A DNA stretch of 64,000 nt, taken from an uncultured Christensenellaceae bacterium (GTDB lineage: Bacteria; Bacillota; Clostridia; Christensenellales; Borkfalkiaceae). The position numbers and the translations under genes are program-made. Positions 1 to 64,000 of the stretch are shown here, piece by piece. Positions within the stretch are counted from its first letter, which is position 1; the number at the start of each line of letters is the position of its first letter. Below the pieces are notes generated by a model. That model ran no database searches. It saw only the letters and a list, made by a program, of their open reading frames with translations, and was not told where the DNA came from. The stretch is from contig CAJUMW010000002.1 of NCBI GenBank assembly GCA_910587625.1, forward strand, positions 86,002 through 150,001, read 5' to 3'.

Positions 1-1139
1 GCCCCGATAAAACGGGCAGGCTTTCGCTCAATTTCGGGCCGTTAAACCAATTCGGAGGTTGGCGCAGGCTGAACGTAGCGGTGTCGCGAGCGAGGGAGGA
101 GATGATAGTGTTCTCGTCGATGAGATATTCTATGATTGACTCGTCGCGCACGACCTCGCGCGGAGTTGCTGGGCTTAAAGCCTTCTTGGAATTTGCAGAA
201 AAGGGCAGAACGAGTATCTCGGTCAAGAGCGGAGATATAATTTTGAACAAGCAGGGCATTGGCAAGTTTGTTGCGGAAGAGCTTTCTAACTACGGTTATG
301 ACTGCCGCTGCGACGTCGGCGTATCCGACTTTAAAATTGACGTCGGCGTACTCGACCCCAAAAACAAGCACAATTTCATACTCGGAATACTTTGCGACGG
401 CACCAAGCAGTTCTCCGTTAAGGACCGCTCGGTTATGCAGGTGCAGACCTTAAAGCGCAATAATTGGAACGTTTACAGGCTGTACGCAATCAACTTTTTC
501 AACAATCCCAAGCGCGAAATTAAAAAGATAAAGGAATTTTTGGACAAGCTGTGCGACGACGGCAAGCCGTCCGCAATAAGCTTTAAAAAGCCCTACCGCG
601 TTGCTAAGTTGGAGAGTAAAACGCAGACGCCCGACTACATTCTTTGCAGCGACAACGACAACGAAATCTGCAAGGTAATAAAGGCGGTGGTTTGTGCCGA
701 AGAGCCCATTTCAACGCAATTTCTGATGAAGAGAACGCTTGCCGCATACGGCATTTCCAAGTACGGAATAAAGCTTGAAAGCAAGCTGCGTTCGCTTATA
801 GACAAGTGCGCGTTCGAAAGCTGCGAGATGATGGGCAACGTATATCATTTCAGGGCAGATAAATATTCGTTGTTTGACAGGTACCGCGTGGAGGTGGATA
901 CCGCGCTGCGTTCGGCGGACGTCGACTATACGCCGTACGACGTAATTTCTTTGATAAAGGGAATACTTTTGAATAAGGTTAGTATGTATGCCGACGAACT
1001 TGTGCCCATGGTGTTGCGCGAGTTGAAGGTTCCCCGTTCGAGCGACAAACTCAACTCGTTTGTATATTCCTGCATTGACGAGGGGGCGCGCCGAGGTCTG
1101 TTTATACGCAGTGTGTCCGATAAAATTTCTCTTTCATAG
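1..1139 (+). CDS. 3' part of a superfamily-1 (Upf1-like) helicase with C-terminal restriction-endonuclease-like and DUF3320-like regions; the 5' end lies outside the window
   Basis: Frame 3 is open from the window edge. Translation from nt 3 reads ..GGWRRLNVAVSRAREEMIVFSS (SF1 helicase motif VI). It is followed by GYDCRCDVGVSDFKIDVGV..ILCDG (PD-(D/E)xK-like core) and a helical tail. The ORF track only starts at an internal GTG (81). Confidence 0.7.
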   Translation, partial: PDKTGRLSLNFGPLNQFGGWRRLNVAVSRAREEMIVFSSMRYSMIDSSRTTSRGVAGLKAFLEFAEKGRTSISVKSGDIILNKQGIGKFVAEELSNYGYDCRCDVGVSDFKIDVGVLDPKNKHNFILGILCDGTKQFSVKDRSVMQVQTLKRNNWNVYRLYAINFFNNPKREIKKIKEFLDKLCDDGKPSAISFKKPYRVAKLESKTQTPDYILCSDNDNEICKVIKAVVCAEEPISTQFLMKRTLAAYGISKYGIKLESKLRSLIDKCAFESCEMMGNVYHFRADKYSLFDRYRVEVDTALRSADVDYTPYDVISLIKGILLNKVSMYADELVPMVLRELKVPRSSDKLNSFVYSCIDEGARRGLFIRSVSDKISLS

Positions 1140-1146
1140 TAACATT

Positions 1147-1187
1147 AAAAAGGCAGGCGCGGTTTAATTCCGCGCCTGCCTTTTTTT
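1147..1187. terminator. Bidirectional intrinsic terminator between convergent genes
   Basis: aaaaGGCAGGCGCGG-tttaatt-CCGCGCCTGCCttttttt; GC-rich stem flanked by an A-run and a T-run. Confidence 0.75.
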
Positions 1188-1195
1188 ATCGTCAT

Positions 1196-1945
1196 TTATA
1201 AATTTTCGAAAATATCGTTCATATCGTATTTGCCGCAGGGCTTGCCGACAAGCCACTTTGCCGCGCGTATTGCGCCGACGGCAAAAACCTTTTTGGAACG
1301 GGCGGAGTGCGACAGAGTGATAATTTCGTCCTCTCCGGCAAAAATAACCTCGTGCTCGCCCACGATGGTTCCGCCCCTTACGGCGTGTATTCCAATCTCG
1401 TTTCCGCGCTTACCAACAATGCCGTCGCGACCCTTTAAATAGGGTTTGCCCCCGTCATATGCCTCGTTTACGCTTTCTGCAAGCATAAGCGCGGTACCCG
1501 ACGGCGCGTCGACTTTCTTGTTGTGATGTTTTTCTATTATCTCGATATCGAAGCTTTCAAGCGTCTTTGCCGCCTTGTTTACAAGCTTAACCAAAAGGTT
1601 TATGCCAAGCGAAAAATTGCCCGTCTTAAATATGGCAATGCTCTTTGCCGCCTCGTCTATTTGCTTCAACTGTTCGTCCGAGTATCCCGTCGCTGCAAGC
1701 ACTACGGGCACATTTCTTTCCTTTGCCCACTTTAATTCCGCACTTAAAACGGAGGGGGAGGAAAAGTCCAAAATTACGTCTACTTCCTCTTTTACGTCGT
1801 TAAACGAGGCATATACGGGGGGTAACGTCGCGTTTGCCGCCAAGTCTACGCCGCAAACAACCTGCATTTCGCTGTCATCGGCTAGAAGCTCGACAAGGTT
1901 TTGCCCCATTTTCCCGTTGATACCGCAAATCAATAATTTTTTCAT
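1196..1945 (-). CDS. dapB: 4-hydroxy-tetrahydrodipicolinate reductase
   Basis: 249 aa. N-terminal Rossmann motif MKKLLICGINGKMGQ, EKHHNKKVDAPSGTA signature, typical length. 4-nt ATGA overlap with dapA. Confidence 0.92.
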   Translation of the reverse strand: MKKLLICGINGKMGQNLVELLADDSEMQVVCGVDLAANATLPPVYASFNDVKEEVDVILDFSSPSVLSAELKWAKERNVPVVLAATGYSDEQLKQIDEAAKSIAIFKTGNFSLGINLLVKLVNKAAKTLESFDIEIIEKHHNKKVDAPSGTALMLAESVNEAYDGGKPYLKGRDGIVGKRGNEIGIHAVRGGTIVGEHEVIFAGEDEIITLSHSARSKKVFAVGAIRAAKWLVGKPCGKYDMNDIFENL

Positions 1946-2823
1946 ATTAAACCCACCTTTTTAATTTCGGCTTGTAAAAGCTTTTTGTGTTCGTCCTCAA
2001 GCTCGGTAAGCGGCGCGCGCGGCGTGCCTACGTCAAAGCCGAGCATATTCATAGCCGCCTTTACGGGTATGGGGTTTACTTCGCAAAACAGCGCGTTTTC
2101 GAGCGGCAAAATCAAGTCCTGAATTCTCATTGCCTCGTCGAATTTATTGTCGCGTGCAAGCTTAACCATTTTTGTAACAAGCTTTGGCGCAACGTTGGAA
2201 GCTACCGAAATTACGCCTGCGCCGCCTATTGCCATTATGGGCAGGTTGAGCGCGTCCTCTCCCGAAAACAAATTCATTTTGCCGCGAATTCTGCGCATTG
2301 TTTCCATTGTCTGCGCCATAATGCCGCTTGCCTCTTTTATAGCCTCCATATTGGGTAAGTCCGCAAGCTTTTCGGCTGTTTCGGGGGTAATATTCACGCC
2401 CGTCCGCGAGGGCACGTTGTAAGCGATTACGGGAATTTTTACTGCGTCACATATAGCTTTGTAGTACCCGTAAATTCCGCGCTGCGTGCATTTATTATAG
2501 TAGGGGGTTACTGCGAGAACGCCGTTCGCACCCAGCTTTTCGGCATTTATTGACGAGGCTACTGCTTTTGCCGTGTCGTTGCTGCCCGTGCCTATAATAA
2601 TTTTTACGCGTTTGTCGGCTTTCTTAACGCAATATTTTATGACCTCGGTCTTTTCCTCGTCGGTCATAGTGGACGGCTCTCCCGTAGTGCCGAGTATAAC
2701 CAGTCCGTCGACTCCGCCGACTATTTGAAAATCAATAAGTCTGCCTAGTTCGTCAAAGTTTACGCCGCTTTGATTGAACGGCGTTATAAGCGCGGTAAAA
2801 ACTCCCTCAAAATGTCCTTTCAT
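1942..2823 (-). CDS. dapA: 4-hydroxy-tetrahydrodipicolinate synthase
   Basis: 293 aa. GVDGLVILGTTGE.., TGSNDT, AVTPYYNK motifs typical of the DapA/NAL family. Operon with dapB and asd. Confidence 0.92.
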   Translation of the reverse strand: MKGHFEGVFTALITPFNQSGVNFDELGRLIDFQIVGGVDGLVILGTTGEPSTMTDEEKTEVIKYCVKKADKRVKIIIGTGSNDTAKAVASSINAEKLGANGVLAVTPYYNKCTQRGIYGYYKAICDAVKIPVIAYNVPSRTGVNITPETAEKLADLPNMEAIKEASGIMAQTMETMRRIRGKMNLFSGEDALNLPIMAIGGAGVISVASNVAPKLVTKMVKLARDNKFDEAMRIQDLILPLENALFCEVNPIPVKAAMNMLGFDVGTPRAPLTELEDEHKKLLQAEIKKVGLI

Positions 2824-2856
2824 AATACCCTCAATATGATTGATTTTTTAAAAATG

Positions 2857-3936
2857 TTAATCGAAGTAGCCCTTAGCCGCCAAAAGTTCGGCAAGCAGTA
2901 CGGCGCCGCCTGCCGCGCCGCGCAAGGTATTGTGCGAAAAACCTATAAATTTATAGTCGAAGAGGTTGTCCTCTCTCAATCTTCCGCAAAGCACAGCCAT
3001 TCCGTTTTCGAGGTTTCTGTCAAGCTTGGGCTGAGGTCTGTCGTCCTCGTCGAAATAGTGAATAAACTGTTTGGGTGCCGAGGGCAAACCGAGCTTCTGC
3101 GGTTCGCCTGCGAACTCGCGCCAAGCCTGTATAATTTGTTGCTTTGCAGGCTTTTGTGTAAATTTTACAAAGCAAGCCGCCGTGTGTCCGTCGGATACGG
3201 GCACTCGCAGGCACTGCGCCGTAATTTTAGGGCAGTCGGCGCATACGATTTTACCGTTTTCGAGCTTGCCCCAAATTTTTAAAGGCTCTTTTTCGCTTTT
3301 TTCTTCTTCACCGCCGATATAGGGGATTACGTTATCGCAAATTTCCGGCATAGTTTCAAAGGTCTTACCCGCACCCGATATGGCTTGATAGGTCGTTACC
3401 GCCACGCTCTCTATGCCGAACTTTTTCAAGGGGTGCAACAGGGGGACGTACGATTGCAGCGAACAGTTGCTCTTTACCGCGATAAATCCGCGCTTTGTGC
3501 CAAGCCTCTTTCTCTGTAGGGGGATAACCTCGAGGTGTTCGGGGTTGACCTCGGGAATAATCATAGGCACGTCGTCCGTAAACCTGTGCGCCGAGTTGTT
3601 TGAAACAATGGGGCACTCGAGTTTTGCATAGGCGTATTCAAGCTCGCGTATTTCGTCCTTTTTCATGTTTACCGCGCAAAAGCAAAAGTCGACTTTTTTT
3701 GCTATTGTCGTTATGTCTGCGGTTGCGTCCAAAACTTGCATATCTGCAAATTTCTCGGGCATGGGCGTTGACATGTGCCAGCGCCTTACCGCGTTTTTAT
3801 AGCTCTTGTTTGCGGAATTTTTGGAAGCCGCAAGCACGGTTACTTCAAATAAGGGGTGGTTTTCCAGCAACAGCAAAAATCTTTGCCCTACCATTCCCGT
3901 GGCGCCGATAACGCCGACTTTGTATCTTTTTTGCAT
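2857..3936 (-). CDS. asd: Aspartate-semialdehyde dehydrogenase
   Basis: MQKRYKVGVIGATGMVGQRF (NADP-binding fold), active-site SNCS, about 359 aa. The ORF-track start at 4071 is rejected because that extension runs through the riboswitch leader. ATG confirmed at 3934-3936 (cat on the + strand). Confidence 0.9.
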   Translation of the reverse strand: MQKRYKVGVIGATGMVGQRFLLLLENHPLFEVTVLAASKNSANKSYKNAVRRWHMSTPMPEKFADMQVLDATADITTIAKKVDFCFCAVNMKKDEIRELEYAYAKLECPIVSNNSAHRFTDDVPMIIPEVNPEHLEVIPLQRKRLGTKRGFIAVKSNCSLQSYVPLLHPLKKFGIESVAVTTYQAISGAGKTFETMPEICDNVIPYIGGEEEKSEKEPLKIWGKLENGKIVCADCPKITAQCLRVPVSDGHTAACFVKFTQKPAKQQIIQAWREFAGEPQKLGLPSAPKQFIHYFDEDDRPQPKLDRNLENGMAVLCGRLREDNLFDYKFIGFSHNTLRGAAGGAVLLAELLAAKGYFD

Positions 3937-3965
3937 ATTAACTCCATAGATTGATATAGTGCGTT

Positions 3966-4180
3966 TTAAAAAAATAAAAGACAGTACGCCGTACTGCCGC
4001 AAAAAGCAATTAGCGCAACACATAAGTGACAGTCGCAAAGGTATTAGCCCGTACGCCCGACGGAATTTCAAGGTAAAAAACCGCCTCGGCGGAGGTACCC
4101 TTTTGCCGAAACTTAAAATCGGAATTTCCTTTAAATTCCTGTTTTCGGTTACTTTTGTCCGTCCGCTCCTCTAATTTGCA
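3966..4180 (-). promoter_or_regulatory. Lysine riboswitch (L-box) leader with a putative terminator expression platform, upstream of asd-dapA-dapB
   Basis: The minus-strand transcript reads TTAGAGGAGCGGACGG..AAAGTAACCGAAAACAGG..GTTTCGGCAAAAGGGTACCTCCGCCGAGGCGG..TCGGGCGTACGGGC..GCGACTGTCACTT. It contains the conserved L-box blocks AGAGGxGC, AGTA, GAAAGGG-like, GCCGAGG and CTGTCA. It is followed by a short hairpin GCAGTAC-ggc-GTACTGT and TCTTTTATTTTTTT. Confidence 0.75.
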
Positions 4181-4293
4181 AGGTTATCATATCACAACGC
4201 TTTAAAATTGTAAAGAAAAAGCGCTCGGTTTTAAAAAATTTATTTCGGGCAATTGTGTGAAAAAATAACATTATATTATATAATGTGGTTTGC

Positions 4294-4322
4294 TTGACAA
4301 AATCAAGGTGGTGTGGTATATA
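4294..4322 (+). promoter_or_regulatory. Sigma-A-type promoter candidate
   Basis: TTGACA (4294-4299), 17-nt spacer, TGgTATATA extended -10 (4314-4322), about 40 nt upstream of the 4364 start. Confidence 0.45.
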
Positions 4323-4363
4323 CTTATTATGGTAAATATTATAACAAATCAAAGGAGAGAAAA

Positions 4364-6307
4364 ATGAAACTTATCAAAAGACTTTTGGTCGTTTTTGCGG
4401 CGTTTGTTCTTGCGTTTTCGGTATTTGCGCTGTCGGCTTCGGCGTGCAATCCTTCCGATAATACAGATAATACCGACAATACCGATAACAACGGCGGAAA
4501 TAACGGCGGTAACAACAACGAAGAAGACGATATTACGGGACCTTCCGTAAGTCCCAACGCTTCGCTTATAAACGCCGTTTACAATCAAAGCTACGTTGCT
4601 GCTTCGTTCACAGGCAAGATTGACATTACGCGTGAGGAAGCACTTTTCAGCGTAAGCGAGAACGGCGGAAAGGGTGAGCAATTAAAACCCTCGGAAGTTG
4701 TAGAAACTATGCATATGTTCGGCAGCGGTAACGTAAACCTTGCCGACGCGGACGCCGATTTGGTAGTCGGTATGGAAAATCACTATGCTTCAAACGAAGA
4801 GCCCGACTTAACGTTGATAAACATTTTAATGCGCGGCGGTGAAGTTTTTACGGCTGTCGAATACGATGACGACGGCAATCCCATAGAGATTAAAGATTAT
4901 ACGGGCATTGATTTACATTATGAATTTAACTTAATAGAAGAACTCATTCCGTCGTTACCCGGCGGCAGTTCGATAAGGGAATTGGTGGACGGTCTGCTTG
5001 AAGAAATTGCCGAAACGAACGGTATTACAATCGAACAAGCCGAAGAGCTGTTGGACGAAGAGCTCGCTGAACTCGGCATAACGGTTGAAGAGTTGAGAAA
5101 TATTAATCCGGCGGCTGTTCTTACGGAATATGCGTTGAATTGCGAAACGTTTATAATTATGTCGCTTACCGATAATTTCGGCGCGCTGAAAGTTGAAAAT
5201 AGCACAGCCACCGCCGATTTGCTTTTAATGGCTCAGAATATAGTTAAAGAAGCAAAAGATTTTGTAAATTCAATCAACGGCGATACAACTATCGGAGATT
5301 TACTCAACAATAAAGCGGTAAAGGGAGTTTTAGAACCCCTGCTGAACGTAATCGAGCCTGAAATTTTCAGACAGATGCTCCCGTCGTTGACTTTGCAGAT
5401 ATTGGTAAGCACAACGCAGTCGCAGGACGCGTTGATGCAACTGTTGGAAATTTACAACAGTGTGGATTGGGAAGCTATTTTGGTGGAACCCGACGAGGGC
5501 GCAACTACATACGACTACCTTATAAAGTTTATTTCATCGGAGGCTTTAAGGGTTGAAGCAAGCAAAGTTATAGCTGCGCTCGAAAATGCCGAAGATATTC
5601 CGCAGCTGCCTGTGGAAATCGAGTTGCCCGTAACCCTCGACAAAATGACAATCGACTATTTTGTCAGATTTTCAGGCCATACCTTGGCAGAGTTGAAGGA
5701 AGAGGTTTTGCCTTATCTCGACTGTGTTACGGAAAACGGCGTTGTCCTCAGTTCCGAAATTTTGGGCGATAATATGTTGGACGTGGAAATTGCCGAGGCA
5801 AAAATAATTTATACGCTCAACGGTAAAAAAGTTACCGGTCAACGCGTTAAAGCTGATTTTGTCACAAAATATTATGAAGAAGAATATATTGCCAACAACG
5901 GTGAGATTACTTATATTTGGAATGAGGAAAGCGTTTCCTGTACTTTTGACGGCAATGTTATCTATACCGACACAGAGTATGAGCTTTACGACGTTTCAAA
6001 CAATTTAGAAAAAGCTTTAATTTGCGGAACTTATTATTTTGAATCTTTGAGAATTTCTTCCGGTGGTGAAGTTGTCGAAATTAAGGTCGGAGAAGAGTAT
6101 TCGGGGTTAATTTTATCTGAAAGATTTTACGTTTTGGAGTTGTATACAGACGGCACATATATTCTCACTGCAAACTATCTTCCGGTTAAAGGGCGCTGGG
6201 AACTGAGAAACGGCGTTTGCTATTTAAGTGACACGATAGAGTGCACGATAGACGGGTCGAGAATTACAATTAAACAGGAAGATGGCGATATTGTTCTCAG
6301 AAAATAA
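4364..6307 (+). CDS. Large secreted lipoprotein, function unknown
   Basis: ATG at 4364 preceded by AAAGGAGAG. Signal peptide MKLIKRLLVVFAAFVLAFSVFALSASAC with a lipobox-like ASAC. Low-complexity NTDNTDNTDNNGGNNGGNNNEEDD linker. No catalytic motif recognised. Confidence 0.75.
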   Translation: MKLIKRLLVVFAAFVLAFSVFALSASACNPSDNTDNTDNTDNNGGNNGGNNNEEDDITGPSVSPNASLINAVYNQSYVAASFTGKIDITREEALFSVSENGGKGEQLKPSEVVETMHMFGSGNVNLADADADLVVGMENHYASNEEPDLTLINILMRGGEVFTAVEYDDDGNPIEIKDYTGIDLHYEFNLIEELIPSLPGGSSIRELVDGLLEEIAETNGITIEQAEELLDEELAELGITVEELRNINPAAVLTEYALNCETFIIMSLTDNFGALKVENSTATADLLLMAQNIVKEAKDFVNSINGDTTIGDLLNNKAVKGVLEPLLNVIEPEIFRQMLPSLTLQILVSTTQSQDALMQLLEIYNSVDWEAILVEPDEGATTYDYLIKFISSEALRVEASKVIAALENAEDIPQLPVEIELPVTLDKMTIDYFVRFSGHTLAELKEEVLPYLDCVTENGVVLSSEILGDNMLDVEIAEAKIIYTLNGKKVTGQRVKADFVTKYYEEEYIANNGEITYIWNEESVSCTFDGNVIYTDTEYELYDVSNNLEKALICGTYYFESLRISSGGEVVEIKVGEEYSGLILSERFYVLELYTDGTYILTANYLPVKGRWELRNGVCYLSDTIECTIDGSRITIKQEDGDIVLRK

Positions 6308-6315
6308 ATTGAAAA

Positions 6316-6347
6316 TACGGTTTTCCCGAAAGGGGAAGCCGTATTTT
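6316..6347 (+). terminator. Intrinsic terminator candidate
   Basis: TACGGTTTTCCC-gaaa-GGGGAAGCCGTA followed by TTTTTTG (imperfect stem with wobble pairs). Confidence 0.55.
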
Positions 6348-6492
6348 TTGTTTTCGTCGCAAATTATTTGCGTTAAGCGATAAAACTAATTGACAAGCAT
6401 TTTTAATTATTGTAAAATTAACAGGTACAAATAAAATTAAAAGTAAAAGTGCAACGTTTTTTGATTGTGCTTTGAATATGTGAGTTTAGCTT

Positions 6493-8901
6493 ATGAAATC
6501 TTTGAGATTAAAATTATTTTCTATAATTGCCCTTGCTGTCGCGTTTGTGGCTTGTGTAGGCGCGTTTTTCGGATTTAATTTCGCAAACGCGGACAGAAAC
6601 GTAACCGTTTCGGGTTCGAGTATTTTCTACACCACGGGAAATGCCGAAGTTTGGGCGCACGAGGTTGCCGCGGAAGAGGGCGTTGAAGACAGCACTTCTA
6701 CCTATTATTCTATGTTTGTCTTAAAGTCGGACGGAGACGGCGTCAATTACAGAAAAAATCTTGCTCATCATTGGTTCTATAACGCAAACTTCAAGTACGA
6801 AGACGAAAATGACAAGGATAAAGACAATGACGAGGGCAACGAAGAGGTAAAAGTACTTGAAAAGGCGGAAGGCTTTTTCAATATGGATATAGGCTTCGAA
6901 CTCGAGGACGGCAAGCTTGCTTTCAAAAAATATGTAATTACCTTTGAAAGTCAGCAGTTTTCCCAAACCAAGGACAGTAAGTCTAAAAACTATATAATAT
7001 TCTATCCCACGGCTTCGGGCACCGGTCTCAACGTAGTTATAGGCAACTACGCGGAAGCGCAACTGCCCGAAAACCCCGTTGAAATCGGCTACGACAATAT
7101 CAGTATCAAATTTTCCAAGAGCGAAGTCGGCGGCAACTACAATGTTACCGTATCCACGAGCGAAACTGCAAAAGTCGAGGGGGAGTTTGAGAATATAGGC
7201 GGCAACTACGCAAGATATTCTTCCTCGTCGACGACGCCCGTAACGCCCCTTTCATTCAAAGCGGAATTCGAAGAGGGTGTTACCGCAAACGCAAAAATGG
7301 TAATGTACAACCTCAACGGTCAAAGCTTTTTGCTTACAGGCACGCGTGAGTCGGACGGTCATCGCGTCGGCGGCACCGTAAACGACACTACGCCCCCCGT
7401 GCTCTGCCTTGACAAGGGAGTTTCCTTTATTCAGCTCGGCGGAGAAATTAGCTTCAGATATACCGTTGTCGACGTGCTTGCTTCCTCTCCCAGCATTACA
7501 ACTTCATACTTTATGCTCACCAAAAATCAGGTAAAAGACGGAGTCAATGCAGAGGACTACACCAACGAAAGTTTATTCAGAAAAGTAGCGGACAGCGACG
7601 ACCAGAAGATGATACCCCACGCTACTCACTATATCCCCAACTCAAACGACTTCGGCGCCGACAGCAGCTTCGGAGACCAGCTCGAGGCAAAGGCGGCGGT
7701 AAAGGTTTGCCTTAAACTTACCGATACTTCGTCGAGCGGCGGCGTTTCGGACTATGTAATGCTCGATTGGTTTGTTGAGGACGAGTTTATTCTTAACATA
7801 GACAGTCAAAACTATATCGCAGTTGCCGAAGATACTGTCGGCACAACGTATGCATATACAGACGGCACGGCAAGCAACCCCGACTCGGAAGAGTGGGACA
7901 ACCTTGTAAAGGAATATCAGGCGGCTGTTGACGAGGCGGCAAAGGACTTGCTTGCGGGCAGTAAAAACTACTTCTATCTTCCCTCGGCTGAAAAGCTGTT
8001 CAAGGACAATGCCACAAGATATGCGGATATGACGTTTGCTATCTATTATAACAACGGCAGTCAGCAACAGCAATCGAACAAGGCGGCAAACGCGCTTTCG
8101 ATAAATATCAGCAAAGCCGGCAGATATATGTTTACTATATTTGCAAACGACTCCGTAGCAAATCCTATGTACTATTACGACGCCGAGAACGAAAAGAAAG
8201 AGTTCACGACAAACGATATCTGGAATATGTACGAGGAGAAGAAGGACAGCGATTTTGAGAATACGAGAAGGTATTTGCCTTGGTTCTACTTCGACGTTGA
8301 AGCTTCTGAAATTTCAATAGAAACCCCCGAAGAGCAGGACACTGCGTACGTCGGCAGCAGCTATACTCCCGAATCTTTCGATATCAACGGCGTATCTTAC
8401 AACACCGAATACAATTTATATCTCTTCAATAACGACAAATATTTTGAGGATAAGGGCGTTGCTCTCACTTACGAGCAGTTTTTAGAGCAGAAGGACGAGC
8501 TTTTGAACGACGACGTAAACAGAAAGTGGTTCACTTATATCTACTCGAGTTCCGAGCTCAACGAGGGTACCGAGGAGTACGAAAAGTATAACGAATACGC
8601 CTGGAACAGCAGTTCGCTTACCTTCGTTCCTCAGGACGAAAACGCGTTCTACCTCATTCAATGCGTCGTAAAGAGCACCACGGGCAGCGCGCAGGAAGCT
8701 ACGGCGTATATGGCTATTGCTTCGGCGCCTCAGGTAAAGCCCTTGACAGGTGAAGATACCTGGGTTCGCGACAATATGATTTCCATTGTGCTTTTGAGCA
8801 TTGCCGGCGTTTCGCTTATCGGCATTGTGCTTCTCATAGTCATTAAGCCCAAGGATAAGGGTGACCTCGACGATATGGAATTGGAAAAACCCAAAAAATA
8901 A
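6493..8901 (+). CDS. Large surface/secreted protein with N-terminal signal-anchor and C-terminal transmembrane anchor, function unknown
   Basis: 802 aa. N-terminal hydrophobic LFSIIALAVAFVACVGAFFGF. C-terminal TM MISIVLLSIAGVSLIGIVLLIVI followed by a basic/acidic tail. Acidic DENDKDKDNDEGNEE stretch. No domain recognised by eye. Confidence 0.75.
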   Translation: MKSLRLKLFSIIALAVAFVACVGAFFGFNFANADRNVTVSGSSIFYTTGNAEVWAHEVAAEEGVEDSTSTYYSMFVLKSDGDGVNYRKNLAHHWFYNANFKYEDENDKDKDNDEGNEEVKVLEKAEGFFNMDIGFELEDGKLAFKKYVITFESQQFSQTKDSKSKNYIIFYPTASGTGLNVVIGNYAEAQLPENPVEIGYDNISIKFSKSEVGGNYNVTVSTSETAKVEGEFENIGGNYARYSSSSTTPVTPLSFKAEFEEGVTANAKMVMYNLNGQSFLLTGTRESDGHRVGGTVNDTTPPVLCLDKGVSFIQLGGEISFRYTVVDVLASSPSITTSYFMLTKNQVKDGVNAEDYTNESLFRKVADSDDQKMIPHATHYIPNSNDFGADSSFGDQLEAKAAVKVCLKLTDTSSSGGVSDYVMLDWFVEDEFILNIDSQNYIAVAEDTVGTTYAYTDGTASNPDSEEWDNLVKEYQAAVDEAAKDLLAGSKNYFYLPSAEKLFKDNATRYADMTFAIYYNNGSQQQQSNKAANALSINISKAGRYMFTIFANDSVANPMYYYDAENEKKEFTTNDIWNMYEEKKDSDFENTRRYLPWFYFDVEASEISIETPEEQDTAYVGSSYTPESFDINGVSYNTEYNLYLFNNDKYFEDKGVALTYEQFLEQKDELLNDDVNRKWFTYIYSSSELNEGTEEYEKYNEYAWNSSSLTFVPQDENAFYLIQCVVKSTTGSAQEATAYMAIASAPQVKPLTGEDTWVRDNMISIVLLSIAGVSLIGIVLLIVIKPKDKGDLDDMELEKPKK

Positions 8902-8911
8902 CAAATAAATT

Positions 8912-8942
8912 AAAGCGGTTGCTTAGCGCAACCGCTTTTTTT
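8912..8942. terminator. Bidirectional intrinsic terminator between convergent genes
   Basis: AAAGCGGTTGC-ttag-CGCAACCGCTTTTTTTTG. Confidence 0.72.
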
Positions 8943-8949
8943 GTTTGAG

Positions 8950-9417
8950 TTATTTGTTAAAAGAAAGTGTAATTTCGTAAATAATTTTATTTAAAGAATA
9001 ACAGATATTTGTGTGATAGCAGGCTGTTGTTTCATTGATCTTGATTTTAATGACTCCGTTACACACATAAAAACCGTACTCAGCTCTTTCGCCCTTAAAA
9101 CTTATAAATGAAACACTGCTGTTTTCCGACTTGGCGTTAAACTCCGCGTTATCCGTAGCTTGAAAGCACGCAATCGAAAAAAGCTCTCTTACGTTTTTAA
9201 GCACGTCCTCGTCGTAAAAGTTTCCGCGCAGGTTGGGATTGTTGCCCTCGTCTGCGTACATTTCGGTAATCGCGTCGTCAAAAAACGCCCCCAAGCCTAT
9301 TTGATATGCGTCCGTTATAGGCTTATCTTTATCGGCTGTCATTGCAATTATCGATAAAATAATTGCGGCAATCGACAAAACTATTGCAATTACGGATAAA
9401 ATAGATTTAAGTTTCAT
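8950..9417 (-). CDS. Small membrane-anchored protein, function unknown
   Basis: ATG at 9417 (MKLKSILSVIAIVLSIAAIILSIIAMT..) is preferred over the TTG at 9432. Single N-terminal TM helix plus a domain of about 125 aa. Confidence 0.6.
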   Translation of the reverse strand: MKLKSILSVIAIVLSIAAIILSIIAMTADKDKPITDAYQIGLGAFFDDAITEMYADEGNNPNLRGNFYDEDVLKNVRELFSIACFQATDNAEFNAKSENSSVSFISFKGERAEYGFYVCNGVIKIKINETTACYHTNICYSLNKIIYEITLSFNK

Positions 9418-9499
9418 AAATTTAGCCCCCAAAAATTTTTTTGTTCAATATTATTTTACATCTGAATTTAATTTTGTCAATAGAGATATCAAAAAATGC

Positions 9500-9554
9500 T
9501 TGACAAGGGTGAAATTACATATTATACTATTATCATATGAATAAGCATTCATAT
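9500..9554 (+). promoter_or_regulatory. Promoter plus palindromic operator candidate for the ArsR-family repressor
   Basis: TTGACA (9500-9505), 17 nt, TATACT (9523-9528). A perfect 8-4-8 inverted repeat ATATGAAT-aagc-ATTCATAT lies at 9535-9554, between the promoter and the arsR-like start. Confidence 0.5.
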
Positions 9555-9584
9555 AAAAGCATATAATAATAACGGAGAAATAAT

Positions 9585-9938
9585 ATGGCTATAGAGTGCG
9601 GCAGCGAAAAGCTGCATGAAGAAAGAATAAAGGTTGCGCTTGAAAATATGCCTGCGGACGGGCGTATCGAGGAGATGGCGGCAAGATTTAAAGCAATAAG
9701 CGAGCCGTCGCGGCTTAAAATTTTGCTTGCGTTGGAGGGCGGAGAGCTGTGCGTGGAGCACATAGTCGACGCGGTCGGCGGAAATCAAAGCGCGGTTTCG
9801 CACCAGCTTAAAACGCTTAAAGACAACAAAATCGTAAAGAGCAGGCGCGAGGGCAAAAAGATTTTATATTCCGTGTCGGACGAACACATTATGAATATGA
9901 TAGAGCTTGCGAAACAGCATTTGGACTGCGAGGAATAA
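9585..9938 (+). CDS. ArsR/SmtB-family metal-responsive transcriptional repressor
   Basis: 117 aa. Winged-helix signature SEPSRLKILLALEGGELCVEHIVDAVGGNQSAVSHQLKTLKDNKIVKSRREGKKILYS. Confidence 0.9.
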   Translation: MAIECGSEKLHEERIKVALENMPADGRIEEMAARFKAISEPSRLKILLALEGGELCVEHIVDAVGGNQSAVSHQLKTLKDNKIVKSRREGKKILYSVSDEHIMNMIELAKQHLDCEE

Positions 9939-9942
9939 ATTT

Positions 9943-12263
9943 ATGAAAAACATAATAAAAATTTGCGGGCTCGATTGCGCCAACTGCGCAAGGGAGCTGG
10001 AAGAGGAGATTCAAAAGATAGACGGGGTTGCGGAAGCAACCGTCGACTTTATGGCTCAAAAGGTAATTTGCGATTGCGACGGCGCAACGCTTGAAAAAGT
10101 AAAGCATTGCTGCAACAACTTCGAGGACGTTAAGGTTGTAGAGGAAAATCCCACTCAAAGCCGAGCGTTTGGAGAAAAAATAAAGATAGCAAACTTATGC
10201 TGCGCCAACTGCGCGAGGGAACTCGAAGAGGAGTTGAATAAGCTTGAAGGGGTTCAAGCTACCGTCGATTTTGTCAATGCGAGGGTTGTTTTAAACGCGG
10301 ACTCGACAGACTCGCGCGAGAAGGCAATATATGCCATTACGCATTTCGAGGATGTGAAAATAGTCGACGGCAGCGAAAGAAAAAGGTCGTTTGTACGGGA
10401 GCATTTAAAGGATATAATCTGCATAATTATAGGCGCGCTGTTCTTTATACCCGTATTTATAATCGACGTTATGGGTCTAACCGAAAATAATTTTACGCTG
10501 CAAATAGTTTCGTATGTACTGTTTTCGGTTGCGTATATTTCTGTCGGGCACCCCGTGCTTATAAACACTGCAAAAAATATTATAAAAGGCAGAGTTTTCG
10601 ATGAAAACTTTTTGATGACTATTGCCTCGCTCGGCGCGATTGCGCTTGGTGTTTTTGCCGGTGACGGTTTTGCCGAGGGCGTGGCGGTAATGCTTTTGTA
10701 CCAGCTTGGAGAGCTGTTGCAGGCGGCGGCAGTCGGCTCGTCGCGCAATTCGATTTCGCAGCTTATGGATTTGAAGAGCGAGAGCGCGACTATTCTTGCA
10801 GACGGGGCTTGGCGCGTAGTATCACCCGAAGAGTTGAATATCGGGGATACGATATTAATCAAAGTCGGGGAAAAGGTGCCCGTAGACTGCCGAGTGACGG
10901 ACGGCGCAAGTTCGCTGGATATGAAGAGCCTCAACGGAGAAGCCCTGCCGCGTTCGGTAAAGGAAGGGGACGAAATTTGTCGGGGGTAATTCAAGCCGAG
11001 GTTATAAGGCGGTATTCCGACTCAGCGGTATCCAAAATACTCGAGCTTGTCGAAAACTCTACCGCCAAAAAGTCAAAGCCCGAAAAATTTATTTCTAAGT
11101 TTGCAAAGTATTACACTCCGCTTGTGTGCCTTGCGGCTGTAATTGTTGCCGCGCTGGTGCCCACGGTAATTTGCGCCGTGTCGGGCGGTTTCGGCTGGCC
11201 GGTCTATCGCGATTGGATATATAAGGCGCTCAACTTCCTTGTAATTTCCTGCCCGTGCGCGCTGGTTATTTCCGTGCCGCTTTCGTATTTCGGCGGTATC
11301 GGCAGATGCGCAAAATTCGGCATTCTCGTCAAGGGCTCGACCTGTATAGACGCGCTTGCGCTTGCAAAGGTTGCTGCATTCGACAAGACGGGTACGCTTA
11401 CGGAGGGCACTTTCGAGGTTGTTTCAAGCTCGTCAAAGCAGGCGCTCGAACTTGCGGCGGCGGCAGAAAAATATTCGTCGCACCCCATAGCCGCGGCGTT
11501 CAAAAAAATTGCGGTAACGGCGGAGGTCACGGATATAGAGGAAGTTGCCGGCAAGGGCGTAAAATGCAAGTTCGAGGGTAAACCTTTATTGTGCGGCAAC
11601 ATAAAACTGCTTTTGGAAAACGCAGTCGAGTGCGAGCCGCGCGACAGTCTGTCCACGGTGGTATACGTCGCGCTTGACGGAAAATTTGTCGGCTTTGTCG
11701 AAATTGACGACAAGATAAAGACCGACGCCGCGCAAGCTATTGCCGAGCTTAAAGGTTCGGGCGTGGAATACACCGCAATGCTTACTGGTGACAGGCGCGA
11801 GCGCGCGCAAGCCGTTGCTAACAGCGTGGGGCTGGACGGCTTTGACGCCGAGCTTTTGCCCGATGAAAAGTTGCGCATAGCCGAGTCGCTTAAACAGCGC
11901 GGCAAGCTTATATACGTCGGGGACGGAATAAACGACGCGCCCGTTATGACCGCGGCGGACTGTGCGGTTTCGATGGGTAAAGTGGGTTCGGACGCTGCCA
12001 TAGAGGCAAGCGATATTGTGCTTGTGTCCGACAATATAAATCTGTTGCCCAAGGGCAGAAAGATAGCCAAGGGAACACGCAGGCTTGTCATCGAAAACAT
12101 AGTCGGCTCACTGCTGGTCAAGGCAGTGATTATGGCGCTTAGCGTTGCGATAGCCGACTTTCCGCTTATCGTTTCGGTAGTGGCGGACGTGGGCGTAATG
12201 CTGCTTGCGGTGTTAAATTCGCTAAGGACAAATTTGATGGGCGGAAGCGGCAAAAAGCATTAA
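9943..12263 (+). pseudogene. Heavy-metal (Cd/Zn/Co-type) P1B-type ATPase, interrupted by a frameshift near 10975 (pseudogene or assembly error)
   Basis: Two N-terminal metal-binding-like domains (CGLDCANCARELE, NLCCANCARELE). Further motifs are SCPCALVIS (CPC), DKTGTLT and GDGINDAP. The reading frame changes from frame 1 (ends EGDEICRG* at 10989) to frame 3 (..NLSGVIQAEVIRRYSDSAVSKILELVEN..). Confidence 0.85.
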
Positions 12264-12287
12264 AAAATCAATGTAAAATTCAATCAA

Positions 12288-12326
12288 ATTCTGCAATTGT
12301 AATTCAAACGATTGCAGAATTTTTTT
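12288..12326 (+). terminator. Intrinsic terminator after the ATPase gene
   Basis: ATTCTGCAAT-tgtaattcaaacg-ATTGCAGAAT followed by TTTTTT. Confidence 0.75.
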
Positions 12327-12390
12327 GTATATGTTATCATTGTAATATACTTGTGAAAAACGAGTGAAAACGCAAAGGAGGTTCACTTTA

Positions 12391-14157
12391 ATGAGTGAAG
12401 AAACAAAGGAAGAAGTAGTTCCCGAAACCAACGAAGAAGTAGTTGCGGAAACTGCGGAAGGTACGCAAGCTGCGGTACAGAGTCCCTACAAGGGCTTTTT
12501 CGGAAAGGTGGATAACTTTTTCGGAATAACAAAAGCCAAGTCAAACTTTAAGGCTGAAATAGTAGCCGGTCTTACGACGTTTATGGCTATGGTTTACATT
12601 TTGATTGTAAACCCCAGCTTGTTCAGCAACATACCCGGTGTTTCTTTCCAGGGAATGTATATAGCGACCTCCGTAGGCGCGATTATAGGAACACTGCTTA
12701 TGGCGTTGCTTGCAAAAATGCCCCTTGCGCAAGCCTCGGGTATGGGCGTAAACGCGTTTGTAGTATTCAACCTTGTACTCGGCGGCGGTTTAAGCTATCC
12801 CAACGCAATGGTGTTCACTCTGCTCGACGGCGTAATTTTTATAATTTTGACCGCAACGGGACTGCGTAAATACATATTTACCGCTATACCCGACGAGGTG
12901 AAAAAAGCAATTACCGTCGGACTCGGTATGTTCATCGCGTTTATCGGTTTGCAGAATGCAAGCGTAGTTATCGACAACAGCTCGACGCTTGTTCAGCTTG
13001 TTTCGTTAAACGTGCTTGTAAGCAACCTTGTCACATACAGCGCAGGTACTGTCGGCGCAATGCTTCCCGCATTCGTTGCATTGGCGGGCGTAATTGCAAT
13101 AGCCGTGCTTTCGCACTACAAAGTTAAGGGCGCGATACTGTGGGGTATTCTCGGCTCGACCGTTTTGTTCTATGCTCTTGCGGGAATAGGCTGCCTTATC
13201 CCCGGCGCGGATTTGATTACATATACCGCTCCCGTAGCTTCGGAGTCGGCTCCTCTGTTCCTTGACGAAAGCCTTTCGTCGTATCTCTCCACAAATTGGA
13301 ACGCTATTACGGGCGTATACGACTACACTTTGACCAACGTTCCCAAAGAGGCGTTTGAAGCGGTGTTCGGCAATCTTGCGGAAACCGAGCTTCCCGTTTC
13401 GCACTTCTTTACCAACGGAGAGGCTTGCAAAGCTATATTCACAAATATTGCTTTCAGCAATCCCTTGGCGGCGTTCAGCGCGTGGGGTGTTGAGTCCGCA
13501 GGTAAGGTTTTCTATGAAGGCTTCGATTTCAGCGGCTACCTCGAAGTCGGCGGCAACACCGTAGGCTCGCTTATAGTTCTATTGATAACCTCGGCGCTTT
13601 CGCTTTGCATGCTCGATATGTTCGATACGCTGGGCACGCTTTACGGCGCATGCTCGAAGGGCGGACTTCTCGACGAAGAGGGCAACCCCTTGAATATGAA
13701 CAGATGTATGCTTTCCGACGCCATAGCAACGTGCTGCGGCGCAATTGCGGGAACTTCCACCGTAACCACCTTTGTCGAGTCGTCGGCAGGCGTGGCGGCA
13801 GGCGGCAAAACGGGCTTTACCTCACTTGTAACAGGGCTTTTGTTCCTTTTGGCAATGTTCTTAAGCCCCTTGGCGCAGTTAATCCCCTCGGCGGCAACGG
13901 CAACCGCGCTTATTTGGGTAGGCGTGCTTATGATGAGTTCCGTAACGGATATCGAGTGGACAAATCCTCTTGCGGCGCTTCCCGCATTCCTTACCATTGC
14001 GGTAATGGCGTTCGGCTATGAAATTTCATACGGTATCGGTATAGGCATTATTTCAAGCGTTATCGTAAGGGTTTGCGCAGGCAAGGTAAAGACGGTTTCC
14101 ATAGTTACCTGGATAATTGCCGCATTCTTCCTTGCAACGTTCATCTTTACCCACTGA
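12391..14157 (+). CDS. NCS2/AzgA-family purine (adenine/guanine/hypoxanthine) permease
   Basis: ATG at 12391 preceded by AAAGGAGG. FKAEIVAGLTTFMAMVYILIVNP and MLDMFDTLGTLYG blocks typical of AzgA/PbuG-like permeases. At least 12 hydrophobic segments. It sits next to adenine deaminase. Confidence 0.85.
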   Translation: MSEETKEEVVPETNEEVVAETAEGTQAAVQSPYKGFFGKVDNFFGITKAKSNFKAEIVAGLTTFMAMVYILIVNPSLFSNIPGVSFQGMYIATSVGAIIGTLLMALLAKMPLAQASGMGVNAFVVFNLVLGGGLSYPNAMVFTLLDGVIFIILTATGLRKYIFTAIPDEVKKAITVGLGMFIAFIGLQNASVVIDNSSTLVQLVSLNVLVSNLVTYSAGTVGAMLPAFVALAGVIAIAVLSHYKVKGAILWGILGSTVLFYALAGIGCLIPGADLITYTAPVASESAPLFLDESLSSYLSTNWNAITGVYDYTLTNVPKEAFEAVFGNLAETELPVSHFFTNGEACKAIFTNIAFSNPLAAFSAWGVESAGKVFYEGFDFSGYLEVGGNTVGSLIVLLITSALSLCMLDMFDTLGTLYGACSKGGLLDEEGNPLNMNRCMLSDAIATCCGAIAGTSTVTTFVESSAGVAAGGKTGFTSLVTGLLFLLAMFLSPLAQLIPSAATATALIWVGVLMMSSVTDIEWTNPLAALPAFLTIAVMAFGYEISYGIGIGIISSVIVRVCAGKVKTVSIVTWIIAAFFLATFIFTH

Positions 14158-14171
14158 TAAATAAACTTTTG

Positions 14172-14201
14172 TTGCCCTCGCCGTTGTTACTGCGAGGGCA
14201 A
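14172..14201 (+). terminator. Hairpin/terminator candidate after the permease gene
   Basis: TTGCCCTCG-ccgttgttactg-CGAGGGCAA followed by an AT-rich TTATATTTA tail (weak T-run). Confidence 0.5.
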
Positions 14202-14233
14202 TTATATTTAGAAATAAATAAGACAATGTTTTT

Positions 14234-14270
14234 ATTTGTTTCGCAGAATAGAAATAAATTTTTGTGAGAT
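14234..14270 (+). repeat. Copy 1 of a perfect 37-bp direct repeat
   Basis: ATTTGTTTCGCAGAATAGAAATAAATTTTTGTGAGAT, identical to 14428-14464. Confidence 0.95.
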
Positions 14271-14427
14271 TTCAAATTATCTACTGCGCGGCTAAAAATC
14301 GCACTTTTTAGACGGCGCACTCAATTTGCGCAAACTTGCGCCTCAGCGGGGTGAATTTGCGTGACTTAAAAATTGTGTGCCCTTAGCGGTCACGCAAAGA
14401 GGGCAAGCAGCCCTCGGGTCACGAAAA

Positions 14428-14464
14428 ATTTGTTTCGCAGAATAGAAATAAATTTTTGTGAGAT
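14428..14464 (+). repeat. Copy 2 of a perfect 37-bp direct repeat, ending 9 nt before the ade start codon
   Basis: Identical 37-mer. The two copies are separated by 157 bp of visibly more GC-rich, hairpin-rich sequence. Confidence 0.95.
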
Positions 14465-14473
14465 AGATTAATC

Positions 14474-16186
14474 ATGTTAGAAAAATATATAAAAGCTGCC
14501 CGTTGCGAAGTTGACAGCGATTTAGTATTAAAAAACGCGTCGTACGTCGACGTGTTCACGGCTAAGATAAGAAGGGGAGATATAGCAATAGTCGACGGAA
14601 AGATAGTCGGCATAGGCAGCTATAACGGAATTAAAGAAATAGACTGCACCGACTTTACCGTTTTGCCGGGATATATCGACGGACACGTCCATATCGAAAG
14701 TTCGCAGCTTTCCCCCGAGGAGTTTGCCTCGCTTATAGTTCCGCGCGGCACCACCACGATAATTGCCGACCCCCACGAAATAACCAACGTCTGCGGAATG
14801 GCAGGCTGCGAGTACATAGCAAACGCCTCTAAAAGCGTGCCGCTGGACGTAAAAATTCAGCTGCCCTCGTGCGTGCCCGCAACCCCGTTTGAAACGAGCG
14901 GCGCAATTTTAAACGGCAAGGACATAGAGCAAAACATAGGCAACGACTATATATTCGGCTTGGGAGAGTTTATGAACTACCCCGGCGTTATCTATTGCGA
15001 CGCCGACGTCATTCAAAAGCTCGAAGCCGCGCACAGCCGCGGCAAGGTAATCGACGGGCACGCGCCTGCCGTTTACGGCAACGACTTAAACGCATATCTC
15101 TGCGGCGGCATAACCACCGACCACGAGTGTGTAACCGAAGAAGAGATCGAAGAAAAAATTTCAAAGGGTATGTACGTCCATATCCGCCACGGCTCGTCCA
15201 CGCAAAACCTCGGCAACGCAAAGTACGTTACGGACGGCAATATGCGCCGTTTTCTGCTTTGCACAGACGACAGGCACGCGGCCGATTTAAAGGAAAAGGG
15301 ACACCTCGACGACGCGCTCAGGCGGCTTGTTGCCGAGGGTTTAAACCCCGTTACCGCCGTAATATGCGCCACTTTAAACGCTGCCGAGTGCTATAATTTA
15401 AAGTGGAAGGGCGCGATAGCTCCATTCTATACCGCCGACCTCGTTATAGTCGGGGATATGTCGCAGTTTAACGCCAAATACGTCATTAAGGACGGCAAAA
15501 TAGTTGCCAAAGACGGCGAGCCGCTATTCGACACTTCAAAGCGTTATCTGCCCGAAAACGTGCTTAACACCGTGCATTTGGGTGAGCTTAGCGAAAACTG
15601 TTTCAAGCTTACTTTAAAGGGCAAAAGAGCCAAGGCAATGACTATAGAGCCGGGCGGCGTTGTCACGGGCTGCGAAATTGTAGAGGTGGAAAGCCGCGAC
15701 GGGGACGTAGTGCTCGAAGGCACGGACTTGTTGAAGCTTACCGTTGTCGAACGCCACAAAATGACGGGCAACATAGGCAAGGCGCTGTTCAAGGGCTACG
15801 GCTTTAAGGGCGGAGCTATGGGCATAACGATAGCGCACGACTCGCACAATATAATTTTGCTCGGCGACGACAATAAAAGTATGGTAAAGGCATGCGCAAA
15901 GCTGAAAGAAATAGGCGGCGGCATGGTAATTGTCGACAAAAATTCGGGAGAAGTGCACTCGCTCACGCTGGATATTGCAGGGCTTATGTCCTCGCGCGAC
16001 GCCGACGGATTGCAGCGCGACAGCCGCGCGCTTATCGAACGCGCCCACTCGATGGGAGTAAAGCGCGACTACGAGGCGTTTATGTCCCTTGCGTTTTTGT
16101 CGCTTGCGGTAATACCCAAGCTTAAAATAACCGACGCAGGGCTTTTCGACGTCGAAAAATTTTCGTTTACCGATATCAACGCATAA
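14474..16186 (+). CDS. ade: Adenine deaminase
   Basis: 570 aa. Amidohydrolase metal site VLPGYIDGHVHIESS. Length and overall pattern match the Ade family. Confidence 0.9.
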   Translation: MLEKYIKAARCEVDSDLVLKNASYVDVFTAKIRRGDIAIVDGKIVGIGSYNGIKEIDCTDFTVLPGYIDGHVHIESSQLSPEEFASLIVPRGTTTIIADPHEITNVCGMAGCEYIANASKSVPLDVKIQLPSCVPATPFETSGAILNGKDIEQNIGNDYIFGLGEFMNYPGVIYCDADVIQKLEAAHSRGKVIDGHAPAVYGNDLNAYLCGGITTDHECVTEEEIEEKISKGMYVHIRHGSSTQNLGNAKYVTDGNMRRFLLCTDDRHAADLKEKGHLDDALRRLVAEGLNPVTAVICATLNAAECYNLKWKGAIAPFYTADLVIVGDMSQFNAKYVIKDGKIVAKDGEPLFDTSKRYLPENVLNTVHLGELSENCFKLTLKGKRAKAMTIEPGGVVTGCEIVEVESRDGDVVLEGTDLLKLTVVERHKMTGNIGKALFKGYGFKGGAMGITIAHDSHNIILLGDDNKSMVKACAKLKEIGGGMVIVDKNSGEVHSLTLDIAGLMSSRDADGLQRDSRALIERAHSMGVKRDYEAFMSLAFLSLAVIPKLKITDAGLFDVEKFSFTDINA

Positions 16187-16199
16187 TATATAACTTTAA

Positions 16200-16239
16200 A
16201 CGTGCGGGCAACAACACCGTTGTTGCCCGCACGTTTTTT
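16200..16239. terminator. Bidirectional intrinsic terminator
   Basis: ACGTGCGGGCAACAAC-acc-GTTGTTGCCCGCACGT followed by TTTTTT; a 16-bp stem between convergent genes. Confidence 0.8.
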
Positions 16240-16522
16240 AATTTTTTAAAAAGTTTAACAGTTGTTCTATCTGGTTAAGCTTGTCGTGCATTTGCCTTAT
16301 AACATTTTCTACTGCCTCAACTTCCCTCTTGGTTCTGTCAACGTCCTCCTCGAAAAATTCGCAGTTTTTTTGCAGCGCGCATTTATTTTTCTTTCTGCTT
16401 TCATAAAGCTCGGCGTTTGAGCAGTGCCCGCTGTTTAAATTTATAAATCTTGTGCCGTCTTTTGAATAGTAGTGCCGCAAATAATACCTGCATTTTTCGC
16501 ATTTAAAATCTTTGTCGTACAT
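16238..16522 (-). CDS. Small Cys-containing hypothetical protein
   Basis: 94 aa. CEKC..GHC..C pattern at the N-terminus and a helical acidic C-terminus. No family recognised. Confidence 0.55.
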   Translation of the reverse strand: MYDKDFKCEKCRYYLRHYYSKDGTRFINLNSGHCSNAELYESRKKNKCALQKNCEFFEEDVDRTKREVEAVENVIRQMHDKLNQIEQLLNFLKN

Positions 16523-16797
16523 AAAACCTCTAAATTATGTTGTTGAATAGTTTTGTTTTAAGCTATTTTACAACATATTTTTGCAAATGTCTTTAAGTAC
16601 AGAAAATTCTGTTACACAAAATACAAACTTATTAAAGCGATGATTATATCATATTCTTATTGTTTATATATAATTGTAGGTTTTTTTATAAAAATCGAGG
16701 GGAAACGGGTTTACTTATTTCTTATTTTATAGTACAATAATATTTGGCGGAAAATAAAAAACCGATTGACCGCAATAATTTTAAAAGGGTTTTAATT

Positions 16798-19700
16798 ATG
16801 GGACTTATCAAATTCATTTTCGGCGCAGATTCGAGAAGCGCGTTGAGAAAACTTAATAGACTTGCCGACAAGGTCGAAGAACTCGACCCCAAGTACTCGG
16901 CTATGGACGACGCCGAGCTTAAAAGCCAAACTCAAAAATTGAAGGACAGGCTTGCGGCAGGGGAAACGCTGGACGATATTATGTTCGACGCGTTTGCCGC
17001 GTTCAGGGAGGCAAGTTGGAGAGTTCTCGGAATGAAGCATTTCCACGTTCAGATTGTGGGCGGTATCTGCCTGCATCAGGGACGTATTGCCGAAATGAAG
17101 ACAGGTGAAGGTAAAACGCTTGTTTCTACCCTTCCCGCATATTTGAACGCACTAACGGGCAAGGGCGTGCACATTGTCACCGTCAACGACTACCTTGCTA
17201 AGCGCGACGCCGAGTGGATGGGTAAAGTTCACAAATTTATGGGGCTTACCGTCGGCGTAGTTGTGCCCGGTATGGACGACGCCGAAAAACAGAGGGCGTA
17301 CAAGTGCGACATTATTTACGCAACAAACAACGAGCTGGGCTTCGACTACCTTCGCGACAACCTCAAAACTTCGATATCCTCGATGGTTCAGCGCGAGCTT
17401 AACTACTGTATTATCGACGAGGTAGACTCGATTTTAATAGACGAAGCAAGAACGCCGCTTATCATTTCGGGCAAGGGCGGAGAAAGCTCGAAGCTCTACG
17501 AGGACGTGGATAAGTTTGTAAGAACGTTGAAGGGCGGTTTTGACGACGACAAAAAGGACGCCGAAAAGCACACTCCGTCAAAGAAGAAAAAGGAACTTTC
17601 CGACGAGGACAGGGCGGCTGAGGAAAAGCTGGCGGCAATTCTCGAAGAAATGGAGAATTGGGACTATATAATCGACAGAAAGGACAAGTCGGTAACTATT
17701 ACCGAAAAGGGCGCGGAAAAAGCCGAAAGGTTCTTCAATATCAAAAACCTCGGCGATATCGAAAACGCAGATTTGAACCACCACATTCAACAGGCGTTGA
17801 AGGCGCACGAGTTGTTCCACAACGGTGAGGAATACATTGTTTCGGGCGATGGGGAAATTTTGATAGTAGACGAGTTTACGGGCCGTGTTTTGAACGGCAG
17901 GCGCTATTCGGACGGACTTCATCAGGCAATCGAAGCCAAGGAAAAGGTCAAGGTCAAGGAAGAAAATAAAACTCACGCTACCGTTACTTTCCAAAACTAT
18001 TTCAGGTTGTATAAAAAGCTTGCGGGTATGACGGGTACGGCTATGACCGAGGAGGACGAGTTCAGAACTATCTATGCGCTCGACGTCGTTCCCATTCCCA
18101 CTAACAGACCCGTTCAGCGCGTCGATTACGCGGATATGATTTATTCCACGGTAGAGGGCAAAAAGCGCGCTATCGTAAACGAGGTTGTCGAGCGTCACGC
18201 AAAGGGACAGCCCATTCTTATCGGTACTATCACGGTCGAAAAGTCGGAAGAGATTTCAAGACTTTTGAGAAGAAACGGCGTAAAGCATAACATTCTGAAC
18301 GCAAAAAATCACGAGCGCGAAGCCGAAATAGTCGCGCAGGCAGGCAGGCTCAACCAATATGGCGGGGCGCGGCACCGATATTCTGCTTGGCGGCAACCCC
18401 GAGTATCTCGCTAAAAAGCGCATGAGGGAAGAGGGCTACGACCACGAAATGGTGGAAGTTGCTATCTCCTACGCCGACAGGGAGTTTACCGAGGAAGAGA
18501 AAACCGCCCGTGCAAGATATGCCGAGCTGTACGCCGCATATAAAAAGGAAACGGAAGCCGAAAAGCAGGAAGTTATCGCGGCAGGCGGACTTTGCATTTT
18601 AGGTACCGAGCGGCACGAGTCGCGCCGTATCGATAACCAGCTTCGAGGACGTGCGGGTCGTCAGGGTGACCCCGGCGCTTCGGTGTTCTTTATTTCGCTC
18701 GAGGACGACCTTGCAAAGAGGTTTGGCGGAGAGAGCATGAAGAGGCTGTATGCCACATTCAAGATTGACGAGGACACCTGTCTGCAATCGAAGATGCTTA
18801 CAAGAAGCATCGAGGGTGCGCAAAAAGCCATAGAGGGCAGAAACTTCGGTATCAGAAAGCACACGCTGCAATACGACGAGGTTATGAACGAGCAGCGTAA
18901 AACTATGTATGCCGAAAGGTTAAACGTTTTAAAGGGCGCCGACGTTCACGGACAAATGCTTAAATATATTCCCGACTATATAGCAAAGGTCGTCGGGGAA
19001 ACGGTAAATACCGACGCGTTGCCCGAAAAGTGGGACGAAAACGCGCTTAACGCCGCGCTTCAACAGAAGGTATATCCCGACGAGTGCAACTTTGTTATCA
19101 CCCGTGAAATGTTGGAAAAGTGGGACACCGAAACCGCTATGCAGAAAATTACCGAAGCGGTCATAGCCTCCTACGAGCAGAAAATTTACAATATCGGAGA
19201 GATGACAGACGGTCAGGTCGACTATCATCAGGTAGAGAGAAACGAGCTGTTGCGCAGCGTTGACAGAAACTGGATTGACCATATCGACGCTATGGACCAG
19301 CTCAGAAAGGGTATCGGGCTTCGCGGTTACGCCCAGCAAGACCCCGTAATTTCCTACAAGCAGGAAGGTTACGAAATGTTCGAAGAGATGATCGACCGCA
19401 TTCAGACCACTACAATTTCAAGGCTTTTAAAGGGCAGAATCGTGCGCATTCAGCAGCAGCCCCGTCAAAGACCCGACGTAAGGCGCGCGCCGCAGCCCCG
19501 ACAGGAGCAGGCAGGCGAACAGTCCGCGCCTCCCCGTCCTATGCCTCCGCAGCTTCCTCCCGAGCTTATCGAAAAGGCAAGGGAGCTTATGGCAAAGAGG
19601 TTGAAGGAACACGAGGAGGCTATGAAGCAACAGGCGCAGAACGCCGAAACCGAAGATAGCGGCAACGCCGAGCAGCAGAGTAAAGCTTCTAACGGCGGCC

Positions 19701-19870
19701 CCGTCATAGGTGACGCGCCCGAAGCGCCCACCGACCTTATGGCTAATATCGGCGGCAAACAGCTTCCCAAAGTTGCGCAAAAGAACACCAAGATAGGCAG
19801 AAACGACCCCTGCCCTTGCGGAAGCGGCAAGAAGTATAAGGACTGCTGTTATTGGAAAGACCACAAGTAA
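16798..19870 (+). pseudogene. secA: Preprotein translocase ATPase SecA, interrupted by a frameshift at about 18350 (assembly error or pseudogene)
   Basis: The ATG at 16798 gives MGLIKFIFG... [10 protein letters not shown] (Walker A) and [19 protein letters not shown] (DEAD-like) are present. ORF1 ends ..[11 protein letters not shown].. and ORF2 restarts at [14 protein letters not shown]-terminal zinc motif CPCGSGKKYKDCC. Confidence 0.9.
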
Positions 19871-19930
19871 AAAGTTCACGAAAATTGCGACGTTTAAGTA
19901 TGTCGCGATTTTCAATTAATTAGGTAGAAT

Positions 19931-21031
19931 ATGTTTAAAGCGGATGATTACAGATTAAAACTTAAAGCGCTTGCCGACACGCTTTCCGAAGCGAAGTATG
20001 CGCTGGATATCGACAACCTCGGGGAAAAGCTTGAAAAATTGAAAGCCGAGCAGGAGCTGCCCGAAGTCTGGCAGGACTTGGAAAAGTCAAAGAAAATCGG
20101 CAGGGAAATTTCCTCGGTCGAGGGCAAGATAGCGTCGTACAGGGGCGGAGAAAGCGCGCTTCAAGACGCGTACGCTTTTATCGACTTAATCGAAGAGGCG
20201 GACGACGAAAGCCTTATTCCCGAGCTTGAAAGTATGATTTCTACGGCGGAAGAGGACATTGAAAATATGCGCATACGCGCACTTCTTCGCGGCAAGTACG
20301 ACGCAAACAACGCAATTTTGAACCTGCACTCGGGCGCAGGCGGCACCGAGGCTTGCGATTGGACTTCTATGCTGTACAGAATGTATATCCGCTATTGCGA
20401 GCAACAGGGCTTTAAAGTTACCCAGCTCGACTTCGAGGACGGTGACGAAGCGGGATTGAAGAGCGTGTCGTTCAAGGTTGACGGTGAAAATGCCTACGGC
20501 TTTTTAAAGGCTGAAAAGGGCGTGCACAGGCTTGTAAGAATTTCCCCGTTCGACTCAAACAAGCGCAGGCATACTTCATTTGCCTCGCTCGAAGTTATGC
20601 CCGAAGTCGATGACGACGCCGCGGTGGAAATACGCGACGAGGACATCAGAATAGACGTTTTCCGCGCTTCCGGCGCAGGCGGTCAAAAGGTAAACAAAAC
20701 CGAAACCGCGATAAGAATAACCCACTTCCCCACGGGTATTGTTGTTACCTGTCAGAACGAGCGCAGCCAGTTGCAGAACAAGGCTATGGCGTTCGAGTAT
20801 CTTAGGGCAAAGCTCGTTGAAAGGCAGATTGCCGAGCGCGAAGCCGCAGACGCCGAAATTAAGGGGGAAATCAAAAAAATAGAATGGGGCAGTCAGATAC
20901 GGTCATACGTTTTCTGCCCGTATACGCTCGTCAAAGACCACAGAACGGGGTTTGAAAACACCAACGTTCAGGCGGTTATGGACGGGGACATTCAGGGCTT
21001 TATTATCGACTACCTTAAAAAGACGGTATAA
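19931..21031 (+). CDS. prfB: Peptide chain release factor 2, encoded in a single frame
   Basis: 366 aa. SPF tripeptide (RISPFDS) and GGQ (SGAGGQKVNKTETA). The usual CTT TGA C recoding site position is occupied by in-frame YALD. Confidence 0.92.
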   Translation: MFKADDYRLKLKALADTLSEAKYALDIDNLGEKLEKLKAEQELPEVWQDLEKSKKIGREISSVEGKIASYRGGESALQDAYAFIDLIEEADDESLIPELESMISTAEEDIENMRIRALLRGKYDANNAILNLHSGAGGTEACDWTSMLYRMYIRYCEQQGFKVTQLDFEDGDEAGLKSVSFKVDGENAYGFLKAEKGVHRLVRISPFDSNKRRHTSFASLEVMPEVDDDAAVEIRDEDIRIDVFRASGAGGQKVNKTETAIRITHFPTGIVVTCQNERSQLQNKAMAFEYLRAKLVERQIAEREAADAEIKGEIKKIEWGSQIRSYVFCPYTLVKDHRTGFENTNVQAVMDGDIQGFIIDYLKKTV

Positions 21032-21036
21032 AAGCT

Positions 21037-22074
21037 ATGTACGATATTTCCAAATTTCAAATTAAAGAAAACCCCGTTATCCTGGGGCTCGAGTCGAGCT
21101 GCGACGAAACCGCTGCGGCGGTAATACGCGGCAGGGAGCTGTTATCAAGCAAGATAATTTCCTCCGCAACCGAACAGTCTAAGTTCGGCGGGGTCGTTCC
21201 CGAAATAGCTTCTCGCGCGCATACCGAGGCTGTCGACGAGGTGGTGGCTCAGGCGCTTGCCGAAGCGCACGTTTCGGTAAACGAACTTGACGCCGTGGCT
21301 GTGACTTACGGCGCAGGGCTTCTCGGCGCTCTGCTTGTCGGGCTGTCGTTTGCCAAATCGCTTGCGTACTCGCTAAATATTCCGCTTATTGCGGTAAATC
21401 ATATCCGCGGTCATATGGCGGCGGCGTATCTCATCGATAAGCAGTTGAAGCCGCCATTTGTCACTTTGCTTGCAAGCGGCGGTCACACGGCTATCTTACA
21501 CACTAAGTCTTTTACCGAGTTCGAAATACTCGGCGGTACTTGCGACGACGCCGCGGGAGAAGCGTTCGACAAGGTTGCTAGGGTGCTTTCTCTGCCCTAT
21601 CCCGGCGGAGTGAACGTGGAAAGGCTTGCAAAAAGCGGCAAAAACAATATTGCCTTTCCCAAATGCCTTGTCAAAAATTCAAAGTCGCTGCAATTTTCGT
21701 ACAGCGGCTTAAAGACCGCGGTAATAAACTATTGTCACAACCTCGAACAGAAGGGGGAAAGCGTAGTGCGCGAGGACGTGGCGGCTTCCTTTGAGTTTGC
21801 GGCGGTGCAACCGCTGGTTCAAAAGACGGTCGAGTGCGCAAAACTGCTTGGCGTCGGCACGGTTACGGCAGGCGGCGGAGTTATAGCCAACGGATACCTC
21901 AGGGAAATGCTTAAAAAGGAGTGCGACCGCGAAAATTTAAGGCTTGTGTTGCCCGAAAAGGCGTACTGTACCGACAACGCGGCTATGATTGCCGCAGAGG
22001 GGCTGATAGGTTATATGAACGGTAATTTTGCTTCGCTCGATATCAACGCGAGGGCGCAGATACCTTTAAAATAA
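21037..22074 (+). CDS. tsaD: tRNA N6-adenosine threonylcarbamoyltransferase
   Basis: 345 aa. ILGLESSCDETAAAV, NHIRGH, GGGVIAN motifs of the Kae1/TsaD family. Confidence 0.92.
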   Translation: MYDISKFQIKENPVILGLESSCDETAAAVIRGRELLSSKIISSATEQSKFGGVVPEIASRAHTEAVDEVVAQALAEAHVSVNELDAVAVTYGAGLLGALLVGLSFAKSLAYSLNIPLIAVNHIRGHMAAAYLIDKQLKPPFVTLLASGGHTAILHTKSFTEFEILGGTCDDAAGEAFDKVARVLSLPYPGGVNVERLAKSGKNNIAFPKCLVKNSKSLQFSYSGLKTAVINYCHNLEQKGESVVREDVAASFEFAAVQPLVQKTVECAKLLGVGTVTAGGGVIANGYLREMLKKECDRENLRLVLPEKAYCTDNAAMIAAEGLIGYMNGNFASLDINARAQIPLK

Positions 22075-22085
22075 AAAAGTAGCGA

Positions 22086-22118
22086 TTGCGGCGTAGGTAA
22101 ACGCCGCAACATTTTTTT
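22086..22118 (+). terminator. Intrinsic terminator after tsaD
   Basis: TTGCGGCG-taggtaaa-CGCCGCAA-ca-TTTTTTT. Confidence 0.72.
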
Positions 22119-22216
22119 GGCGGGGCAAAATTTTCCAAACGATTGCCGCTCGGCTTGCCGCAACAATACGGTTAAATACTTGCTAATTTCAATAAAATAT
22201 GCTATAATTTTTGACA

Positions 22217-23614
22217 ATGAAAAGACGGACGTTTTTAATTTTTTGTATAATAATTTCCGTATTCGCAGCGTTTACCGCGCTTTACGGCTGTCAATTTAAG
22301 CTGGACGTCGAAAAGCCGCACGAGCACGCCTTTGTCGAAAGCGTAGTTGCGCCTACTTGTACGCAAAAGGGCTATACGCTTCACTCCTGCAACTGCGGAG
22401 AAACATATACAGACAATTTTATAGAAAGTACGGGACATTCCCCCGTTGAAGTCGAATACTCCGCGCCCACTTGCTCGGCAGAGGGCACTACGGGCGGCAA
22501 GCGCTGCGAAGTTTGCGGCGCGGCTATCGAGGGGTGCGAAGTTATCGAAAAGCTTCCGCATACCGTCGTCTATACGCAAGGAAAAAGCGCAACCTGCACC
22601 GAGGACGGATATTCTTCTGGCGCAAGTTGCAGTGTATGCAATGAAGTCATTTTGGAAAGACAGCCCATTAAAGCCAAGGGACACCGCGTTCGTCGCGGAG
22701 AAAAAACTCAAAACCGCGCAGAGTGCGCAGTCTGCAACAGCTATTATACCCCCAGACTTGGCAACAGCGCGTTCGGGTATTACGATTTTTATTACACCTC
22801 CAACGGCGCGGCAAAGCAACAGCTATATTACGACATATATCTTGCGTGCGAAAGGCTTGTTTCCGGTTGCGACGACCTGCAATCTTCATTTGCGGAGGAC
22901 GGGGACGGCAACAGAATCGTATATTATCCCGTTGACGAAATCGAACTGACGGGGCGTAACCTCACCAACGAGGAGGCTGTGGCAGTTTGGCAGGTGTTCT
23001 ACTTTGAAAATCCCGCATATTATTGGCTGAAAAACGACTTGCTGATTATAAATAAAATTTCGTCGGAGGACGAAAGCGTAATTGCGCTTGTTCTTATGGC
23101 GGACGAGGACTATGTCGAATACTCCGCCCGTGCCGAAATGGATTTAAAAATCAGAGATATGGAGGCTGAGTGCGCAAAGTATATAGACGGCAGCTCATCC
23201 GAAAGACAGAAGGCGTTAAAAATACACGACTATATAGTCAATAAAATAGATTACGCGTATAAAGACGGCACAAACAAGCCCGAGGACGCAGGCTGGGCGC
23301 ACAGCATTGTCGGCGTTGCGGACAAGGGATTGGGCGTTTGCGAGGCGTATGCAAAGACGTTTTTGTATCTTTGCGAGGTGTACGACGTCAACTGCGTGAT
23401 AGTTGCAGGCTGGGCAAACGAAGAGCACGCTTGGAACTATATTCAAATCGACGGCAGTTGGTACGGTGCGGACTTGACCTGGGACGACGGTAAGACGATA
23501 ACTTATAAGTACTTCGGCGCGTCGGAAACCGATATGTCAAAGGAGCACCGCCCCTATTTTTCACAGGACGGCTATTACGATTTGCCGACTTTGAGCAAGA
23601 ATAATTTAAATTAA
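22217..23614 (+). CDS. Lipoprotein with three Cys-rich repeats and a C-terminal transglutaminase-like cysteine-protease fold
   Basis: ATG at 22217. Signal plus lipobox (FTALYGC). Three repeats of H..(A/S)PTC(T/S)..G(Y/T)....C..C. C-terminal GVCEAYAKTF..EHAWNYI..GADLTWDD gives a Cys-His-Asp arrangement. Confidence 0.72.
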   Translation: MKRRTFLIFCIIISVFAAFTALYGCQFKLDVEKPHEHAFVESVVAPTCTQKGYTLHSCNCGETYTDNFIESTGHSPVEVEYSAPTCSAEGTTGGKRCEVCGAAIEGCEVIEKLPHTVVYTQGKSATCTEDGYSSGASCSVCNEVILERQPIKAKGHRVRRGEKTQNRAECAVCNSYYTPRLGNSAFGYYDFYYTSNGAAKQQLYYDIYLACERLVSGCDDLQSSFAEDGDGNRIVYYPVDEIELTGRNLTNEEAVAVWQVFYFENPAYYWLKNDLLIINKISSEDESVIALVLMADEDYVEYSARAEMDLKIRDMEAECAKYIDGSSSERQKALKIHDYIVNKIDYAYKDGTNKPEDAGWAHSIVGVADKGLGVCEAYAKTFLYLCEVYDVNCVIVAGWANEEHAWNYIQIDGSWYGADLTWDDGKTITYKYFGASETDMSKEHRPYFSQDGYYDLPTLSKNNLN

Positions 23615-23638
23615 TATTACTGCATACAGGAGTTTATT

Positions 23639-26600
23639 ATGTACAAGAAAGTGGACACGTCCTTGAACTTTATCGAGCGTGAAAAGCAAGTTATCGAGTT
23701 TTGGAAGGATAATAAAATTTTTGAGCAGTCGATAGAAAAAAACGACGGCAATAAAGAATTTTCTTTCTACGACGGCCCCCCTACGGCAAACGGAAAGCCG
23801 CACGTCGGGCATATTCTTACGCGCGTTATGAAGGATTTGATTCCCAGATATCAGACTATGAAGGGCAAGCACGTTTTAAGAAAGGCGGGCTGGGATACCC
23901 ACGGTCTGCCCGTAGAGCTCGAGGTGGAAAAACTTCTCGGTCTTGACGGCAAACAACAGATTGAAAATTACGGTATCGAGCCGTTTATCTCGCAGTGCAA
24001 ACAGTCGGTTTGGAAATACAAGGGCGAGTGGGAAAAGATGAGCGACAGAGTGGGTTATTGGGTGGATATGGACAACCCCTATGTGACCTACGACGATAAA
24101 TATATCGAGTCCGAATGGTGGGCGTTGAAGGAAATGCACAAAAAAGGGCTGCTATACAAGGGGCACAAAATAGTTCCCTATTGCCCGAGGTGCGGAACTG
24201 CGCTTTCCTCGCACGAGGTCGCTCAGGGCTATAAGATTGTAAAGGAGAACTCCGCCGTTGCAAGGTTTAAGGTAAAGGGCAGTAAAAACCGCTATATTCT
24301 TGCCTGGACCACAACGCCCTGGACGTTGCCTTCAAACGTGGCGCTCTGCGTTAATCCCGACGAGCAGTACGTCGAAATAGAGAGCGAGGGCGTAAACTAT
24401 ATTCTTGCGGAAGCGCTTGTGGGCAAATTCTTCGAGGAATATAAGCTTATATCCAAACAATGCGGCAAGCAGCTCGAATATCTCGAATACGAGCCGCTTT
24501 TCGAGGAAACTACTGCGGAAATTGCGCGTATTTCTCCCAACAACGCAAGCATAAAGGCGCACTTTGTCGTTTGCGACGGCTACGTCACTATGGGTGACGG
24601 CACGGGCGTGGTTCACATTGCGCCGGCGTTCGGCGAGGACGACTATAAAGTAGGTAAAAAATACAACTTGCCCGTAGTTCAGCTTGTAAACGAGCGCGGC
24701 TGTTTTGACGAAAGGTTTGCCTCTCTTTCGGGCGTGTTTGCAAAAAAAGCCGACAAAGCCATACTTGAAAGACTGACAGACAGCGGACTTTTATTTAAAG
24801 TGATACCTTTCGAGCACGACTATCCCCATTGTTGGAGGTGCGATACGCCGCTTCTGTACTATGCAAAGTCGAGCTGGTTTATAGAGGTAACAAAGGTCAA
24901 GGACGACATAATAAAAGCCAACCGTTCGGTAAATTGGATGCCCGACAACATAAAAGAGGGCAGAATGGGCAACTTTCTTGAAAACGTAATCGATTGGGGT
25001 CTGTCGCGCGACAGATATTGGGGAACGCCCCTGCCCGTATGGATTTGCCCCGACTGCGGAGAGATAGAGGTAATTGGCAGCAAAGCCGAACTAAAAGAGA
25101 AGTGCGGACTTGACAAAAATGCTGATATCGAGCTGCACCGCCCCTATCTTGACAAATTAACTTGCAAATGCCAAAAGTGCGGCGGTAAAATGTCGAGAAC
25201 GCACGAGGTTATCGACTGCTGGTTTGATTCGGGTTCGATGCCTTTTGCGCAGTATCACTATCCGTTTGAAAATAAAGATTTATTCGACGAAACATTTCCT
25301 GCGGACTTTATTTCAGAGGCAGTTGATCAGACTCGCGGTTGGTTCTATACTCTGCTTGTAATAAACACCATACTTTTCGGCAAGGCGCCCTTTAAAAACT
25401 GTATTGTCTTGGGGCACGTCAACGACAAAAACGGCATAAAAATGTCAAAGCACAAGGGCAACGTAGTTGACCCGTGGAGCGTTCTCGACAAACAGGGCGC
25501 CGACGCGGTGCGCTGGTATTTCTATTCTTCGAGCGCGCCCTGGCTGCCTTCGCGCTTCTCGGAAGAAACCGTAAGCGAGGCGCAGAGGAAGTATATAGGC
25601 ACGCTGTGGAACACTTACGCTTTCTTTACGCTGTATGCCGAAATCGACAAGTACGACCCGTCCGAATACAGTTTAAAGAACTGTAAACTTTCTTTAATGG
25701 ATAGGTGGATTTTATCGAAGCTCAACTCGCTTATAAAATTCATCGACGAAAGCTTGGCAAACTACGAAATTTGCGAAAGCTCGCGTAAATTGCAGGATTT
25801 TTCGGACGTGCTTTCAAATTGGTATGTGCGCCGCTGCCGCGACAGGTATTGGGGTGCGGATATGACCGACGACAAGGCGGCGGCTTACACAACGCTTTAC
25901 ACCGTGCTTGTAACGCTTGCAAAGCTCACCGCGCCTTATACTCCGTTTATTGCCGAGATGATGTACCAAAACCTTGTTCCGTCGTTCTATGCAAGCGAGC
26001 CCAAGTCGGTACATTTGTGTTCCTTCCCCGTTGCGGACGAAAGCTTTATAGACAAAAAGTTAGAGGACGCAATGGACGAAGTTACCGAAATAGTAATTTT
26101 GGGCAGAGCGGCAAGAAATACCGGCAACCTCAAAAACCGCCAACCGCTTTCCGAAATGTACGTCGTAACCGACAGAGATATTGCCCTCGACGACGAAGAG
26201 GTTTGCGTTGTTTTGGACGAGCTGAACGTCAAAAGCTTGAAAACGTCAAAAGACGCCGACAAATTTTTAAGTTATAAATTAAAGCCCCAGCTTAAAACGC
26301 TTGGGCCCAAATACGGCAAGCAGCTTGGATTGATTTCAAAATTCCTTGCCGAATGCGACGGAAAAGAGGTTGTAAACGCCGTTAAACGTGACGGTTCGTA
26401 TACAATAAGCGGCACGGATATCGAACTCAAATTGGAGGATTTGCAAATTTTTCCTCAAAGCGCGCAAGGCTATATAGCCGCTGAGGACAGGGGTATTACC
26501 GTGGCGTTGAACTCGCAACTTTCCGAAGAACTCATTTTAGAGGGTATCGAGCGCGAGCTTGTTTCCAAAATTCAGAATATGAGAAAGGAAGCCGGCTTTG

Positions 26601-26782
26601 AAGTAACCGACAGAATAGAGGTATATTTCAAGGCTGACGGAAAGGCATTGCAGGTTTTGAAAGCTGCGGCGTTTGCGGTCGACGTACTTGCCGAAAAAGT
26701 GGAAGATGGCACAGCGGACGGGTTTACGCGCGATCAGAACGTAAACGGAGAAAAAGTAACTTTGACGCTTGTGCGCAAATAG
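23639..26782 (+). CDS. ileS: Isoleucine--tRNA ligase (long, type-2-like form)
   Basis: 1047 aa. HIGH-type PPTANGKPHVGH, KMSKHKGN (KMSKS), CP1 editing-domain pattern, Cys clusters CPRCG / CPDCG. Confidence 0.95.
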   Translation: MYKKVDTSLNFIEREKQVIEFWKDNKIFEQSIEKNDGNKEFSFYDGPPTANGKPHVGHILTRVMKDLIPRYQTMKGKHVLRKAGWDTHGLPVELEVEKLLGLDGKQQIENYGIEPFISQCKQSVWKYKGEWEKMSDRVGYWVDMDNPYVTYDDKYIESEWWALKEMHKKGLLYKGHKIVPYCPRCGTALSSHEVAQGYKIVKENSAVARFKVKGSKNRYILAWTTTPWTLPSNVALCVNPDEQYVEIESEGVNYILAEALVGKFFEEYKLISKQCGKQLEYLEYEPLFEETTAEIARISPNNASIKAHFVVCDGYVTMGDGTGVVHIAPAFGEDDYKVGKKYNLPVVQLVNERGCFDERFASLSGVFAKKADKAILERLTDSGLLFKVIPFEHDYPHCWRCDTPLLYYAKSSWFIEVTKVKDDIIKANRSVNWMPDNIKEGRMGNFLENVIDWGLSRDRYWGTPLPVWICPDCGEIEVIGSKAELKEKCGLDKNADIELHRPYLDKLTCKCQKCGGKMSRTHEVIDCWFDSGSMPFAQYHYPFENKDLFDETFPADFISEAVDQTRGWFYTLLVINTILFGKAPFKNCIVLGHVNDKNGIKMSKHKGNVVDPWSVLDKQGADAVRWYFYSSSAPWLPSRFSEETVSEAQRKYIGTLWNTYAFFTLYAEIDKYDPSEYSLKNCKLSLMDRWILSKLNSLIKFIDESLANYEICESSRKLQDFSDVLSNWYVRRCRDRYWGADMTDDKAAAYTTLYTVLVTLAKLTAPYTPFIAEMMYQNLVPSFYASEPKSVHLCSFPVADESFIDKKLEDAMDEVTEIVILGRAARNTGNLKNRQPLSEMYVVTDRDIALDDEEVCVVLDELNVKSLKTSKDADKFLSYKLKPQLKTLGPKYGKQLGLISKFLAECDGKEVVNAVKRDGSYTISGTDIELKLEDLQIFPQSAQGYIAAEDRGITVALNSQLSEELILEGIERELVSKIQNMRKEAGFEVTDRIEVYFKADGKALQVLKAAAFAVDVLAEKVEDGTADGFTRDQNVNGEKVTLTLVRK

Positions 26783-26785
26783 AAA

Positions 26786-27577
26786 ATGTACGATATCGCA
26801 AACAAATTAAAGCAATTAAGAATAAAAAATAAGGTTTCGCAGGACGAGCTTGCCGACGGCATTTTGGTATCGCGTCAGACAATATCCAAATGGGAAAACG
26901 GCGTTGTTTTGCCTAGCCTCGATAATCTGCAAGCGCTGTGTGCATTTTTCAAAGTTGAAATAAATTATTTTTTCGATGAAAAATACGACGTGCGCAACGG
27001 CGCGGAGGAAGAGGGCGCTACAACAATTTCTGCGCAAGAAGAGGGTAAGAGCTCTATCCGCCGTTCAAGGTCTACGGAAAAATATTTTCGTATAATTCTT
27101 TCGTGCTTCGGCTCTGTCGATTTTGCCCTTCAAGCAATACTTGTAGGATTTTTATGTATTTATTTCCCGACTTTCGGGCGTAAAGACGTAGCGCCTATTG
27201 TGTATATTTCGTTGCCGCTAACTGTGACCATTATAATACTTTTTTGCATATTTTGCGCATTTACGGCGTTTTCAGCTTTAAAGTATATTAAATATAGACG
27301 CGCAGTTTATGGGAAACGTATTATTGTAGCCGCCAGGCGTTCGCAAATTGCAGACTGCCTATATCCAGTTGCGCTTGTTTTTTTAGCGCTTTGCGATATT
27401 GTTTTGGAAGTTATTGTAATAGCTTTTAGCTGTTTGTGTATTTTCGAGACCACGCACTTTGAATTTATTGTCGTAATTTCAATTGCACTTGCCGCATTTT
27501 TGATATTTACAGGTTTGACTGTGTTCACTATATTCAAGTTTGTAAAGTACAGGCGGTCAATAAGTATTTCAGAATAA
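26786..27577 (+). CDS. XRE-family HTH domain fused to a multi-pass membrane domain
   Basis: The N-terminus LKQLRIKNKVSQDELADGILVSRQTISKWENG is a Cro/C1-type HTH. It is followed by at least 4 hydrophobic helices. Confidence 0.8.
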   Translation: MYDIANKLKQLRIKNKVSQDELADGILVSRQTISKWENGVVLPSLDNLQALCAFFKVEINYFFDEKYDVRNGAEEEGATTISAQEEGKSSIRRSRSTEKYFRIILSCFGSVDFALQAILVGFLCIYFPTFGRKDVAPIVYISLPLTVTIIILFCIFCAFTAFSALKYIKYRRAVYGKRIIVAARRSQIADCLYPVALVFLALCDIVLEVIVIAFSCLCIFETTHFEFIVVISIALAAFLIFTGLTVFTIFKFVKYRRSISISE

Positions 27578-27590
27578 ATTTTTGTAAATA

Positions 27591-27617
27591 AAACCACGCA
27601 AAATTGCGTGGTTTTTT
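27591..27617 (+). terminator. Intrinsic terminator
   Basis: AAACCACGCA-aaat-TGCGTGGTTT followed by TTTT. Confidence 0.8.
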
Positions 27618-27930
27618 ATTTTTACGACGTTTGTAAACAACCTTTTACACTAATGTAAACAAGTTTATAGCTTAAAGTTAATGATTTATTAAATTTTCGT
27701 GCTATAATTTGATCGTAAATATTTACGTACGCCCGGTCATAGCTTGGGTCTTTGTGTGGTTGCCGATGTGTTTAAAGTAACTTATGAAACTTGGAAATAT
27801 GATGATTGGTGGTGGGGAGATTTAGAAGTTGATAATATAGAAAAAAACAAACTGCTTATCTAACATACGCACCCATGATAACAATATTATATGATGAAAA
27901 ACCTGTATTAAAAGATATGGTGGAAATAAA

Positions 27931-28554
27931 ATGAAAAAAGTATTGATTGCAGTTTTAAGTTTATTAATAATTGTAATAAGCTTGAGCGGTTGCGGGTATA
28001 AGCCTGAGGCGGAGTATTACTTTGAAATAGGAGATGTCTATCGTGTAATCGAGCTTGAAAATGCCGAACCGGAACATAAGGAAAAGTTCGGATTGGAGGC
28101 TTATAATTATATTTTGTTTAGCGAAAATGAGAAAAACGACAGTAAATTGAAACTTACTATAAATTCGTTTTACATAACAAACGATATATTGTTTGATAAC
28201 ATAGCGGCATTAAATAGAGGCGGGGTGGAGGTTGTATATAATTATTTGGGGATAAGACCAAATAAATTGAAAAATGATTTAACTGCATGTTTTAAGACCG
28301 GATTTTATTCTTATTGTGGAAAAACAGCCGCTTCTGTAACTATTGACGTTGAAAAAGATACAATAGATTTTAATGCCGATAAACTGTTTGGGCAAATTGC
28401 AGATGTGGATATTTATACCTTTAAATATACGGATTTATCTGTTATAGACGGTAGCGAGATGGATAACGGTAGTTTTAAAATTATTATAGTTACAGGTAAT
28501 TATTATGTCGGTTATTTTTCAAATGACGATAACTTAGGAGTGAATTTAGTTTGA
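27931..28554 (+). CDS. Small lipoprotein, tandem paralogue 1
   Basis: Signal plus lipobox (LSGCGYKPEAEYYFEI). Shares KPEAEYYFEI, VYR.IEL.N..PEH.E.FGLE, ADVDIYTF.YTDL and FK.I.VTGN..GYF blocks with the next ORF. Confidence 0.75.
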   Translation: MKKVLIAVLSLLIIVISLSGCGYKPEAEYYFEIGDVYRVIELENAEPEHKEKFGLEAYNYILFSENEKNDSKLKLTINSFYITNDILFDNIAALNRGGVEVVYNYLGIRPNKLKNDLTACFKTGFYSYCGKTAASVTIDVEKDTIDFNADKLFGQIADVDIYTFKYTDLSVIDGSEMDNGSFKIIIVTGNYYVGYFSNDDNLGVNLV

Positions 28555-29198
28555 AAAAATTTTATGTTTTAATTGTAAGTATTATATTGACAATAGCGAT
28601 GTTATGTGGCTGCGCGTCTTTCAAGCCTGAGGCGGAGTATTATTTTGAAATAGATAGTTTTTATTCAGAGAATAACGTAACTAAAATATGCAAAGTCTAC
28701 CGCACAATAGAGCTAAAAAACGACAAACCCGAACATAGAGAAAACTTCGGTTTGGAAACGTTTCTGGTTGATATGAATACCGGTATATTTGATAGTTTAA
28801 CTATTACCGAAAACGTCAAACCCTGCTATGTTGAAAACGATTTGTTTTTCACTAAGCCGAACATTTTAAATAAAGAGGGGGTAGATGAAGTTTACAGATG
28901 TATTGGATTAGAAGTTCCCTTTACATTATGTGAAGAGCGAAATGATTGTTCAAGAACAGGATTATACACTTATAATGCAAAAATCAGCGGCGTTACGACT
29001 TCAATGAATTTTGATATGGTTGTAGAAAACGAGCGTTTACCCAAACGGATAGGCTATATGGCGGACGTGGATATTTATACTTTTACTTATACCGATTTAT
29101 TAAAAGAGGACGGTAGAGCAATAATAAGCGGAGAATTTAAAGTTATAGTAGTTACGGGTAACTCGCACTTGGGGTATTTTCAACCTGTTATTGTCTAA
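28551..29198 (+). CDS. Small lipoprotein, tandem paralogue 2
   Basis: Signal plus lipobox (MLCGCASFKPEAEYYFEI). 4-nt overlap with paralogue 1. Shares the conserved blocks listed for paralogue 1. Confidence 0.75.
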   Translation: MKKFYVLIVSIILTIAMLCGCASFKPEAEYYFEIDSFYSENNVTKICKVYRTIELKNDKPEHRENFGLETFLVDMNTGIFDSLTITENVKPCYVENDLFFTKPNILNKEGVDEVYRCIGLEVPFTLCEERNDCSRTGLYTYNAKISGVTTSMNFDMVVENERLPKRIGYMADVDIYTFTYTDLLKEDGRAIISGEFKVIVVTGNSHLGYFQPVIV

Positions 29199-29238
29199 AA
29201 ATCAACATTAAAACAGACAAACTCTCATAGTTTATTCT

Positions 29239-29460
29239 ATGAGAGTTTTTGATTTAAAGACGGGTGACAGCGCACAAATAGTAAAAATACAGTTGGACGG
29301 CGGCGCGTTGGAAAGATTAAACGCGCTGGGCATACGCGTGGGAGAAAGAATAGAGGTGCTCTCTTTTTCGCTGTTTAAAAGCAGTATCTTGATATCGTGC
29401 GCGGCAGTGCGCGTAGGGCTCAGGCGTTCGCTTGCGCAAAAAATAGAGGTGCGCGTATGA
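29239..29460 (+). CDS. feoA: Ferrous iron transport protein A
   Basis: 73 aa. SH3-like FeoA pattern L..L..G..A.I..I..GG...RL..LGI..G..I.V. ATGA overlap with feoB. Confidence 0.85.
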   Translation: MRVFDLKTGDSAQIVKIQLDGGALERLNALGIRVGERIEVLSFSLFKSSILISCAAVRVGLRRSLAQKIEVRV

Positions 29461-31148
29461 ACTTAACAAAATTTAAGACACGCACCGACGAAAAGACGAC
29501 AATCAAAAAAATTGTGCTTGCCGGAAATCCGAACGCAGGCAAAACTACGCTTTTTAACGCGCTTACGCACAGCAGTTTGCGCACGGGCAATTTTCACGGA
29601 GTTACAACTTCTCCTTCGGAAAAAACAGTAGGCGGAATTAAGTTTGTAGACGTGCCCGGAGCGTATGCCTTCAGGGTATATTCAATGGAGGAGCGTTCGG
29701 CTGTAGACGAGCTTAAAAGCGCGGATATAGTCGTAAACGTTATCGACGCGCTGACGCTCGAAAACAGCCTACACCTCACTAAACAAATAATTGCGCTTGG
29801 GAAATATACCGTCGTTTACATAACAAAGTACGAAAAGCTTTTAAAGCGCGGCGGACATATAGATGCGCAAAAACTTTCCGAACACCTCGGCATACCCGTG
29901 TTTATATGTTCTCCCAAACAACTTTTAAAGGAGCTGGAAAAGGGCGCGTTGCCGCAAGCCGTCAAAAACGTAAATACGCCATTAAACGCGGCATATAACG
30001 GGGGTAATCTAAAAGTATCGAAGGTTGACCGACTGTTTTATAACCGCTTTTTTGCACTGTTTGTGTTTATAGCAAGCATTATTTTAATGTTCTTTCTTGC
30101 TTTTCATCCGTTGATGCCGGGTGCTCTGTTGAAAAATCTCACCGAGGGGCTTATATGCGATTCTTTCGGTGGATTTTTGACCGCCAATATGAGCAACGAA
30201 GCGGTCAAATCGCTCGTTAGCGAGGGCATATTAGGGGGTATAGGCGGAGTTTTGTCGTTTATACCGCAGATAATGATACTCTATCTTTTTTTGACTTTGC
30301 TCGACGAAAGCGGAGTAACTTCCGCACTTGCGTTTGCAACCGACGGGGTTTTTGAAAAAGTAAAGCTGTCCGGCAGAGCCGCGTTTTCGCTTATTTCGGG
30401 GTTCGGCTGTACGGCGGCTGCCATTCTTACCACGCGCGGCTATTCCTCTGTTTCGGCGCAAAGGCGCACGGTAGCTATTTTGCCGTTTATTCCCTGCGGC
30501 GCAAAATTGCCCGTATTTTTGACTTTTCTATCTCCGCTGTTTGATAATCCTTTTCCCGCAATAACTCTGTTGTATTTTGCGGGCTTGGTGTTTGCGGTGG
30601 CTGTATCCGCTATTTTAAAGGGCGAAAGGGAAAGTATGCTGTTCGAAGTTACGCCTATTTTTGTTCCTTCTTTTAAAGCAGTCGCTGAAAAGTTGTGTTT
30701 TTACTTAAAAGGGTTTATAATAAAGGTGGTCGGCGTGGTCGCGCTGTTTTGCGTGGTTTCCTGGGTGCTGTCGCACTTTTCGTTTACCTTCGAATACGTC
30801 GATGCGGACAAGAGCATGCTTGCGGCTATAAGTCGATTGATTTTGCCGCTGTTCTATCCCATGGGCATAACAGATTGGAGGCTGGCTTACGCAGCGCTGT
30901 GCGGCTTTATCGCAAAGGAAAACGTAGCCGCAACCGTGGCAATGTTGATGGGCGGAAATATAGGGCTGGGGCTTGCTCCGACGCTTGCCATTTGTACCTT
31001 CGAGCTTTTATGTCCGGCGTGTATTTCGGCGTTTTCCGCTTCGTGCAAGGAGTGCGGTTTGATTTTTACGCTGAAATGCGTGGGGTTTCAAATTTTAGTC
31101 AGTTTTATATTTGCATATCTTGTAAGGCTTGCGTTTTTTTGGGTTTGA
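29457..31148 (+). CDS. feoB: Ferrous iron transport protein B
   Basis: The ATG at 29457 gives MNLTKF... G1 motif LAGNPNAGKTTLFNALT and G3 motif VDVPGAY, followed by a polytopic membrane domain. The G4 region is divergent (TKYE). Confidence 0.9.
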   Translation: MNLTKFKTRTDEKTTIKKIVLAGNPNAGKTTLFNALTHSSLRTGNFHGVTTSPSEKTVGGIKFVDVPGAYAFRVYSMEERSAVDELKSADIVVNVIDALTLENSLHLTKQIIALGKYTVVYITKYEKLLKRGGHIDAQKLSEHLGIPVFICSPKQLLKELEKGALPQAVKNVNTPLNAAYNGGNLKVSKVDRLFYNRFFALFVFIASIILMFFLAFHPLMPGALLKNLTEGLICDSFGGFLTANMSNEAVKSLVSEGILGGIGGVLSFIPQIMILYLFLTLLDESGVTSALAFATDGVFEKVKLSGRAAFSLISGFGCTAAAILTTRGYSSVSAQRRTVAILPFIPCGAKLPVFLTFLSPLFDNPFPAITLLYFAGLVFAVAVSAILKGERESMLFEVTPIFVPSFKAVAEKLCFYLKGFIIKVVGVVALFCVVSWVLSHFSFTFEYVDADKSMLAAISRLILPLFYPMGITDWRLAYAALCGFIAKENVAATVAMLMGGNIGLGLAPTLAICTFELLCPACISAFSASCKECGLIFTLKCVGFQILVSFIFAYLVRLAFFWV

Positions 31149-31150
31149 CA

Positions 31151-31975
31151 ATGCGTGAATTTACAGTTAAAGAAAAACTTAATTTAAAGGATTTTACCGA
31201 TGCCGTCTATCCGCAGGGTTCGTTTTGCTATGCAAGGCTTTTGAAGGACAGGGACATAAAGGTAAACGGTAAACGCGTCGATAAAAACGTAACGCTGGAA
31301 ATCGGGGATATCGTAGCTTATTACACCACGAAGAAGCAGGAAGAGCTTAAAAGCCATTTGATAGCCTATGAGGACGACAACGTATATGTTGCGGACAAGT
31401 TGTCGGGAGTGAGCTTCGAGGGGCTGTACAGCGAAATTTCGGCGCATACGCAGTTGTTTGCGATACACAGGCTGGACAGAAATACGCAGGGGCTGATAAT
31501 TTTTGCCAAGACACGTCCGGCTGAGCAAGAGCTTTTGAGCGCGTTCAAGCAGCATAAAATCAACAAGACTTATTTTGCGCTCTGTAAAAACAACTTTAAA
31601 GAGGATAAAAAGCTACTGCGCGCCTATCTTAAAAAAGACGAAAAAGTTAGCTTGGTAAAAGTTTTTCAAAACCCTCGACAGGGCGCGGAAGAGATTGTTA
31701 CTCAATATGAGGTCTTACAAAAATTAAGCGACGTTGCGCTTGTTAAAATAGAGCTGCACACGGGCAGAACGCACCAGATAAGGGCGCATATGGCGTTTAT
31801 CGGCTGTCCCGTTCTCGGGGACGGCAAGTACGGGGATAGCGCGCTGAACAAAAAATACGGCTTAAAGAGGCAGTGTCTTGTGGCTAAATATTTAAGTTTC
31901 GAGCTGTCGGGCAGTCTTGCCTATTTAAACGATATAAAAATTCAAAGCGCATTTGAGCCGTCAATTAAGAATTGA
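31151..31975 (+). CDS. RluA-family pseudouridine synthase with N-terminal S4-like domain
   Basis: ATG at 31151 (MREFTVKEK..). Catalytic-Asp motif HRLDRNTQGLIIFAK. HTGRTHQIRAHMA motif. The upstream part of the 426-aa ORF overlaps feoB and is rejected. Confidence 0.85.
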   Translation: MREFTVKEKLNLKDFTDAVYPQGSFCYARLLKDRDIKVNGKRVDKNVTLEIGDIVAYYTTKKQEELKSHLIAYEDDNVYVADKLSGVSFEGLYSEISAHTQLFAIHRLDRNTQGLIIFAKTRPAEQELLSAFKQHKINKTYFALCKNNFKEDKKLLRAYLKKDEKVSLVKVFQNPRQGAEEIVTQYEVLQKLSDVALVKIELHTGRTHQIRAHMAFIGCPVLGDGKYGDSALNKKYGLKRQCLVAKYLSFELSGSLAYLNDIKIQSAFEPSIKN

Positions 31976-32039
31976 GTGTTTTTAACGCGCTAATGGAGTT
32001 TATAATTAATATATAAGAACATTATTAAGGACGGGAAAT

Positions 32040-32348
32040 ATGCAACAGGTAAAACTTATTTCGGCGGACGAGAGGCTTGTTTTCGAGCTTTCGGGAGAGA
32101 TTGACGCCGCCACAAGCGAGGATTTTTACGCACAGGTTTCGGCGGCTTACAACCACGATAAAAAGGACGTAACGTTCGACTGCGCCGCGCTGTCTTTCAT
32201 AGACAGTACTACGTTGGGTACTTTTGTCAAAATTTTTAAGATGCTCAGGCAGGACGGGAACAATATGCTACTCGACAGAGTGCGCCCGAACGTAAAAAAG
32301 CTATTTGATATCTGCGCGCTGAACACTATTATGGAGATACGGTCATGA
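32040..32348 (+). CDS. STAS-domain anti-sigma-factor antagonist (SpoIIAA/RsbV-like)
   Basis: 102 aa. LSFIDSTTLG contains the conserved phosphorylatable Ser context. Confidence 0.85.
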   Translation: MQQVKLISADERLVFELSGEIDAATSEDFYAQVSAAYNHDKKDVTFDCAALSFIDSTTLGTFVKIFKMLRQDGNNMLLDRVRPNVKKLFDICALNTIMEIRS

Positions 32349-32689
32349 ACCAATTTACCGTAAAATTCAACCTTGCCGACAGCGAGTATATGACGGCTTT
32401 GCGGCTTGTCTGCGGCGCGATAGGCAGCGTTCACGAGCTGGATATCGACGCTTTGGAGGACTTTAAAGTCTGCGTTACCGAAAGCGCCATTATACTTAAA
32501 AACTGCGGCTTTGAAAGCCTTGTTGCCGCGTTCTCGGGAGAGGGGGCGGCTTGCACGCTTTACGGAGAGGGCGGAGTTCCCCAAGAGGGGGACAACGAGT
32601 TTTCGCTTGCGCTGATTTCCGCACTTGTCGACGAGTGCGACATAGAGCGTAGCGGTGACGTTATAAAGAGAGTTACTATTAAGCTATGA
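32345..32689 (+). CDS. Short, apparently degenerate HATPase-like anti-sigma-factor homologue in the spoIIAB position
   Basis: 114 aa. The N-terminal half aligns by eye with SpoIIAB/RsbW (..YMTALRLVCGAIGSVHELDIDALEDFKVCVTESAII..). I cannot find the N-box Asn context or a DxGxG box. Confidence 0.5.
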   Translation: MNQFTVKFNLADSEYMTALRLVCGAIGSVHELDIDALEDFKVCVTESAIILKNCGFESLVAAFSGEGAACTLYGEGGVPQEGDNEFSLALISALVDECDIERSGDVIKRVTIKL

Positions 32690-33417
32690 TGGATATAAAC
32701 GCGTCGGACGAGCTGTTCAAGCAATATAAAATAACGCGCGACGTAGAGCTGCGCAATAAGCTTGTCGAAAATTATTTTTACATTGCCGAGATACTTGCCA
32801 AAAAGTTTTCTGGCAGAGGTGTGGAATACGACGATTTGTTGCAGGTTGCTTCGGAAGCGCTTATTTCGGGCGTTGAAAAATTCGACCCCGATATGGGCAA
32901 CCGCTTTACTTCTTACATAACCCCTACTATTACGGGTATGATAAAAAATTATTTTCGCGACTTTTCACGTTCTGTGAGGGTACCGCGCAGAATTTATTCG
33001 GTGGCGGCAAAGGTAAAAAATCAGATAAACGAGTACTATAAAATTCACGGCGTAAAGCCGACCGTAAGGCAACTTGCGGAATCGCTCGGGCTGTCCGAGG
33101 AACTCATTGTGGAGGCGCTTGAATGCCGCGCAACCGTAAGCCTTGACCAAAAGGTAATAGGTGACGACGGAGAAGCCGACACAGCTCTAAGCGATATGAT
33201 TGCGTCCGACAAGGACAATTTCGAGGAGTTTGAGGACAGCGAGTCGTTAAGGACTGAAATAAGCAAGTTGGAGCCAATAGAACAGCAGGTAATTTCGCTG
33301 CGTTATTTGCAGGGAAAGTCGCAGACCGAGGTCGGTAAAATTCTCGGCGTAAGTCAGATGTTTGTGTCGCGTGCCGAGAGAAAGATTTTTGAAAAATTAA
33401 AGGACGCGCTGTCATAA
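32686..33417 (+). CDS. Group-3 sigma-70 family sigma factor (SigF/SigB/SigG-like)
   Basis: 243 aa. Region 2 (DDLLQVASEALISGVEKFDP..FTSYITPTITGMIKNYFRD). Region 4 HTH (QTEVGKILGVSQMFVSRAERK). Confidence 0.9.
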   Translation: MMDINASDELFKQYKITRDVELRNKLVENYFYIAEILAKKFSGRGVEYDDLLQVASEALISGVEKFDPDMGNRFTSYITPTITGMIKNYFRDFSRSVRVPRRIYSVAAKVKNQINEYYKIHGVKPTVRQLAESLGLSEELIVEALECRATVSLDQKVIGDDGEADTALSDMIASDKDNFEEFEDSESLRTEISKLEPIEQQVISLRYLQGKSQTEVGKILGVSQMFVSRAERKIFEKLKDALS

Positions 33418-33782
33418 TGTTTACTTTCAGAGTCGATGATTTAAGTAAAATGAACGAAAAGCTGCGCGCGTTTGCCGAGTTTTTGCGTTCGGAAAATATT
33501 GAGGACAACGACGTGTTTTTTTGTCGTCTGGTTTCGTGCGAGCTTATATCCAACGTGATCCGTCACGGCGGAGAGGCGGCGGAGTTTAACGGCGGCATAG
33601 GGGACGGCAAGGTTGTTATTACGGTCGTAGCTTCGAGTTTCGACGGCGTAAGCCTAACGTCTGAGTTGCCCGACGTGCTTGCCGAAAACGGCAGGGGTAT
33701 GTACATTGTCAGAAATATCTGTTCGGGAGAAGTTGAAAAGTTAAATGGCGGCGTGCGCGTGACGTACAAGCTTAATAAATAA
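33417..33782 (+). CDS. Second small HATPase_c-like (RsbW/SpoIIAB-like) protein downstream of the sigma gene
   Basis: 121 aa. N-box-like ELISNVIRHGG and G1-like ENGRGMYIVRNI. Confidence 0.6.
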   Translation: MFTFRVDDLSKMNEKLRAFAEFLRSENIEDNDVFFCRLVSCELISNVIRHGGEAAEFNGGIGDGKVVITVVASSFDGVSLTSELPDVLAENGRGMYIVRNICSGEVEKLNGGVRVTYKLNK

Positions 33783-33791
33783 AAGAATAAA

Positions 33792-33831
33792 TTTAAACGG
33801 CGCAAGGCTTGAAAGCCTTGCGCCGTTTAAA
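33792..33831 (+). terminator. Long hairpin after the sigma operon (no clear T-run)
   Basis: TTTAAACGGCGCAAGGCTT-gaa-AAGCCTTGCGCCGTTTAAA. Confidence 0.5.
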
Positions 33832-33837
33832 AAATAA

Positions 33838-33861
33838 AACCCCTTCCGCAAGGAAGGGGTT
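33838..33861 (-). terminator. Intrinsic terminator for the convergent membrane-protein gene
   Basis: AACCCCTTCC-gcaa-GGAAGGGGTT. On the minus strand it is followed by TTATTTTTT. Confidence 0.65.
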
Positions 33862-33866
33862 ATTTG

Positions 33867-35420
33867 TTACATCATATTAGCTTGTTTATAAAGCATATTC
33901 ATAAGTTCGTCAGAAACAAGGTCGCGTATTCTCGCATAGTAGATAAAGATGGAGGTAAAGAACTTTTCGTTTTTGCCGCCTACCGTGTAATCGGGAATGC
34001 AGGAAATAGGTCCGTTCTGACGTTCGAGGAATACTCTCGAAAACTCGACTTTCTGCTCGTTGGCAAGCGTGCGAATGAAGTCGTCGGTGGGTCCTTGGTA
34101 TATGATAGGTGTGTAAAGCCTTTCCGTATTTTCGACCGTGGGCGCCGCCTTTGTATCCGCAACGGGAACGACCCTTGCAGGCTGTTCCTCTGCGTGAGGC
34201 TTCTTTTTCTTTTCGGGTTTTTCCGTTTTTTCCGCCGTAGGTTTTGCGGTTTCTTTCGACTTTTTAGCTTTTTTCTTGCCTGCTGCCTTAGCCTTCTTTT
34301 TGTCGAGAAGGGCTACGCGGAACACGTTGATTACATGTGAGATAAGAGCAAGTATAGCCGCAATAATTACAAAGTTGCCAAGCGCCACGCCTTCCGCAAA
34401 GAAGGTGGTAACAACTATTACAATCAACGCCGCGACTTCGAGGGTGTATCTTATTATATTTACCACAAACATAAACTTGTTTGTCTTTTTGCCGAGACCC
34501 ATAAGGTCAAGCACAAGGTTTACAAACGCAAGATATCCGAATGTAACTGCCGCAAGCTCAAGTGTAATTACGGTAATTTCTCTGCCCTCGAATGCAAGCC
34601 CCGTCGTGAACAGAGAGTTTATAAGTCCGAGCACGTCTGCCGCCGTTTCCCCCGACGTGTAGAGCGTAAGGTTGAGTCCCGACGCAAAATCCGTGAGGAA
34701 GGGGAGCATAAACGGAATGCCGTAGATAAAAATTACTACGACTGCCGACATAAGCGCAAGCAAAAATTTTACTAAACCCGAGCCGCCCTTGTAGAAAATA
34801 GCCTGTACAATCAACATCAAAAGCGTGCCGCCGATTGCGGAGATAAGCCCGTAATTTGTAAAATCGGCTATTGTTTTGCCGTCGATAATAAATTGATTAA
34901 AAAGAATAATTACGAAGGTCGACAAAGTTGCTATCGCAAGCACTTCGATAAACGAGGCTGCTCTCAAAGCGACGTTTTTGTCCTTCTTGCTCTTTCTGTC
35001 CGCAGTTTCGTCAGTTGTTTCGGGGTCTGTTGAAGCGTCCTTGGACTTTTTCTTACCCTTTTTCCCGCTGAACGCGCTGACGCAGACGGGAATAAGAGCA
35101 ACTACTCCCGCAAGGGTAACAAGCGCGTAAAGTACTACGAGTATAGCGGCAAGATTAATTCCGCCCTCGGGCCAACCGGCAACGTTAAAGGGGAAATTGT
35201 AGGTAAAGTCGGGAGTACCGAACATACCCTGCAGACCTGTTTCCCCGATTTTCCAGATGCTGTCAAAAGCCGCCGGAATCTGTAATCCGAGCATAGAGTC
35301 AACCGGATTTGCAAAATCGGAGGGCAAAAACAGACCTAATAAAAGGCAGACAAGCGCGATAAAATATGTTATCAACGCAAAAATTTTATTGGGCTTTTTA
35401 GATTTCTTCTCGTTTCCCAT
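33867..35420 (-). CDS. Polytopic membrane protein with Lys-rich low-complexity linkers and a soluble C-terminal domain, function unknown
   Basis: 517 aa. Many hydrophobic helices. Linkers GKKGKKKSKDAS.. and KKKAKAAGKKKAKKSKETAKPTAEKTEKPEKKKKP. No family recognised. Confidence 0.7.
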   Translation of the reverse strand: MGNEKKSKKPNKIFALITYFIALVCLLLGLFLPSDFANPVDSMLGLQIPAAFDSIWKIGETGLQGMFGTPDFTYNFPFNVAGWPEGGINLAAILVVLYALVTLAGVVALIPVCVSAFSGKKGKKKSKDASTDPETTDETADRKSKKDKNVALRAASFIEVLAIATLSTFVIILFNQFIIDGKTIADFTNYGLISAIGGTLLMLIVQAIFYKGGSGLVKFLLALMSAVVVIFIYGIPFMLPFLTDFASGLNLTLYTSGETAADVLGLINSLFTTGLAFEGREITVITLELAAVTFGYLAFVNLVLDLMGLGKKTNKFMFVVNIIRYTLEVAALIVIVVTTFFAEGVALGNFVIIAAILALISHVINVFRVALLDKKKAKAAGKKKAKKSKETAKPTAEKTEKPEKKKKPHAEEQPARVVPVADTKAAPTVENTERLYTPIIYQGPTDDFIRTLANEQKVEFSRVFLERQNGPISCIPDYTVGGKNEKFFTSIFIYYARIRDLVSDELMNMLYKQANMM

Positions 35421-35697
35421 AATGTGTTTCTCCGTTAAGCTTTAAAATTCCGCGATATGCGAAATGTGAAGTTTGATACAATAGTTATGTACTCTAACAT
35501 TTTATACCAAAATGTGTGATATGTCAAGAATAAATTAAACAAAATTATATAGTTGACAAAAATAAAACGATTTAAAACGTTATAAACCGATAAATTTGTG
35601 AGTATAATCGTTCGTAAAGAGATTGTGCAATTCAAAGGCTTAATATTCCGCGTTTTTTTACCGGGCTTTAGTTATGCGATAAAAATAACAAAATCTA

Positions 35698-35726
35698 TTG
35701 CTTTCCTTTGAAAAGACTGCTATAAT
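35698..35726 (+). promoter_or_regulatory. Sigma-A-type promoter candidate
   Basis: TTGCTT (35698-35703), 17 nt, TATAAT (35721-35726). Confidence 0.45.
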
Positions 35727-35796
35727 GGCGGTAAAGGCAGGTTCATTTGCCTGTATAAATTGCCTTTGCGGCAATATATAAGGACGGTTAAAAATT

Positions 35797-36156
35797 TTGG
35801 AAAATATTCATAGGGTGCCGAATATGCCCGAGTTAAGCAGGTTTAAGGACGGCGACATCATTAATTTCGGAGAGGTAATTGCAACGCTTCCGAAGTCTGT
35901 TCGCGAAAAACTTGCAGAAGGCTTCGATATGAAGTGTTTTGCAAAAGTTTTCGAAGACGCCGATATGATGAGCACCATAGACAGCTTTTTGGAAAACGGT
36001 ATGAACGTGTCGCAGGCGGCGCGCACGCTGTATATGCACAGAAATACGCTTATATACAGACTCAACTCGGTAAAGCGGCTTACGGGTTTGGATTTGCGGA
36101 ACTTTGAAATGGCTACGACTTTTATGTTATTACATTATTTATATTTATTAAAGTGA
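35797..36156 (+). CDS. Small PucR/CdaR-type C-terminal HTH protein
   Basis: NVSQAARTLYMHRNTLIYRLNSVKRLTGLDLRNFE matches the PucR-type HTH. The start is uncertain: TTG at 35797 or ATG at 35824. Confidence 0.68.
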   Translation: MENIHRVPNMPELSRFKDGDIINFGEVIATLPKSVREKLAEGFDMKCFAKVFEDADMMSTIDSFLENGMNVSQAARTLYMHRNTLIYRLNSVKRLTGLDLRNFEMATTFMLLHYLYLLK

Positions 36157-36168
36157 GGTTGAAAATCC

Positions 36169-37521
36169 GTGAACGACAGCGAAAACAAAGTGTTTGAAAA
36201 CGGCGGCAAAAAAGTTAAAATTATAGTCAGCGTAATTGTCGCTTTGATAATTGCGGTTTCGTCCTTTTTTATAGGTTTTTTTACCCATAAACTTACCCGT
36301 GACGAATATGTTTCGTCGGTGGAATGGGTAATGTCGATGATTGAAAAAAACTATTATTTTTCAGAGGATTTCGACAAGGAGGACGCAAAAAATCTTTCCC
36401 TTAAAGCGCTTGTAAGCAAGCTTGATATATATTCCGAATACTACACGGCGGAAGAGTATCGAGCCGTTATGTCCGACAACGAAGGGGAAAAGAGCGGCAT
36501 AGGCATAACCTATCAATTTCTCAAAGATAAGGGCGTTTTGCTTGTGTCGGTTATGGGCAATTCCCCGGCCTGGATTTCCGGACTTAGATCGGGTGACATA
36601 CTTACGGGAGGAATAGCCGACGGAGAGCAATATCCGTTCGACACGTCAGCCGCTTTTTCCGATTTTATATCGGCGCAAAGTCCGGGAGAGAAGTTTACGG
36701 TAACTACCGAACACGCAGAATATACGCTGTCGAGAGAGGTATATACCGCGAGCTACGCATATATGGCAACAGCCGCCACCTCGTGGGAGTTTGTAGCTTC
36801 CGGGGACGGTAAAGGGCTTGCCTTGGTCGAGAACCGCAGCGGCGCTATACCATATTTGCCTGACGGCGCGGCGTATATAAATCTTTCGCAGTTTTTCGGA
36901 ACTATGGCGGACGAGTTCGGCGTGCTTATGTCAAAGTTCAATGCCGAGCACTACACTACAATGTATCTCGATTTGAGAAATAACGGCGGAGGCTATGTTT
37001 CCGCAATGCAGGATATCGCAGGTTACTTTACTTCCTCGCTTTCAAACAAAACTCACGTCGCAATGACGGCAAAATACAGAAACGGTCGCAACGAGGTCTA
37101 CGACTGCGTAAAGCATTCGGGCACAAGCCTTGTTTCCAAGGACACGAAAATTTACGTTCTTGCCAACAGCGGCACGGCAAGCGCTTCCGAGGCGCTGATA
37201 GGCGTGCTTGTCAGTTACGGGTTTGTGGACTACTCGGATATATTTGTTTCAAACTATTCGGACGACTATATGAAGTTTATAGGCGTGGGACAGAAAAACG
37301 CGCAGACCTACGGCAAGGGCATAATGCAGTCGACGTTTTATAATTATTATACGGGGGAGGCTGTCAAGCTGACTACGGCGCGCATCTATTGGCCGAACGA
37401 CAAGTGCATTCACGACGTGGCGCTTTCCGAAAGGGACGGGGTAACTTTGGTCGACGCGGACTGGATTGTGACGAGGGAGGATACCGAACTTCAACGCGTT
37501 GTGCAAAAGACGACAAGTTAA
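36169..37521 (+). CDS. S41-family C-terminal processing peptidase with PDZ domain
   Basis: GTG start with GAGG upstream. N-terminal TM. PDZ-like GIGITYQ..GNSPAWISGLRSGDIL. Catalytic-Ser context NSGTASASEALIGVL. Confidence 0.85.
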   Translation: MNDSENKVFENGGKKVKIIVSVIVALIIAVSSFFIGFFTHKLTRDEYVSSVEWVMSMIEKNYYFSEDFDKEDAKNLSLKALVSKLDIYSEYYTAEEYRAVMSDNEGEKSGIGITYQFLKDKGVLLVSVMGNSPAWISGLRSGDILTGGIADGEQYPFDTSAAFSDFISAQSPGEKFTVTTEHAEYTLSREVYTASYAYMATAATSWEFVASGDGKGLALVENRSGAIPYLPDGAAYINLSQFFGTMADEFGVLMSKFNAEHYTTMYLDLRNNGGGYVSAMQDIAGYFTSSLSNKTHVAMTAKYRNGRNEVYDCVKHSGTSLVSKDTKIYVLANSGTASASEALIGVLVSYGFVDYSDIFVSNYSDDYMKFIGVGQKNAQTYGKGIMQSTFYNYYTGEAVKLTTARIYWPNDKCIHDVALSERDGVTLVDADWIVTREDTELQRVVQKTTS

Positions 37522-37532
37522 ATTATTAAATT

Positions 37533-37565
37533 AACCCGCCTTGCGATTTTGCAAGGCGGGTTTTT
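37533..37565. terminator. Bidirectional intrinsic terminator
   Basis: AACCCGCCTTGC-gatttt-GCAAGGCGGGTT followed by TTT. Confidence 0.75.
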
Positions 37566-37764
37566 ATATGGGCTTTTTAACTGTTTTAATTCTGCGCGCC
37601 GAAAAAATTACGCACACCAAAAATCCTTCCTCGGTTCGGGTTACGTCAATCGACGCGTCGTCGTTTCTTTCAAAGTACTCGTCGGTTAAGCGCTGTAAAT
37701 CCTTTAAAAACAAGCCGCGCTCGAACTCGGACATATCGTCCCTGTCTAAAATTACTTTGTTCAT
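37564..37764 (-). CDS. Small MinE-like protein (topological-specificity-domain-like, no N-terminal MinD-interacting helix seen)
   Basis: 66 aa from the ATG at 37764, with ATGA overlap to the upstream MinD-like gene. ..LKDLQRLTDEYFE..ASIDVTRTEEGFLVCVIFSARRIKTVKK resembles the C-terminal half of clostridial MinE by eye. Confidence 0.45.
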   Translation of the reverse strand: MNKVILDRDDMSEFERGLFLKDLQRLTDEYFERNDDASIDVTRTEEGFLVCVIFSARRIKTVKKPI

Positions 37765-38492
37765 ACATGCTCCCTCAGTTTTCTCTTTAAATATCCTCTG
37801 AGTCCCCTGTAATTTTTTAAAACGTCGTGCACGTCCTTGCTCTTGCCCGTCAGGTTTTCTGCGGCGGACCTGAACGCCGCAAGCGTGTTTGCTCTCCATC
37901 TTCCGACGGGCAGCGATAAATCTTCGGGTATCGCTGCGGCAAGTTCGACGCGTATAAGGGTGGAAATTTCCTTTGCCGTCATACTTTCTCCGCTAAGTAT
38001 AAGCGCGGCGCTGAGTTTGTTTACCATAAGCTTAATATCTTTAACTCCGCCGTCCCAAAGCGCCGAGCGGCAGACGTCCGCACTCTTTACGGAATATGGG
38101 AAGGGGTCGGTTACTATTACTGCGCTGTCGCAAGTTTCGGGCGCAAATTTATCCAACAGCAGATAGTCGAACAGCCCTTCTAAATCTTCGACGGCTCTTT
38201 TTGCATAGGCCTCGTCCTTTAAACCCAGCGAGGACATAAAGTGCAGGTTTGAATATTTCGGGTGAGAGATTATTGTCTGTTTTGCTCGGCACGCCCCCTT
38301 TTCGTAGTCGGATAGGGTGTACACAAGCATATCTCGCACGTCACCCATAATAAGCGCATCCGCGCCTCGTCTGTCTCCGTCGCAGATAAGGGTGCGTTCT
38401 CCAAGTTCGGCAAGCGCGCGGCCAACTCCCACGCAGCAGGTAGTTACGCCCGTGCCGCCTTTAAAGCTTGTAAAAAAAATTTTTTTTGCCAT
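37761..38492 (-). CDS. MinD/ParA-superfamily protein with a degenerate deviant Walker A
   Basis: 243 aa from the ATG at 38492. It aligns with MinD along its length (IFFTSFKGGTGVTT vs canonical SGKGGVGKTT; IPEDLSL..; basic amphipathic C-terminal tail). The P-loop GK(T/S) lysine is replaced by Val. Confidence 0.75.
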   Translation of the reverse strand: MAKKIFFTSFKGGTGVTTCCVGVGRALAELGERTLICDGDRRGADALIMGDVRDMLVYTLSDYEKGACRAKQTIISHPKYSNLHFMSSLGLKDEAYAKRAVEDLEGLFDYLLLDKFAPETCDSAVIVTDPFPYSVKSADVCRSALWDGGVKDIKLMVNKLSAALILSGESMTAKEISTLIRVELAAAIPEDLSLPVGRWRANTLAAFRSAAENLTGKSKDVHDVLKNYRGLRGYLKRKLREHV

Positions 38493-38597
38493 AATCAAGA
38501 TTTTATACGCGCGCGAGGTAAAAAATTTCACTATTTGCGTCGAAAAAGCGCTAAGTTTGTGATGTATATAAGCACAGGTCAAATCATACCATATTAT

Positions 38598-38843
38598 ATG
38601 AAACTTCTCGAACAGATTTTAAACGAACTCGGTGCGGACACTTTAAAGTCGTTTACCGTCATACCCTCTTTCGGCGGATATTTTCAAAGCGTAAGAAGCA
38701 TTGCCGAGTATTCTCCCCAAAAAATTTTGCTTGTGCTCAAAAAAACCGTGGTTACTATCGAGGGGGAAAAGCTCGAAATAGGCAAATATTTCGAACAGGA
38801 CATATTTATAAAGGGTAACATTAAGGTGATTAACGTTGACTGA
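38598..38843 (+). CDS. yqfC: YabP-family sporulation protein (YqfC-like)
   Basis: 81 aa. ..IPSFGGYFQSVRSIAEYSPQKILL..VTIEGEKLEI......DIFIKGNI pattern. Conserved position upstream of yqfD-phoH. Confidence 0.78.
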   Translation: MKLLEQILNELGADTLKSFTVIPSFGGYFQSVRSIAEYSPQKILLVLKKTVVTIEGEKLEIGKYFEQDIFIKGNIKVINVD

Positions 38844-39726
38844 CCTTACTGTAATTTCAATTGTTTCTACGGCGGAAAACGCGCTAAACAGACTTAAAAA
38901 GGCGGAAGTAGCCGTTTTTAACTGCAAAAAAGAGAGTGCGGAATTTATATTTTCCATAAAAAGCAAAGATATTAAAAAAGTTTTTGCAATTTTCAATAAA
39001 CCGTGCTATAATATTAAAGTAAAAAAGCACGGATTATTTCGACGTATTTTGTCGTTTGCCGCACTCAGAGTCGGGCTATTGGTCGGCGCAATCGCGTTTG
39101 TTGCGCTTGCCGCCGTTTCCAACTCGTTTGTGTTAAAAATCGAAGTGAGCGGCAGCGGCAGTTATTTGGAGCCCGAGATACGGCGCATAGTTCTCGACGA
39201 AGGCGCGGCAGAGTTCAAAAGCTTTTCCGCCTTTAACGGCGCGACGGCTACGGGCAGAATCCTTGCCCTTCCTCAGGTTACTTACTGCAACATTTTAAAA
39301 AAGGGCAGCGTGCTTATTGTCGACGTGCAGGTTGACGAAGAGCACTACGCTTCGCAGGAAAAGGGCAGCCTTTTGAGCGATTGCGACGGGGTTGTTAAAA
39401 ATATAGTGGCGGTGTGCGGGACTCCGGCTGTAAACGTCGGGGACGCGGTAAAACGCGGAGACGCGCTTATTTACGCTCACACCGTTATAGGTGAAGAACA
39501 ACAAAGCTGCCTTGCGGTGGGATATGTCGAGATAGAGCTTTATCGCACCGTGGAATACTTTGCCGACGAGGATAACGAGCAGAACTTGAAGGAAGCTTAC
39601 GCTTCTTGCCTTATAGAAAACGAGCAGATAACCGAGCGCAAGCACACGGTAAAACCTACCGAGGGCGGAGTTATTTACGTTATAGAATTTACCTGTTTGC
39701 ACAAATTAAGTATCAATCTCAATTAA
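38836..39726 (+). CDS. yqfD: Sporulation protein YqfD-like
   Basis: 296 aa with a TTG start. An N-terminal domain, one TM (ILSFAALRVGLLVGAIAFVALAAV) and a C-terminal beta-rich domain. Synteny yqfC-yqfD-phoH. Confidence 0.68.
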   Translation: MTDLTVISIVSTAENALNRLKKAEVAVFNCKKESAEFIFSIKSKDIKKVFAIFNKPCYNIKVKKHGLFRRILSFAALRVGLLVGAIAFVALAAVSNSFVLKIEVSGSGSYLEPEIRRIVLDEGAAEFKSFSAFNGATATGRILALPQVTYCNILKKGSVLIVDVQVDEEHYASQEKGSLLSDCDGVVKNIVAVCGTPAVNVGDAVKRGDALIYAHTVIGEEQQSCLAVGYVEIELYRTVEYFADEDNEQNLKEAYASCLIENEQITERKHTVKPTEGGVIYVIEFTCLHKLSINLN

Positions 39727-39728
39727 TT

Positions 39729-40715
39729 ATGGATAAGAGCATAAGAAAAATAAATGCGGAAAGCGCCGATACATTGCAAAAGTTTTTAGGGACGTTCGAC
39801 GAGAACGTCAATTTGATTATGCAAGAGCTGGGCGTCATTGTGCGCGTGGACGGGGATAAAGTAGTTATAAGCGGCGCGGAGGACAAAGTAAACTGCGCCA
39901 CGTCTGTTACGGAAAGTTTATTGGAGCTTGCCGCCAAGGGTGAAAATATCGACAGGGGCAGGGTTGCGTACTGTATCGAGCTTGCCAAGGAGGGAAAGGC
40001 GCGCGACATAAACAAGCTGTCGTCGGGTGCGATTGCGATTACATCTCGCGGAAAGCCCATAAAGTGCAAGACCGTCGGGCAAAAGACTTACGTCGACGCA
40101 ATACGCAAAACAACCGTCACGTTCGGCATCGGCCCTGCCGGCACCGGTAAAACCTATCTTGCAGTCTGCCTTGCCGTACAGGCATATAAACAAAAGCAAG
40201 TCGATAAAATTATTTTAACCCGACCCGCGGTGGAGGCGGGGGAAAAGCTGGGTTTTCTTCCCGGAGATTTGCAGACGAAAGTCGACCCTTATCTTCGACC
40301 TCTCTACGACGCGCTCGAAGAAATGCTGGGTACGGAAACATATTTAAAGCTTATGGAGCGCGGCACTATCGAGGTTGCACCGCTTGCGTATATGCGCGGC
40401 AGAACGCTTTCAAATGCGTTTATAATTCTCGACGAGGCGCAGAACACCACGCGCGAACAGATGAAAATGTTTTTGACAAGGCTTGGGGATTCGAGTAAAA
40501 TGGTGGTGACGGGCGACGTTACGCAGATTGACTTGCCCGACGGCAAAAAAAGCGGACTTGAACATTCCGTTGCGGTATTGAAGGAAGTGGACGGAATTTC
40601 TGTAATTTACCTTACTGACAAAGACGTTGTGCGCAATCCCTTGGTTATGAGTATAGTCAGGGCGTACGAGGCGGACGCGTCGAGGAGGAGCAATGACAAA
40701 GATAAAAATGAGTAA
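39729..40715 (+). CDS. phoH: PhoH-family ATPase
   Basis: ATG at 39729. Walker A GPAGTGKTYLAV and ILDEAQN. Typical length of about 328 aa. Confidence 0.92.
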   Translation: MDKSIRKINAESADTLQKFLGTFDENVNLIMQELGVIVRVDGDKVVISGAEDKVNCATSVTESLLELAAKGENIDRGRVAYCIELAKEGKARDINKLSSGAIAITSRGKPIKCKTVGQKTYVDAIRKTTVTFGIGPAGTGKTYLAVCLAVQAYKQKQVDKIILTRPAVEAGEKLGFLPGDLQTKVDPYLRPLYDALEEMLGTETYLKLMERGTIEVAPLAYMRGRTLSNAFIILDEAQNTTREQMKMFLTRLGDSSKMVVTGDVTQIDLPDGKKSGLEHSVAVLKEVDGISVIYLTDKDVVRNPLVMSIVRAYEADASRRSNDKDKNE

Positions 40716-42156
40716 AAAAGAGATAGTTATAAGCGCGTTTATGTTTATATTTGCCTATGTCTTTTTGATGCTCTCTATGTTCTTAATGTTTTTTATAAAC
40801 AACGGCAATCAGGTTTTTGCGCTGTTTCAGGAGAGAGTGAACAACGTCATAACCGTGACGGTATCTTCGGCAATACTTACATTAGTCGTGTATTTCTATT
40901 TCTTTATAGAAAATAAAAACGTGCTTGCCAGACCCTCTAAGATAATAGAAATGTTCTTGTTGATGTACATTGCATTTATTATCTGCGGAACAATTGCAAA
41001 GTATATCGCGCCTACGGCGCGCCCGTTGCTTTTTTACTCGCTTATGACCGCAATGATATTGCGCCGCCGCGAGGCAATTTTTGTAAACAGCGTATTTGCG
41101 CTTATTCTCTTCATTTTCAACAGGCTATTGAACAGTGCGGATATCGTAAGTGGAGAAATTCAGCTAATAGAGAGCTTTTCGAGCCTTTTGACCGTATTTG
41201 CGGGCGGCGTCGTTGCGATATTTATGCTTAAAAACATAAAAACGCGCCTTGCTTGCGTTCTTATTGGCGTGGTGCTGTTTATTCCCACCGTGCTCATAAA
41301 CGTGGTTATGCAGCTTACGATTATCAGCGGAGACGTGGGCTTCGAGGTCATCGAAGTGTTCCTGTACAGCGCGTTCGACTGTATGTTCTCGGTGTTGCTG
41401 TTTATGGCTATTTTGCCGATAGTGGAGGCGGTGTTCGGGGAATTTACTCCGTTCAGACTGCGCGAGTTGACTTCCGACGGAGCAAAGCTCATATCAAAAA
41501 TGAAGCAAAACGCGCTTGGTACTTACAATCATTGCATAGTGGTGGCTCAGCTTGCCGAAGCTTGCGCTTCCGCAATAGGAGAGGATTCCGAGCTTGCAAG
41601 GGCGGCCGCGTACTATCACGACGTCGGTAAGCTCAAAAACCCCGAAATGTTTACCGAAAACCAAAGCGAGTTCGACCTGCATAAAGAGCTTACTCCCGAG
41701 CTTTCGGTGGATATAATTCGCTCGCACACCCGCGAGGGGGCAAAGCTTATAAAAAAGAACAGGTTGCCCGAGTTTTTCGCGGATATAGCCGTCGAGCATC
41801 ACGGCACTATGCCAATTAAATATTTCTATGCAAAGGCGCTTAAAATGAGCGACGGTGAGTTGAACGTAGCTAACTATTCATACCCCGGTCCCACCCCGAC
41901 AACAAAAATTGCGGCTATAATTATGATAGCGGACGCGTCGGAGGCTGCGTGCCGTTCGCTTCGCGACCGCTCTCCCGAAAACGTCGCTGCGCTTGTGGGA
42001 AATATAGTTGAAGAGCGTATGAATATGGAACAGTTTTCCAACTGTGAAATTACAATGCGCGAGCTTACGCTTATCACTCGCACGGTAATCAATCAGCTTG
42101 CCGGAGTATATCATTCGAGGGTCAAATATCCCAAGCTTCAGCTTTCACGCAAATAG
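40693..42156 (+). CDS. 7TM-receptor HD-domain phosphohydrolase (YqfF/PgpH-like), short form without the large extracellular domain
   Basis: GAGGAGG precedes the ATG at 40693. Seven hydrophobic helices, then the HD domain (NHCIVVAQLAE..AAYYHDVGK..HHG). Confidence 0.85.
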   Translation: MTKIKMSKKEIVISAFMFIFAYVFLMLSMFLMFFINNGNQVFALFQERVNNVITVTVSSAILTLVVYFYFFIENKNVLARPSKIIEMFLLMYIAFIICGTIAKYIAPTARPLLFYSLMTAMILRRREAIFVNSVFALILFIFNRLLNSADIVSGEIQLIESFSSLLTVFAGGVVAIFMLKNIKTRLACVLIGVVLFIPTVLINVVMQLTIISGDVGFEVIEVFLYSAFDCMFSVLLFMAILPIVEAVFGEFTPFRLRELTSDGAKLISKMKQNALGTYNHCIVVAQLAEACASAIGEDSELARAAAYYHDVGKLKNPEMFTENQSEFDLHKELTPELSVDIIRSHTREGAKLIKKNRLPEFFADIAVEHHGTMPIKYFYAKALKMSDGELNVANYSYPGPTPTTKIAAIIMIADASEAACRSLRDRSPENVAALVGNIVEERMNMEQFSNCEITMRELTLITRTVINQLAGVYHSRVKYPKLQLSRK

Positions 42157-42166
42157 GGGGAGATAT

Positions 42167-42628
42167 ATGTTATACGTCTATTGCGACGAGTACGATTTTT
42201 CAAAACTTTCTCAAGTTTTCGAGGGAGAGTATCTAAGCAACTGTGATTTGGCTGCGGAGGTTGTGTTTGTCGACGAGCAAGAGATACGCCGCTTGAACCG
42301 CGAAATGCGCGGCGTTGACGCCGTTACCGACGTGCTTAGTTTTCCTTCAATCGAGCATATCAGGGGGGTAACGCTGAATATCGAGGACTTTCCCACCGAA
42401 ATCGACGAGGAGGACAACCTGTTTTTGGGCAGCATAGCCATATGTGTAAAACGCGCAAAAGAGCAGGCGGAAGAGTACGGGCACAGTTACTTGCGCGAGC
42501 TGTATTACCTTGTAACGCACGGGCTTTTTCATCTTTTGGGCTACGACCATATGACTGATAGCGACAAAGCCGAGATGCGTGAAAGGGAAGAGCGTGTTCT
42601 GGAAAAATTGGCGTTATCGCGCGACTAA
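42167..42628 (+). CDS. ybeY: rRNA maturation endoribonuclease YbeY
   Basis: ATG at 42167. Zinc motif HGLFHLLGYDH. Confidence 0.9.
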   Translation: MLYVYCDEYDFSKLSQVFEGEYLSNCDLAAEVVFVDEQEIRRLNREMRGVDAVTDVLSFPSIEHIRGVTLNIEDFPTEIDEEDNLFLGSIAICVKRAKEQAEEYGHSYLRELYYLVTHGLFHLLGYDHMTDSDKAEMREREERVLEKLALSRD

Positions 42629-42666
42629 AATAACTGTAATTAAGGCATATATAGGGGTCAATCAGT

Positions 42667-43545
42667 ATGAAAAGCGGATTTATAGGTGTAATAGGCAGGG
42701 CTAACGCAGGCAAAAGCACGCTGGTAAACGTACTTGTCGGGGAAAAGGTTGCCATAGTTTCACCTAAGCCACAGACGACGCGCCACTCGATAATGGGCGT
42801 TTTAAATAAAGATGAGTATCAGCTTGTATTCGTCGACACTCCAGGTATCTATAAAAGCGCAAACTATCTTACCGATATGATGATGAAAGCGACTGACGAC
42901 ACCGCAAAGGACGTGGATTTTATTTTGTACGTTCACGACGGACACAACGGTATTTCGGAAAACGATTTGCAGCTTATGAAACGCTATTCGTCGGGGCATA
43001 TACCCATGGCAATCGCCTATACGAAGATAGATATTATGCCCAAAGAGGCAATTGCCGAAGACGCTAAAAAGCTGTATGAAGCCTCAATCGATTGCGACGT
43101 TTTTCCCGTTTCGGCACGAAAATATCAAAATATAAAAAAGCTTGAAGCTTATCTCGCGGAAAAAATGCCCGAAGGGCACAGAGTAATTTCCGAGGACATT
43201 GTTTCCGACAAAAGCGAAAAGTTTATGATTGCCGAAATAATGCGCGAAAAAATATTGCTTAAATTCGACGAGGAAATACCGCACGGCATAGCTATAGTTG
43301 TAAACGCATTCGAGCGCAAGGACAACGGCACATACGATATAAACCTCGATATTATCTGCGAAAAAGCCAATCATAAAGCAATTCTTATCGGCAAGCAGGG
43401 CAGAGCCATTAAGGAAGTTTCCGGCTTTGCGCGCGAGGGAATGGAAAAGTTTTTGGGCGCGAAGGTATTTTTGACTACATACGTCCGCGTTGAAGAGGAT
43501 TGGCGCAACAGACCGGGGCTTATAAAGGACGTATTTATAAGTTAA
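42667..43545 (+). CDS. era: GTPase Era
   Basis: G1 motif GRANAGKSTL, G3 motif DTPG, G4 motif TKID, C-terminal KH domain. 292 aa. Confidence 0.93.
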   Translation: MKSGFIGVIGRANAGKSTLVNVLVGEKVAIVSPKPQTTRHSIMGVLNKDEYQLVFVDTPGIYKSANYLTDMMMKATDDTAKDVDFILYVHDGHNGISENDLQLMKRYSSGHIPMAIAYTKIDIMPKEAIAEDAKKLYEASIDCDVFPVSARKYQNIKKLEAYLAEKMPEGHRVISEDIVSDKSEKFMIAEIMREKILLKFDEEIPHGIAIVVNAFERKDNGTYDINLDIICEKANHKAILIGKQGRAIKEVSGFAREGMEKFLGAKVFLTTYVRVEEDWRNRPGLIKDVFIS

Positions 43546-43593
43546 AGGTATAATTTTCTTAAACGTACGCACCTTATTTGTAAGAGGTGTAAA

Positions 43594-43695
43594 ATGAAAA
43601 AGGACAAAGACGCAGCCGAGCTTGCCTGGAAAATGTTTGAAAAAACGGGCAACGTGAGCTATTATATGCTGTATAAAAATCTTACCGAAAGATAA
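43594..43695 (+). CDS. YqzL-like small protein (unlisted 33-codon ORF between era and recO)
   Basis: The ATG at 43594 is preceded by TAAGAGGTG. It encodes MKKDKDAAELAWKMFEKTGNVSYYMLYKNLTER. The W..F..TG....Y pattern and the era-recO position match the Bacillus YqzL family. Confidence 0.6.
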   Translation: MKKDKDAAELAWKMFEKTGNVSYYMLYKNLTER

Positions 43696-43706
43696 ATCAA
43701 ACGTTT

Positions 43707-44429
43707 ATGGATATTAAAGTAAACGCGCTTGTTTTGCGAGCGACGGACTACAATGAAAACGATAAAATTCTGACGCTTTTGACAGCCGAAAACGGAAAAA
43801 TTTCCGCAGGTATAAAGGGCGTAAAAAAGCCTAACGCCAAGCTAAGGTTCGCGGCGCAGCCATTTTGCTTTGCCGAGTACGTTCTTGCAAAGCGCGGAGA
43901 AAAATATACGGTAATAAACTGTTCAGAGTGCGAGAGCTTTTACGATTTAAGGACGGATATCGACAAATTTTATGCGGCAAGCGCGGTTGTCGAGGCGGCT
44001 TCGGCGCTTACTTTCGAGGGCGGAGAATGCGCCGAAATTTTTTACGACTGTATAAAGACGCTTACAAATATGTGTTTAAGCGACGAGAGAGCGCTGCTTT
44101 TGCAATTTCTTATAGGCGCGCTTGAAAAGTCGGGCTATGCTATTTCTCTCGGTGACTGTCGGGTCTGCGGCAAGTCCTTGTGCCGTGAGGAAAAAGTAAG
44201 GTTTGAAATGGATTCGGGCACGTTTACATGCTTTGATTGCGGCAAGGGGGCGGGAGTAAGCCGAGTTACCTACAACGTTTTGAGAAAGCTTAAAAACAAG
44301 AGTTTCGAGCGCGAGTTTATAACGCCAGACGGGGAAATGCGTGCTTTGAAGTTAATAAAAGAGTACTTTTATTATAAGACCGAAAACCCCGTAAAAAGTC
44401 TTTTGGAATACATAAAAATAAAACAATAA
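43707..44429 (+). CDS. recO: DNA repair protein RecO
   Basis: 240 aa. N-terminal OB fold (ALVLRATDYNENDKILTLLT), zinc motif C..C...C..C, and synteny after era. Confidence 0.88.
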   Translation: MDIKVNALVLRATDYNENDKILTLLTAENGKISAGIKGVKKPNAKLRFAAQPFCFAEYVLAKRGEKYTVINCSECESFYDLRTDIDKFYAASAVVEAASALTFEGGECAEIFYDCIKTLTNMCLSDERALLLQFLIGALEKSGYAISLGDCRVCGKSLCREEKVRFEMDSGTFTCFDCGKGAGVSRVTYNVLRKLKNKSFEREFITPDGEMRALKLIKEYFYYKTENPVKSLLEYIKIKQ

Positions 44430-44434
44430 TTCAA

Positions 44435-44475
44435 CACAGCGGCTCGGACAACTTATCGTTGTCCGAGCCGCTGTG
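44435..44475 (+). terminator. Strong hairpin after recO (terminator candidate without a clear T-run)
   Basis: CACAGCGGCTCGGACAAC-ttatc-GTTGTCCGAGCCGCTGTG, an 18-bp perfect stem. Confidence 0.6.
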
Positions 44476-44536
44476 TAATATCGCGTAATTTTCCTATTTA
44501 AAGTGAAAATTTCGTGAAATAATTTTTTTAAAACTA

Positions 44537-44565
44537 TTGCTATTTACACTATTATATGTTATAAT
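44537..44565 (+). promoter_or_regulatory. Sigma-A-type promoter candidate for the Hsp70/GTPase operon
   Basis: TTGCTA (44537-44542), 17 nt, TGtTATAAT extended -10 (44557-44565). Confidence 0.5.
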
Positions 44566-44619
44566 CAAAAAGAATTTGTGTACAAACAGGTTGTACAAAA
44601 AAATGATAAGGAGAACAGT

Positions 44620-45636
44620 GTGGCGGAAGAAATTAAGGTTATAGGCGTTACCGTCGAAAACGTAAATTACGACGAGTTTAAGGCAACGCTCGACAGATAT
44701 TACGACAAATTTGCCAGACTTATAAAGACCTATAAGGCAAAGGACGACACTATAGCAAAGCTCAGCGACGAGGTTACGAAATACAGGGGCGGATTTGCGC
44801 TTTCTATTGTAAAACCGCTTTGCGTTTCGCTTATATCGCTTAGGGAGGATTGCCGCAAGACGCTTGCAAATATCGAAAAATATTGCAAGGACGTCGAAAG
44901 CGTAGTCAGGTATTCGGACTATCTTTTATCCGACGTGGACGAGTTTATGTCAACTTACGGTCTTATTTACGGAGAGGACGGGTTTATTTTGAACGGAAAA
45001 AAGCTTAGCGACTGCGTGTCGAGAAAAGCCGCGTCCGTTTGCGACGAAGAGCAAAATTGCGAAAGTATCGAAAGCAATAGCGAAAACGTCGACGAAGGAG
45101 AGCAGAGCGAAGCGTGCGGCAAGGAGAGTTATTCGTTCAATACGCTTCTTTCCGAAATAGATTACGGACGGGAAAGGATGGAACAGCTTTTAACGGATTG
45201 TGCAAAAGCCGACGAAAATCTCGACCGTTACGTCAAGCTTGCGGCGTCTATCGAGGAGAACTATACCGACGCTATGCTGTTGCCGCTTTACAGGGAAATA
45301 GCTAATTTTTACGAAAAGCTGAAAGACAACGTCGAAGATGTCAAACAGAGGATAAACGAGGGCAATCTCGTACAGAGTTATTCCTCCTCGGTTAGCCTTG
45401 TAATAGACGAAACCTGGAAGCTGCTTATAATGGCAGGCGTTACAGTGGAGCACGACATATCCGACAGTTACGATATGCGCACCAACAAGATAGTCAAAAT
45501 TGTAAATTGCGACGATGAAAAACTTGATAGAACGGTTGCCGTAAGGCATACCGACTGTTACCTTTTCGACGGAAAAATTTTGTATCCCTCGAAAGTAGAC
45601 GTATATAAATACGTCCCCAAAAAAGTTGAAGAATAA
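44620..45636 (+). CDS. GrpE-like nucleotide-exchange-factor homologue (divergent, extended coiled-coil region)
   Basis: The C-terminal end aligns by eye with the GrpE beta-domain (LLIMAGVTVEHDISDSYDMRTNKIVKIV..RTVAVRHTDCYLFDGKILYPSKVDVYK vs GrpE GVE.I...G..FDP..H.A.......V..V...GY.L.GR.LR.A.V.V.K). The GTG at 44620 has AAGGAGA upstream. An alternative GTG lies at 44578. Confidence 0.65.
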   Translation: MAEEIKVIGVTVENVNYDEFKATLDRYYDKFARLIKTYKAKDDTIAKLSDEVTKYRGGFALSIVKPLCVSLISLREDCRKTLANIEKYCKDVESVVRYSDYLLSDVDEFMSTYGLIYGEDGFILNGKKLSDCVSRKAASVCDEEQNCESIESNSENVDEGEQSEACGKESYSFNTLLSEIDYGRERMEQLLTDCAKADENLDRYVKLAASIEENYTDAMLLPLYREIANFYEKLKDNVEDVKQRINEGNLVQSYSSSVSLVIDETWKLLIMAGVTVEHDISDSYDMRTNKIVKIVNCDDEKLDRTVAVRHTDCYLFDGKILYPSKVDVYKYVPKKVEE

Positions 45637-45669
45637 AAAATATTAAATAAAAAAGAGGAGAAAATCACA

Positions 45670-47328
45670 ATGGGTAAAAAAGTAGGTATAGACTTAGGTA
45701 CGACGTATTCAGTCGTAAGCTATGTTGACGAAACGGGCACAATCGTCAATATCGAGAGCGAAGAGGGAGAAAAGACCACCCCTTCGGTAGTATATTTCGA
45801 CCCCGACGGGCAGACCGCAGTTGTCGGAACGAGAGCGAGAGAGGCAGGTGCTTTGAACCCCGAGTTCCTTGTAGAGCGCGTAAAACAGTTTATGGACGAC
45901 CCCGATTACCAGCTTGAAATGCACGGCACTACATACTCGGCAAGCGCGGTTTCGTCTATTATTCTTAAAAAACTTATAACCGACGCCGAAAATGCGCTCG
46001 GCGGAGAGGAGATTGACGGCGCGGTTATTACCTGCCCCGCATACTTCGGTGACGTTGCCAAGGACGCAACGAGAAAAGCCGGAGAAAACGTAATTCTTTC
46101 CAACGGCAAAAAACTCAACGTTATGCGTATAATCGACGAGCCTACCGCAGCTGCGATAGCTTACGGTAACTCGCGCAGGGAGGACATGCACAAGACAGTT
46201 CTTATTTACGACCTCGGCGGCGGTACTTTCGACTGTACCGTAATGAAGCTCGACTTCGAGGGCACTAAGAAGGAATACAGAGTAATTACCACCAACGGCA
46301 ACCACAAGCTCGGCGGTAAAAACTGGGACGATACTCTTGCCGAATACGTTATGAGCGAGTTCTGCAACGCTACGGGCTGCGATATCGAGCTTATGCGTCA
46401 GGACTTCGAGGTCAAGGCTTGGTTTTCCGAAAACGTTGAAAAGGCTAAAAAACAGCTCACAAAAATGTCCAAAACAACGCTTACGCCCAGCTTTGACGGA
46501 CAAAAATACAGGGTTGAAATCGAGCGCACTCTTTTCGACGAAATTACCGACGGTCTTTTCAACGAAACTATTACGCTTATAAATCAGATGATGGATCAGG
46601 CAAACTTAAACTTTGCAACAGATATCGACGAAATTATACTTATCGGCGGTTCCACGCGTATGCCTCAGGTTGAAGAAAAGCTTACCGCCATTTACAATAA
46701 GCCCATTATGCAGTACGACCCCGACAAGGCTGTTTCAAACGGCGCGGCGTTGGTTGCAAGCGGTATGGACGCAGGCAATTCATCTTACGACCATGCCGAC
46801 AGTTCGGTGCCCTCAACCCCCGGAAAACCTTCTAACCTCGAACCTACCGAGTTTACGGATAAAGATGGTAATGAAGGATGTATTTTCGAGGTCTGCACCA
46901 AGTCGTATTGTCTGAGATATTACAGCGGCGGACAGGAAACTTATGTCAACCTTATAAAGAAGGACACCCCCAAGCCTGCAACGGGAACAACTGCTTTCCT
47001 TTTGCCCGGGCTTGTGATAGGCGGCGGTGACGGAAGCGGAATGACAAGCGAAATAGGCTTGCTTATTATGGAAAACGATTATAACGGCGACGAAGTAAGC
47101 CGCGACCAGTGCGTTGAAATTTACGAGGAAACTCCCCTTAAATTCGATACGCCCATTCCTTCGGATACAAAGGTTTCGGTCGAACTTTACGTCGACATTT
47201 CGGGTACGCTTACCCTTATTCTCACCGAAACGGACACGGGCAGAACGCATAAGCTCTATCCCGAGCGTATCGGCGGAGGAAATATAGGCAACGGTATGGA
47301 CGCAGCTGCAAAAATTACGCTGGGTTAA
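45670..47328 (+). CDS. Hsp70-family ATPase paralogue 1 (NBD plus SBD-beta-like region, no helical lid)
   Basis: GIDLGTTYS (phosphate-1), IYDLGGGTFDCTV (phosphate-2), IILIGGSTRMPQV (adenosine). 552 aa. The C-terminal beta-rich segment ends VDISGTLTLILTETDTGR. Confidence 0.88.
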   Translation: MGKKVGIDLGTTYSVVSYVDETGTIVNIESEEGEKTTPSVVYFDPDGQTAVVGTRAREAGALNPEFLVERVKQFMDDPDYQLEMHGTTYSASAVSSIILKKLITDAENALGGEEIDGAVITCPAYFGDVAKDATRKAGENVILSNGKKLNVMRIIDEPTAAAIAYGNSRREDMHKTVLIYDLGGGTFDCTVMKLDFEGTKKEYRVITTNGNHKLGGKNWDDTLAEYVMSEFCNATGCDIELMRQDFEVKAWFSENVEKAKKQLTKMSKTTLTPSFDGQKYRVEIERTLFDEITDGLFNETITLINQMMDQANLNFATDIDEIILIGGSTRMPQVEEKLTAIYNKPIMQYDPDKAVSNGAALVASGMDAGNSSYDHADSSVPSTPGKPSNLEPTEFTDKDGNEGCIFEVCTKSYCLRYYSGGQETYVNLIKKDTPKPATGTTAFLLPGLVIGGGDGSGMTSEIGLLIMENDYNGDEVSRDQCVEIYEETPLKFDTPIPSDTKVSVELYVDISGTLTLILTETDTGRTHKLYPERIGGGNIGNGMDAAAKITLG

Positions 47329-47353
47329 TAATTTAAGGTATAAAAGTTAAAAT

Positions 47354-47384
47354 TCCGCCGACGCCCGTTTACGACGTCGGCGGA
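47354..47384 (+). other. Intercistronic GC-rich hairpin between the two Hsp70 genes
   Basis: TCCGCCGACG-cccgtttacga-CGTCGGCGGA, a 10-bp stem with no T-run after it. Confidence 0.5.
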
Positions 47385-47421
47385 TAAGCCTATTTTAAAG
47401 TTAAATATAGCGAGAGTAAAT

Positions 47422-49500
47422 ATGAAAGAAATAAACGTCGGCATAGATTTAGGAACTACATATTCCGCAGTGGCGGTGTTCGATAGCGCAAGCGGCAGCG
47501 TAAAAATACTTAAAAACCACTTGGAGGAAGAAACTACGCCCTCGGTCGTGTGCATAGAAAACGGCAACGTGCTCATCGGCGTCGAGGCAAAGGACGAGCA
47601 AGCCGCAGGCAATGTCGGTGTTGCCGCGTTCTATAAAAATATGATGGGCAACGACGATTTAAAACCCTATCTCGACGGACGGGAATACACTGCGGAGCAG
47701 CTTTCGGGAATTTTTTTAAGCAAGCTTAAAGAGTCGGTCGAGGGCGCGAACAACGTTAAAATAGGCGGCGCGGTAATAACCGTTCCCGCATACTTCAACG
47801 AGGCGCAGCGTCAGGCAACGATACGCGCGGGAGAGGCGGCCGGGCTTAAAGTGCTTAAAATTATCAACGAGCCGACGGCGGCAATTATCGCATACGGACT
47901 TACGGGCATCGGCAAACGCAACGTAATGGTCTATGATTTGGGCGGAGGCACGTTCGACGTGACTATAGCAAAAATCGACGGGGCAAACGTTCAGGTTATA
48001 GCGACCAACGGCAACCACCAGCTCGGCGGCAAGGATTGGGACAACGCACTTGTCGAAATGGTAACGTCGCAGTTCGAAAACGATTACGAAATAAGGCTTG
48101 CGGAATATCCCGAGGCATATAACGGACTTTTAGTCCAGTGCGAAAGGGCAAAAAAACAGCTTACTGCAATTCCATCGACTACAATTTCAATAACCTGTTC
48201 GGGTTATAAGGGCAGATATACCGTTACACGCGAGGAGTTTGACGCGAAAACTGCACCCTATCTCAACGAGACGCTTACGCTGTCCGAAAATTGCTTTTCG
48301 GAAATCGGCGGCGGCTTCGGCTGGCACTCGATAGACGAAGTGGTGCTTGTCGGCGGTTCCACGCGTATGCCTCAGGTATCCGAGCTGATAACAAAAGTTT
48401 TCGGCAAACCGCCCAAGATTATAGGCAACAAGGTGGATACCATTGTTGCGACGGGCGCGGCTATGCAGGCAAGTTTATGCACTTCGGGCACGATAACTTT
48501 AAACTTGCGGAGCTTCGGCGTCAAGACATCGGCAAACGGCGGCAGCGCGCCAGCAACTTTGACTTTGAGTAACGACAATATCAAGGACGTAACCTCGCAC
48601 AGCCTCGGAATGCTGGCGTTATCAAAGGACGGGGGCGATATTGTAAACAGTATAATTATAAAGAAAAACAGCCTTACTGGCGTTCCGTATGGCAGGCAAT
48701 ATAACTTCAAGGGGGAAAAACTTGAAGTCTATGTTTTGCAGGGAGAGCTTACTTCACCCTACGAATGTACTTTGCTCTACAAATACATAGTTACGGGAAT
48801 GGATAAAAACGCCAAAAACGAGTTTACCATAAACTTTCAATACAACCAGAACGGCGTAGTTGAAGTTACGGGCAATCTTAAAAACGGCGCGGCGTTAGCC
48901 GTGCAAAAGACAATTGTCGACGAGAGTATAGAGGAAATTATAGCAAGATTAAAGCGCGAGAGGGAAGAGGCTCAAAGCCGTAGGCGTTCACTCGACGTCA
49001 CGTTTGCTATCGATACTTCGGGCAGTATGGCAGGCTCGGGCATAAGGGAAGCCAAAAAATCAATTACAAAATTTATCGAAAAGCTCGATTTGAAGTACGC
49101 GCGCGTGTCGGTAATAAGCTTCGACAGCAATTACAGGTGGATTTGCAGAAACGATAAGTCGGCAGGTTCAATCAACTCGGCGGTTGAAAGACTTTCGGCG
49201 GACGGCGGCACCAGCGCAGACCCGTTTGAACTCTATCTTTCCGACGTAAATTTAAGCGTTGACGAGCAGAGGGTGATAATAGCTTTGACTGACGGGGAAT
49301 GGTTCTATCCCGACGAGGCAATAAGAAACGCGGACAATTTGAAATCGCGAGGAGTAATTATATATGCCGTCGGCGTGGACGGAGCGAATTACTCGTTCCT
49401 TGAAAAAATCGCTTCCCCCGGCGGAGCTAAAAAAATAGATTTGTCGCAGTTGACAAAGACGTTTTCGGACATTGCGTCGTCAATTGCTACCGAACAGTAA
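47422..49500 (+). CDS. Hsp70-family ATPase paralogue 2 fused to a C-terminal von Willebrand factor A (vWA) domain
   Basis: GIDLGTTYSAVAV, VYDLGGGTFDVTI, VVLVGGSTRMPQV, and an SBD-beta-like DVTSHSLGM... A short helix follows, then a vWA domain with MIDAS residues DTSGS..GGT..TDG (about 48991-49497). Confidence 0.88.
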   Translation: MKEINVGIDLGTTYSAVAVFDSASGSVKILKNHLEEETTPSVVCIENGNVLIGVEAKDEQAAGNVGVAAFYKNMMGNDDLKPYLDGREYTAEQLSGIFLSKLKESVEGANNVKIGGAVITVPAYFNEAQRQATIRAGEAAGLKVLKIINEPTAAIIAYGLTGIGKRNVMVYDLGGGTFDVTIAKIDGANVQVIATNGNHQLGGKDWDNALVEMVTSQFENDYEIRLAEYPEAYNGLLVQCERAKKQLTAIPSTTISITCSGYKGRYTVTREEFDAKTAPYLNETLTLSENCFSEIGGGFGWHSIDEVVLVGGSTRMPQVSELITKVFGKPPKIIGNKVDTIVATGAAMQASLCTSGTITLNLRSFGVKTSANGGSAPATLTLSNDNIKDVTSHSLGMLALSKDGGDIVNSIIIKKNSLTGVPYGRQYNFKGEKLEVYVLQGELTSPYECTLLYKYIVTGMDKNAKNEFTINFQYNQNGVVEVTGNLKNGAALAVQKTIVDESIEEIIARLKREREEAQSRRRSLDVTFAIDTSGSMAGSGIREAKKSITKFIEKLDLKYARVSVISFDSNYRWICRNDKSAGSINSAVERLSADGGTSADPFELYLSDVNLSVDEQRVIIALTDGEWFYPDEAIRNADNLKSRGVIIYAVGVDGANYSFLEKIASPGGAKKIDLSQLTKTFSDIASSIATEQ

Positions 49501-49538
49501 TTTTATATTAAATACAGCAGGTTAAAAAGGAGTATTTT

Positions 49539-52328
49539 ATGGCAGCGGTTAAAACGAGAACTGCAGAAGAATTAAAACAGTCTAAATATAATTATTTTAT
49601 CGTCCTCGATTTGAGCGTCAACGAAAAGAATCCTACTACAATACTGCAGGCACTTAAAAAGAAGTTTCCGGCCAATCAGGGTACGCCCAAAGACCCTTAC
49701 TTAGCTCGGCTTTTGGAGTTAAAGGGGGATATGGAGCAGGTACTTGTAAACGACGCAAGATATGACGACGCTTCCGGACAGTACGTTGCAAAGAGCGGAA
49801 TAAGAAAGGAAGAGGGAGATAGGGCTAAAAACTTTAAGCTTTCCGAAGTTATGACTATTGTTAGGGTCAAGTGCCAATCAAACGGCATAATGTACAAGAC
49901 CGAGCTTAGAAAGCTGTGCGTAGACGCAAACAAGAAAGCCGTGTTCTTCGAATTTGCCGAGCTTGAAAAAAAGTTTAAAGACGAAAAGCTCGATTCGGTC
50001 GTAAAATACATAGACAACGAAACCAACATCATAAATTTTATAGCGTTCGACGATATTTCCGATTTGTTGCAGGTTGAAGGCTTTGCCGACTTATACGCAT
50101 ATCTAGGACTGACAAACTCGGCAAGCTCGCAGCAGATTTTGTCGGAAGAAAAGAGAATTACAAACGAAAAGCTTGCAAACACGGGCGACAAGGAAAAAAA
50201 GAACCGCATAAACGCCTTTTCTGGCAACATTCAGACGATATTCAAGACGCCGGCATCGAGAAAGCAGTACGACGACTATCTGAAATCGCGTGAAAGCGTT
50301 TGGTCGCAGTTCAAAATTAGAAAGGCGTACAGCAAGGAAATTTCGCTGAACGAGTATATAGATTTCGTCGAAAAGCTTATGAAGGCTTTGAATATCCGCT
50401 TGGACGACGCGCAAACTATGCTCGGCGCAGGTTTAAAAAACTACGGCTTTATAGTCACGGGCGGCACAGCTAACGGAGCCGAAAAGAGCAAAATGGGTAT
50501 TACCGACCTGTCCTCTTGCCGTTTCTGCGGTTCGCTGTATAAAAAGGGCGCAAAAAGTTGCCCCAACTGCGGAAAATTGCTTGTTTCGGCGTGCTGGAAC
50601 TGCGGCGCTTCAATGGATTTGACAGTCACAAGCGTCTGCGGCAAGTGCGGAGCGAGCGAGGCGTTAAAAAAGAGCTTTGCGGCGGAAGTTATAAATTTGA
50701 ACAAGCTTTTTCAGTCGGGACAGTACAAGGAGTATGCGTTAAAGAGCGAGGCGTTCAAGCGCACTTATTCAAGCTTTAACCAGCCGCGTTCGCAGGTGGA
50801 AAGGGAGATGGCGGCAATAACCAAGACCTCCGACGACATTGTTTCGAAACAGCGCGAAAAGGAAACTACTTCAAAAAACTATCTTGCTAAAATAAACGCG
50901 GCAATAACTTCGAGAAAGTATTTCGAGGCGCAAAATCTTTTAAGGCAGTTAAAGCAGGTCGTTCCCGACGCAAACGTTAAGGCGGAAGAGAGCAGAATAA
51001 ACGCCGTCATTGCCGAGGTTCAGCAAATTTACAGGCAGATATGCGCGCTCGGCTCTGACGAGGCAAGAATTATACCCGAGTATATGCGTCTTTACGAAAA
51101 GTGCGTTGACTATTCCGAGGCGCAGTCGGTTATAAAAAAATTCCCGCCCAAACCTCCCGTCGAAGTTACCGTATCCGTGAGCGAAAGGGGCAATATAATA
51201 AAGTGGAACGTTCGTCCCGACGACACTATCACATACTCGGTAGTCAGAAAAATAGGCGCGGCGCCGAGAAGCGCAAGCGACGGAGATTTGCTTGTTTCGG
51301 GTCTGCGCGCGTTTACGTTTACCGACCTTAAAGCCGAAAACGTAGTACCTTATTTTTACGGCGTTTTTGCAACAAGGCTGGGTAGCGATTCTGCACTAAC
51401 CTGCACCAAAGCTTCTTGCCAAAGGTACGCAAACGTCACTATAAAGAGCAGTAAAGTGCTTGTTAACGGGCTCAAAGTAGAGTTTGCCTCTCTTTCGGGC
51501 GTAAGTAAAGTCATAGTTGTGCGCTCAAACGACGCTACGCCGCCCAAGAGCATTTCAAGCGGTACCAAAATTCCCGTAGACGAAAACGGGTTCACCGATT
51601 CTACTTTGCCCGGTTCGGGATTATACGGCTATTTCATTGTCTGTGAGTACATTGTAAACGGCAAACCCGTGTACTCGTCGGGAATATCCGAAACTTTCGA
51701 GTTCTACGAAAGACCGTCGTTTGTGGAAAACGTCAGGTTCAAAAAGGAAGAGGGCAACCTTTTTTGCGTAACTTTCAACGAGCTGGCTGTGGGTAAATTT
51801 GATATTTACGCTTCAAAGACGGCTGTCGTCGGCTTGAAATCCAACGAGTATTACAATATTTCAAAGCTAAACGGGCTTACGGATATCGAGTGTAAAAACG
51901 TAAAGCCCACTTCGGTAAACTTCGAGCTGCCGGGCAGGGGAGATTGGTTCTTCTACCCCGTGTGCGTGCAAAAGAGCGAGTTTACGGTGGGAGACGAGTA
52001 TATCTACCGCGATACCTCCCCCAAGTCGGCGGTGGTGCAGTATGAAGTTAAAGTAAATAAAAACAGCACTGTTTCCATCGATTTTGCCTGCGACCACCTT
52101 GTGGAGCTTGACGCTGTGAGGGTTGTGGGGACTGTCGGCAGACGGCCGAGAAACGTAAACGACGGAGAATGCGTGTCCGTGCTTGACGGAATAAAATTCA
52201 AAAAACCGCTGTTCTCCAAGGAGTACAAGGCAAGCATAAAAGTGTCCGTAGAGGGACGTAATCGCGGCAACGTTTACGCAGTATTTGCCGAAAACGACCA
52301 AGGAATAATATTTAAGAGGAAAGGATAA
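49539..52328 (+). CDS. 929-aa multidomain protein: J-like domain lacking HPD, double zinc ribbon, helical region, C-terminal beta-sandwich-like repeats
   Basis: The J-like stretch DLYAYLGLTNSASSQQI..KLANTGDKEKK..TPASRKQYDDYL (about 50088-50282) has ANT where HPD is expected. Four CxxC pairs (CRFC..CPNC..CWNC..CGKC) lie at 50517-50648. The beta-rich C-terminal half is Fn3/Ig-like by pattern only. Confidence 0.7.
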   Translation: MAAVKTRTAEELKQSKYNYFIVLDLSVNEKNPTTILQALKKKFPANQGTPKDPYLARLLELKGDMEQVLVNDARYDDASGQYVAKSGIRKEEGDRAKNFKLSEVMTIVRVKCQSNGIMYKTELRKLCVDANKKAVFFEFAELEKKFKDEKLDSVVKYIDNETNIINFIAFDDISDLLQVEGFADLYAYLGLTNSASSQQILSEEKRITNEKLANTGDKEKKNRINAFSGNIQTIFKTPASRKQYDDYLKSRESVWSQFKIRKAYSKEISLNEYIDFVEKLMKALNIRLDDAQTMLGAGLKNYGFIVTGGTANGAEKSKMGITDLSSCRFCGSLYKKGAKSCPNCGKLLVSACWNCGASMDLTVTSVCGKCGASEALKKSFAAEVINLNKLFQSGQYKEYALKSEAFKRTYSSFNQPRSQVEREMAAITKTSDDIVSKQREKETTSKNYLAKINAAITSRKYFEAQNLLRQLKQVVPDANVKAEESRINAVIAEVQQIYRQICALGSDEARIIPEYMRLYEKCVDYSEAQSVIKKFPPKPPVEVTVSVSERGNIIKWNVRPDDTITYSVVRKIGAAPRSASDGDLLVSGLRAFTFTDLKAENVVPYFYGVFATRLGSDSALTCTKASCQRYANVTIKSSKVLVNGLKVEFASLSGVSKVIVVRSNDATPPKSISSGTKIPVDENGFTDSTLPGSGLYGYFIVCEYIVNGKPVYSSGISETFEFYERPSFVENVRFKKEEGNLFCVTFNELAVGKFDIYASKTAVVGLKSNEYYNISKLNGLTDIECKNVKPTSVNFELPGRGDWFFYPVCVQKSEFTVGDEYIYRDTSPKSAVVQYEVKVNKNSTVSIDFACDHLVELDAVRVVGTVGRRPRNVNDGECVSVLDGIKFKKPLFSKEYKASIKVSVEGRNRGNVYAVFAENDQGIIFKRKG

Positions 52329-52329
52329 A

Positions 52330-53448
52330 ATGTCGGGAAAAATTATTTGCCCCTATTGCTATACCGAACAAAAACTTAAACTTATGAAAAAAATTTGCAT
52401 AAGCGACGGTTGCGAGGAAAACACAAAAAACACAAAGTTTTCCGCAAAGGAGAGCAACTGCCCCAAATGCGGCAGCAACCTGCGCTATGCCTGCACTAAT
52501 CCCAAGTGCGGACACTCTATTGAAAAGGACGAGTTGGAGTGCAAAGACCCCCTGCCCATAGCTATTATCGGGGCAAGGTATTCGGGCAAATCCAACTATA
52601 TAGCCGTTGCCGTGCACGAGTTGCAGGTTAAGGGCAACAGATTCGGAATAGGTATCAGAGCCAACGCCGCGACGGCTTCCGTGTATTCACAGGAATACGA
52701 AGCGCCGGTTTTCAAGCGTCAGGTTCCAATTACCACCACGCGCGCCGCAACAAAGAAAAATAAGCGCGAGCCGCTTATATTTATGCTTACCACGGGACTG
52801 AATAAGGGTAAGCGCGGAACATTTCCGCTGTCATTCTATGATACCGCAGGGGAAAATATGGAAAAGAGCGACCTCGATACCGAGGAGTACGTCGGATATA
52901 TCTCCTATGCAAAGGGGCTTATCATACTTATGGACCCGTGGCAGATACCTTACGTCAAAGACAGGCTCGGCGGCATAATTCCGCCCGAGGCAAAGAACGC
53001 CATAGGTTTAAGTCCCTACGAAATTTTGGAGCGAGCTATTCGCGTCATACGCAGTCAGACCAAAATGAAGGTCAATGACAAAATCAAAATACCCATTGCA
53101 ATTGCGTTCAGTAAAATAGACTCGCTTGAAAGCGGCGGACTTTTGGAGGACGGCAGTTGCCTTACGCGCCCGTCGTCGCACATAGACGAGGGCAAGTATT
53201 CAAAGCTCGAACACGACGACACCAACAGCGACATAATGAGTATGCTTCAATACTTCGACGAGGAAGAGGCGGAAAGGTTTTTGAACCTTACTCGCAACAA
53301 TTTCGAGACATATTCGTTTTTCGGGTTTTCGTCGTTCGGCTGCGGACTTACGGGCGGCAAGCTCAGTCAAAAGGTCAAACCGAGAAGGGTGCTCGACCCG
53401 TTCCTTTGGCTGCTTAGCATAAACAAACGTATTCAGACTACAAAATAA
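52330..53448 (+). CDS. Zinc-ribbon plus small-GTPase-like P-loop protein (soluble paralogue)
   Basis: It starts 1 nt after the upstream stop. CPYC..C..C..CPKCG..CTNPKCGH. Walker A/G1 GARYSGKS (52570-52593), G3-like FYDTAGE, G4-like FSKID. C-terminal LDPFLWLL motif. Confidence 0.75.
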   Translation: MSGKIICPYCYTEQKLKLMKKICISDGCEENTKNTKFSAKESNCPKCGSNLRYACTNPKCGHSIEKDELECKDPLPIAIIGARYSGKSNYIAVAVHELQVKGNRFGIGIRANAATASVYSQEYEAPVFKRQVPITTTRAATKKNKREPLIFMLTTGLNKGKRGTFPLSFYDTAGENMEKSDLDTEEYVGYISYAKGLIILMDPWQIPYVKDRLGGIIPPEAKNAIGLSPYEILERAIRVIRSQTKMKVNDKIKIPIAIAFSKIDSLESGGLLEDGSCLTRPSSHIDEGKYSKLEHDDTNSDIMSMLQYFDEEEAERFLNLTRNNFETYSFFGFSSFGCGLTGGKLSQKVKPRRVLDPFLWLLSINKRIQTTK

Positions 53449-53462
53449 GGGGAATTGAAAAA

Positions 53463-56183
53463 ATGAGATATAAACAGTTGATTTATACGTCTTACAAAAA
53501 ATACAACTCGGACGTAACGGGTGAATCAAGCGGTTACGACGTGTTTGCGATGACGCCCGGTATAAGCGAAGAAGAGCGCGACGAGCTTATTGCAATGTTC
53601 ACAAACTATGCCGTTCCCAACGACCCGAGGTTGAACGATTTGGAAAATATCGAAAAGAACGTCGAGCTGTACGCGCCCAAACAGCGCGCATACCTCAAGC
53701 TGTCCACGGGCAGGTACTGCTGGTGTCAGGTTTCGCTTATGCCCTACGATTTCAGCGGACGTTACAACAGCATTTACTTTCACGCCGTATTATCGGATGA
53801 AGAGCCCGATTTTGCTCCCGTCGACTTTTTCGAAAACTTTACCTTTAAAACAAAGCTCACCGACGACGAGTTTCACGCGCGCGTTACGCCGCCCGAGCTC
53901 AGGGAGGAAAACATCGACGGCAAGCTTATGCAGAGGGCAAGGCAGACGGTTAAGTTCGAGCGCGCGGTTTTAACTAAAATTCTCAACTCTGTTTTATATT
54001 GCGTAAGAGAAAATAAGCCTCTGTTTTTAAATTGCAAGACGGAAGAGGCTTACGACGCAATAAAATCCGTGCTCGCATTTTTGCCCGTTTCGCTTGCAAA
54101 AGCCGCTTATTTTTCCACATACTCCTCCGACGAACAGGAGGACGGGCGCGCGTTCAGAATTTGCCATATGGGCGATGAATTCGGCTATTCAAACAGGCTT
54201 TCAAACACCTATGTAGCCGTTGCCGATTTAATTGAAAATAAATTTTCCGAACACATTCCCGACGACGCGTTTATTGCAAGGCTTGTCGAGTATGCGTACA
54301 CGAACGCGGCTAATTTGGACAGGTTAAAAGCGTTTTACGAAAATTATACGAAAGGCTCGCTCGGCTTTTCGTCGGAGGCGCTTGTCAACGCATACGACTT
54401 TATGTACACCGAAGCATACGAGCAGTTTGATTTGCACACTTTCAAATCGGTAATATCGGACGCGTACATAACTACCGTGCCCCAAAATGCGAGGGCGTCG
54501 AGAATAAAAGAATATCTTGCCGCAAATATGCCGGATGTGCGGGAGCGCGGCGTACTGCTCAATGAAATTTATAAGCTTACGGCAGATAAGCGAATTCTTA
54601 CCGACTACACAAGCGAGCTTTTGAAAATGGTTGTAGACGTCGAGCTTAAAACCGACGAAGCTGCGGAAATTTTAAAGAGCGTTTTCGGCTGCGATTTAAG
54701 AATGGTTGTTTTAGCCGAACTTGACACATACACAAATCTTTTGTCGTCAAACATCTCTGAAACCGCGGTGTTCGAGCTGGTTGTCGGATTGCTTTTGAGT
54801 GCGGAAAAGGTGGACAGAGCAAAGGCTGACGAGCTGTATTCGTTGCTCTTCAACGGAATTTCGGCTAAGGGTGACTTGAATTTGTTGACGGGCATGCTTT
54901 TGCCGAGCTTAAAAAATAGCGCATATTTCAACGTGTGCGTTAAAAAGATTTTTTCAAGCTACTGTAAAAATGCCGAGCACGCGGCATATTGGCTTGATTT
55001 CTGCATTAATTGTGCCGACGAAACTATACGCGACGTATTTTTAAACCTTACGCTCGAGTACGTCGGCAGCGACGAGCTTTTGCGTGTAGTCGCTGTCAAC
55101 CCTCAGATATGCAATCACATTCTGGCTCTGCTTAAAAAAATCGACCAAAAGAACCTTTGTAAGGACGCAATTTTCAATATTATTTGCAAGCTGCTTCGCG
55201 CGGCGCTTGCCGTATCTCCCGTTGCGGATACTGCGGTAAATATTATTAAATTTTACGACGTTTTGAAGTATGAACGCATAGGGGAGTTGTACGACATAAC
55301 TTACGAAGTTTTACAGGGCAACATTTCAAACGTGTTTATCAAACTTGCCGAGCAGTACGGAGACGATTATGTAAGCGCAATTGCGCGCGGTAAGTGGAGT
55401 AATTTTGCCGAAAATATTCTTATTTCGAGCATTCGTACCGACGAGGACGTAATTTCGAGATATATAAAGAAGTATTATGTAAAGGGCAACTTCCGCGAGT
55501 GTTACGACGGAATTATGTCGGCAATCGAGTTTGGGGACGACACCCGGCAGTGGTTGTTCTACGGCAGGCTTTTAAACGAAGTAAAGGGACTGCACGATAA
55601 CGCTTTAACTAAGGTATATACCTTGCTAAACGCCAAACTTTTCGATATTTCTCACAGTGACAGAAAGGCTGTTGCAAAGGTAATTTCGGACATTTGCGCT
55701 ATATCCGACATACGCGTTTCAAAGGAAATAGAACTTGTTTCGAGACTTATTAACTTTGACGGAAAATATAAGACGGCTGTTGAACTTGAGGACTTTATTT
55801 TAGCAGTTTGCTCAAACGATGATAAGGTCGGTTCGGGAGTGTTCGCCTACTACTATGACGTACTTTTGGGCGTTTCGCTTGTAATTGTCAAAAAGAAAAA
55901 GCCGTCAAAGCTTTTGTCGCTCATCTACGCAAGCGGCTTGGAAGACGAGTATATTGCAAAGCTTTGGGACGTCTATTTTAAAAAGGACAAAAAAGCGCAG
56001 ATTATGTATATGCTCGAGCTTATGCGCGAGGATATAAGCTGTGCGGACAGTGATTACAAAAACAGTCTTTTAAAATATTTTTACGGACATTCCGACGAGA
56101 AGTTTATAGCTAAGTTCAATAAATTGCTGTCAAAAAGCAAGAACGATAAATTTGCGGCTTCGGCGGAAAAATATAAAAATTGA
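53463..56183 (+). CDS. 906-aa predominantly helical protein, function unknown (possible GTPase-associated partner)
   Basis: Good SD (AAGGGGA). The N-terminus is MRYKQLIYTSY....GYDVFAMTPGIS.. followed by ..YDFSGRYNSIYFHAVL. The rest is a helix-rich repeat-like sequence. No catalytic motif seen. Confidence 0.7.
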   Translation: MRYKQLIYTSYKKYNSDVTGESSGYDVFAMTPGISEEERDELIAMFTNYAVPNDPRLNDLENIEKNVELYAPKQRAYLKLSTGRYCWCQVSLMPYDFSGRYNSIYFHAVLSDEEPDFAPVDFFENFTFKTKLTDDEFHARVTPPELREENIDGKLMQRARQTVKFERAVLTKILNSVLYCVRENKPLFLNCKTEEAYDAIKSVLAFLPVSLAKAAYFSTYSSDEQEDGRAFRICHMGDEFGYSNRLSNTYVAVADLIENKFSEHIPDDAFIARLVEYAYTNAANLDRLKAFYENYTKGSLGFSSEALVNAYDFMYTEAYEQFDLHTFKSVISDAYITTVPQNARASRIKEYLAANMPDVRERGVLLNEIYKLTADKRILTDYTSELLKMVVDVELKTDEAAEILKSVFGCDLRMVVLAELDTYTNLLSSNISETAVFELVVGLLLSAEKVDRAKADELYSLLFNGISAKGDLNLLTGMLLPSLKNSAYFNVCVKKIFSSYCKNAEHAAYWLDFCINCADETIRDVFLNLTLEYVGSDELLRVVAVNPQICNHILALLKKIDQKNLCKDAIFNIICKLLRAALAVSPVADTAVNIIKFYDVLKYERIGELYDITYEVLQGNISNVFIKLAEQYGDDYVSAIARGKWSNFAENILISSIRTDEDVISRYIKKYYVKGNFRECYDGIMSAIEFGDDTRQWLFYGRLLNEVKGLHDNALTKVYTLLNAKLFDISHSDRKAVAKVISDICAISDIRVSKEIELVSRLINFDGKYKTAVELEDFILAVCSNDDKVGSGVFAYYYDVLLGVSLVIVKKKKPSKLLSLIYASGLEDEYIAKLWDVYFKKDKKAQIMYMLELMREDISCADSDYKNSLLKYFYGHSDEKFIAKFNKLLSKSKNDKFAASAEKYKN

Positions 56184-56340
56184 TCCTGCTTCTATAATTG
56201 CTGTTCCGATTTTGGTGATAAGTGCGTGTATTGCACTATTATGCAACCGTAAATTTTTTGCCGCAGGCTTTATTTTCGGGCTTATTATATATTGCCTGTG
56301 TCGCTTGAAAAAATTCGCGGTATTATCTCTTACGGCGTGA
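56152..56340 (+). CDS. Doubtful small two-TM ORF in the only long intergenic gap of the operon
   Basis: 62 codons with a TTG start, no SD and no in-frame ATG. Two hydrophobic stretches (IIAVPILVISACIALL, AAGFIFGLIIYCLC). It overlaps the upstream gene by 32 nt. Confidence 0.2.
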   Translation: MRLRRKNIKIDPASIIAVPILVISACIALLCNRKFFAAGFIFGLIIYCLCRLKKFAVLSLTA

Positions 56341-56367
56341 GAAAATATTGGAAAAATTGAGGTAACT

Positions 56368-57315
56368 ATGGGTTATTTAATTGGTTTTGGTATCATACTC
56401 GGTATAATAGCCGGTATTTGTTACGGAATATACACGTTATGCGTAATTATCTGGAATATGCAGGTATGCTATCACGGCAGTATGGACGCTATGTTCAGTG
56501 TCACGCTGATTATTGTCGTTTTGTTGGCTGCTTTGGTTGTAGTTTGTTTAATTGTTGCGGCATTGTTTGAATTGGACGGATTGAAAACCGTTGTATTGCG
56601 CATTATGTTGCCCGCAGCGATAGGCTTTTTGGCTCTTTCGGGCATAGTTTATATTTACGGCTATTGCGAACCTGTATTTTTGGGTGTTGACGCATTAAGT
56701 GACCCTGCGTATAACAATTATTTTTTGAATACAGAACGGGATATAATGGTCAATGATTTGAGTCCGTTTACTACAATTCAGGCTTGGGTCATATTGATAA
56801 GCGGAACTTTGCTTTTCATTGCCGCAGCATTTTCGATTATAGCGGCGCTGATATCGTCCGTCCGTTACGGAGATATATATCTCGGCAGTGCATTCAGTGT
56901 GTTGTTTAAATGCTTATACCGCATATTTTTACCTGTTTTAATTCTTGTTGCGGTGCTCGTAGGCTGGTACTATTTAACCACTATCGTTCTTTGGGACTAT
57001 GATTTATTCGATTTGATTATTCACGGCATAGCAACCTCGGGCGCGCTGCTCGGAGCGGTAGTCGGGTTTGCTTTTCTTGTAAACAGACAGCCGCTTGCCG
57101 CCGCCTTTTCACTCGGGCTTGCCGCGGCTGTGGCATTTGTAAGCTACACCGTGTTCGGCGCAAAGATACTGCTTGATTTGATGAGCGAGTATTATCTGTT
57201 TATAATTTTAGGTTTCATAGGGTTATACTTATTGCTCGGCGTTGTTTACTGTCTTACAAGAATTAAAGTAATAAGAAATATCATAAGACGTGCAAAATAT
57301 ATGTATTGGTTATAA
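56368..57315 (+). CDS. Polytopic membrane protein (about 8 TM), function unknown
   Basis: 315 aa, almost entirely hydrophobic helices. SD TGAGGT upstream. Confidence 0.75.
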   Translation: MGYLIGFGIILGIIAGICYGIYTLCVIIWNMQVCYHGSMDAMFSVTLIIVVLLAALVVVCLIVAALFELDGLKTVVLRIMLPAAIGFLALSGIVYIYGYCEPVFLGVDALSDPAYNNYFLNTERDIMVNDLSPFTTIQAWVILISGTLLFIAAAFSIIAALISSVRYGDIYLGSAFSVLFKCLYRIFLPVLILVAVLVGWYYLTTIVLWDYDLFDLIIHGIATSGALLGAVVGFAFLVNRQPLAAAFSLGLAAAVAFVSYTVFGAKILLDLMSEYYLFIILGFIGLYLLLGVVYCLTRIKVIRNIIRRAKYMYWL

Positions 57316-57330
57316 TTATTCGGAGAAAAT

Positions 57331-58731
57331 ATGAAAAAACAAAGATTGGAAGAACCTGCAAGGACTAAACTGTTTTGGATTCCCATTTACAACATTCTTT
57401 TTTATACCGTCAAAGAAATTCTTTTGGACGTATGGGATTTGGCGTCGACTGTCGGCAATAAATTTTTCCGCCTGCTCTGGGTGGTAGTGTTTCCCTTTCT
57501 TCTGGTAATTTATCCGGCTACCTGTCTTGTACTGCTGCTGGTAATTATAGTTTTACTTTTTGTTACGCTGGTTAACTATATTTTCGGCGGCGTCAGCTAT
57601 GTGGTGGACAGCTTGTATTTAAAAATTCACGGAATAGGGCTTGTGTGTCCCGCGTGCAACAACAAGTATCAGTTGCCGACATACATATGTCCAAGATGTA
57701 ACGCCCAACATAAGAACCTGCGCCCCGGCAGGTACGGCATTGCAAAGCGCACCTGTAAGTGCGGCGCAAAGCTGCCCACAACGTTCTTTAACGGCAGGCA
57801 GCATCTTGACGCCATATGCCCTAACCCGGCTTGCCGCTATGCTTTCAAATCGAAGATACTGCCGGCACGCCCCATATGTATTCCCATTATCGGCGGCGTA
57901 TCCTCGGGTAAAACAAGCCTTATAAACGCAGGTATAGACGGGCTGAATAAATATTGCCAAATCCCCGACAATAAAATGGAGTTCGAGTATTGCTCGAACG
58001 AGGACGAGCAGAGGCACAAGAGAAACCTTGAAATTTTAAAGACGAGGAACACCGACAAGACTCATAAACAGCAGTTCGACTCGTACAAGTTCTATTTCTC
58101 TCCTCAGGGCGCAAAGGTAAAGAACAGGGTTTACGTCTATGACGTTGCCGGAGAGGTCTACGACGCCAAAAAGCAGAATATTGTTGAAAAGACGCAGGTT
58201 TTCGACTTTACAAACAGCTTGCTGTTCGTATTGGACCCTCTGTCTATCGACGATTTTTACGACGACTGCGTTCAGGCAAAGGTGCCCAATCTCGAAAGAT
58301 ACAAGCGTTCGGACAGAAGTATGAACGACGTTGTTACAAATATGATAAACAGCCTCGGCGTGTTTGCAAGTCTTACGCCCGAAAGGTGTAAAAAGGTGTT
58401 TGTAGCGATAGTTATTACAAAGGGCGACTTGCCGCTAATTAAAGACCAAATCGGTGACGAGTACGTCGCAGAGCTTGCAAGGCAGAACAGAACGACATGG
58501 AATAGGGCTAAAAATATTGCCTGCGAGCAGTTCCTTGACAAGTATCAGGCTATGAACTTTCTCAACATAATAAGGAATAAGTTTGAAAATTATCAGTTTT
58601 TCACAACCAGCTCGTGGAGCGGAGAACAGAACAAGTACGTTGCGGAAAATGCCGAGGACCCGTTCCTTTGGCTGATTGATATGGAAAGTCCCGAAATTGA
58701 CCTTAAAACAAAGTGGAACAGCAATAAATAG
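57331..58731 (+). CDS. Membrane-anchored zinc-ribbon plus small-GTPase-like P-loop protein (paralogue of 52330-53448)
   Basis: Two N-terminal TM helices. CPACN..CPRCN..CKCG..CPNPAC. G1 GGVSSGKT (57892-57915), G3-like VYDVAGE, G4-like ITKGD. C-terminal EDPFLWLI motif shared with the soluble paralogue. Confidence 0.75.
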   Translation: MKKQRLEEPARTKLFWIPIYNILFYTVKEILLDVWDLASTVGNKFFRLLWVVVFPFLLVIYPATCLVLLLVIIVLLFVTLVNYIFGGVSYVVDSLYLKIHGIGLVCPACNNKYQLPTYICPRCNAQHKNLRPGRYGIAKRTCKCGAKLPTTFFNGRQHLDAICPNPACRYAFKSKILPARPICIPIIGGVSSGKTSLINAGIDGLNKYCQIPDNKMEFEYCSNEDEQRHKRNLEILKTRNTDKTHKQQFDSYKFYFSPQGAKVKNRVYVYDVAGEVYDAKKQNIVEKTQVFDFTNSLLFVLDPLSIDDFYDDCVQAKVPNLERYKRSDRSMNDVVTNMINSLGVFASLTPERCKKVFVAIVITKGDLPLIKDQIGDEYVAELARQNRTTWNRAKNIACEQFLDKYQAMNFLNIIRNKFENYQFFTTSSWSGEQNKYVAENAEDPFLWLIDMESPEIDLKTKWNSNK

Positions 58732-58744
58732 GAGGTCGCTTAAA

Positions 58745-59335
58745 ATGGGTTCGACTTATTCGGCGGTGTGCCCGGGGTGCGGCGGCAGCCCAAAACCCGG
58801 TACAAACATATGCGAGTTTTGCGGAAAAGAGCTGTTTATAACTACTTTCAATCCGCTTTTCAATATGAATTTTCCCGACGTAAACAAGTATATGAGGTCT
58901 TATTCCTCGGGCGGATTCGGAGAAACCGACGAGCAAAAGGCAAAGCGGCTTATGGCGCTTGGGCTATGTCAATTAAAATTAAAACTCTACGATAAGGCGG
59001 CGCAGAGCTTCGAAGAGGTAGTAAATATCGCGTACGACTGTGCTGAGGCATATTACTGTGCGGCGTTGTGCGTGTTCAAGGGCAACAGACCCTTTCTTTC
59101 AAACATTAAAAGCGTCGAAAGGGCGGAACAGCTTTTAAGTGCCGCACTGTCCGTAAGCAGAAAGGGAATATATTATCTGTTTGCCGCTTTTATAAAAAAG
59201 GACTTTTACGAGCGTAAGTTTTATAAGACGAGCCCGAGCAGCAGGGACTATAAGGCCGAAGCAGATAAATTGGGCGTGCCGCAGGGAGATAAAACTTCGC
59301 TCGAGCAGCTTTTAAACACAAGAATAGATATTTAA
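58745..59335 (+). CDS. Zinc-ribbon protein with TPR-like helical repeats
   Basis: The ATG at 58745 is preceded by AGGAGG. CPGCG..CEFCG lies at 58769-58822. Helical hairpins follow: ALGLCQLKLKLYDKAAQSFEEVV..AEAYYCAALCVFKG. Confidence 0.65.
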   Translation: MGSTYSAVCPGCGGSPKPGTNICEFCGKELFITTFNPLFNMNFPDVNKYMRSYSSGGFGETDEQKAKRLMALGLCQLKLKLYDKAAQSFEEVVNIAYDCAEAYYCAALCVFKGNRPFLSNIKSVERAEQLLSAALSVSRKGIYYLFAAFIKKDFYERKFYKTSPSSRDYKAEADKLGVPQGDKTSLEQLLNTRIDI

Positions 59336-59345
59336 GGAGTAGAAT

Positions 59346-60377
59346 ATGACGCTTTATTCGGTTATAAAAAACCAAAGTCCGTTGCCCTGCCTTTTATGGA
59401 AACACCCGGGTGAGGACTTCAATAACAACTCGCAGCTTACCGTATCCGAGTCGGAGGTGGCGCTGTTTTATAAAGAGGGAGTAATAGTTCAGGAGTACAC
59501 GGGCGGCAGGTATACGCTCAACACCAATAACGTTCCCTTTATAAGGCGCATAATTTCGAAGTTTTCAGGCGGTGTTTCGGCGTTCAACTGCGCAGTATAT
59601 TTTATAAGCAAGACGCATGCAATGGACGTGAAGTGGGGAACTCAATCTCCCATTCCCATGCGCGACGCACAGTACGGGTTTGCCGTCGGCGTGCGCGCGA
59701 GGGGGTCTTATACCGTTCAGGTAAAGGACGCAAAGAAATTTCTTTTAAAGATGCTCGGCACAAATATGACGACGTATTCGGTGGAGGAGTTAAACAGTTG
59801 TTTCAGAACGGCGTTCCAGCAAAAGATAAAGGTCGAAGTTGCGACCGTTATGAAAAACCTTAAAATGACTATTCTCGATATGGCTACGGAATACGAGAAT
59901 ATCGCAAACAAACTTCACCCCGTTATAAACGGCTTGTTGGATGAATACGGGCTTCGCTGTGTAAACTTTTATGTTTCGGATATTTCCATACCGCAGGACG
60001 ACCCCAACTATCAAAAGATAAACGAGGCGTATGCGCGCGTCGGTTCGAGAAATATCGAGGGAATAACCTGGCAGCAGGACACACAGGCAAACATCTTGCG
60101 CGATATGGCTAACAATCAGGGCTTCGGAGGAATGGGCGCAGGTATGGGTATGGGCTTTGCCGCCGGAAATATTTTCGGCAGTATGGCTAACGGCGCTTTC
60201 TCGCAGCAGGCTCCTCAACAGCAGGGCGCAAAGTGCCCGTCGTGCGGAACGGATAATGCAAAGTCGGCAAAATTCTGTTCCAACTGCGGCAAACCGCTTG
60301 CGGCTGTCTGCCCCAATTGCGGCGCTTCTTTGACGTCGGGCGTAAAATTCTGCTCGAACTGCGGATTTAAAGTGTAG
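59346..60377 (+). CDS. SPFH/band-7-like protein with Gly/Met-rich linker and C-terminal double zinc ribbon (B. subtilis YdjI / COG4260-like)
   Basis: N-terminus LLWKHP.EDF...SQL.V.ESE.A.F.K.G. followed by a beta/alpha SPFH-like core. Linker GFGGMGAGMGMGFAAGNIFG. CPSCG..CSNCG..CPNCG..CSNCG at 60234-60362. Confidence 0.78.
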   Translation: MTLYSVIKNQSPLPCLLWKHPGEDFNNNSQLTVSESEVALFYKEGVIVQEYTGGRYTLNTNNVPFIRRIISKFSGGVSAFNCAVYFISKTHAMDVKWGTQSPIPMRDAQYGFAVGVRARGSYTVQVKDAKKFLLKMLGTNMTTYSVEELNSCFRTAFQQKIKVEVATVMKNLKMTILDMATEYENIANKLHPVINGLLDEYGLRCVNFYVSDISIPQDDPNYQKINEAYARVGSRNIEGITWQQDTQANILRDMANNQGFGGMGAGMGMGFAAGNIFGSMANGAFSQQAPQQQGAKCPSCGTDNAKSAKFCSNCGKPLAAVCPNCGASLTSGVKFCSNCGFKV

Positions 60378-60387
60378 AGGTGTACAT

Positions 60388-61068
60388 ATGAAACTGCTTC
60401 CCAAAATAATTATATACGTCTTGTTTTTAGTTGCGTATTCTCTGCTTGTATTTCTTCTCAACGCCGATTATACCGTCGTGTTCGGTCTGGCATACGCGTT
60501 TGCGGCGCTTGCCGTGCTGGTGCAATTTACCTGCACGATACTCGTCGATAAAAAGATTAAGGCTGAATTTTTGACCTATCATCTGGTCTTTGTATTGCTG
60601 TCGTACACGGTTATCAACCTTATTGCAAATACCCTTTGCGCGTTTTTCCACAGGGAGATTACCTATCTTGTACCGTTGCTTGTAAACGTGTGCCTGCTTG
60701 CAGGTTATACAATTTACTTTATAATTCATTTCAACAGCGTTAAAGCCATTGAAAGCAACGTCAAAGAGGAGCGCGCTCGCTTGCAGTTTGTAAGGGTTGC
60801 GGCGCAAAAGCTCGAACTGATAATGAGTTCCCTTACGGATATTTCCGTTAGCAAAAAAGTGGAAATACTTTACGACGCAGTGAGGGGCAGTCAGGCGCTC
60901 GGCAACGAGGGCGTTGCCGCCCTCGAGCTTGAAATTTTGTCCGACATAGATATGCTGCAAATTTTATATGACGACGATAATTTCGAGGGTGCGGACAGAC
61001 TTTCGCAGAGCATTTTGACAAAATTAAACAGGCGCAACGCATATATAACTTCTTCACAGGTGGTGTAA
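60388..61068 (+). CDS. 4-TM membrane protein with cytoplasmic helical tail, function unknown
   Basis: 226 aa. SD GAGGTG. Four hydrophobic helices, then a helical segment of about 100 aa. Confidence 0.7.
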   Translation: MKLLPKIIIYVLFLVAYSLLVFLLNADYTVVFGLAYAFAALAVLVQFTCTILVDKKIKAEFLTYHLVFVLLSYTVINLIANTLCAFFHREITYLVPLLVNVCLLAGYTIYFIIHFNSVKAIESNVKEERARLQFVRVAAQKLELIMSSLTDISVSKKVEILYDAVRGSQALGNEGVAALELEILSDIDMLQILYDDDNFEGADRLSQSILTKLNRRNAYITSSQVV

Positions 61069-61851
61069 ATGAGGCTTTTAAAAATACTTACCGCGTTGTT
61101 TGTGCCCTTTCCCGATATTACGGGGCAAGAGTTTAAAAGCATGTTCAATTTCAAAATGTGGGGCAAAGCCAATTTGCATAGGTTGTCCGTTTACGAACAG
61201 AACAGACTGTTTTTTACCTCGGGCGCGTCTAAAATCAACTACGTTGCAATGCTTGTTTGGCTGCTTATCGGCGTCGCGCTGGTAACTTCGGGCTTAATTT
61301 TTGCAATAGTTTTGGGCGTTTTGCTTGTCGTATCGGTTCTGAGCCTGCTTGTTATGAGGATAATGTCGATACCTAAAATTACAAGGTTGGATGTGGAAAA
61401 TAATATTCAAATAATAGTCGGCGGAATCGAGCAGGAGGGGTTGAATGCAAACGGAATAGATGCGTCTCAGGTGAATATAGCAGGCGATCCGCTCTGCCTT
61501 ATGCAGTACATAGACGAGGATATTGCAGACCGTCACTACGTCAAGGACAAAATGAGCTCGAACATTTCGGTCACATATTTCTACGTCGGTATAGACCAAT
61601 TTTTTATATATAAAGTGAGGTGTTCGCTCATCTGCGAGTTTGAAAAAGTCTGTGAGTCGTACGATTATTTTTACAGAGATATTATGAGCTCGAATATAAG
61701 AACGGACGCTTCCCGTCCGAATTGCTATATGCTCGAACTTGTGTTTTTAAACAGCCGAACGGTAAGTTTTGAGTTCAGCGGCGGACCCGAAGTGCAGCAG
61801 ACTTTGTTTGCAATCAAAAATTTAATAAGAGATAAGAGAAATACCATATAA
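61069..61851 (+). CDS. Membrane-anchored protein (2 TM plus a C-terminal soluble domain), function unknown
   Basis: The ATG directly abuts the upstream stop (TAAATG). Hydrophobic hairpin MLVWLLIGVALVTSGLIFAIVLGVLLVVSVLSLLVM. Confidence 0.65.
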   Translation: MRLLKILTALFVPFPDITGQEFKSMFNFKMWGKANLHRLSVYEQNRLFFTSGASKINYVAMLVWLLIGVALVTSGLIFAIVLGVLLVVSVLSLLVMRIMSIPKITRLDVENNIQIIVGGIEQEGLNANGIDASQVNIAGDPLCLMQYIDEDIADRHYVKDKMSSNISVTYFYVGIDQFFIYKVRCSLICEFEKVCESYDYFYRDIMSSNIRTDASRPNCYMLELVFLNSRTVSFEFSGGPEVQQTLFAIKNLIRDKRNTI

Positions 61852-61852
61852 T

Positions 61853-61889
61853 AAAACTGCCGCAAAGCTTTAAACTTTGCGGCAGTTTT
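61853..61889. terminator. Bidirectional intrinsic terminator closing the Hsp70/GTPase operon
   Basis: AAAACTGCCGCAAAG-ctttaaa-CTTTGCGGCAGTTTT followed by ATT. Confidence 0.8.
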
Positions 61890-61899
61890 ATTATATAAA

Positions 61900-62232
61900 T
61901 TAATTTTCCTGTTTGGGTATAGGCGCAAGCCCTACTGCCTCGTCAACGGCTATCGAAAAGGCTATGCCCTGACCTTCGGTCTTTAATCCTGCCTGACGGT
62001 AAACGGCGTGGAGTACGTCGTCCTTAATTTCCGACGGCACAAGTATCATAACAATTTCCTTGTCGGGCTGAATGGAGATGTGGAAAAACTGTTCGGCTTC
62101 CTTGTTTGCCGTGCCGCGCGCGTGAATTATTGTGCCGCCGCGTGCGCCGACTTCCTTTGCCGCGTCCATAACCGTTTCGGAAAAGCCTGTGTTTACTATG
62201 CACAAAATCATTTCATAATTGCTGCCTGTCAT
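61900..62232 (-). CDS. P-II-family (GlnB-like fold) small protein
   Basis: 110 aa. beta-alpha-beta pattern EMILCIVNTGFSETVMDAAKEVGARGGTIIHARG ... KEIVMILVP..I.D.V..AV......GQGIAFS..V. Confidence 0.72.
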   Translation of the reverse strand: MTGSNYEMILCIVNTGFSETVMDAAKEVGARGGTIIHARGTANKEAEQFFHISIQPDKEIVMILVPSEIKDDVLHAVYRQAGLKTEGQGIAFSIAVDEAVGLAPIPKQEN

Positions 62233-62624
62233 TGTTTGTTCTCCTTTACCGCCATTTTGTTGTTGCTTAAAAATCCGTATATCAACGTGCCTATAACGCT
62301 TGAAAGCGAAACGGTGCAGGCAATGCCATTGCCGCCCTTTATGGTGTTGAACTTCTCTTCCAAGGTGTGCAGTGCATCGGGAATTTTACTTTCCTGTATC
62401 ACGCTTAAAATTACCGATTTATTCGAGTTTGCAAGACCCAAGAGGTCGAGCATTTTTTCGTTTGCCGTGCCGTTGCCCATTAGTATCATCTGCATATTTA
62501 CTTCAAACGATTGAATTAAGTCGGCAAAGAACTCGGTCTTGTTTCGCGCGACTACCGTAACCATAAGTTTGAGCTTCTGCGGCGCGGTTTGTTTATCTCT
62601 GTTTATCGATTTTTTATCCGACAT
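62229..62624 (-). CDS. Second P-II-like small protein
   Basis: 131 aa. LKLMVTVVARNKTEFFADLIQSFEVNMQMILMGNGTA.. pattern. 4-nt overlap with the downstream P-II-like gene. Confidence 0.62.
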   Translation of the reverse strand: MSDKKSINRDKQTAPQKLKLMVTVVARNKTEFFADLIQSFEVNMQMILMGNGTANEKMLDLLGLANSNKSVILSVIQESKIPDALHTLEEKFNTIKGGNGIACTVSLSSVIGTLIYGFLSNNKMAVKENKQ

Positions 62625-62631
62625 ACGGCAC

Positions 62632-64000
62632 CTACTTAAAATAAATAATCTGTTCGTCGTCCGCGGAAAGTATGCGCTTCATTGTAATGCGCGAGCGCAT
62701 CTTTGACGACATTACCGCTTTAAAGCCCAAGGATTGGATTGTTATAAGCGGCGTCATTGCTACCATTGCCACCACGCCGAACGCGTCGGTCAGAATATCT
62801 CCGCCTATCGCGGCGCAAGCGCCTATCGCGAGGGGGAGAATAAAGCTCGAAGTAAGCGGTCCGCTTGCAACGCCGCCCGAGTCGAACGCTATAGCCGTGT
62901 ATATTTTGGGTACAAAGAAGGAGAGCCCAAGCGAAATTATGTAGCCGGGGATTATGTAGTATAGCAGCGAAAATTTAAAAATCATTCTTATGAGCGAAAG
63001 CCCTATAGACACGCCTACCGCTATCGAAAGCGCGAGAAGCATTTCGATTTTTTTAACTCCGCCGCCCGTGATTTCCTCAACCTGCCTGTTTAAAACGTGA
63101 ACGGCGGGCTCGGCAAGTACGACTACAAGTCCCAAAATAAAGCCGAACACAACAAGCAGCGGTTCGCTGAACTCGGCAATTTGCCGACCCATTTTAAAGC
63201 CGATAGGCATAAACCCTACCGTTACCGCGACAAGGAATATCACAAGCCCCAGAAGCGTGTATCCTATGCCGACGGCAATTTGCAAGAGCTTGTTTTTAGG
63301 CAGTTTCAAAATCAAAAATTGAAGTACGAGGAAGAACAGCACCACAAGCCCGAGCGCCTCCAAAACGTCGATGAAGTGTTCCGAAAGTATTTCTCCGAAG
63401 CGCGCAAGAGATGCGTCGACCGAGTATTCCGCAAGCTCGTAAACAATTTCCCCCTGCGAGGTCATTGCAAGCGCAAGTACGGCAATCATAGGGCCTATCG
63501 AGCAAAGTGCAATCAAGCCGAAGCTGTTTTCATTTGCGCCCTTGCCGCCTATGGTGGTTGCGATACCCACGCCCAAAGCCATTATAAACGGAACGGTTAT
63601 GGGGCCCGTGGTTACGCCGCCCGAGTCGAAAGCAAGCGCAAGAAAGTCACCCTTGCCGCACTCGATAAGTATTGCGCACAGCGCAAACACAAGCAGGTAA
63701 AAGAACATTAAAAACAGCGACAAATCTTTTCTGAACACTATCTTAACGACTGCAAGCACGAGAAACAGCCCCACGCCCACGCCGACGGTAACAATCAACA
63801 AGGTGCCGTCTATAACCGCGCTTACCTGACCGGCAAGCACCGAAAGATCGGGCTCGGCAACGGTAATGAGCACGCCCATTATAAAGCATACCGAAATTAA
63901 AATTATAAGTTTTTTCGATTTAGTAAGACCTGCGCCGACGTGTTCTCCCATAGGCGTCATGGCAAGGTCCGCGCCCAAGTTGAAAAGCCCTATGCCGAAT
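62632..64000 (-). CDS. DUF1538-type polytopic membrane protein (5' end outside the window)
   Basis: The frame stays open to the window edge (..FGIGLFNLGADLAMTPMGEHVG..). There are two internally similar halves (FDSGGVTTGPITVPFIMALG / FDSGGVASGPLTSSFILPLA). The usual pairing with P-II-like genes is present. Confidence 0.72.
   Translation of the reverse strand, partial: FGIGLFNLGADLAMTPMGEHVGAGLTKSKKLIILISVCFIMGVLITVAEPDLSVLAGQVSAVIDGTLLIVTVGVGVGLFLVLAVVKIVFRKDLSLFLMFFYLLVFALCAILIECGKGDFLALAFDSGGVTTGPITVPFIMALGVGIATTIGGKGANENSFGLIALCSIGPMIAVLALAMTSQGEIVYELAEYSVDASLARFGEILSEHFIDVLEALGLVVLFFLVLQFLILKLPKNKLLQIAVGIGYTLLGLVIFLVAVTVGFMPIGFKMGRQIAEFSEPLLVVFGFILGLVVVLAEPAVHVLNRQVEEITGGGVKKIEMLLALSIAVGVSIGLSLIRMIFKFSLLYYIIPGYIISLGLSFFVPKIYTAIAFDSGGVASGPLTSSFILPLAIGACAAIGGDILTDAFGVVAMVAMTPLITIQSLGFKAVMSSKMRSRITMKRILSADDEQIIYFK

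Follow-up and report, generated by a model that had tools for sequence, protein, structure and literature searches.

The window analysed here, a stretch of 64,000 nucleotides from a contig of an uncultured gut Christensenellaceae bacterium, contains a run of twelve plus-strand genes, g1 to g12, which span positions 44620-61851 in the ORF listing. Successive gaps from g1 to g12 are 33, 93, 38, 1, 14, 184, 15, 13, 10, 10 and 0 nt, in agreement with a first-pass annotation of the same DNA, which had described twelve same-strand genes with these spacings and two abutting junctions. The features of the region are as follows.

44537..44565, + strand: promoter-like site, TTGCTA-17-TATAAT with a TG-n extended -10, in the recO-g1 spacer; consensus match only
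44620..45636, + strand: g1, divergent GrpE-like protein of 338 aa; GTG start, AAGGAG Shine-Dalgarno site
45670..47328, + strand: g2, Hsp70 paralogue whose sole Hsp70 domain is the nucleotide-binding one (Pfam HSP70)
47354..47384, + strand: GC-rich stem-loop in the g2-g3 spacer (hairpin search)
47422..49500, + strand: g3, Hsp70-vWA fusion (Pfam HSP70 and VWA)
49539..52328, + strand: g4, adaptor- or sensor-like protein (Pfam DZR; family-profile matches in PDB)
52330..53448, + strand: g5, soluble DO-GTPase with two N-terminal zinc ribbons (PF19993, DO-GTPase2)
53463..56183, + strand: g6, GAP1 (GTPase-associated protein 1) of the N2 type (PF20013, GAP1-N2)
56212..56340, + strand: uncertain; possible 42-codon ORF between g6 and g7 (184-nt gap), whose product would be a membrane hairpin of two helices
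56368..57315, + strand: g7, polytopic membrane protein with about 8 TM helices (hydropathy; no Pfam family)
57331..58731, + strand: g8, membrane-anchored DO-GTPase (PF19993)
58745..59335, + strand: g9, zinc ribbon and short TPR-like region (CPGC and CEFC motifs; weak Pfam TPR)
59346..60377, + strand: g10, soluble SPFH (Band_7_1) protein with two C-terminal zinc ribbons (PF13421, E=1.1e-41; Zn_Ribbon_1 twice)
60388..61068, + strand: g11, 4-TM membrane protein (hydropathy; no family)
61069..61851, + strand: g12, 2-TM hairpin membrane protein whose C-terminal part is a globular domain of ~155 aa (hydropathy; no family)
61853..61889, either strand: bidirectional intrinsic terminator, a strong hairpin common to the operon and the convergent P-II gene

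The promoter-like element and the strong terminator had both been proposed previously, and both were found again, the latter as the only strong terminator of the operon, with A/T runs on each side of its hairpin. The promoter-like site is one of eight 10/12 matches and the sole TG-extended one of those eight; however, 40 matches were found in the region versus 25.6 +/- 6.1 in shuffled sequences, and the site alone is therefore weak evidence. A mechanically called start of g1 at 44578 was set aside in favour of 44620 because it lies too close to the -10 element. The g2-g3 spacer also contains a hairpin, of unrelated sequence, in loci L011, L012, L020 and L061; this recurrence is a new observation, and the stem-loop possibly serves as a leaky terminator within the operon or as a site of processing. 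No CIRCE operator was found in the window. GC content of the operon (0.42-0.49) resembles that of the rest of the window (0.38-0.52), and Pfam confirmed the flanks as previously given, with era and recO before the operon and, after it, a convergent P-II/DUF1538 unit. As also claimed before, no nuclease, protease, kinase or integrase family was matched by any of the 12 proteins in family and profile searches including Pfam, and no enzymatic toxin was recognized among the operon's products.

Domains read from the letters alone by the first-pass annotation were borne out by Pfam for the Hsp70s (g2, g3), the vWA domain (g3), the double zinc ribbon (g4), the SPFH protein with two zinc ribbons (g10) and the GTPases (g5, g8), and a hydropathy script gave about 8 TM helices in g7, 2 in g8, 4 in g11 and 2 in g12. 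Its GrpE-like call for g1 held in part: residues 174-330 align with positions 14-165 of the 165 of Pfam GrpE, but weakly (23.3 bits; the cut-off is 25.8), and the family profile reached GrpE in PDB (4ani) at E=0.16 only. Orthologues of g1 occupy the equivalent position in L010, L011, L012 and about 15 further loci, and the protein is a putative nucleotide-exchange factor for both Hsp70s. In g2, residues 5-364 correspond to Pfam HSP70 positions 2-373 of 599 (E=2.8e-82), the C-terminal part of about 190 aa has no family assignment, and the ATPase motifs are unchanged in 14/14 relatives. The g3 product matches Pfam HSP70 at 6-530 (E=1.4e-97) and VWA at 525-668 (E=5.6e-19); it thus consists of a nucleotide-binding domain and a beta substrate-binding domain, with the vWA domain in place of the lid. 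Its MIDAS site is complete, with DxSxS, T and D unchanged in all six relatives compared, and the fusion is shared by at least 120 protein clusters, with 51-63% identity.

In the g4 protein, an N-terminal region precedes a J-like domain (~183-247), after which come a double zinc ribbon (327-371), a helical region and, at ~545-929, beta-sandwich repeats of the FNIII type. The previously suggested J-like domain was recovered when the family profile was compared with PDB (6iws, E=5.9e-5), but the domain is without the HPD motif in 15/15 relatives, which is a new observation and makes classical stimulation of the Hsp70 ATPase by this domain doubtful. The FNIII assignment follows from the same profile (gp130, E=2e-4) and from Pfam fn3 matches in 6/15 relatives; FNIII folds were also the best Foldseek matches of the g4 model, which is poor.

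Both GTPases match DO-GTPase2, g5 barely (27.3 bits, cut-off 27) and g8 at 35.4 bits. Four Cys pairs lie within residues 7-60 of g5, and the conserved positions of its GxxxxGKS, DTAGE and SKxD motifs (G/K/S, D..GE and K.D) are unchanged in 28/28 relatives. The g8 protein, with which 56 metagenome loci were found, has two N-terminal TM helices (~47-92) followed by two zinc ribbons and, according to the hydropathy script, no C-terminal TM helix; its P-loop, DxxGE and K.D are likewise unchanged in relatives, the Glu in 36/36. All ATPase, GTPase and MIDAS motifs checked are conserved, with their core residues unchanged in every relative, and the enzymes look active. The g6 protein matches GAP1-N2 at 51 bits (cut-off 24), while its GAP1-M match is weak. 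A profile search returned 250 clusters, most of which align over the first ~300 residues only. The AlphaFold2 model (mean pLDDT 92.8) predicts an alpha/beta head (1-125), a middle alpha/beta domain (~165-260) and an alpha-solenoid (~270-906) that has matches in Foldseek; a confident model of a GAP1 protein with an α/β head and an α-solenoid is new here.

The membrane proteins are less constant. Paralogues of g7 number two or three in the closest relatives, L002 and L007, and are lacking in L010 and L012. The 42-codon ORF upstream of g7 has no clear SD site; an in-frame 3-nt indel within it separates L001 and L013 from the window, L003 has lost the region by deletion, and in L005, L010 and L012 the g6-g7 position is occupied by genes for TM hairpins of 58-61 aa. 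The g9 gene, seen only in loci of the same species, opens a species-specific tail. Its product has no TM segment, and the earlier TPR-like call stands as a weak one, with weak Pfam TPR matches and a weak SycD/LcrH-like match. The 4-TM protein g11 ends in a cytoplasmic helical tail of about 110 aa, and no similarity was detected between it and the 4-TM proteins encoded after g8 in other loci. Among the loci inspected, the SPFH/zinc-ribbon tail g9-g12 occurs in this species only, and in one natural strain it is deleted while the core is intact. The SPFH protein, initially counted as a part of the machine, thus belongs together with its three neighbours to a deletable species-specific tail outside the conserved machine.

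A core order is common to about 25 metagenomic and genomic loci: g1-g2-(g3)-g4-g5-g6-g8 is kept in L010, L011, L012, L005, L020, L061 and about 18 loci with a single Hsp70. The homologues are thus co-localised in many loci, contrary to what had been named as a refutation of the operon hypothesis. Such core loci lie at unrelated chromosomal sites (after secA/prfB/tsaD, argS/yebC, pyr genes or era/recO), and g1-g8 are for this reason one unit rather than a chance cluster. Genes after g8 vary, with polytopic or hairpin membrane proteins 3' of g8 in most loci inspected, and the swapped tails include transglutaminase-like proteins, seven TM paralogues and a TM protein with a discoidin-like domain. 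Identity to relatives falls stepwise from the Hsp70s (56-66%) through the GrpE-like protein (34-41%), the GTPases (35-39%) and g4 (32-34%) to GAP1 (23-26%).

The locus is, with high confidence, a GAP1-N2-type double-GTPase (DO-GTPase) system of the Hsp70/GrpE theme. Both Pfam families originate with the work of Kaur, Burroughs, Iyer and Aravind (eLife 2020; PMC7159879), where an antiviral role was predicted computationally for the class with two GTPases and private Hsp70s. The assignment follows from two DO-GTPase2 matches and one GAP1-N2 match, the invariant DxxGE Glu, the J-like and FNIII regions of g4 and the agreement of the parts with the main-text description, which names for this theme GrpE and two Hsp70s, one of them lacking the peptide-binding domain, together with an FNIII protein that carries a DnaJ or TPR fusion, and GTPases with two N-terminal zinc ribbons, one with TM helices, and a Walker B Glu. 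Correspondingly, the operon encodes a GrpE-like protein, two Hsp70s of which one has no substrate-binding domain, an FNIII-repeat protein with a J-type domain and a pair of paralogous GTPases that have zinc ribbons and DxxGE, one being anchored in the membrane; a GAP1 with an N2 head is encoded downstream of a GTPase. Membrane-rich variable components and occurrence in Firmicutes are further points in common with this theme (PMC7159879). Certain features differ. The g8 protein has two N-terminal and no C-terminal TM helices, whereas four plus one were published; GAP1-M is weak here and GAP1-C is without any Pfam match; and the main text of PMC7159879 does not mention, for this theme, an Hsp70-fused vWA domain, an HPD-less J-domain or an SPFH/zinc-ribbon tail. 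The link to GTPase-centred NTP-dependent conflict operons, drawn in the first-pass annotation, was therefore correct, but its "uncharacterised" does not apply in the sense of unrecognised, as the class has been described since 2020 and has Pfam models. No experiments on any DO-GTPase/GAP1 system were found in the searched literature, and the operon is an example of a known open question, not a new kind of system.

Resemblances to other systems are more partial. Both Hsp70 paralogues have intact ATPase motifs and are accompanied by a J-fold domain and a GrpE-like protein, as in canonical DnaK-DnaJ-GrpE; unlike there, the J-like domains are HPD-less, the GrpE match is below the Pfam cut-off, g2 has no substrate-binding domain, the lid of g3 is replaced by vWA, and CIRCE is missing from the window. 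The MoxR-vWA ternary and type III CoCoNuT systems are other predicted conflict systems containing an NTPase with vWA or an Hsp70 (PMC7159879; PMC11090510), of similar logic, i.e. an NTPase switch, a vWA peptide-binder and variable effectors, and CoCoNuT also combines an Hsp70-like unit, helical repeats and a GTPase (PMC11090510); however, neither MoxR AAA+, McrB/McrC nor a HEPN protein is encoded here, and the Hsp70-like ATPase motifs degenerate in CoCoNuT are intact in this operon (PMC11090510). As to B. subtilis PspA-YdjGHI (SamGHI; PMC8581546; PMC11237479), the soluble SPFH protein YdjI (SamI) is recruited by membrane partners and is needed to bring PspA to the membrane (PMC11237479), and the resemblance of g10 to it is one of architecture, both being soluble SPFH/Band-7 proteins with C-terminal zinc ribbon(s). 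Shared as well are the encoding of the SPFH protein together with a zinc-ribbon protein and membrane proteins, and an internal hairpin or terminator separating an abundant first product from the remainder of the operon (PMC8581546; PMC11237479). On the other hand, there is no PspA and no TPM-domain YdjH here, the zinc-ribbon protein g9 has no TM segment, and the SPFH module is a species-specific appendix on a GTPase/Hsp70 core.

A working model may be proposed in which g8, anchored in the membrane, and its soluble paralogue g5 would form a GTP-dependent switch beneath the membrane that docks on the alpha/beta head of GAP1, whose long and fast-evolving solenoid could serve as a scaffold or recognition surface. 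Through its FNIII repeats g4 would bind a target or partner, and through its J-like domain, which lacks HPD, it would hold both private Hsp70s; the MIDAS site of g3 might grip a partner peptide, and the ATP cycle of g3, reset by the GrpE-like g1, would drive assembly or disassembly of the complex. Output would pass through the variable tail, here the SPFH scaffold g10, the zinc-ribbon/TPR adaptor g9 and the membrane proteins g7, g11 and g12, which may alter membrane organisation or permeability. The most likely role, at about even odds, is a thresholded response at the membrane to an invader such as phage; we assign a probability of roughly 0.55 to the whole statement, comprising class, working model and anti-invader role. 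The anti-invader function remains a prediction, and its support is mixed. The stepwise drop in identity, the tail swaps, the tail-deleted strain and one locus adjoined by a known defence system (type I R-M, about 3 kb away) are conflict-like. Against such a role, neither the system nor the tails found in relatives had a match in PADLOC, suggested earlier as a check; PHROGs gave none except for the zinc-ribbon region of g10; no copies were found on plasmids, phages or IMG/VR contigs; composition is host-like and an enzymatic toxin is lacking; and, as to defence islands, also raised earlier, just 1/19 loci lies beside a known defence system, the flanks in the other 18 being housekeeping or unremarkable. 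The system is present in 20/20 contigs of this species that were read, as would be expected of a fixed, useful cell function no less than of defence.

Such a function could be envelope-stress response or membrane maintenance rather than immunity, with the GTPase switch and private Hsp70s recruiting the SPFH scaffold and membrane proteins, in a Psp/YdjGHI-like manner, to damaged or remodelling membrane. [quoted passage not shown] None of the 12 proteins matches the PspA/ESCRT-III, PspC, LiaI/F or TPM (YdjH-like) families, GAP1 and g4 diverge very rapidly and tails are exchanged, neither of which is usual in a maintenance system, and the SPFH tail, being species-confined and lost in one strain, cannot define the function of the conserved core.

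Distinctly less probable is a cytoskeleton-like or membrane-protein quality-control machine, in which the Hsp70 pair would fold, insert or polymerise its own membrane clients, e.g. in division or sporulation, and the GTPases would act as placement switches. Tubulins occur in sister themes, according to the main text of PMC7159879, the Hsp70-vWA fusion is widespread and well conserved, and the neighbouring membrane proteins could be clients; yet the chromosomal position and partner genes vary between genomes, a tail-less natural variant exists within this species, and none of the flanks inspected showed a link to genes of division or sporulation. Very unlikely, finally, is that chaperone, GTPase and SPFH/membrane operons lie head to tail by chance. 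The internal g2-g3 hairpin, the 184-nt gap 5' of g7 and the separable behaviour of the g9-g12 block would be in line with this, but most gaps are very short, there is one strong terminator only, and about 25 independent loci have the chaperone genes, g4, GAP1 and both GTPases together in one order; because of this conserved gene order, the chance-cluster reading is largely refuted for g1-g8.

By its Pfam families and gene order, the twelve-gene operon on the + strand of the window belongs to a known, computationally predicted class, the GTPase-centric (DO-GTPase) systems of the GAP1-N2 type with an Hsp70/GrpE theme, and it carries a species-specific SPFH/zinc-ribbon tail. The first-pass annotation had proposed an uncharacterised NTP-dependent conflict or stress system. 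This proposal gains partial support from the membership in a predicted GTPase class, but its novelty is lost, as the class has already been described. The DO-GTPase and GAP1 Pfam families originate from Kaur, Burroughs, Iyer and Aravind (eLife 2020, PMC7159879). In the passages of that paper which deal with the class, each system has one TRAFAC GTPase or two paralogous ones, with a glutamate in Walker B; these GTPases often bear one or two zinc ribbons at the N-terminus and in some cases contain TM segments. GAP1 is encoded downstream of them, and the N2 type adds a fast-evolving FNIII-repeat protein (PMC7159879). Hsp70 and GrpE are reported there in ~14% of the N2-type neighbourhoods, mostly in Actinobacteria and Firmicutes; some of these neighbourhoods have in addition a second Hsp70, devoid of the peptide-binding domain, and the FNIII protein carries a fused DnaJ domain or TPR repeats (PMC7159879). 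Table 1 of the same paper places the predicted class in 904 organisms (PMC7159879), and its anti-invader function is likewise a prediction of these authors (PMC7159879). Apart from that paper, the family names surfaced just in a passing mention in a PSP survey. Neither a full-text literature search with the family names nor a search of the literature on Hsp70-based anti-phage systems revealed experimental work on the DO-GTPase/GAP1 class; therefore, the class is known, but predicted only.

The operon structure proposed earlier was confirmed by ORF calls and by a hairpin scan. Twelve ORFs (g1 to g12, in the order of their position) occupy 44620-61851 on the + strand, with successive spacing of 33, 93, 38, 1, 14, 184, 15, 13, 10, 10 and 0 nt, and are closed by a strong terminator. 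Upstream lie era and recO, and downstream a convergent P-II/DUF1538 pair. The following signals and small features were found.

Signals and small features of the operon
44537-44565, + strand: promoter-like site, TTGCTA-17-TATAAT with a TG extension (consensus match)
47354-47384, + strand: strong stem-loop in the spacer between g2 and g3, recurring in relatives
56212-56340, + strand: possible ORF for a 42-residue two-helix membrane peptide, in the 184-nt gap between g6 and g7
61853-61889, both strands: strong two-way terminator hairpin (hairpin scan)

The most likely start of g1 is the GTG at 44620, preceded by AAGGAG; the start of the mechanical ORF, at 44578, is disfavoured because it lies just 13 nt past the -10 element. 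Eight sites in the region match at 10/12 positions, and of these the promoter-like site alone has the TG extension. The scan of this region gave 40 matches, compared with 25.6 in shuffled sequences, and therefore the assignment of this site as a promoter is suggestive only. The canonical DnaK/DnaJ/GrpE system is under HrcA/CIRCE control, whereas a search of the window with up to 3 mismatches allowed gave no CIRCE-like inverted repeat, so the Hsp70 set of the operon is not under classical heat-shock control. Hairpins between g2 and g3 are present also in four related loci (L011:9913-10000, L012:9941-10000, L020:~360-480 and L061:~1040-1150), although with unrelated sequences, and T-runs follow two of these four. 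Such recurrence suggests a leaky terminator that would keep the dose of g1 and g2 above that of the remaining genes, and the element may be either an internal terminator of this kind or a processing site. As to the possible membrane peptide, TM hairpins of 58-61 aa are encoded at the g6-g7 position in L005, L010 and L012. An in-frame 3-nt indel separates L001 and L013 from the window in this ORF; L003 lacks the region through a deletion, and a clear Shine-Dalgarno site is missing in front of the ORF.

The first four genes encode the chaperone set.

Products of g1-g4, + strand (Pfam; for g4 also the family profile)
g1: GrpE-like, weak (23.3 bits against a Pfam cut-off of 25.8, with the whole GrpE profile covered)
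g2: Hsp70 nucleotide-binding domain only, and ~190 further residues without assignment
g3: Hsp70 nucleotide-binding domain and beta substrate-binding domain, followed by a fused vWA domain
g4: double zinc ribbon, J-like domain and FNIII repeats

The assignment of g1 stays at "GrpE-like, weak", because its family profile matched GrpE in the PDB (4ani) at E=0.16 only. In the collected relatives of g2 and g3, the phosphate-1, phosphate-2 and adenosine motifs of Hsp70 are conserved, with the core residues in all of them; the MIDAS of g3 (DxSxS, T and D) is likewise conserved, its core residues being found in every relative collected. The Hsp70-vWA fusion is far better conserved than GAP1 and g4, and occurs in at least 120 clusters, from Clostridia MAGs and Anaeroplasma, at a full-length identity of 51-63%. 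A profile of g4, built from 15 family members, matches J-domains from the PDB at approximately residues 183-247 (DNAJA3 6iws at E=5.9e-5, DNAJB12, Sis1 and E. coli DnaJ) and FNIII domains at two places (gp130 at E=2e-4, and 3mpc), and Pfam fn3 was detected in 6 of the 15 members. The AlphaFold2 model of g4 was poor (pLDDT 51.6, from 3 sequences), and its top Foldseek matches, FNIII domains at E=0.015-0.1, were used only to back the profile result. In contrast to the canonical J-domain with its HPD, this tripeptide is absent from the expected loop in 15/15 g4 relatives, where K/T-[SGA]-D or G-E/D-K is found instead.

Both GTPases, g5 and g8, were recognized by PF19993 (DO-GTPase2), the latter with 35.4 bits and the former with 27.3 bits, which is borderline with respect to the cut-off of 27. 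Their Walker B motifs, DTAGE in g5 and DVAGE in g8, retain the glutamate in 28/28 and 36/36 relatives, respectively, and the GxxxxGK[ST] P-loop and [NST]KxD are conserved in the relatives of both. Zinc ribbons are formed in g5 by four Cys pairs within residues 7-60; in g8 they come after the TM helices (CPAC/CPRC and C-x-C/CPNPAC), and their cysteines are invariant in the g8 alignment. The hydropathy script revealed at the N-terminus of g8 a single hydrophobic stretch of ~47 residues, interpreted as a pair of TM helices, and no TM segment at the C-terminus; the L012 relative bears additional hydrophobic insertions in its N-terminus. The g6 gene begins 14 nt past g5, an adjacency repeated in L002, L005, L007, L009, L010 and L012, and residues 4-146 of its product match PF20013 (GAP1-N2) with 51 bits against a cut-off of 24. 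A match of g6 to GAP1-M was weak (18.5 bits, below the cut-off of 24), and the GAP1-C Pfam model gave no match in g6.

When set beside the Hsp70/GrpE theme as it is presented in these passages of Kaur et al., the locus agrees with it nearly gene for gene. There is a DO GTPase with the Walker-B glutamate, in two paralogues with two N-terminal zinc ribbons each, and a GAP1-N2 protein is encoded directly downstream of a DO-GTPase gene. There is also an FNIII protein with a J-type domain (g4, HPD-less in 15/15 relatives), and an Hsp70 is accompanied by a GrpE-like protein (g1, below the cut-off) and by a second Hsp70 without the peptide-binding domain. The neighbourhood is conserved and mobile, and its variable components are often membrane proteins. 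The two-GTPase form is described there with four N-terminal TM segments and a C-terminal one, whereas g8 has two and none, respectively; this is a detail which leaves the core class definition unaffected. The vWA-Hsp70 fusion, the loss of HPD and the SPFH tail are not mentioned in those passages of the main text. A confident GAP1 model, the recurring g2-g3 hairpin, the possible small ORF between g6 and g7, and the lack of a CIRCE operator are new details.

Close relatives were few in a word-based search (4 for GAP1 and 3 for g4). A HMMER profile search with GAP1 gave 250 clusters, most of them aligned only to the first ~300 residues and just 5 below 1e-30. All three Hsp70-vWA fusions looked up were found in the gene order of the window, which in L010, L011 and L012 runs from the GrpE-like gene through the Hsp70 nucleotide-binding domain, Hsp70-vWA and a ~1030-aa zinc-ribbon protein to DO-GTPase2 and GAP1-N2. 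Past GAP1, a small TM ORF and then a second DO-GTPase follow in L010 and L012; the L011 locus stops inside GAP1. The three occupy unrelated chromosomal sites (after secA/prfB/tsaD, after argS/yebC and after pyr genes), and the proteins of the window differ stepwise in their identity to those of L010, L011 and L012: the Hsp70s share 56-66%, g1 34-41%, the GTPases 35-39%, g4 32-34% and GAP1 23-26%. A metagenome scan with the g8 alignment yielded 56 loci; the samples were of human gut, of fermentations and of metagenomes with Ga/JGI numbers. Loci were annotated with our own HMMs by best-query assignment, and two main architectures emerged: the two-Hsp70 form, as in the window, and the commoner single-Hsp70 form, g1-g2(558 aa)-g4(981)-g5-g6(861)-g8(465). 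No Hsp70 was found within 10 kb in L042-L044. The core order is conserved in ~25 loci, at differing chromosomal sites and with differing tails.

Some of the loci showed further particularities. A homologue of the TraG/VirD4-type coupling protein and three unannotated genes are inserted at L011:15338-19382, between the g4 homologue and the first GTPase, in a system that is typical in other respects. Downstream of the Hsp70-less GTPase/GAP1 locus of L042-L044, a 1463-aa protein with a Ser/Thr-kinase-like region is encoded at 14770-19161. Full-length GAP1 relatives without an adjacent DO-GTPase were seen at L004:10001-12802, where GAP1 stands alone beside aromatic amino-acid biosynthesis genes, and at L008:1-12796, where it comes after a vWA protein of 931 aa and two proteins without family, of 549 and 1898 aa.

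The remaining genes are g7 and the tail.

Products of g7 and of the tail genes g9-g12, + strand
g7, g11 and g12: no family (Pfam, NCBIfam)
g9: zinc ribbon and weak TPR
g10: Band_7_1 SPFH domain (PF13421, E=1.1e-41) and two zinc ribbons, no TM segment

The hydropathy script predicted ~8 TM helices in g7, 4 in g11 and a 2-TM hairpin in g12, besides the two N-terminal ones of g8. The zinc ribbon of g9 is a single, four-Cys one, and this protein has no TM segment. Neither HMMER nor hhalign gave a signal for kinship between g11 and the 4-TM proteins encoded after g8 in loci with a single Hsp70. The system is carried by 20/20 of the contigs read for the species, as found by an exact-sequence look-up of the neighbouring P-II protein, and its GAP1 is 96% identical in the nearest genome, an uncultured Christensenella sp. 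MAG from a mouse gut catalogue. In L071 (Logan SRR32020716), two deletions at 6334-7040 have taken away g10 completely, g9 and g12 for the most part, and g11 in its 3' part, and leave g6-g8 intact; beyond the DUF1538 gene, this contig has prophage-like HTH, ERF, HNH and SSB genes in place of the usual neighbours. According to the HMM annotation, g9-g12 are present only in loci of the same species, and this restriction, together with the L071 deletions, indicates that the SPFH module is an add-on, which can be lost by a natural strain. In other loci the genes past the second GTPase vary, and include polytopic membrane proteins, 58-89-aa TM hairpins, transglutaminase-like proteins (L005, L014 and L016/L020) and, in L041, a TM protein that contains a discoidin-like domain. 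At L017:11430-18217, the GTPases are followed by seven membrane proteins which are paralogues of one another, have 4-7 TM segments and match no Pfam family; apparently, the presumed output component has expanded there.

What such a system might do in the cell can be judged from genomic features. We consider a role in conflict with invaders to be the most likely single role, with a probability of about 0.5. In its favour are the insertion sites differing between genomes, the steep gradient of evolutionary rates across the genes, the exchange of tails between loci together with paralogue expansions, and the natural tail deletion in L071. An envelope-stress role, similar to that of Psp or YdjGHI, nevertheless carries real weight. 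[quoted passage not shown] Moreover, DO-GTPases turn up in some psp operons (PMC11237479). However, PspA (ESCRT-III-like), which would be expected in either system, has no counterpart among the families found in the twelve proteins (Pfam, NCBIfam), and PspC and TPM proteins are also missing from the operon products. The YdjG-type anchor has two zinc ribbons and a TM segment, whereas g9 has one zinc ribbon and no TM; for the YdjH-type TPM domain no such family was found, g11 and g12 being without any.

The anti-invader role itself meets with several contrary observations. Composition of the operon is host-like (GC of 0.42-0.49, resembling the remainder of the window), the upstream flanks are housekeeping genes, and g8 had no match on plasmids, phages or IMG/VR contigs. 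In PADLOC and PHROGs, neither the system nor the tails found in relatives had a match, barring two PHROGs hits on the zinc-ribbon region of g10, and the twelve proteins obtained just two marginal generic matches (E 1e-3 to 3e-3) in PADLOC-DB v2 (2023). Proximity to defence islands was assessed with 84 flank proteins from 19 loci, scanned together, the ten largest then being scanned singly. Among the flank matches traced to a locus, the only real defence neighbour was a type I R-M system with embedded PDC-S56 at L049:14684-20956, ~3 kb from the system, and the other strong ones were generic (FtsH-type AAA+ or kinase domains); PDC-S01 and mad3 matches were also listed, from the pooled flank proteins.

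Starting from what is observed (the identity of the domains, catalytic motifs that are intact, a conserved order of genes and a tail that varies), we infer the following mechanism as a whole. The two GTPases (g8 and g5) would pair under the control of GTP on the inner side of the membrane, and rest there on the head of GAP1. Target recognition would fall most plausibly to the fast-evolving surfaces, namely the solenoid of GAP1 and the FNIII repeats in g4, and the J-like domain of g4 would tether the private Hsp70s. A partner peptide would be bound by the vWA MIDAS of g3, and the ATP cycle, reset by g1, would drive assembly or disassembly, with output provided by the membrane proteins and, in the species of the window, by an SPFH scaffold. 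The class is one of few predicted conflict systems with their own set of Hsp70, J-like and GrpE-like proteins, and the locus and its relatives offer a compact, well-delimited test case in Clostridia of human and mouse gut. The handles are a conserved core of eight genes, catalytic motifs which look active and are open to mutation, a tail-less variant from nature, and a shorter single-Hsp70 form that would be easier to clone. If the system is defensive, a chaperone ATPase cycle would be used as an immune effector or a threshold device; if it serves membrane maintenance, SPFH/Psp-type biology would be tied to a new GTPase switch. Either outcome would give a function to Pfam DO-GTPase2, GAP1-N2 and GAP1-M, which at present have no function assigned.

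The AlphaFold2 model of g6 (from 80 sequences) was confident, with a mean pLDDT of 92.8, and comprises an alpha/beta head (residues 1-125), a second alpha/beta domain (~165-260) and an all-alpha solenoid of ~640 residues reaching the C-terminus. Foldseek matches of the whole model are dominated by solenoid proteins (Ski3, Ctr9, PRPF6, karyopherins), and the sole non-solenoid, GTPase-regulator match noticed was a weak one to FLCN-FNIP2-Rag-Ragulator (6nzd_H, E=7.9e-3). Because of this match and of the order of secondary-structure elements in the head, beta-beta-alpha-(alpha)-beta-beta-beta-alpha, its topology may be regarded as longin-like, which is a lead rather than a result; the fold of the head is not discussed in the passages of Kaur et al. 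on GAP1 (PMC7159879). A bolder and rather improbable proposal would make the DO-GTPase/GAP1 pair a bacterial equivalent of the longin/DENN-type proteins that regulate small GTPases in eukaryotes, placed within a self-contained GTP-gated, Hsp70-powered machine. The HPD-less J-like/FNIII adaptor would in that case pass a sensed target to the private Hsp70-vWA motor, which would then reorganise the membrane proteins, and the system would be the first device of its kind in which a chaperone drives immunity or membrane remodelling. Another candidate relative of GAP1, PDB 23wm "PP507" (profile E=8e-11), was dropped as a compositional match because of its low-complexity helical-repeat look, shared with the designed repeat proteins next in the list.

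Elsewhere, the window is ordinary chromosome, with genes for a permease, adenine deaminase, SecA, IleRS and FeoB. SecA is apparently split into two overlapping ORFs (16744-18414 and 18359-19870), as is FeoB (29397-31148 and 30695-31975), the Pfam scan having covered the first ORF of each; both splits could result from a frameshift or an assembly error. The GC content reaches its minimum at 26000-30000 (0.38-0.40), where an HTH_3 regulator (26786-27577) and two small ORFs lie just before FeoB. Three ORFs had no Pfam match at E<=1e-5, namely 4313-6307 (+), 6493-8901 (+) and 33867-35420 (-), of 664, 802 and 517 aa, respectively, the former two within a stretch of lower GC (0.42-0.44). A lysine riboswitch (Rfam RF00168, 69.6 bits) is present at 4003-4181 (-), upstream of the minus-strand ORF 2857-4071.

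Follow-up and report, generated by a model that had tools for sequence, protein, structure and literature searches.

What do a GrpE-like protein and two Hsp70 paralogues serve when they are encoded side by side and no canonical hrcA-grpE-dnaK-dnaJ operon lies within the surrounding 64 kb? We investigated this at a locus of an uncultured Christensenellaceae bacterium (GCA_910587625.1 CAJUMW010000002.1:86002-150001; this whole 64-kb stretch is called the window). A preliminary description had located three plus-strand genes (44578-45636, 45670-47328 and 47422-49500), all of which we recovered, and had read them as specialised Hsp70s with their own exchange factor, dedicated to clients encoded in the operon. 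Their non-housekeeping character and their tie to operon genes held up, given the profile scores, the gene order at 11 loci and a published prediction (PMC7159879), and clients encoded in the operon are plausible. In the published view, Hsp70 may serve NTP-driven assembly or thresholding in such systems instead of protein folding (PMC7159879). What had been missed is the DO-GTPase/GAP1-N2 context, which defines the system, along with the J-like partner and the tandem build of the GrpE-like protein.

The three chaperone genes are part of a larger block and do not form a free-standing chaperone operon. They stand at the head of a same-strand block that runs from ~44.5 kb to at least 58.7 kb, and are followed by a J-like/zinc-ribbon/beta-rich protein, a zinc-ribbon (ZnR) DO-GTPase, a GAP1-N2 protein, a multi-TM protein and a TM-ZnR-DO-GTPase. 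We consider it likely that these genes supply the chaperone module for a membrane-associated conflict system of the GAP1-N2 DO-GTPase type, carried in an accessory block after era-recO. The features are as follows.

44434..44476, plus strand: terminator-like perfect 19-bp hairpin (inverted repeat I5, 100% complementary; sequence read)
44537..44565, plus strand: promoter-like site, TTGCTA-17-TATAAT with an extended -10 TG (consensus scan, 10/12 matches, a consensus match only)
44578..45636, plus strand: GrpE-like nucleotide exchange factor built from two GrpE units in tandem (352 aa)
45670..47328, plus strand: Hsp70 paralogue 1 (552 aa)
47354..47384, strand not given: GC-rich hairpin of 12 pairs (9 G-C) in the 93-nt spacer separating the two Hsp70 genes
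47422..49500, plus strand: Hsp70 paralogue 2 fused to a vWA domain (692 aa)
49539..52328, plus strand: adaptor or sensor candidate (929 aa)
52330..53448, plus strand: DO-GTPase with N-terminal zinc ribbons (PF19993, 27.3 bits; gathering score 27)
53463..56183, plus strand: GAP1 (GTPase-associated protein 1) with an N2-type N domain (PF20013, 51 bits; gathering score 24)
56368..57315, plus strand: polytopic membrane protein with ~8-9 hydrophobic segments (hydropathy scan)
57331..58731, plus strand: second DO-GTPase with zinc ribbons and predicted N-terminal TM segments (PF19993, 35.4 bits; TM scan)
58745..61851, plus strand: four more genes, encoding a ZnR and helical protein, an SPFH/Band-7 and double ZnR protein (59346-60377) and two TM proteins
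61846..61896: palindrome with 25-bp arms and the look of a bidirectional terminator (inverted repeat I1, 96% complementary; terminator scan)

Upstream, the block is bounded by the first hairpin, which sits just 3' of the stop codon of recO (44429); the promoter-like site lies immediately 5' of the GrpE-like gene. For the hairpin in the Hsp70 spacer, a role in attenuation or in mRNA stability is possible, and the final palindrome is likely the end of the transcription unit. The four genes preceding that palindrome are candidate members of the system.

A usual GrpE chain combines a single long helix with a helical bundle and a beta domain, and acts as a homodimer; the first gene instead encodes two units in a single chain. 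The N unit (~aa 28-140, nt 44659-44997) consists of a long helix, a helix and one beta hairpin in the AF2 topology and is truncated, lacking most of the beta domain. An acidic, disordered linker (aa ~150-185) leads to a C unit (aa ~185-345, nt 45130-45612) that is complete, beta domain included. The two coiled-coil-like stretches remarked on in the preliminary description are the two GrpE-type long helices. The N and C halves aligned to each other with hhalign at E = 8e-6 and a score of 38.2, against 13.3 +/- 2.3 for a block-shuffle null, and an HMM built from the N half alone matched Pfam-GrpE proteins at library-scale E values of 4e-11 to 1e-4. The protein is possibly a single-chain pseudo-dimer. 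Judging from an AAGGAG upstream of GTG 44620, its gene may start at that codon.

That this gene matches GrpE had been proposed from its sequence, and the family-level profile evidence for it is solid, while the window copy scored 21.9 bits against PF01025, below the gathering score of 25.8 (E = 1.6e-4; aa 188-344 aligned to model positions 14-165). Close homologues matched Pfam GrpE in eight of eight cases (best E = 1.2e-10), and the orthologue at locus L005 reached 36.2 bits. The family profile also pulled single-unit proteins from 1.84 billion proteins at E values of about 1e-15 to 1e-19; all ten that were scanned are Pfam GrpE members (42-63 bits). In Foldseek, GrpEL1 chains were the top PDB matches of the AF2 model, weakly so (E = 0.18), and a profile searched against the PDB did not match GrpE. 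On these profile data GrpE homology is established, with the window sequence alone remaining under the curated Pfam threshold.

In Hsp70 paralogue 1 (Hsp70-1), residues 1-365 form the nucleotide-binding domain (NBD). A disordered linker (aa 371-389) connects it to an SBD-beta-like domain of divergent sequence (aa 393-552). Pfam HSP70 (PF00012) covered only model positions 2-373 (E = 2.8e-82), and for SBD-beta a comparison by sequence only was not significant (hhalign E = 0.17). The AF2 model (pLDDT 90, pTM 0.87) superposed on ATP-state, full-length DnaK (4b9q, 4jn4, 5nro) with a Foldseek TMq of 0.78-0.80 and an rmsd of 3.5-3.9 A, against a TMq of 0.59 for an NBD-only chain. This protein, NBD-only by Pfam, carries a divergent SBD-beta, which the AF2 model shows docked as in ATP-bound DnaK. 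The family counts more than 120 clusters at identities of at least 49% and length coverage of 91-100%. Among 109 relatives the catalytic residues D8, K72, E157, D181, T186 and D188 are invariant, and the C-terminal beta domain is strongly conserved too (e.g., Y413, N427 and E468).

In Hsp70 paralogue 2 (Hsp70-2), an NBD (aa 1-354) and an SBD-beta (about aa 385-500) are followed by a short helix and a vWA domain (aa 525-668). Here Pfam HSP70 extended over model positions 2-534 (E = 1.4e-97), and against the PDB the protein aligned to G. kaustophilus DnaK over the NBD, with a weak SBD-beta match to DnaK 379-497. The vWA assignment (PF00092, E = 5.6e-19) is accompanied by an intact MIDAS (DTSGS...GGT...TDG, read from the translation). 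The two paralogues share 39.7% identity, over the NBD only.

The reading of both proteins as Hsp70s with an SBD-beta-like region and no helical lid proved sound, the former from AF2 and Foldseek for Hsp70-1 and from the Pfam model extent for Hsp70-2. In the AF2 model, the Hsp70-1 chain ends at aa 552 with two short helices past the all-beta domain, and Hsp70-2 has a short helix in place of SBD-alpha before running into vWA at aa 525. The EEVD-type tail, by contrast, had been wrongly taken as a DnaK feature: it belongs to eukaryotic cytosolic Hsp70. The phosphate-1, phosphate-2 and adenosine motifs (GIDLGTTYS, DLGGGTFD and GGSTRMPQV) are present in both paralogues, and both ATPases are catalytically intact. 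When the two proteins were placed by NCBIfam equivalogs, whose cut-offs for DnaK and HscA were reported in the range 648-822, both fell far short of either clade: they scored 273 and 296 bits against DnaK (NF001413, cut-off 648) and 249 and 266 bits against HscA (TIGR01991, cut-off 709).

In the 929-aa protein encoded next, the conserved N-terminal region contains a J-like domain (aa ~180-248, nt 50076-50282). The protein also has a double zinc ribbon (aa 327-371; DZR, PF12773) and a coiled region, and its C-terminal half is beta-rich. A profile of six N-terminal regions matched the J domain of DNAJA3 (E = 1.3e-6), E. coli DnaJ (6.7e-5) and T. thermophilus DnaJ2 in the PDB, over ~68 residues and with E values of 1.3e-6 to 3e-3; J-fold helices II and III are present. 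The HPD motif is absent, falling in an alignment gap in six of the six members and occurring nowhere in the 929-aa protein, which makes a canonical J-stimulated cycle doubtful. Pfam scans gave no match to DnaJ (PF00226) or fn3, and the beta-rich half of the protein had no PDB match; faint Fn3 matches (Fn3_SaeA) were seen in its sibling at locus L015.

The DO-GTPases of GAP1-N2-type systems belong to the TRAFAC clade and combine a conserved Walker-B Glu with N-terminal zinc ribbons; both window proteins have zinc-ribbon CxxC pairs and this Glu, as read from their translations. The first carries the P-loop GARYSGKS, the Walker B motif DTAGE and SKID; the second has GGVSSGKT, DVAGE and TKGD. In a crude hydropathy scan, the second showed N-terminal hydrophobic segments (aa 41-78, perhaps with others) but no TM segment at its C-terminus. 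The GAP1 gene begins 14 nt 3' of the first GTPase gene, and its GAP1-M region scored 18.5 bits, under the gathering score. The membrane protein between GAP1 and the second GTPase had no family match in Pfam.

GAP1-N2-type GTPase-centric conflict systems were predicted by comparative genomics (Kaur, Burroughs, Iyer and Aravind, eLife 2020; PMC7159879). They comprise ZnR-DO-GTPases, one of them with TM segments, and GAP1-N2; their "second theme" adds HSP70 and GrpE, a second HSP70 in a subset and an FNIII protein fused to DnaJ or TPR repeats (PMC7159879). The window block shares with these systems the ZnR-DO-GTPases with Walker-B DxxGE (one with predicted TM segments), GAP1-N2 downstream of a GTPase, HSP70 with GrpE and a second HSP70, a large beta-rich protein with a DnaJ-type domain, vWA and membrane components, and a Firmicutes host. 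This gene-by-gene match adds the locus to a type of system already known from computational prediction. The published account gives no residue-level description of the components, and several features here depart from it: the GrpE is a tandem, the "NBD-only" Hsp70 carries an SBD-beta of divergent sequence, HPD is missing from the J-like domain, vWA is fused to Hsp70 at the lid position and the scan showed no C-terminal TM segment in the second GTPase. No sequence match confirmed the FNIII repeats. Moreover, GAP1-N2 systems are enriched in bacteria with a multicellular habit (PMC7159879), whereas the hosts here are unicellular gut Clostridia MAGs.

The order GrpE-like, Hsp70-1, (extra Hsp70), Hsp70-vWA and J/DZR protein is kept at 11 loci (L004-L014) in Clostridia and Anaeroplasma MAGs, at differing chromosomal sites. 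A DO-GTPase lies downstream in 7 of these (L004, L006, L007, L008, L009, L010 and L014), followed by GAP1 in four (L007, L008, L010 and L014). A sibling system at L015 has the same partners but a single-unit GrpE. The block follows recO both here and in L007, and yebC in L004; in L005 and L006 integrases adjoin it upstream, and L006 also has a restriction enzyme close by. The block is thus accessory in character, inserted after era-recO in the window.

We infer the function, whether defense or envelope stress, from this setting. Nothing in the block was recognisable as a toxic effector such as a nuclease, TIR or pore former, PADLOC gave no match, and our literature search found no experimental work on this system type; the defense role therefore rests on one comparative-genomics paper and on context. 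The same block could instead maintain membrane or envelope-stress homeostasis or build a sub-membrane complex, its Hsp70/GrpE module chaperoning or polymerising membrane-proximal components. The missing effector and PADLOC match would suit such a role, as would the TM-anchored DO-GTPase, the polytopic membrane protein and, directly downstream on the same strand, the SPFH/Band-7 and zinc-ribbon gene, a candidate member whose architecture resembles that of the Band-7 and ZnR protein encoded in the ydj psp operon of B. subtilis. The patchy, island-like distribution, with integrases and a restriction enzyme adjoining relatives, points away from homeostasis, and the J/DZR protein evolves fast relative to Hsp70-1 (32-65% identity, with only 3 clusters from a word search, against 50-66%), which fits an arms race. 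We regard the homeostasis reading as unlikely, at roughly one chance in five.

It is quite improbable that the block serves a mobile element, for instance in translocating DNA or protein during transfer, with Hsp70/GrpE working alongside a coupling ATPase. Such a TraG/VirD4-like ATPase (PF02534, PF10412, PF12696) does lie between the J/DZR gene and the DO-GTPase in L004, L005 and L006, two of which have the upstream integrases, but the window block has no such ATPase, integrase, relaxase or other conjugation gene, and L007, L008, L010 and L014 pass directly from the J/DZR gene to DO-GTPase and GAP1. That these are simply the organism's housekeeping genes in an odd arrangement is scarcely credible: although the window holds no canonical dnaK, grpE, dnaJ or hrcA, the equivalog scores, the missing lid, the vWA fusion, the HPD-less J-like domain, the varying chromosomal sites in different MAGs, some beside integrases, and the small size of the tandem GrpE-like family (~75 clusters at 50% identity among 1.84 billion representative proteins) all speak against it.

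The locus, then, encodes a complete but remodelled Hsp70 cycle, and in the favored conflict-system reading it might operate as follows. The J-like/beta-rich protein and GAP1 would act as sensor or adaptor, and the DO-GTPase pair would form a membrane switch that depends on GTP. Recruitment of the Hsp70s would fall to the J-like domain, probably without canonical HPD-dependent stimulation of their ATPase; partner segments would bind to the lid-less SBD-beta and leave it again rapidly, with a second ligand held by the vWA MIDAS. In the asymmetric GrpE dimer only one beta domain contacts the NBD. The tandem GrpE could be a covalent version of this arrangement, freeing ADP and resetting the cycle, so that ATP turnover would set a threshold for assembly or disassembly of a complex. 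The output is most likely protective against a phage or other invader.

More tentatively, and with perhaps a one-in-four chance of being right, the module is a self-contained nucleotide-gated assembly machine and not a folding chaperone. The tandem GrpE would then be a single-chain pseudo-dimer and the first natural covalent form of the asymmetric GrpE2:DnaK1 complex, and hydrolysis would not be triggered when the HPD-less J-like domain recruits Hsp70. The open SBD-beta of the lid-less Hsp70s would bind each other's linker segments or those of the adaptor; lid-truncated BiP binds linker segments this way in crystals. The vWA MIDAS would cross-link the Hsp70s into a filament or lattice. If true, growth of this membrane assembly would be a thresholded immune output, switched by the DO-GTPase pair.

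Beyond these systems, the module resembles canonical DnaK-DnaJ-GrpE in its full set of NBD catalytic motifs, SBD-beta, GrpE-derived exchange factor, J-fold partner and exchange-factor gene placed 5' of the Hsp70 gene. It differs in having no SBD-alpha lid, two paralogues, one of them fused to vWA, and GrpE doubled in one chain, and in lacking HPD, a Gly/Phe region, the DnaJ client-binding domains and hrcA. HscA, which works with HscB in Fe-S assembly, and HscC are specialised bacterial Hsp70s, each dedicated to a narrow client set with its own J partner. The window system shares this principle of a dedicated Hsp70 but differs from HscA, which has a lid and needs no exchange factor and whose partner HscB has HPD. 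Type III CoCoNuT McrBC-like CnuD/CnuCD likewise place an Hsp70-like NBD/SBD module in a predicted GTPase-containing, vWA-bearing defense system; there, CnuD has degenerate Walker-type motifs and is a proposed RNA binder, the GTPase is of the McrB type and not a DO-GTPase, and the main text mentions neither GrpE nor DnaJ (PMC11090510). In MoxR-vWA ternary conflict systems, an NTPase chaperone and a vWA co-chaperone are proposed to set a deployment threshold (PMC7159879). Their ATPase is the AAA+ MoxR and their third components are VMAP or iSTAND, whereas the analogous pair here, Hsp70 and vWA, is joined in one polypeptide.

The locus is a DO-GTPase system of the GAP1-N2 type and belongs to the second theme of these conflict systems, a type already described in silico (Kaur et al., eLife 2020; PMC7159879). 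Three plus-strand ORFs exactly fill the interval 44578-49500, downstream of yqfD-phoH-HDIG-ybeY-era-recO, and the genes that follow the second Hsp70 continue on this strand, ~0-184 nt apart:

44578-45636, plus strand: GrpE-like ORF, 352 aa
45670-47328, plus strand: Hsp70 paralogue 1 (Hsp70-1), 552 aa
47422-49500, plus strand: Hsp70 paralogue 2 with a vWA domain (Hsp70-vWA), 692 aa
49539-52328, plus strand: 929-aa protein with a double zinc ribbon (J/DZR protein)
52330-53448, plus strand: zinc ribbons and DO-GTPase2 (PF19993)
53463-56183, plus strand: GAP1-N2 (PF20013, 51 bits)
56368-57315, plus strand: polytopic membrane protein
57331-58731, plus strand: TM segments, zinc ribbons and DO-GTPase2 (PF19993, 35.4 bits)

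As set out in the available part of the 2020 paper, second-theme systems combine HSP70 (some of them a further HSP70) and GrpE with GAP1, vWA domains, ZnR-DO-GTPases of which one has TM helices, and an FNIII protein that is typically a DnaJ fusion; they occur in Firmicutes and Actinobacteria, in a membrane-proximal setting (PMC7159879). The accessible supplement text has no HSP70, GrpE or DnaJ entries, and three refinements that we report here are not stated in the available text of the paper: the two GrpE units in one chain, the SBD-beta hidden from sequence searches, and the J-like domain without HPD. The preliminary description, which proposed specialised Hsp70s with an exchange factor tied to the operon, was right in spirit but incomplete, as it missed the DO-GTPase/GAP1 context. 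A literature search found no experimental follow-up on this system type; PADLOC has no models for it and gave no meaningful match for any of the ten block proteins tested.

The translations of both Hsp70 paralogues carry GIDLGTTYS, DLGGGTFD and GGSTRMPQV and match Pfam HSP70 (E = 2.8e-82 for paralogue 1 and 1.4e-97 for paralogue 2), confirming the initial observation of three ORFs, two of them with Hsp70 motifs, at exact coordinates. The paralogues are 39.7% identical to each other, over the NBD only. The scores of both fall far short of the NCBIfam equivalog cut-offs for DnaK and for HscA, and neither is therefore a DnaK or HscA orthologue. Pfam and PDB sequence searches detect the NBD alone in paralogue 1, and an hhalign comparison of its C-terminal domain with the SBD region of paralogue 2, made on sequence, was not significant (E = 0.17), so that structure prediction was required to place this domain. 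The AlphaFold2 model of paralogue 1, built from 109 relatives (pLDDT 90, pTM 0.87), has an all-beta domain at aa 393-552 that is strongly conserved within the family. The whole model superposes on ATP-state full-length DnaK/BiP chains (4b9q, 4jn4, 5nro, 5e84) with TMq 0.78-0.80 and rmsd 3.5-3.9 A, compared with TMq 0.59 for an NBD-only chain and 0.55-0.57 for undocked ADP-state chains. On this predicted structure, paralogue 1 is an NBD followed by a divergent SBD-beta, docked on the NBD in the model, without a lid. In paralogue 2, the alignment to the Pfam model extends to position 534 and so takes in the NBD, SBD-beta and the beginning of helix A, with a weak alignment to DnaK residues 379-497; the protein then runs on into a C-terminal vWA domain (E = 5.6e-19) whose MIDAS is intact. 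Altogether, the proposal of lid-less Hsp70s with an SBD-beta-like region, the second continuing into vWA, is borne out, except that the EEVD tail, whose absence had been noted as a departure from DnaK, belongs to eukaryotic cytosolic Hsp70 and not to DnaK.

We further investigated the exchange factor. The window copy of the GrpE-like protein scores 21.9 bits against PF01025, under the Pfam threshold of 25.8, while eight of eight close relatives match this model (best E = 1.2e-10) and the orthologue in locus L005 reaches 36.2 bits; the GrpE match expected of the first ORF thus holds at the family level. A family profile searched against 1.84 billion representative proteins gave 1452 matches at E <= 1e-3, ~75 of them full-length relatives 310-550 aa long; in the next group, of 180-300 aa, all ten proteins scanned are Pfam GrpE members (42-63 bits). 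Single-sequence and 8-sequence profile searches of PDB sequences returned no GrpE match, and Foldseek with the medium-confidence AF2 model (pLDDT 67) placed GrpEL1 at the top, but only at E = 0.18.

A new point is that the GrpE-like protein contains two GrpE units. Its AF2 model shows a long helix-helix-beta hairpin pattern twice (aa 31-138 and aa 187-336), separated by a disordered acidic linker. When the N and C halves were compared by hhalign (17 sequences), 103 columns aligned in register at E = 8e-6, against 20 columns at E = 0.057 in a reversed control; the observed score of 38.2 compares with 13.3 +/- 2.3, maximum 20.7, for 100 shuffles in 7-column blocks. An HMM of the N half only matches single-unit GrpE proteins (E = 4e-11 to 1e-4, scaled to the whole library), covering the same residues as positions 1 to ~105 of the C-half HMM. 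Against Pfam, the N half gave a lone weak GrpE match in one of six sequences (E = 0.074), and its 14-sequence profile found nothing in the PDB; the evidence linking this half to GrpE consists of the shuffle-controlled hhalign comparison and the HMM matches to single-unit proteins. Canonical GrpE is a homodimer that binds one DnaK asymmetrically (1DKG). Since most of the beta domain is missing from the N unit, we can reasonably infer a covalent pseudo-dimer that would keep the contact domain in one unit only. A sibling system, L015, encodes a single-unit GrpE (220 aa) in the same position, followed by Hsp70 and Hsp70-vWA (8001-12488); the tandem form is therefore derived.

Pfam DnaJ and fn3 were found neither in the 929-aa protein nor in five relatives. 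A profile of six N-terminal regions of this family nonetheless matches PDB J domains, with DNAJA3 (6iws) at E = 1.3e-6, E. coli DnaJ (1bqz) at 6.7e-5 and T. thermophilus DnaJ2 at 2-3e-3. The J-like stretch covers profile positions 177-244, roughly aa 180-248 of the window protein. The HPD tripeptide falls in an alignment gap in all six sequences and is absent throughout the 929-aa protein, whose beta-rich half found no match in a profile search of the PDB. With an exchange factor, two Hsp70s and a J-like protein, the locus encodes a full set in which every regulatory element is altered.

The upstream edge of the block is marked by a perfect 19-bp hairpin just 3' of the recO stop codon, and a promoter-like TTGCTA-17-TATAAT site lies upstream of the first block gene. 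Only 12 nt separate the promoter-like -10 element from the annotated GTG start of the GrpE-like gene (44578). Another GTG in frame, at 44620, has AAGGAG, a good ribosome-binding site, six bases upstream; it may be the true start, which would shorten the protein from 352 aa to 338 aa. A strong, GC-rich hairpin of 12 pairs (47354-47384), in the 93-nt spacer separating the Hsp70 genes, might tune the relative expression of the pair. Judged from sequence, a palindrome with 25-bp arms (61846-61896) looks like a terminator at the end of the transcription unit. Four more same-strand genes (58745-61851, plus strand), candidate members of the system only, precede it. Two of them encode TM proteins, one a ZnR and helical protein, and one (59346-60377) an SPFH/Band-7 protein with two C-terminal zinc ribbons, which resembles the Band-7 and ZnR protein from the ydj psp operon of B. 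subtilis (PMC11237479). Searches around the block for att-like direct repeats and terminal inverted repeats gave chance-level matches only, among them repeat I2 (73% over 30 nt, with an 11-mer core expected by chance).

Locus L007, from the mouse-gut MAG "uncultured Christensenella sp. MGBC129263", is 93-99% identical to the window at protein level and has the same era-recO junction. Ten further loci keep the core order of GrpE-like, Hsp70-1, (extra Hsp70), Hsp70-vWA and J/DZR protein; they lie in gut or rumen MAGs of Clostridia and Anaeroplasma, from rabbit, deer, buffalo and other sources. A DO-GTPase and then GAP1 come directly next in L007, L008, L010 and L014. Chromosomal sites differ between loci (after yebC in L004), tyrosine integrases directly precede the block in L005 and L006, and a restriction enzyme lies near the L006 block. 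Across loci, identity is 50-66% for Hsp70-1 and falls to 27-34% for the J/DZR protein. These features are consistent with an accessory system that is mobile and evolves fast. The third Hsp70 paralogue, between Hsp70-1 and Hsp70-vWA, occurs in L005 (11812-13356, 514 aa), L009, L011 and L013. In L015, the genes for DO-GTPase2, GAP1-N2, two ATPases of the ABC type and a DZR protein with faint matches to Fn3 (1-4891) are transcribed divergently from the Hsp70 group.

The analysis shows which domains the block encodes, that their linkage is conserved and that the motifs of the ATPases and GTPases are intact. We propose that the DO-GTPases and GAP1 would form a membrane switch or sensor, and that the Hsp70/GrpE/J-like/vWA set would work as a module that uses ATP to remodel or assemble its partner proteins and to set a threshold, with a protective output. 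The main rival is a role in envelope stress or membrane assembly, favored by the membrane components of the block, the SPFH and ZnR gene downstream and the absence of a toxic effector from the block. In L004, L005 and L006, the J/DZR gene is followed just downstream by a TraG/VirD4-like ATPase of ~445 aa (17100-18437, 19923-21272 and 17663-18997, respectively; PF02534, PF10412, PF12696) and by small genes, with a DO-GTPase beyond these in L004 and L006; the available main text of the 2020 paper mentions neither TraG nor VirD4, and where it speaks of HerA/FtsK, this has nothing to do with DO-GTPase systems (PMC7159879). A role in mobile-element transfer is unlikely for this window. A housekeeping Hsp70/GrpE role is very unlikely, being rejected on scores below the equivalog cut-offs, architecture and mobility, although the 64-kb window searched contains no separate dnaK operon.

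Hsp70 systems rank among the best-understood molecular machines. The variant described here alters all regulatory elements together (the lid, the HPD motif of the J domain and the GrpE dimer) and would wire the Hsp70 cycle to a GTPase switch. If the tandem GrpE is a covalent pseudo-dimer, it would offer a natural test of GrpE asymmetry; if the block is an immune system, the Hsp70 cycle would serve as a threshold or assembly device and not in proteostasis. The gene set, from a gut Christensenella-like MAG, is compact, well delimited and clonable.

Elsewhere in the window, secA is split in two overlapping plus-strand ORFs (16744-18414 and 18359-19870) that jointly span the full family model, as is a heavy-metal P-type ATPase (9907-10989 and 10809-12263, plus strand); both splits could be assembly-error frameshifts or real pseudogenes. 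At the left edge of the window, which probably truncates it, a plus-strand ORF (81-1139) matches ~160 residues at the C-terminal end of two anti-phage proteins, ProA (NF058533, E = 9e-60) and Hhe (NF042953). It looks to be another gene of the defence type, ~43 kb away from the block.

Follow-up and report, generated by a model that had tools for sequence, protein, structure and literature searches.

Few molecular machines are understood as well as the Hsp70s, in which the lid is regarded as an essential part of the substrate trap. What, then, can an Hsp70 be doing when a vWA domain stands where the lid is expected? The question is raised by one gene of the window, the stretch of 64,000 nucleotides from an uncultured Christensenellaceae bacterium that was analysed here. 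The answer proposed below is that the Hsp70-vWA protein is probably the central chaperone-like part of a GAP1-N2 DO-GTPase system with an HSP70/GrpE theme, working by the mechanism set out further on, and that its role is most likely that of an ATP-driven remodeller.

Domain organization of the Hsp70-vWA protein

A preliminary description of the window had read this gene as an Hsp70 fused to a C-terminal vWA domain that replaces the lid, all within one ORF of 692 aa, and this was confirmed by the ORF list, Pfam, AF2, and Foldseek. Pfam assigns residues 6-530 to HSP70 (PF00012, E 1.4e-97, reaching profile position 534) and residues 525-668 to VWA (PF00092, E 5.6e-19), with an additional match to VWA_2 (PF13519, E 5.3e-10), so that the C-terminal region does fit vWA profiles. 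Residues 6-354 of the nucleotide-binding part match the NBDs of DnaK proteins with E 4.5e-70 in a phmmer search of the PDB, at approximately 40-45% similarity to DnaK, and the SBD-beta matches DnaK weakly by sequence (7.6 bits in the same search). Against the DnaK equivalogs of NCBIfam (NF001413/TIGR02350), the protein scores 296.3 bits where the cut-off is 648 and 283.2 where it is 822.55, and thus misses both thresholds.

The AF2 model has a pLDDT of 85.2 and a pTM of 0.68, a value at which the arrangement of the domains is no evidence for mechanism. In the model, region 524-691 is built of alternating beta/alpha elements (pLDDT mostly 82-94), and the best Foldseek matches are to the NBD and SBD-beta of domain-docked Hsp70s (5o4p, TM 0.82 relative to target).

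The segment joining the NBD to the SBD-beta is unusually composed. In the alignment, two short hydrophobic strands surround a variable, Gly/Ala/Ser-rich disordered loop and precede a conserved I-x-D-(I/V)-T motif; in the AF2 model the insert, of around 28 residues, holds strands at 357-361 and 379-383, with a pLDDT below 50 for the loop at 366-376. Compared with the VLLL-D linker of DnaK, the Asp and Thr of D-(I/V)-T and one I/V position are kept, and the remainder is polar. Since the hydrophobicity of VLLL is only partly conserved, canonical allostery may not operate in Hsp70-vWA.

The short charged helix noticed earlier between SBD-beta and vWA corresponds to an AF2 helix at residues 503-520. 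Neither the alignment nor the AF2 model contains the SBD-alpha lid helices B-E between the two domains; with this single helix in between, the alpha-helical lid is absent and the equivalent of helix A alone is left. On sequence and predicted structure taken together, the protein is a chaperone of the Hsp70 superfamily in which the lid is replaced by a MIDAS-type vWA domain.

Conservation of the catalytic and MIDAS residues

Residue conservation was scored over 78 distinct full-length homologues. In the NBD, residues D9, T12, T13, K72, E150, D172, G174-G176, T177, G311-G312, S313, and R315 are present in all of them, and T314 in 77. Judged from these residues, the Hsp70 ATPase of the fusion protein looks catalytically competent, which suits the earlier proposal that it serves as the NTPase partner of the vWA domain; an NTPase paired with a vWA co-chaperone is also the framework of Kaur et al. 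for these systems.

The MIDAS pattern had also been described as intact, and it is: the window protein has D531-x-S533-x-S535 (nt 49012-49026), T597, and D624. D531, S533, S535, and D624 are invariant (78/78), and the position of T597 is occupied by T in 59 homologues, N in 17, and G in 2. By its residues, the MIDAS of the family looks ligand-competent.

Distribution of the fusion

The fusion is encoded in at least 217 GTDB species, whose members include Clostridia from gut and rumen and their relatives, other bacteria, and methanogenic archaea. Among the best 120 clusters at 90% identity, 119 have PF00012 plus PF00092 in proteins of 687-735 aa, at 100% coverage, and around 90 of the best 150 representatives at 50% identity carry SBD-beta plus vWA at residues ~360-690 of proteins of ~680-750 aa. 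One 99%-identical cluster alone holds 29 member sequences of the fusion, and the Hsp70/vWA junction is collinear in the 78 full-length homologues. A sequencing or assembly error, against which the preliminary description had advised a check, is therefore ruled out as the source of the fusion by its presence in 217 species, the 29 independent sequences, and the collinear junctions.

The operon in the window

The Hsp70-vWA gene lies within a same-strand operon of 12 genes, spanning ~44.58-61.85 kb between recO and a P-II/DUF1538 pair (Table 1). Its spacers are mostly of 0-40 nt, the exceptions being 93 nt before the fusion gene and 184 nt after GAP1.

Table 1. Features of the Hsp70-vWA locus, in positions of the window.
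Feature	Position	Strand	Basis or remark
Promoter-like site TTGCTA-17-TATAAT, extended TG, just 5' of first cluster gene	44537..44565	+	consensus match only
GrpE-like protein, 352 aa: N-terminal coiled-coil-like region and divergent GrpE domain	44578..45636	+	Pfam
Hsp70A, second Hsp70 paralogue, 552 aa: NBD and divergent lid-less SBD-beta	45670..47328	+	Pfam, hhalign
GC-rich hairpin, 12-bp stem, in the 93-nt Hsp70A/Hsp70-vWA spacer	47354..47384	.	terminator score on minus strand only
Hsp70-vWA fusion ORF	47422..49500	+	single ATG-started ORF, 692 aa
Hsp70 NBD, residues 1-355, complete catalytic residue set	47422..48486	+	PDB phmmer, AF2, alignment
Extended interdomain linker, residues 356-394	48487..48603	+	alignment, AF2
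SBD-beta, residues 395-497, eight strands	48604..48912	+	DnaK-like motifs HSLGM, NSIIIKKNS, VYVLQGE, YNQNGVVEV
Single charged helix, residues 503-520 (IEEIIARLKREREEAQSR), equivalent of lid helix A	48928..48981	+	alignment, AF2
vWA domain, residues 524-691	48991..49494	+	Pfam, AF2, alignment
DZRp, 929 aa	49539..52328	+	Pfam DZR, profile searches, AF2/Foldseek
DO-GTPase, 372 aa, N-terminal zinc ribbons, Walker A GARYSGKS, Walker B DTAGE	52330..53448	+	
GAP1, 906 aa, GAP1-N2 and weak GAP1-M	53463..56183	+	start 14 nt after DO-GTPase gene
Multi-pass membrane protein, 315 aa, no family matched	56368..57315	+	
Second DO-GTPase, 466 aa, N-terminal hydrophobic segments, zinc ribbons, GGVSSGKT, DVAGE	57331..58731	+	
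Four tightly packed genes: zinc-ribbon/weak-TPR, SPFH(Band_7_1) and double-zinc-ribbon, two membrane proteins	58676..61851	+	
Hairpin, 20-bp stem, at cluster end, facing convergent P-II/DUF1538 genes	61848..61894	.	

Two of the genes preceding the fusion point to a chaperone theme. The first encodes a GrpE-like protein, a predicted nucleotide-exchange factor whose Pfam match (residues 188-344, E 1.6e-4, 21.9 bits) falls under the cut-off of 25.8 and whose homologues are kept across loci. The second encodes Hsp70A, in which Pfam HSP70 covers residues 5-364 (E 2.8e-82), and whose NBD is 40% identical to that of the fusion protein. A Pfam search of the Hsp70A C-terminus gave nothing significant; its identity as SBD-beta came from hhalign, which aligned its last 187 aa with the fusion family's SBD-beta profile (probability 93%, E 3e-7).

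Downstream, both GTPases match Pfam DO-GTPase2 (PF19993, cut-off 27), the 372-aa protein with 27.3 bits and the 466-aa protein with 35.4 bits, and Cys-x2-Cys pairs are visible in their translations. GAP1 matches PF20013 (GAP1-N2) with E 1.9e-13 and 51 bits, for a cut-off of 24, and PF20014 with a sub-cut-off score of 18.5 bits. The last four genes are conserved in only one other examined locus, L007, and may belong to the system as variable accessories.

The MoxR-type or TerY-type context that vWA domains had brought to mind did not materialize: no AAA+ ATPase, PP2C phosphatase, or kinase is encoded in the operon, and MoxR, VMAP, and iSTAND are likewise absent from its 12 proteins. The preliminary description had missed the context that is there, namely a multi-gene system already described, with a GrpE-like protein, a second Hsp70, J-like domains, DO-GTPases, and GAP1-N2.

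DZRp and its J-like domains

DZRp combines one or more J-like domains without an HPD motif with a double zinc ribbon at residues 327-371, a region of helical/TPR-like character, and putative FN3-like beta-sandwiches. When its N-terminal profile was compared with the PDB, J-domains were the exclusive matches (38 chains, best E 4e-6), at profile positions 176-242, which, read off the alignment, correspond to approximately residues 183-250 in the protein from the window. The HPD motif, essential for J-domains to stimulate the ATPase of canonical Hsp70s, is absent from all 23 aligned J-like sequences of DZRp. In loci L019, L026, L029, and L033, standalone J-like N-terminal modules are found between the fusion gene and DZRp.

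The remaining parts of the protein match known families more weakly, with E 0.003 for TPR and 0.04 for FN3 in the profile search. The AF2 model is poor (pLDDT 51.6, from 3 usable homologues), and its single confident region is a beta-sandwich that Foldseek matches almost exclusively to FN3 domains (E 0.015-0.17). Just 3 word-sharing homologues of DZRp were found in 5.8 billion proteins, compared to thousands for Hsp70-vWA, which indicates that DZRp evolves fast. An N-terminal RTxEEL motif was considered as a universal ligand of the MIDAS or the SBD, and was dropped since it is confined to one DZRp subfamily.

Gene neighborhoods in other genomes

The gene order of the window recurs, with differing flanks, in loci L001-L006, and again in 80 GTDB loci. 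DZRp is the gene immediately downstream of the fusion in 66 of 70 loci. Where the flanks were sufficient for counting (35 bacterial and 18 archaeal loci), the GrpE-like protein and the second Hsp70 each occur in 31 bacterial and all 18 archaeal loci, the DO-GTPase in 33 and 16, respectively, and GAP1 in 31 of the bacterial ones. A five-gene version without GAP1 is common in Methanomassiliicoccales. An upstream ORF of ~720-740 aa at the archaeal loci was examined as a divergent GAP1 and rejected, as it is FeoB, adjoined by an ORF of ~317 aa for a Sel1-repeat protein; the large downstream ORFs at these loci had no Pfam match.

Relation to known systems

In comparison with the canonical DnaK-DnaJ-GrpE machinery, the NBD catalytic residues, the core motifs of SBD-beta, and partners of the GrpE and J type are recognizable here, whereas the SBD-alpha lid is missing, the linker is extended and partly degenerate, the J-like domains have no HPD, and the GrpE domain scores under its cut-off. 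A second comparison is offered by Midasin (Rea1), which acts in eukaryotic ribosome assembly and combines an AAA+ motor and a C-terminal MIDAS domain in one polypeptide; in Rea1, a conserved acidic residue of the client is held by the MIDAS, and the ATP-driven movement can then pull on it. Hsp70-vWA likewise has an ATPase and a MIDAS in cis, but it shares neither the motor fold nor the biology of Rea1, and the sequence relationship is limited to the vWA/MIDAS fold. The pairs of MoxR AAA+ and vWA proteins (RavA-ViaA, CoxD-CoxE, and the MoxR-vWA ternary systems of Kaur et al.) may be likened to it functionally as well, being NTPase remodellers whose MIDAS vWA co-chaperone takes hold of a peptide of the partner. 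The difference is that an Hsp70 with the actin fold supplies the NTPase here, fused in cis with its vWA.

The closest known system is the one described computationally by Kaur, Burroughs, Iyer, and Aravind (eLife 2020, PMC7159879): a GAP1-N2 DO-GTPase system with an HSP70/GrpE theme, predicted to act in conflict or immunity. In the available part of its text, the paper names GrpE and two HSP70s, an FNIII protein with a DnaJ or TPR fusion, and two GTPases, one bearing zinc ribbons and the other TM helices. The DO-GTPases belong there to the TRAFAC class and have a Walker B motif containing Glu, the GAP1-N2 protein is placed downstream of a DO-GTPase, and the FNIII repeats are called rapidly evolving. 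The same text frames such systems as an NTPase plus a vWA co-chaperone, in the style of MoxR-vWA. From its genes, the window operon matches this system, as far as the text describes it, in having two DO-GTPases (one membrane-anchored), GAP1-N2, two HSP70s, GrpE, a J-like/TPR protein that is putatively of the FNIII type, and a Firmicute host. It differs from that text in several respects: the vWA in the lid place of the main HSP70 finds no mention there, the second HSP70 is said to be without a peptide-binding domain while Hsp70A has a divergent SBD-beta, J-like domains of the window type have no HPD, and the Methanomassiliicoccales version has no GAP1. A literature search on Hsp70-vWA, DnaK-vWA, DO-GTPase, and GAP1-N2 returned Kaur et al. 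2020 as its sole match, no experimental work on any DO-GTPase system was found in the searchable literature, and the PADLOC defence models held nothing relevant to the window system.

Besides this system, Hsp70-like units are known from CoCoNuTs (Bell et al., eLife 2024, PMC11090510), where the NBD/SBD units of CnuD/CnuCD are fused to McrB/McrC. There too, an Hsp70-like NBD plus SBD is brought by fusion into a predicted defence system containing a GTPase. In the CoCoNuT units, however, the ATPase motifs are degenerate and RNA binding is predicted, and the vWA domains are encoded by separate TerY-like genes; the present family, by contrast, has invariant ATPase motifs, and it is to the vWA that its NBD and SBD are fused.

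Proposed mechanism

The starting point, shown by the sequence, is an ATPase-competent Hsp70 with an SBD-beta of the peptide-binding type, a lid cut down to helix A, and a MIDAS-competent vWA; gene context adds the GrpE-like protein, the second lid-less Hsp70, a DO-GTPase, and DZRp, encoded alongside it. The J-like domains of DZRp would dock on the NBD/linker of Hsp70, joining the two proteins, and such recruitment is probable. As these domains have no HPD, activation may need another input, for example the DO-GTPase/GAP1 switch. The vWA MIDAS would bind an acidic residue of a partner within the system, for which DZRp is the leading candidate, while the SBD-beta would grip an extended segment. 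The preliminary description had put forward an acidic residue of a zinc-ribbon protein as ligand, for which the position of the DZRp gene right after the fusion in 66 of 70 loci is an indirect hint. During the ATP cycle of canonical Hsp70s, helix A moves back and forth between SBD-beta and NBD. The vWA hangs directly on helix A, and ATP binding or hydrolysis would consequently shift the MIDAS-bound partner relative to the segment held by the SBD. The outcome would be the remodelling or assembly of a sensor/effector complex at the membrane, with the GrpE-like protein resetting the cycle. Hsp70-vWA may thus be thought of as a cis version of the MoxR-vWA pair, comparable to Midasin. Among the observations that count against this explanation are the J-like domains without HPD, the partly conserved linker, and the Asn that takes the place of the MIDAS Thr in the 17 homologues mentioned above.

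A bolder form of the mechanism would see a five-gene machine, made of Hsp70-vWA, the J-like protein, the GrpE-like protein, the second Hsp70, and one DO-GTPase, ranging from Clostridia to methanogens and often lacking GAP1. In this machine, the vWA would convert the swing of helix A into a Midasin-like pull on a MIDAS-bound client, gated by the GTPase and not by an HPD. We regard this form as unlikely, and know of no Hsp70 with a Midasin-like pulling mode.

If the mechanism is true, it would be a new use of the Hsp70 cycle, in which one specific partner is pulled or assembled instead of many clients being folded, and it would open the DO-GTPase 'conflict systems' to tractable biochemistry.

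Alternative explanations

The same machine could serve a non-immune purpose, as a dedicated housekeeping apparatus (for example, a regulated membrane-proximal or cytoskeleton-like assembly) with vertical inheritance in part of the lineages. We consider this somewhat unlikely. Loci in Clostridia have differing flanks, such as secA/prfB/tsaD, recN/argS, or glycosidases, DZRp evolves very fast by the homologue counts given above, and some loci show tandem paralogue duplication, swapped C-terminal modules, or optional gene cassettes; such traits typify conflict systems that diversify, and argue against a housekeeping task. Other features of the loci would nevertheless fit one. The SBD-vWA module has no copy in the plasmid or phage collections searched, the recO-adjacent site of the window system is also that of a 69%-identical relative, and in many Methanomassiliicoccales species the five-gene module is fixed beside feoB and the Sel1-repeat gene, observations which leave the case for a conflict role of the window system weak. 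In addition, the window operon encodes no recognizable toxic effector domain, and SPFH and membrane proteins are co-encoded in it.

Distinctly less probable is that the vWA has no separate partner, and acts instead as a surrogate lid on its own SBD-beta, or that ATP-regulated oligomers of Hsp70-vWA and Hsp70A are themselves the output of the system. The vWA does sit exactly at the lid position, right after helix A, and nearly every locus has two lid-less Hsp70 paralogues (the second one in 31/35 bacterial and 18/18 archaeal loci). The long linker, with its exposed hydrophobic strands, could be bound in trans, and lid-truncated BiP, found among the Foldseek matches (7a4u), crystallizes as an oligomer of this kind. 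NTP-dependent multimeric assemblies of HSP70 and tubulin components have also been proposed by Kaur et al. in the available text of PMC7159879. However, a ligand-ready MIDAS, with DxSxS and D in 78/78 homologues, is typical of a vWA that binds a partner carboxylate, and Hsp70A has no vWA. Moreover, the relatives P0104, P0143, and P0209 have another C-terminal domain at the position of the vWA (with nothing significant from Pfam for those of P0104 and P0143), which favours a swappable adaptor over a structural lid.

That the protein is just a divergent DnaK paralogue with a general role in proteostasis, or that two adjacent genes were joined by artefact, is suggested by the labels 'Hsp70 family protein' and 'molecular chaperone DnaK' given to its homologues by NCBI and JGI and by the similarity of its NBD to DnaK, and is effectively refuted by the failed equivalog score (296 vs 648 bits), the missing lid, the weak SBD-beta match, the number of species and independent sequences with the fusion, and the embedding of its gene in a DO-GTPase operon in 80/80 loci, the DO-GTPase itself being counted in 33/35 bacterial and 16/18 archaeal ones. 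For annotation, this means that Hsp70-vWA genes should carry no DnaK label.

Domain architecture of the Hsp70-vWA fusion protein

The Hsp70-vWA fusion protein is encoded by the third of 12 closely spaced genes, all on the same strand. Pfam places an HSP70 domain (PF00012, E 1.4e-97) on residues 6-530 and a VWA domain (PF00092, E 5.6e-19) on residues 525-668. Among PDB sequences, the nucleotide-binding domains (NBDs) of DnaK align to residues 6-354 (E 4.5e-70), and the alignment of DnaK SBD-beta to residues 411-522 is weak (7.6 bits). An AlphaFold2 model, obtained with 24 homologues as input (mean pLDDT 85.2, pTM 0.68), predicts the elements listed in the table, and in it the helical lid is cut down to an equivalent of helix A. 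The best PDB matches returned by Foldseek are the NBD and SBD-beta of domain-docked Hsp70s, including AMPylated GRP78 (5o4p, TM 0.82 relative to the target), and DnaK-ATP (4jn4 and 4b9q). Because of these results from Pfam, PDB sequences, AlphaFold2, and Foldseek, the preliminary description of a lid-less Hsp70, consisting of a complete NBD, SBD-beta, and a short charged helix followed by a vWA domain with the DxSxS, T, and D of a MIDAS, is correct, down to a C-terminal region that matches the vWA profile.

Genes of the operon (window positions) and elements of the fusion protein (residues)
Feature	Position	Strand	Remarks
GrpE-like protein	44578-45636	+	Pfam GrpE 21.9 bits, under cut-off
Hsp70A	45670-47328	+	second Hsp70
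Hsp70-vWA	47422-49500	+	one ATG-initiated ORF, 692 aa
DZRp	49539-52328	+	929 aa, double zinc ribbon
Zinc-ribbon DO-GTPase	52330-53448	+	PF19993
GAP1	53463-56183	+	GAP1-N2 domain, PF20013, 51 bits
Membrane protein		+	between GAP1 and second DO-GTPase
Second DO-GTPase	57331-58731	+	membrane-anchored
Zinc-ribbon/TPR-like protein, SPFH+double-zinc-ribbon protein, two membrane proteins		+	distal genes, 3' of second DO-GTPase
NBD	residues 1-355		AlphaFold2 model
Two short strands	residues 357-361, 379-383		AlphaFold2 model; enclosing disordered loop 366-376
Eight-strand beta domain	residues 395-497		AlphaFold2 model
Single helix	residues 503-520		AlphaFold2 model
Alternating beta/alpha domain	residues 524-691		AlphaFold2 model

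Distribution and conservation

The fusion is genuine and does not reflect an artificial joining of two genes, a possibility that the preliminary description had itself raised. Among the best 120 clusters at 90% identity, 119 combine PF00012 and PF00092 in proteins of 687-735 aa (51-63% identity, full coverage), and 217 stretches encode the fusion when each GTDB species is represented by a single genome. One 99%-identical cluster contains 29 sequences. When 1.84 billion representatives at 50% identity were searched with the last 332 aa of the protein, 399 matches at E<=1e-10 were obtained. Approximately 90 of the top 150 are proteins of 675-750 aa aligned at about positions 360-690, a length and match position that indicate the same SBD-beta and vWA fusion down to about 28% identity.

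The best match of the GTDB scan (96%) comes from an uncultured Christensenella sp. mouse-gut MAG. Other bacterial carriers are Clostridia MAGs, Erysipelotrichaceae, Anaeroplasma, Treponema, Bacillales, Lachnospiraceae, and Ruminococcus flavefaciens Y1, together with a single bin each from Solibacteraceae and Porphyromonadaceae. The archaeal carriers are Methanosarcina spp. and many Methanomassiliicoccales/Methanomethylophilaceae.

The Hsp70 catalytic residues D9, T12, T13, K72, E150, D172, GGG174-176, T177, GG311-312, S313, and R315 are found in all 78 distinct full-length homologues, and T314 is kept in 77 of them. In the same set, the MIDAS residues D531, S533, S535, and D624, plus W627, are essentially invariant. 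At the position of the MIDAS Thr597, 59 homologues have T, 17 have N, and 2 have G. Judged by its sequence, the fusion protein is an ATPase-competent Hsp70 that retains SBD-beta, with a predicted MIDAS-competent vWA domain joined straight after helix A.

The second Hsp70 and variants with other C-termini

The NBDs of Hsp70A and the fusion protein are 40% identical. By hhalign (93%, E 3e-7), the C-terminal 187 aa of Hsp70A (window 46765-47325) are an SBD-beta of divergent sequence, and therefore both paralogues are lid-less proteins made of NBD and SBD-beta.

Some close paralogues, P0104 (locus L087, 7173-9509), P0143, and P0209, keep the NBD, SBD-beta, and helix, with the vWA domain replaced by a different C-terminal domain of about 210-260 aa for which Pfam gives no match. 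At L087, P0104 is encoded beside recO as in the window, and another near-identical Hsp70 N-terminus comes after it (9526-10017), an arrangement that points to a tandem duplication with exchange of the C-terminal module.

DZRp, a fast-evolving protein with J-like segments

The double-zinc-ribbon protein DZRp is encoded directly downstream of the fusion gene and, to judge from its sequence, evolves fast; only three word-sharing homologues were found among 5.8 billion proteins. The first 330 aa of 23 homologues were combined into a profile, which in the PDB matches J-domains only (38 chains, best DNAJA3 with E 4e-6, profile positions 176-242). By reading of the alignment, this match corresponds approximately to residues 183-250 of the window protein, about window 50085-50288. 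The Pfam DnaJ family matches weakly in 7 of the 23 members. A further J-like segment, 'NYFIAFKI / NWYVILELEFDPP / NYCQLLGLNP...KWAND', stands at the start of all DZRp subfamilies. Canonical J-domains require an HPD motif for Hsp70 stimulation, and this tripeptide is absent from all 23 aligned homologues. Archaeal DZRp versions have 'KWAND' in place of the 'KYHPD' of DnaJ. The full-length profile gives weak matches to TPR (E 0.003) and FN3 (E 0.04). One confident beta-sandwich is present in an otherwise poor AlphaFold2 model (pLDDT 51.6), with Foldseek matches almost exclusively to FN3 (E 0.015-0.17).

Genomic neighborhood

In the window, the operon (17.3 kb, 44537-61894) lies between recO and a convergent P-II/DUF1538 pair, with a promoter-like site 5' of its first gene and a 20-bp hairpin 3' of its last. 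The contigs of three homologues keep the gene order and have different flanking genes. Local HMMs built from the window proteins were mapped onto 86 loci. The order in Firmicutes is GrpE-like, Hsp70A, Hsp70-vWA, DZRp, DO-GTPase, GAP1, and DO-GTPase, with an additional DO-GTPase upstream in Lachnospiraceae, Ruminococcus, and Methanosarcina. The order in Methanomassiliicoccales is Hsp70-vWA, DZRp, DO-GTPase, GrpE-like, and Hsp70, and GAP1 is not detectable in this form by the mapped HMMs. A DO-GTPase is found in 33/35 bacterial and 16/18 archaeal loci, the GrpE-like factor and the second Hsp70 each in 31/35 and 18/18, and GAP1 in 31/35 and 1/18. In 66 of 70 loci, the start of a DZRp-family gene lies at most 1.5 kb downstream of the fusion gene. 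The GrpE-like factor, the J-like protein, the second Hsp70, and a DO-GTPase are near-obligatory companions of Hsp70-vWA.

The conserved large upstream ORF of the archaeal loci was considered as a possible GAP1 and rejected, as it encodes FeoB; the large downstream ORFs have no Pfam match. At loci L049-L086 (Methanomassiliicoccales, Methanomethylophilaceae, Thermoplasmata), the five-gene form mostly adjoins feoB and a Sel1-repeat gene, and these usual neighbors suggest vertical inheritance in that archaeal order. Four loci (L053, L054, L055, and L059) come from bins assigned to Ruminococcus sp., Lachnospiraceae, Bacteroides ovatus, and Bifidobacteriaceae. Their genes are arranged as in the archaea and their proteins are almost identical, so that they are probably mis-binned Methanomassiliicoccales contigs.

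An optional cassette lies between DZRp and the DO-GTPase at L003 (15338-19382), L005 (15291-19052), L013, L017, and L028. Its products are an ATPase resembling the coupling proteins VirD4/TraG/TrwB (~445 aa) and two or three proteins without a Pfam match.

Proposed mechanism and alternatives

The J-like domains of DZRp would recruit one or both Hsp70s, whose nucleotide state would be reset by the GrpE-like protein. The MIDAS of the vWA domain may grip an acidic residue on a partner protein, for which DZRp is the foremost candidate. During the ATP cycle of canonical Hsp70s, helix A moves between SBD-beta and the NBD, so that the cycle would shift the vWA-bound partner relative to material held by SBD-beta. 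This displacement would remodel or assemble a sensor/effector complex under the DO-GTPase/GAP1 switch, and would make the fusion protein a putative cis analogue of MoxR-vWA pairs and Midasin. Points to set against this mechanism are the missing HPD of the J-like domains, the partial degeneration of the hydrophobic linker, and the replacement of the MIDAS Thr by Asn in a fifth of the homologues.

The same machine might serve a housekeeping role rather than the predicted one in biological conflict, in agreement with the lack of copies in plasmid and phage collections, its position beside recO in a related species as well, the stable feoB-adjacent position in Methanomassiliicoccales, and the absence of an obvious toxic effector. 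This reading is less likely, and against it speak the flanks that vary between loci, the fast evolution of DZRp, the tandem paralogues and domain swaps, and the optional cassettes, such as the one with the VirD4/TraG-like ATPase. The vWA domain might also substitute for the lid or mediate self-assembly, but its invariant, ligand-type MIDAS and the swappable C-terminal modules make this less likely. A general DnaK paralogue or an artefact is effectively excluded by scores well under the DnaK equivalog cut-offs, by the place of the gene in the DO-GTPase operon, and by the wide recurrence of the fusion.

Relation to known systems

The Pfam families of the operon (DO-GTPase, GAP1-N2) go back to work by Kaur, Burroughs, Iyer, and Aravind (eLife 2020, PMC7159879). 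Their text describes a theme in which HSP70 and GrpE, at times joined by another HSP70, occur with a protein that combines FNIII repeats with DnaJ or TPR. This HSP70/GrpE-themed GAP1-N2 DO-GTPase system, of a purely computationally described kind, is the closest one known; as set out in that text, the window operon fits it feature by feature, with weak matches for FNIII and GrpE, and is a member of it. There, the second HSP70 is described as 'sans its peptide-binding domain', whereas Hsp70A is not NBD-only and carries SBD-beta. An HSP70-vWA fusion is not mentioned in the text of that paper, figures and source data aside, and no later paper on DO-GTPase systems was found in the literature searched. 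CoCoNuT systems (PMC11090510) are similar in that Hsp70-like NBD/SBD units are fused into GTPase-containing defence systems, but the ATPase motifs of these units are degenerate and their fusion partner is McrB/McrC.

Added here are the explicit and strictly conserved replacement of the lid by a vWA domain, J-like domains without HPD, an SBD-beta in the second Hsp70, and an archaeal five-gene form without GAP1. For an Hsp70, the lid-to-vWA architecture is unusual, and it can readily be tested, although it is not unexpected from what the text of the 2020 survey describes.

Additional features of the operon

The 93-nt spacer between the genes for Hsp70A and Hsp70-vWA contains a 12-bp GC-rich hairpin (CCGCCGACG...CGTCGGCGG, window 47354-47384), which might act in attenuation, in processing, or as an mRNA-stability element setting the ratio of the two Hsp70s. 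At the distal end of the cluster, one protein (window 59346-60377) joins an SPFH/Band_7_1 domain (E 1e-41) to two zinc ribbons at its C-terminus. Among the other loci, only that of the 96%-identical relative (L007) shares this gene, that of the zinc-ribbon/TPR-like protein, and the two distal membrane-protein genes. As listed, the zinc-ribbon/TPR-like ORF begins at a TTG that lies within the second DO-GTPase gene, giving an overlap of 56 nt (window 58676-58731), and its true start is probably an internal Met ('MGSTYSAVCPGCGG').
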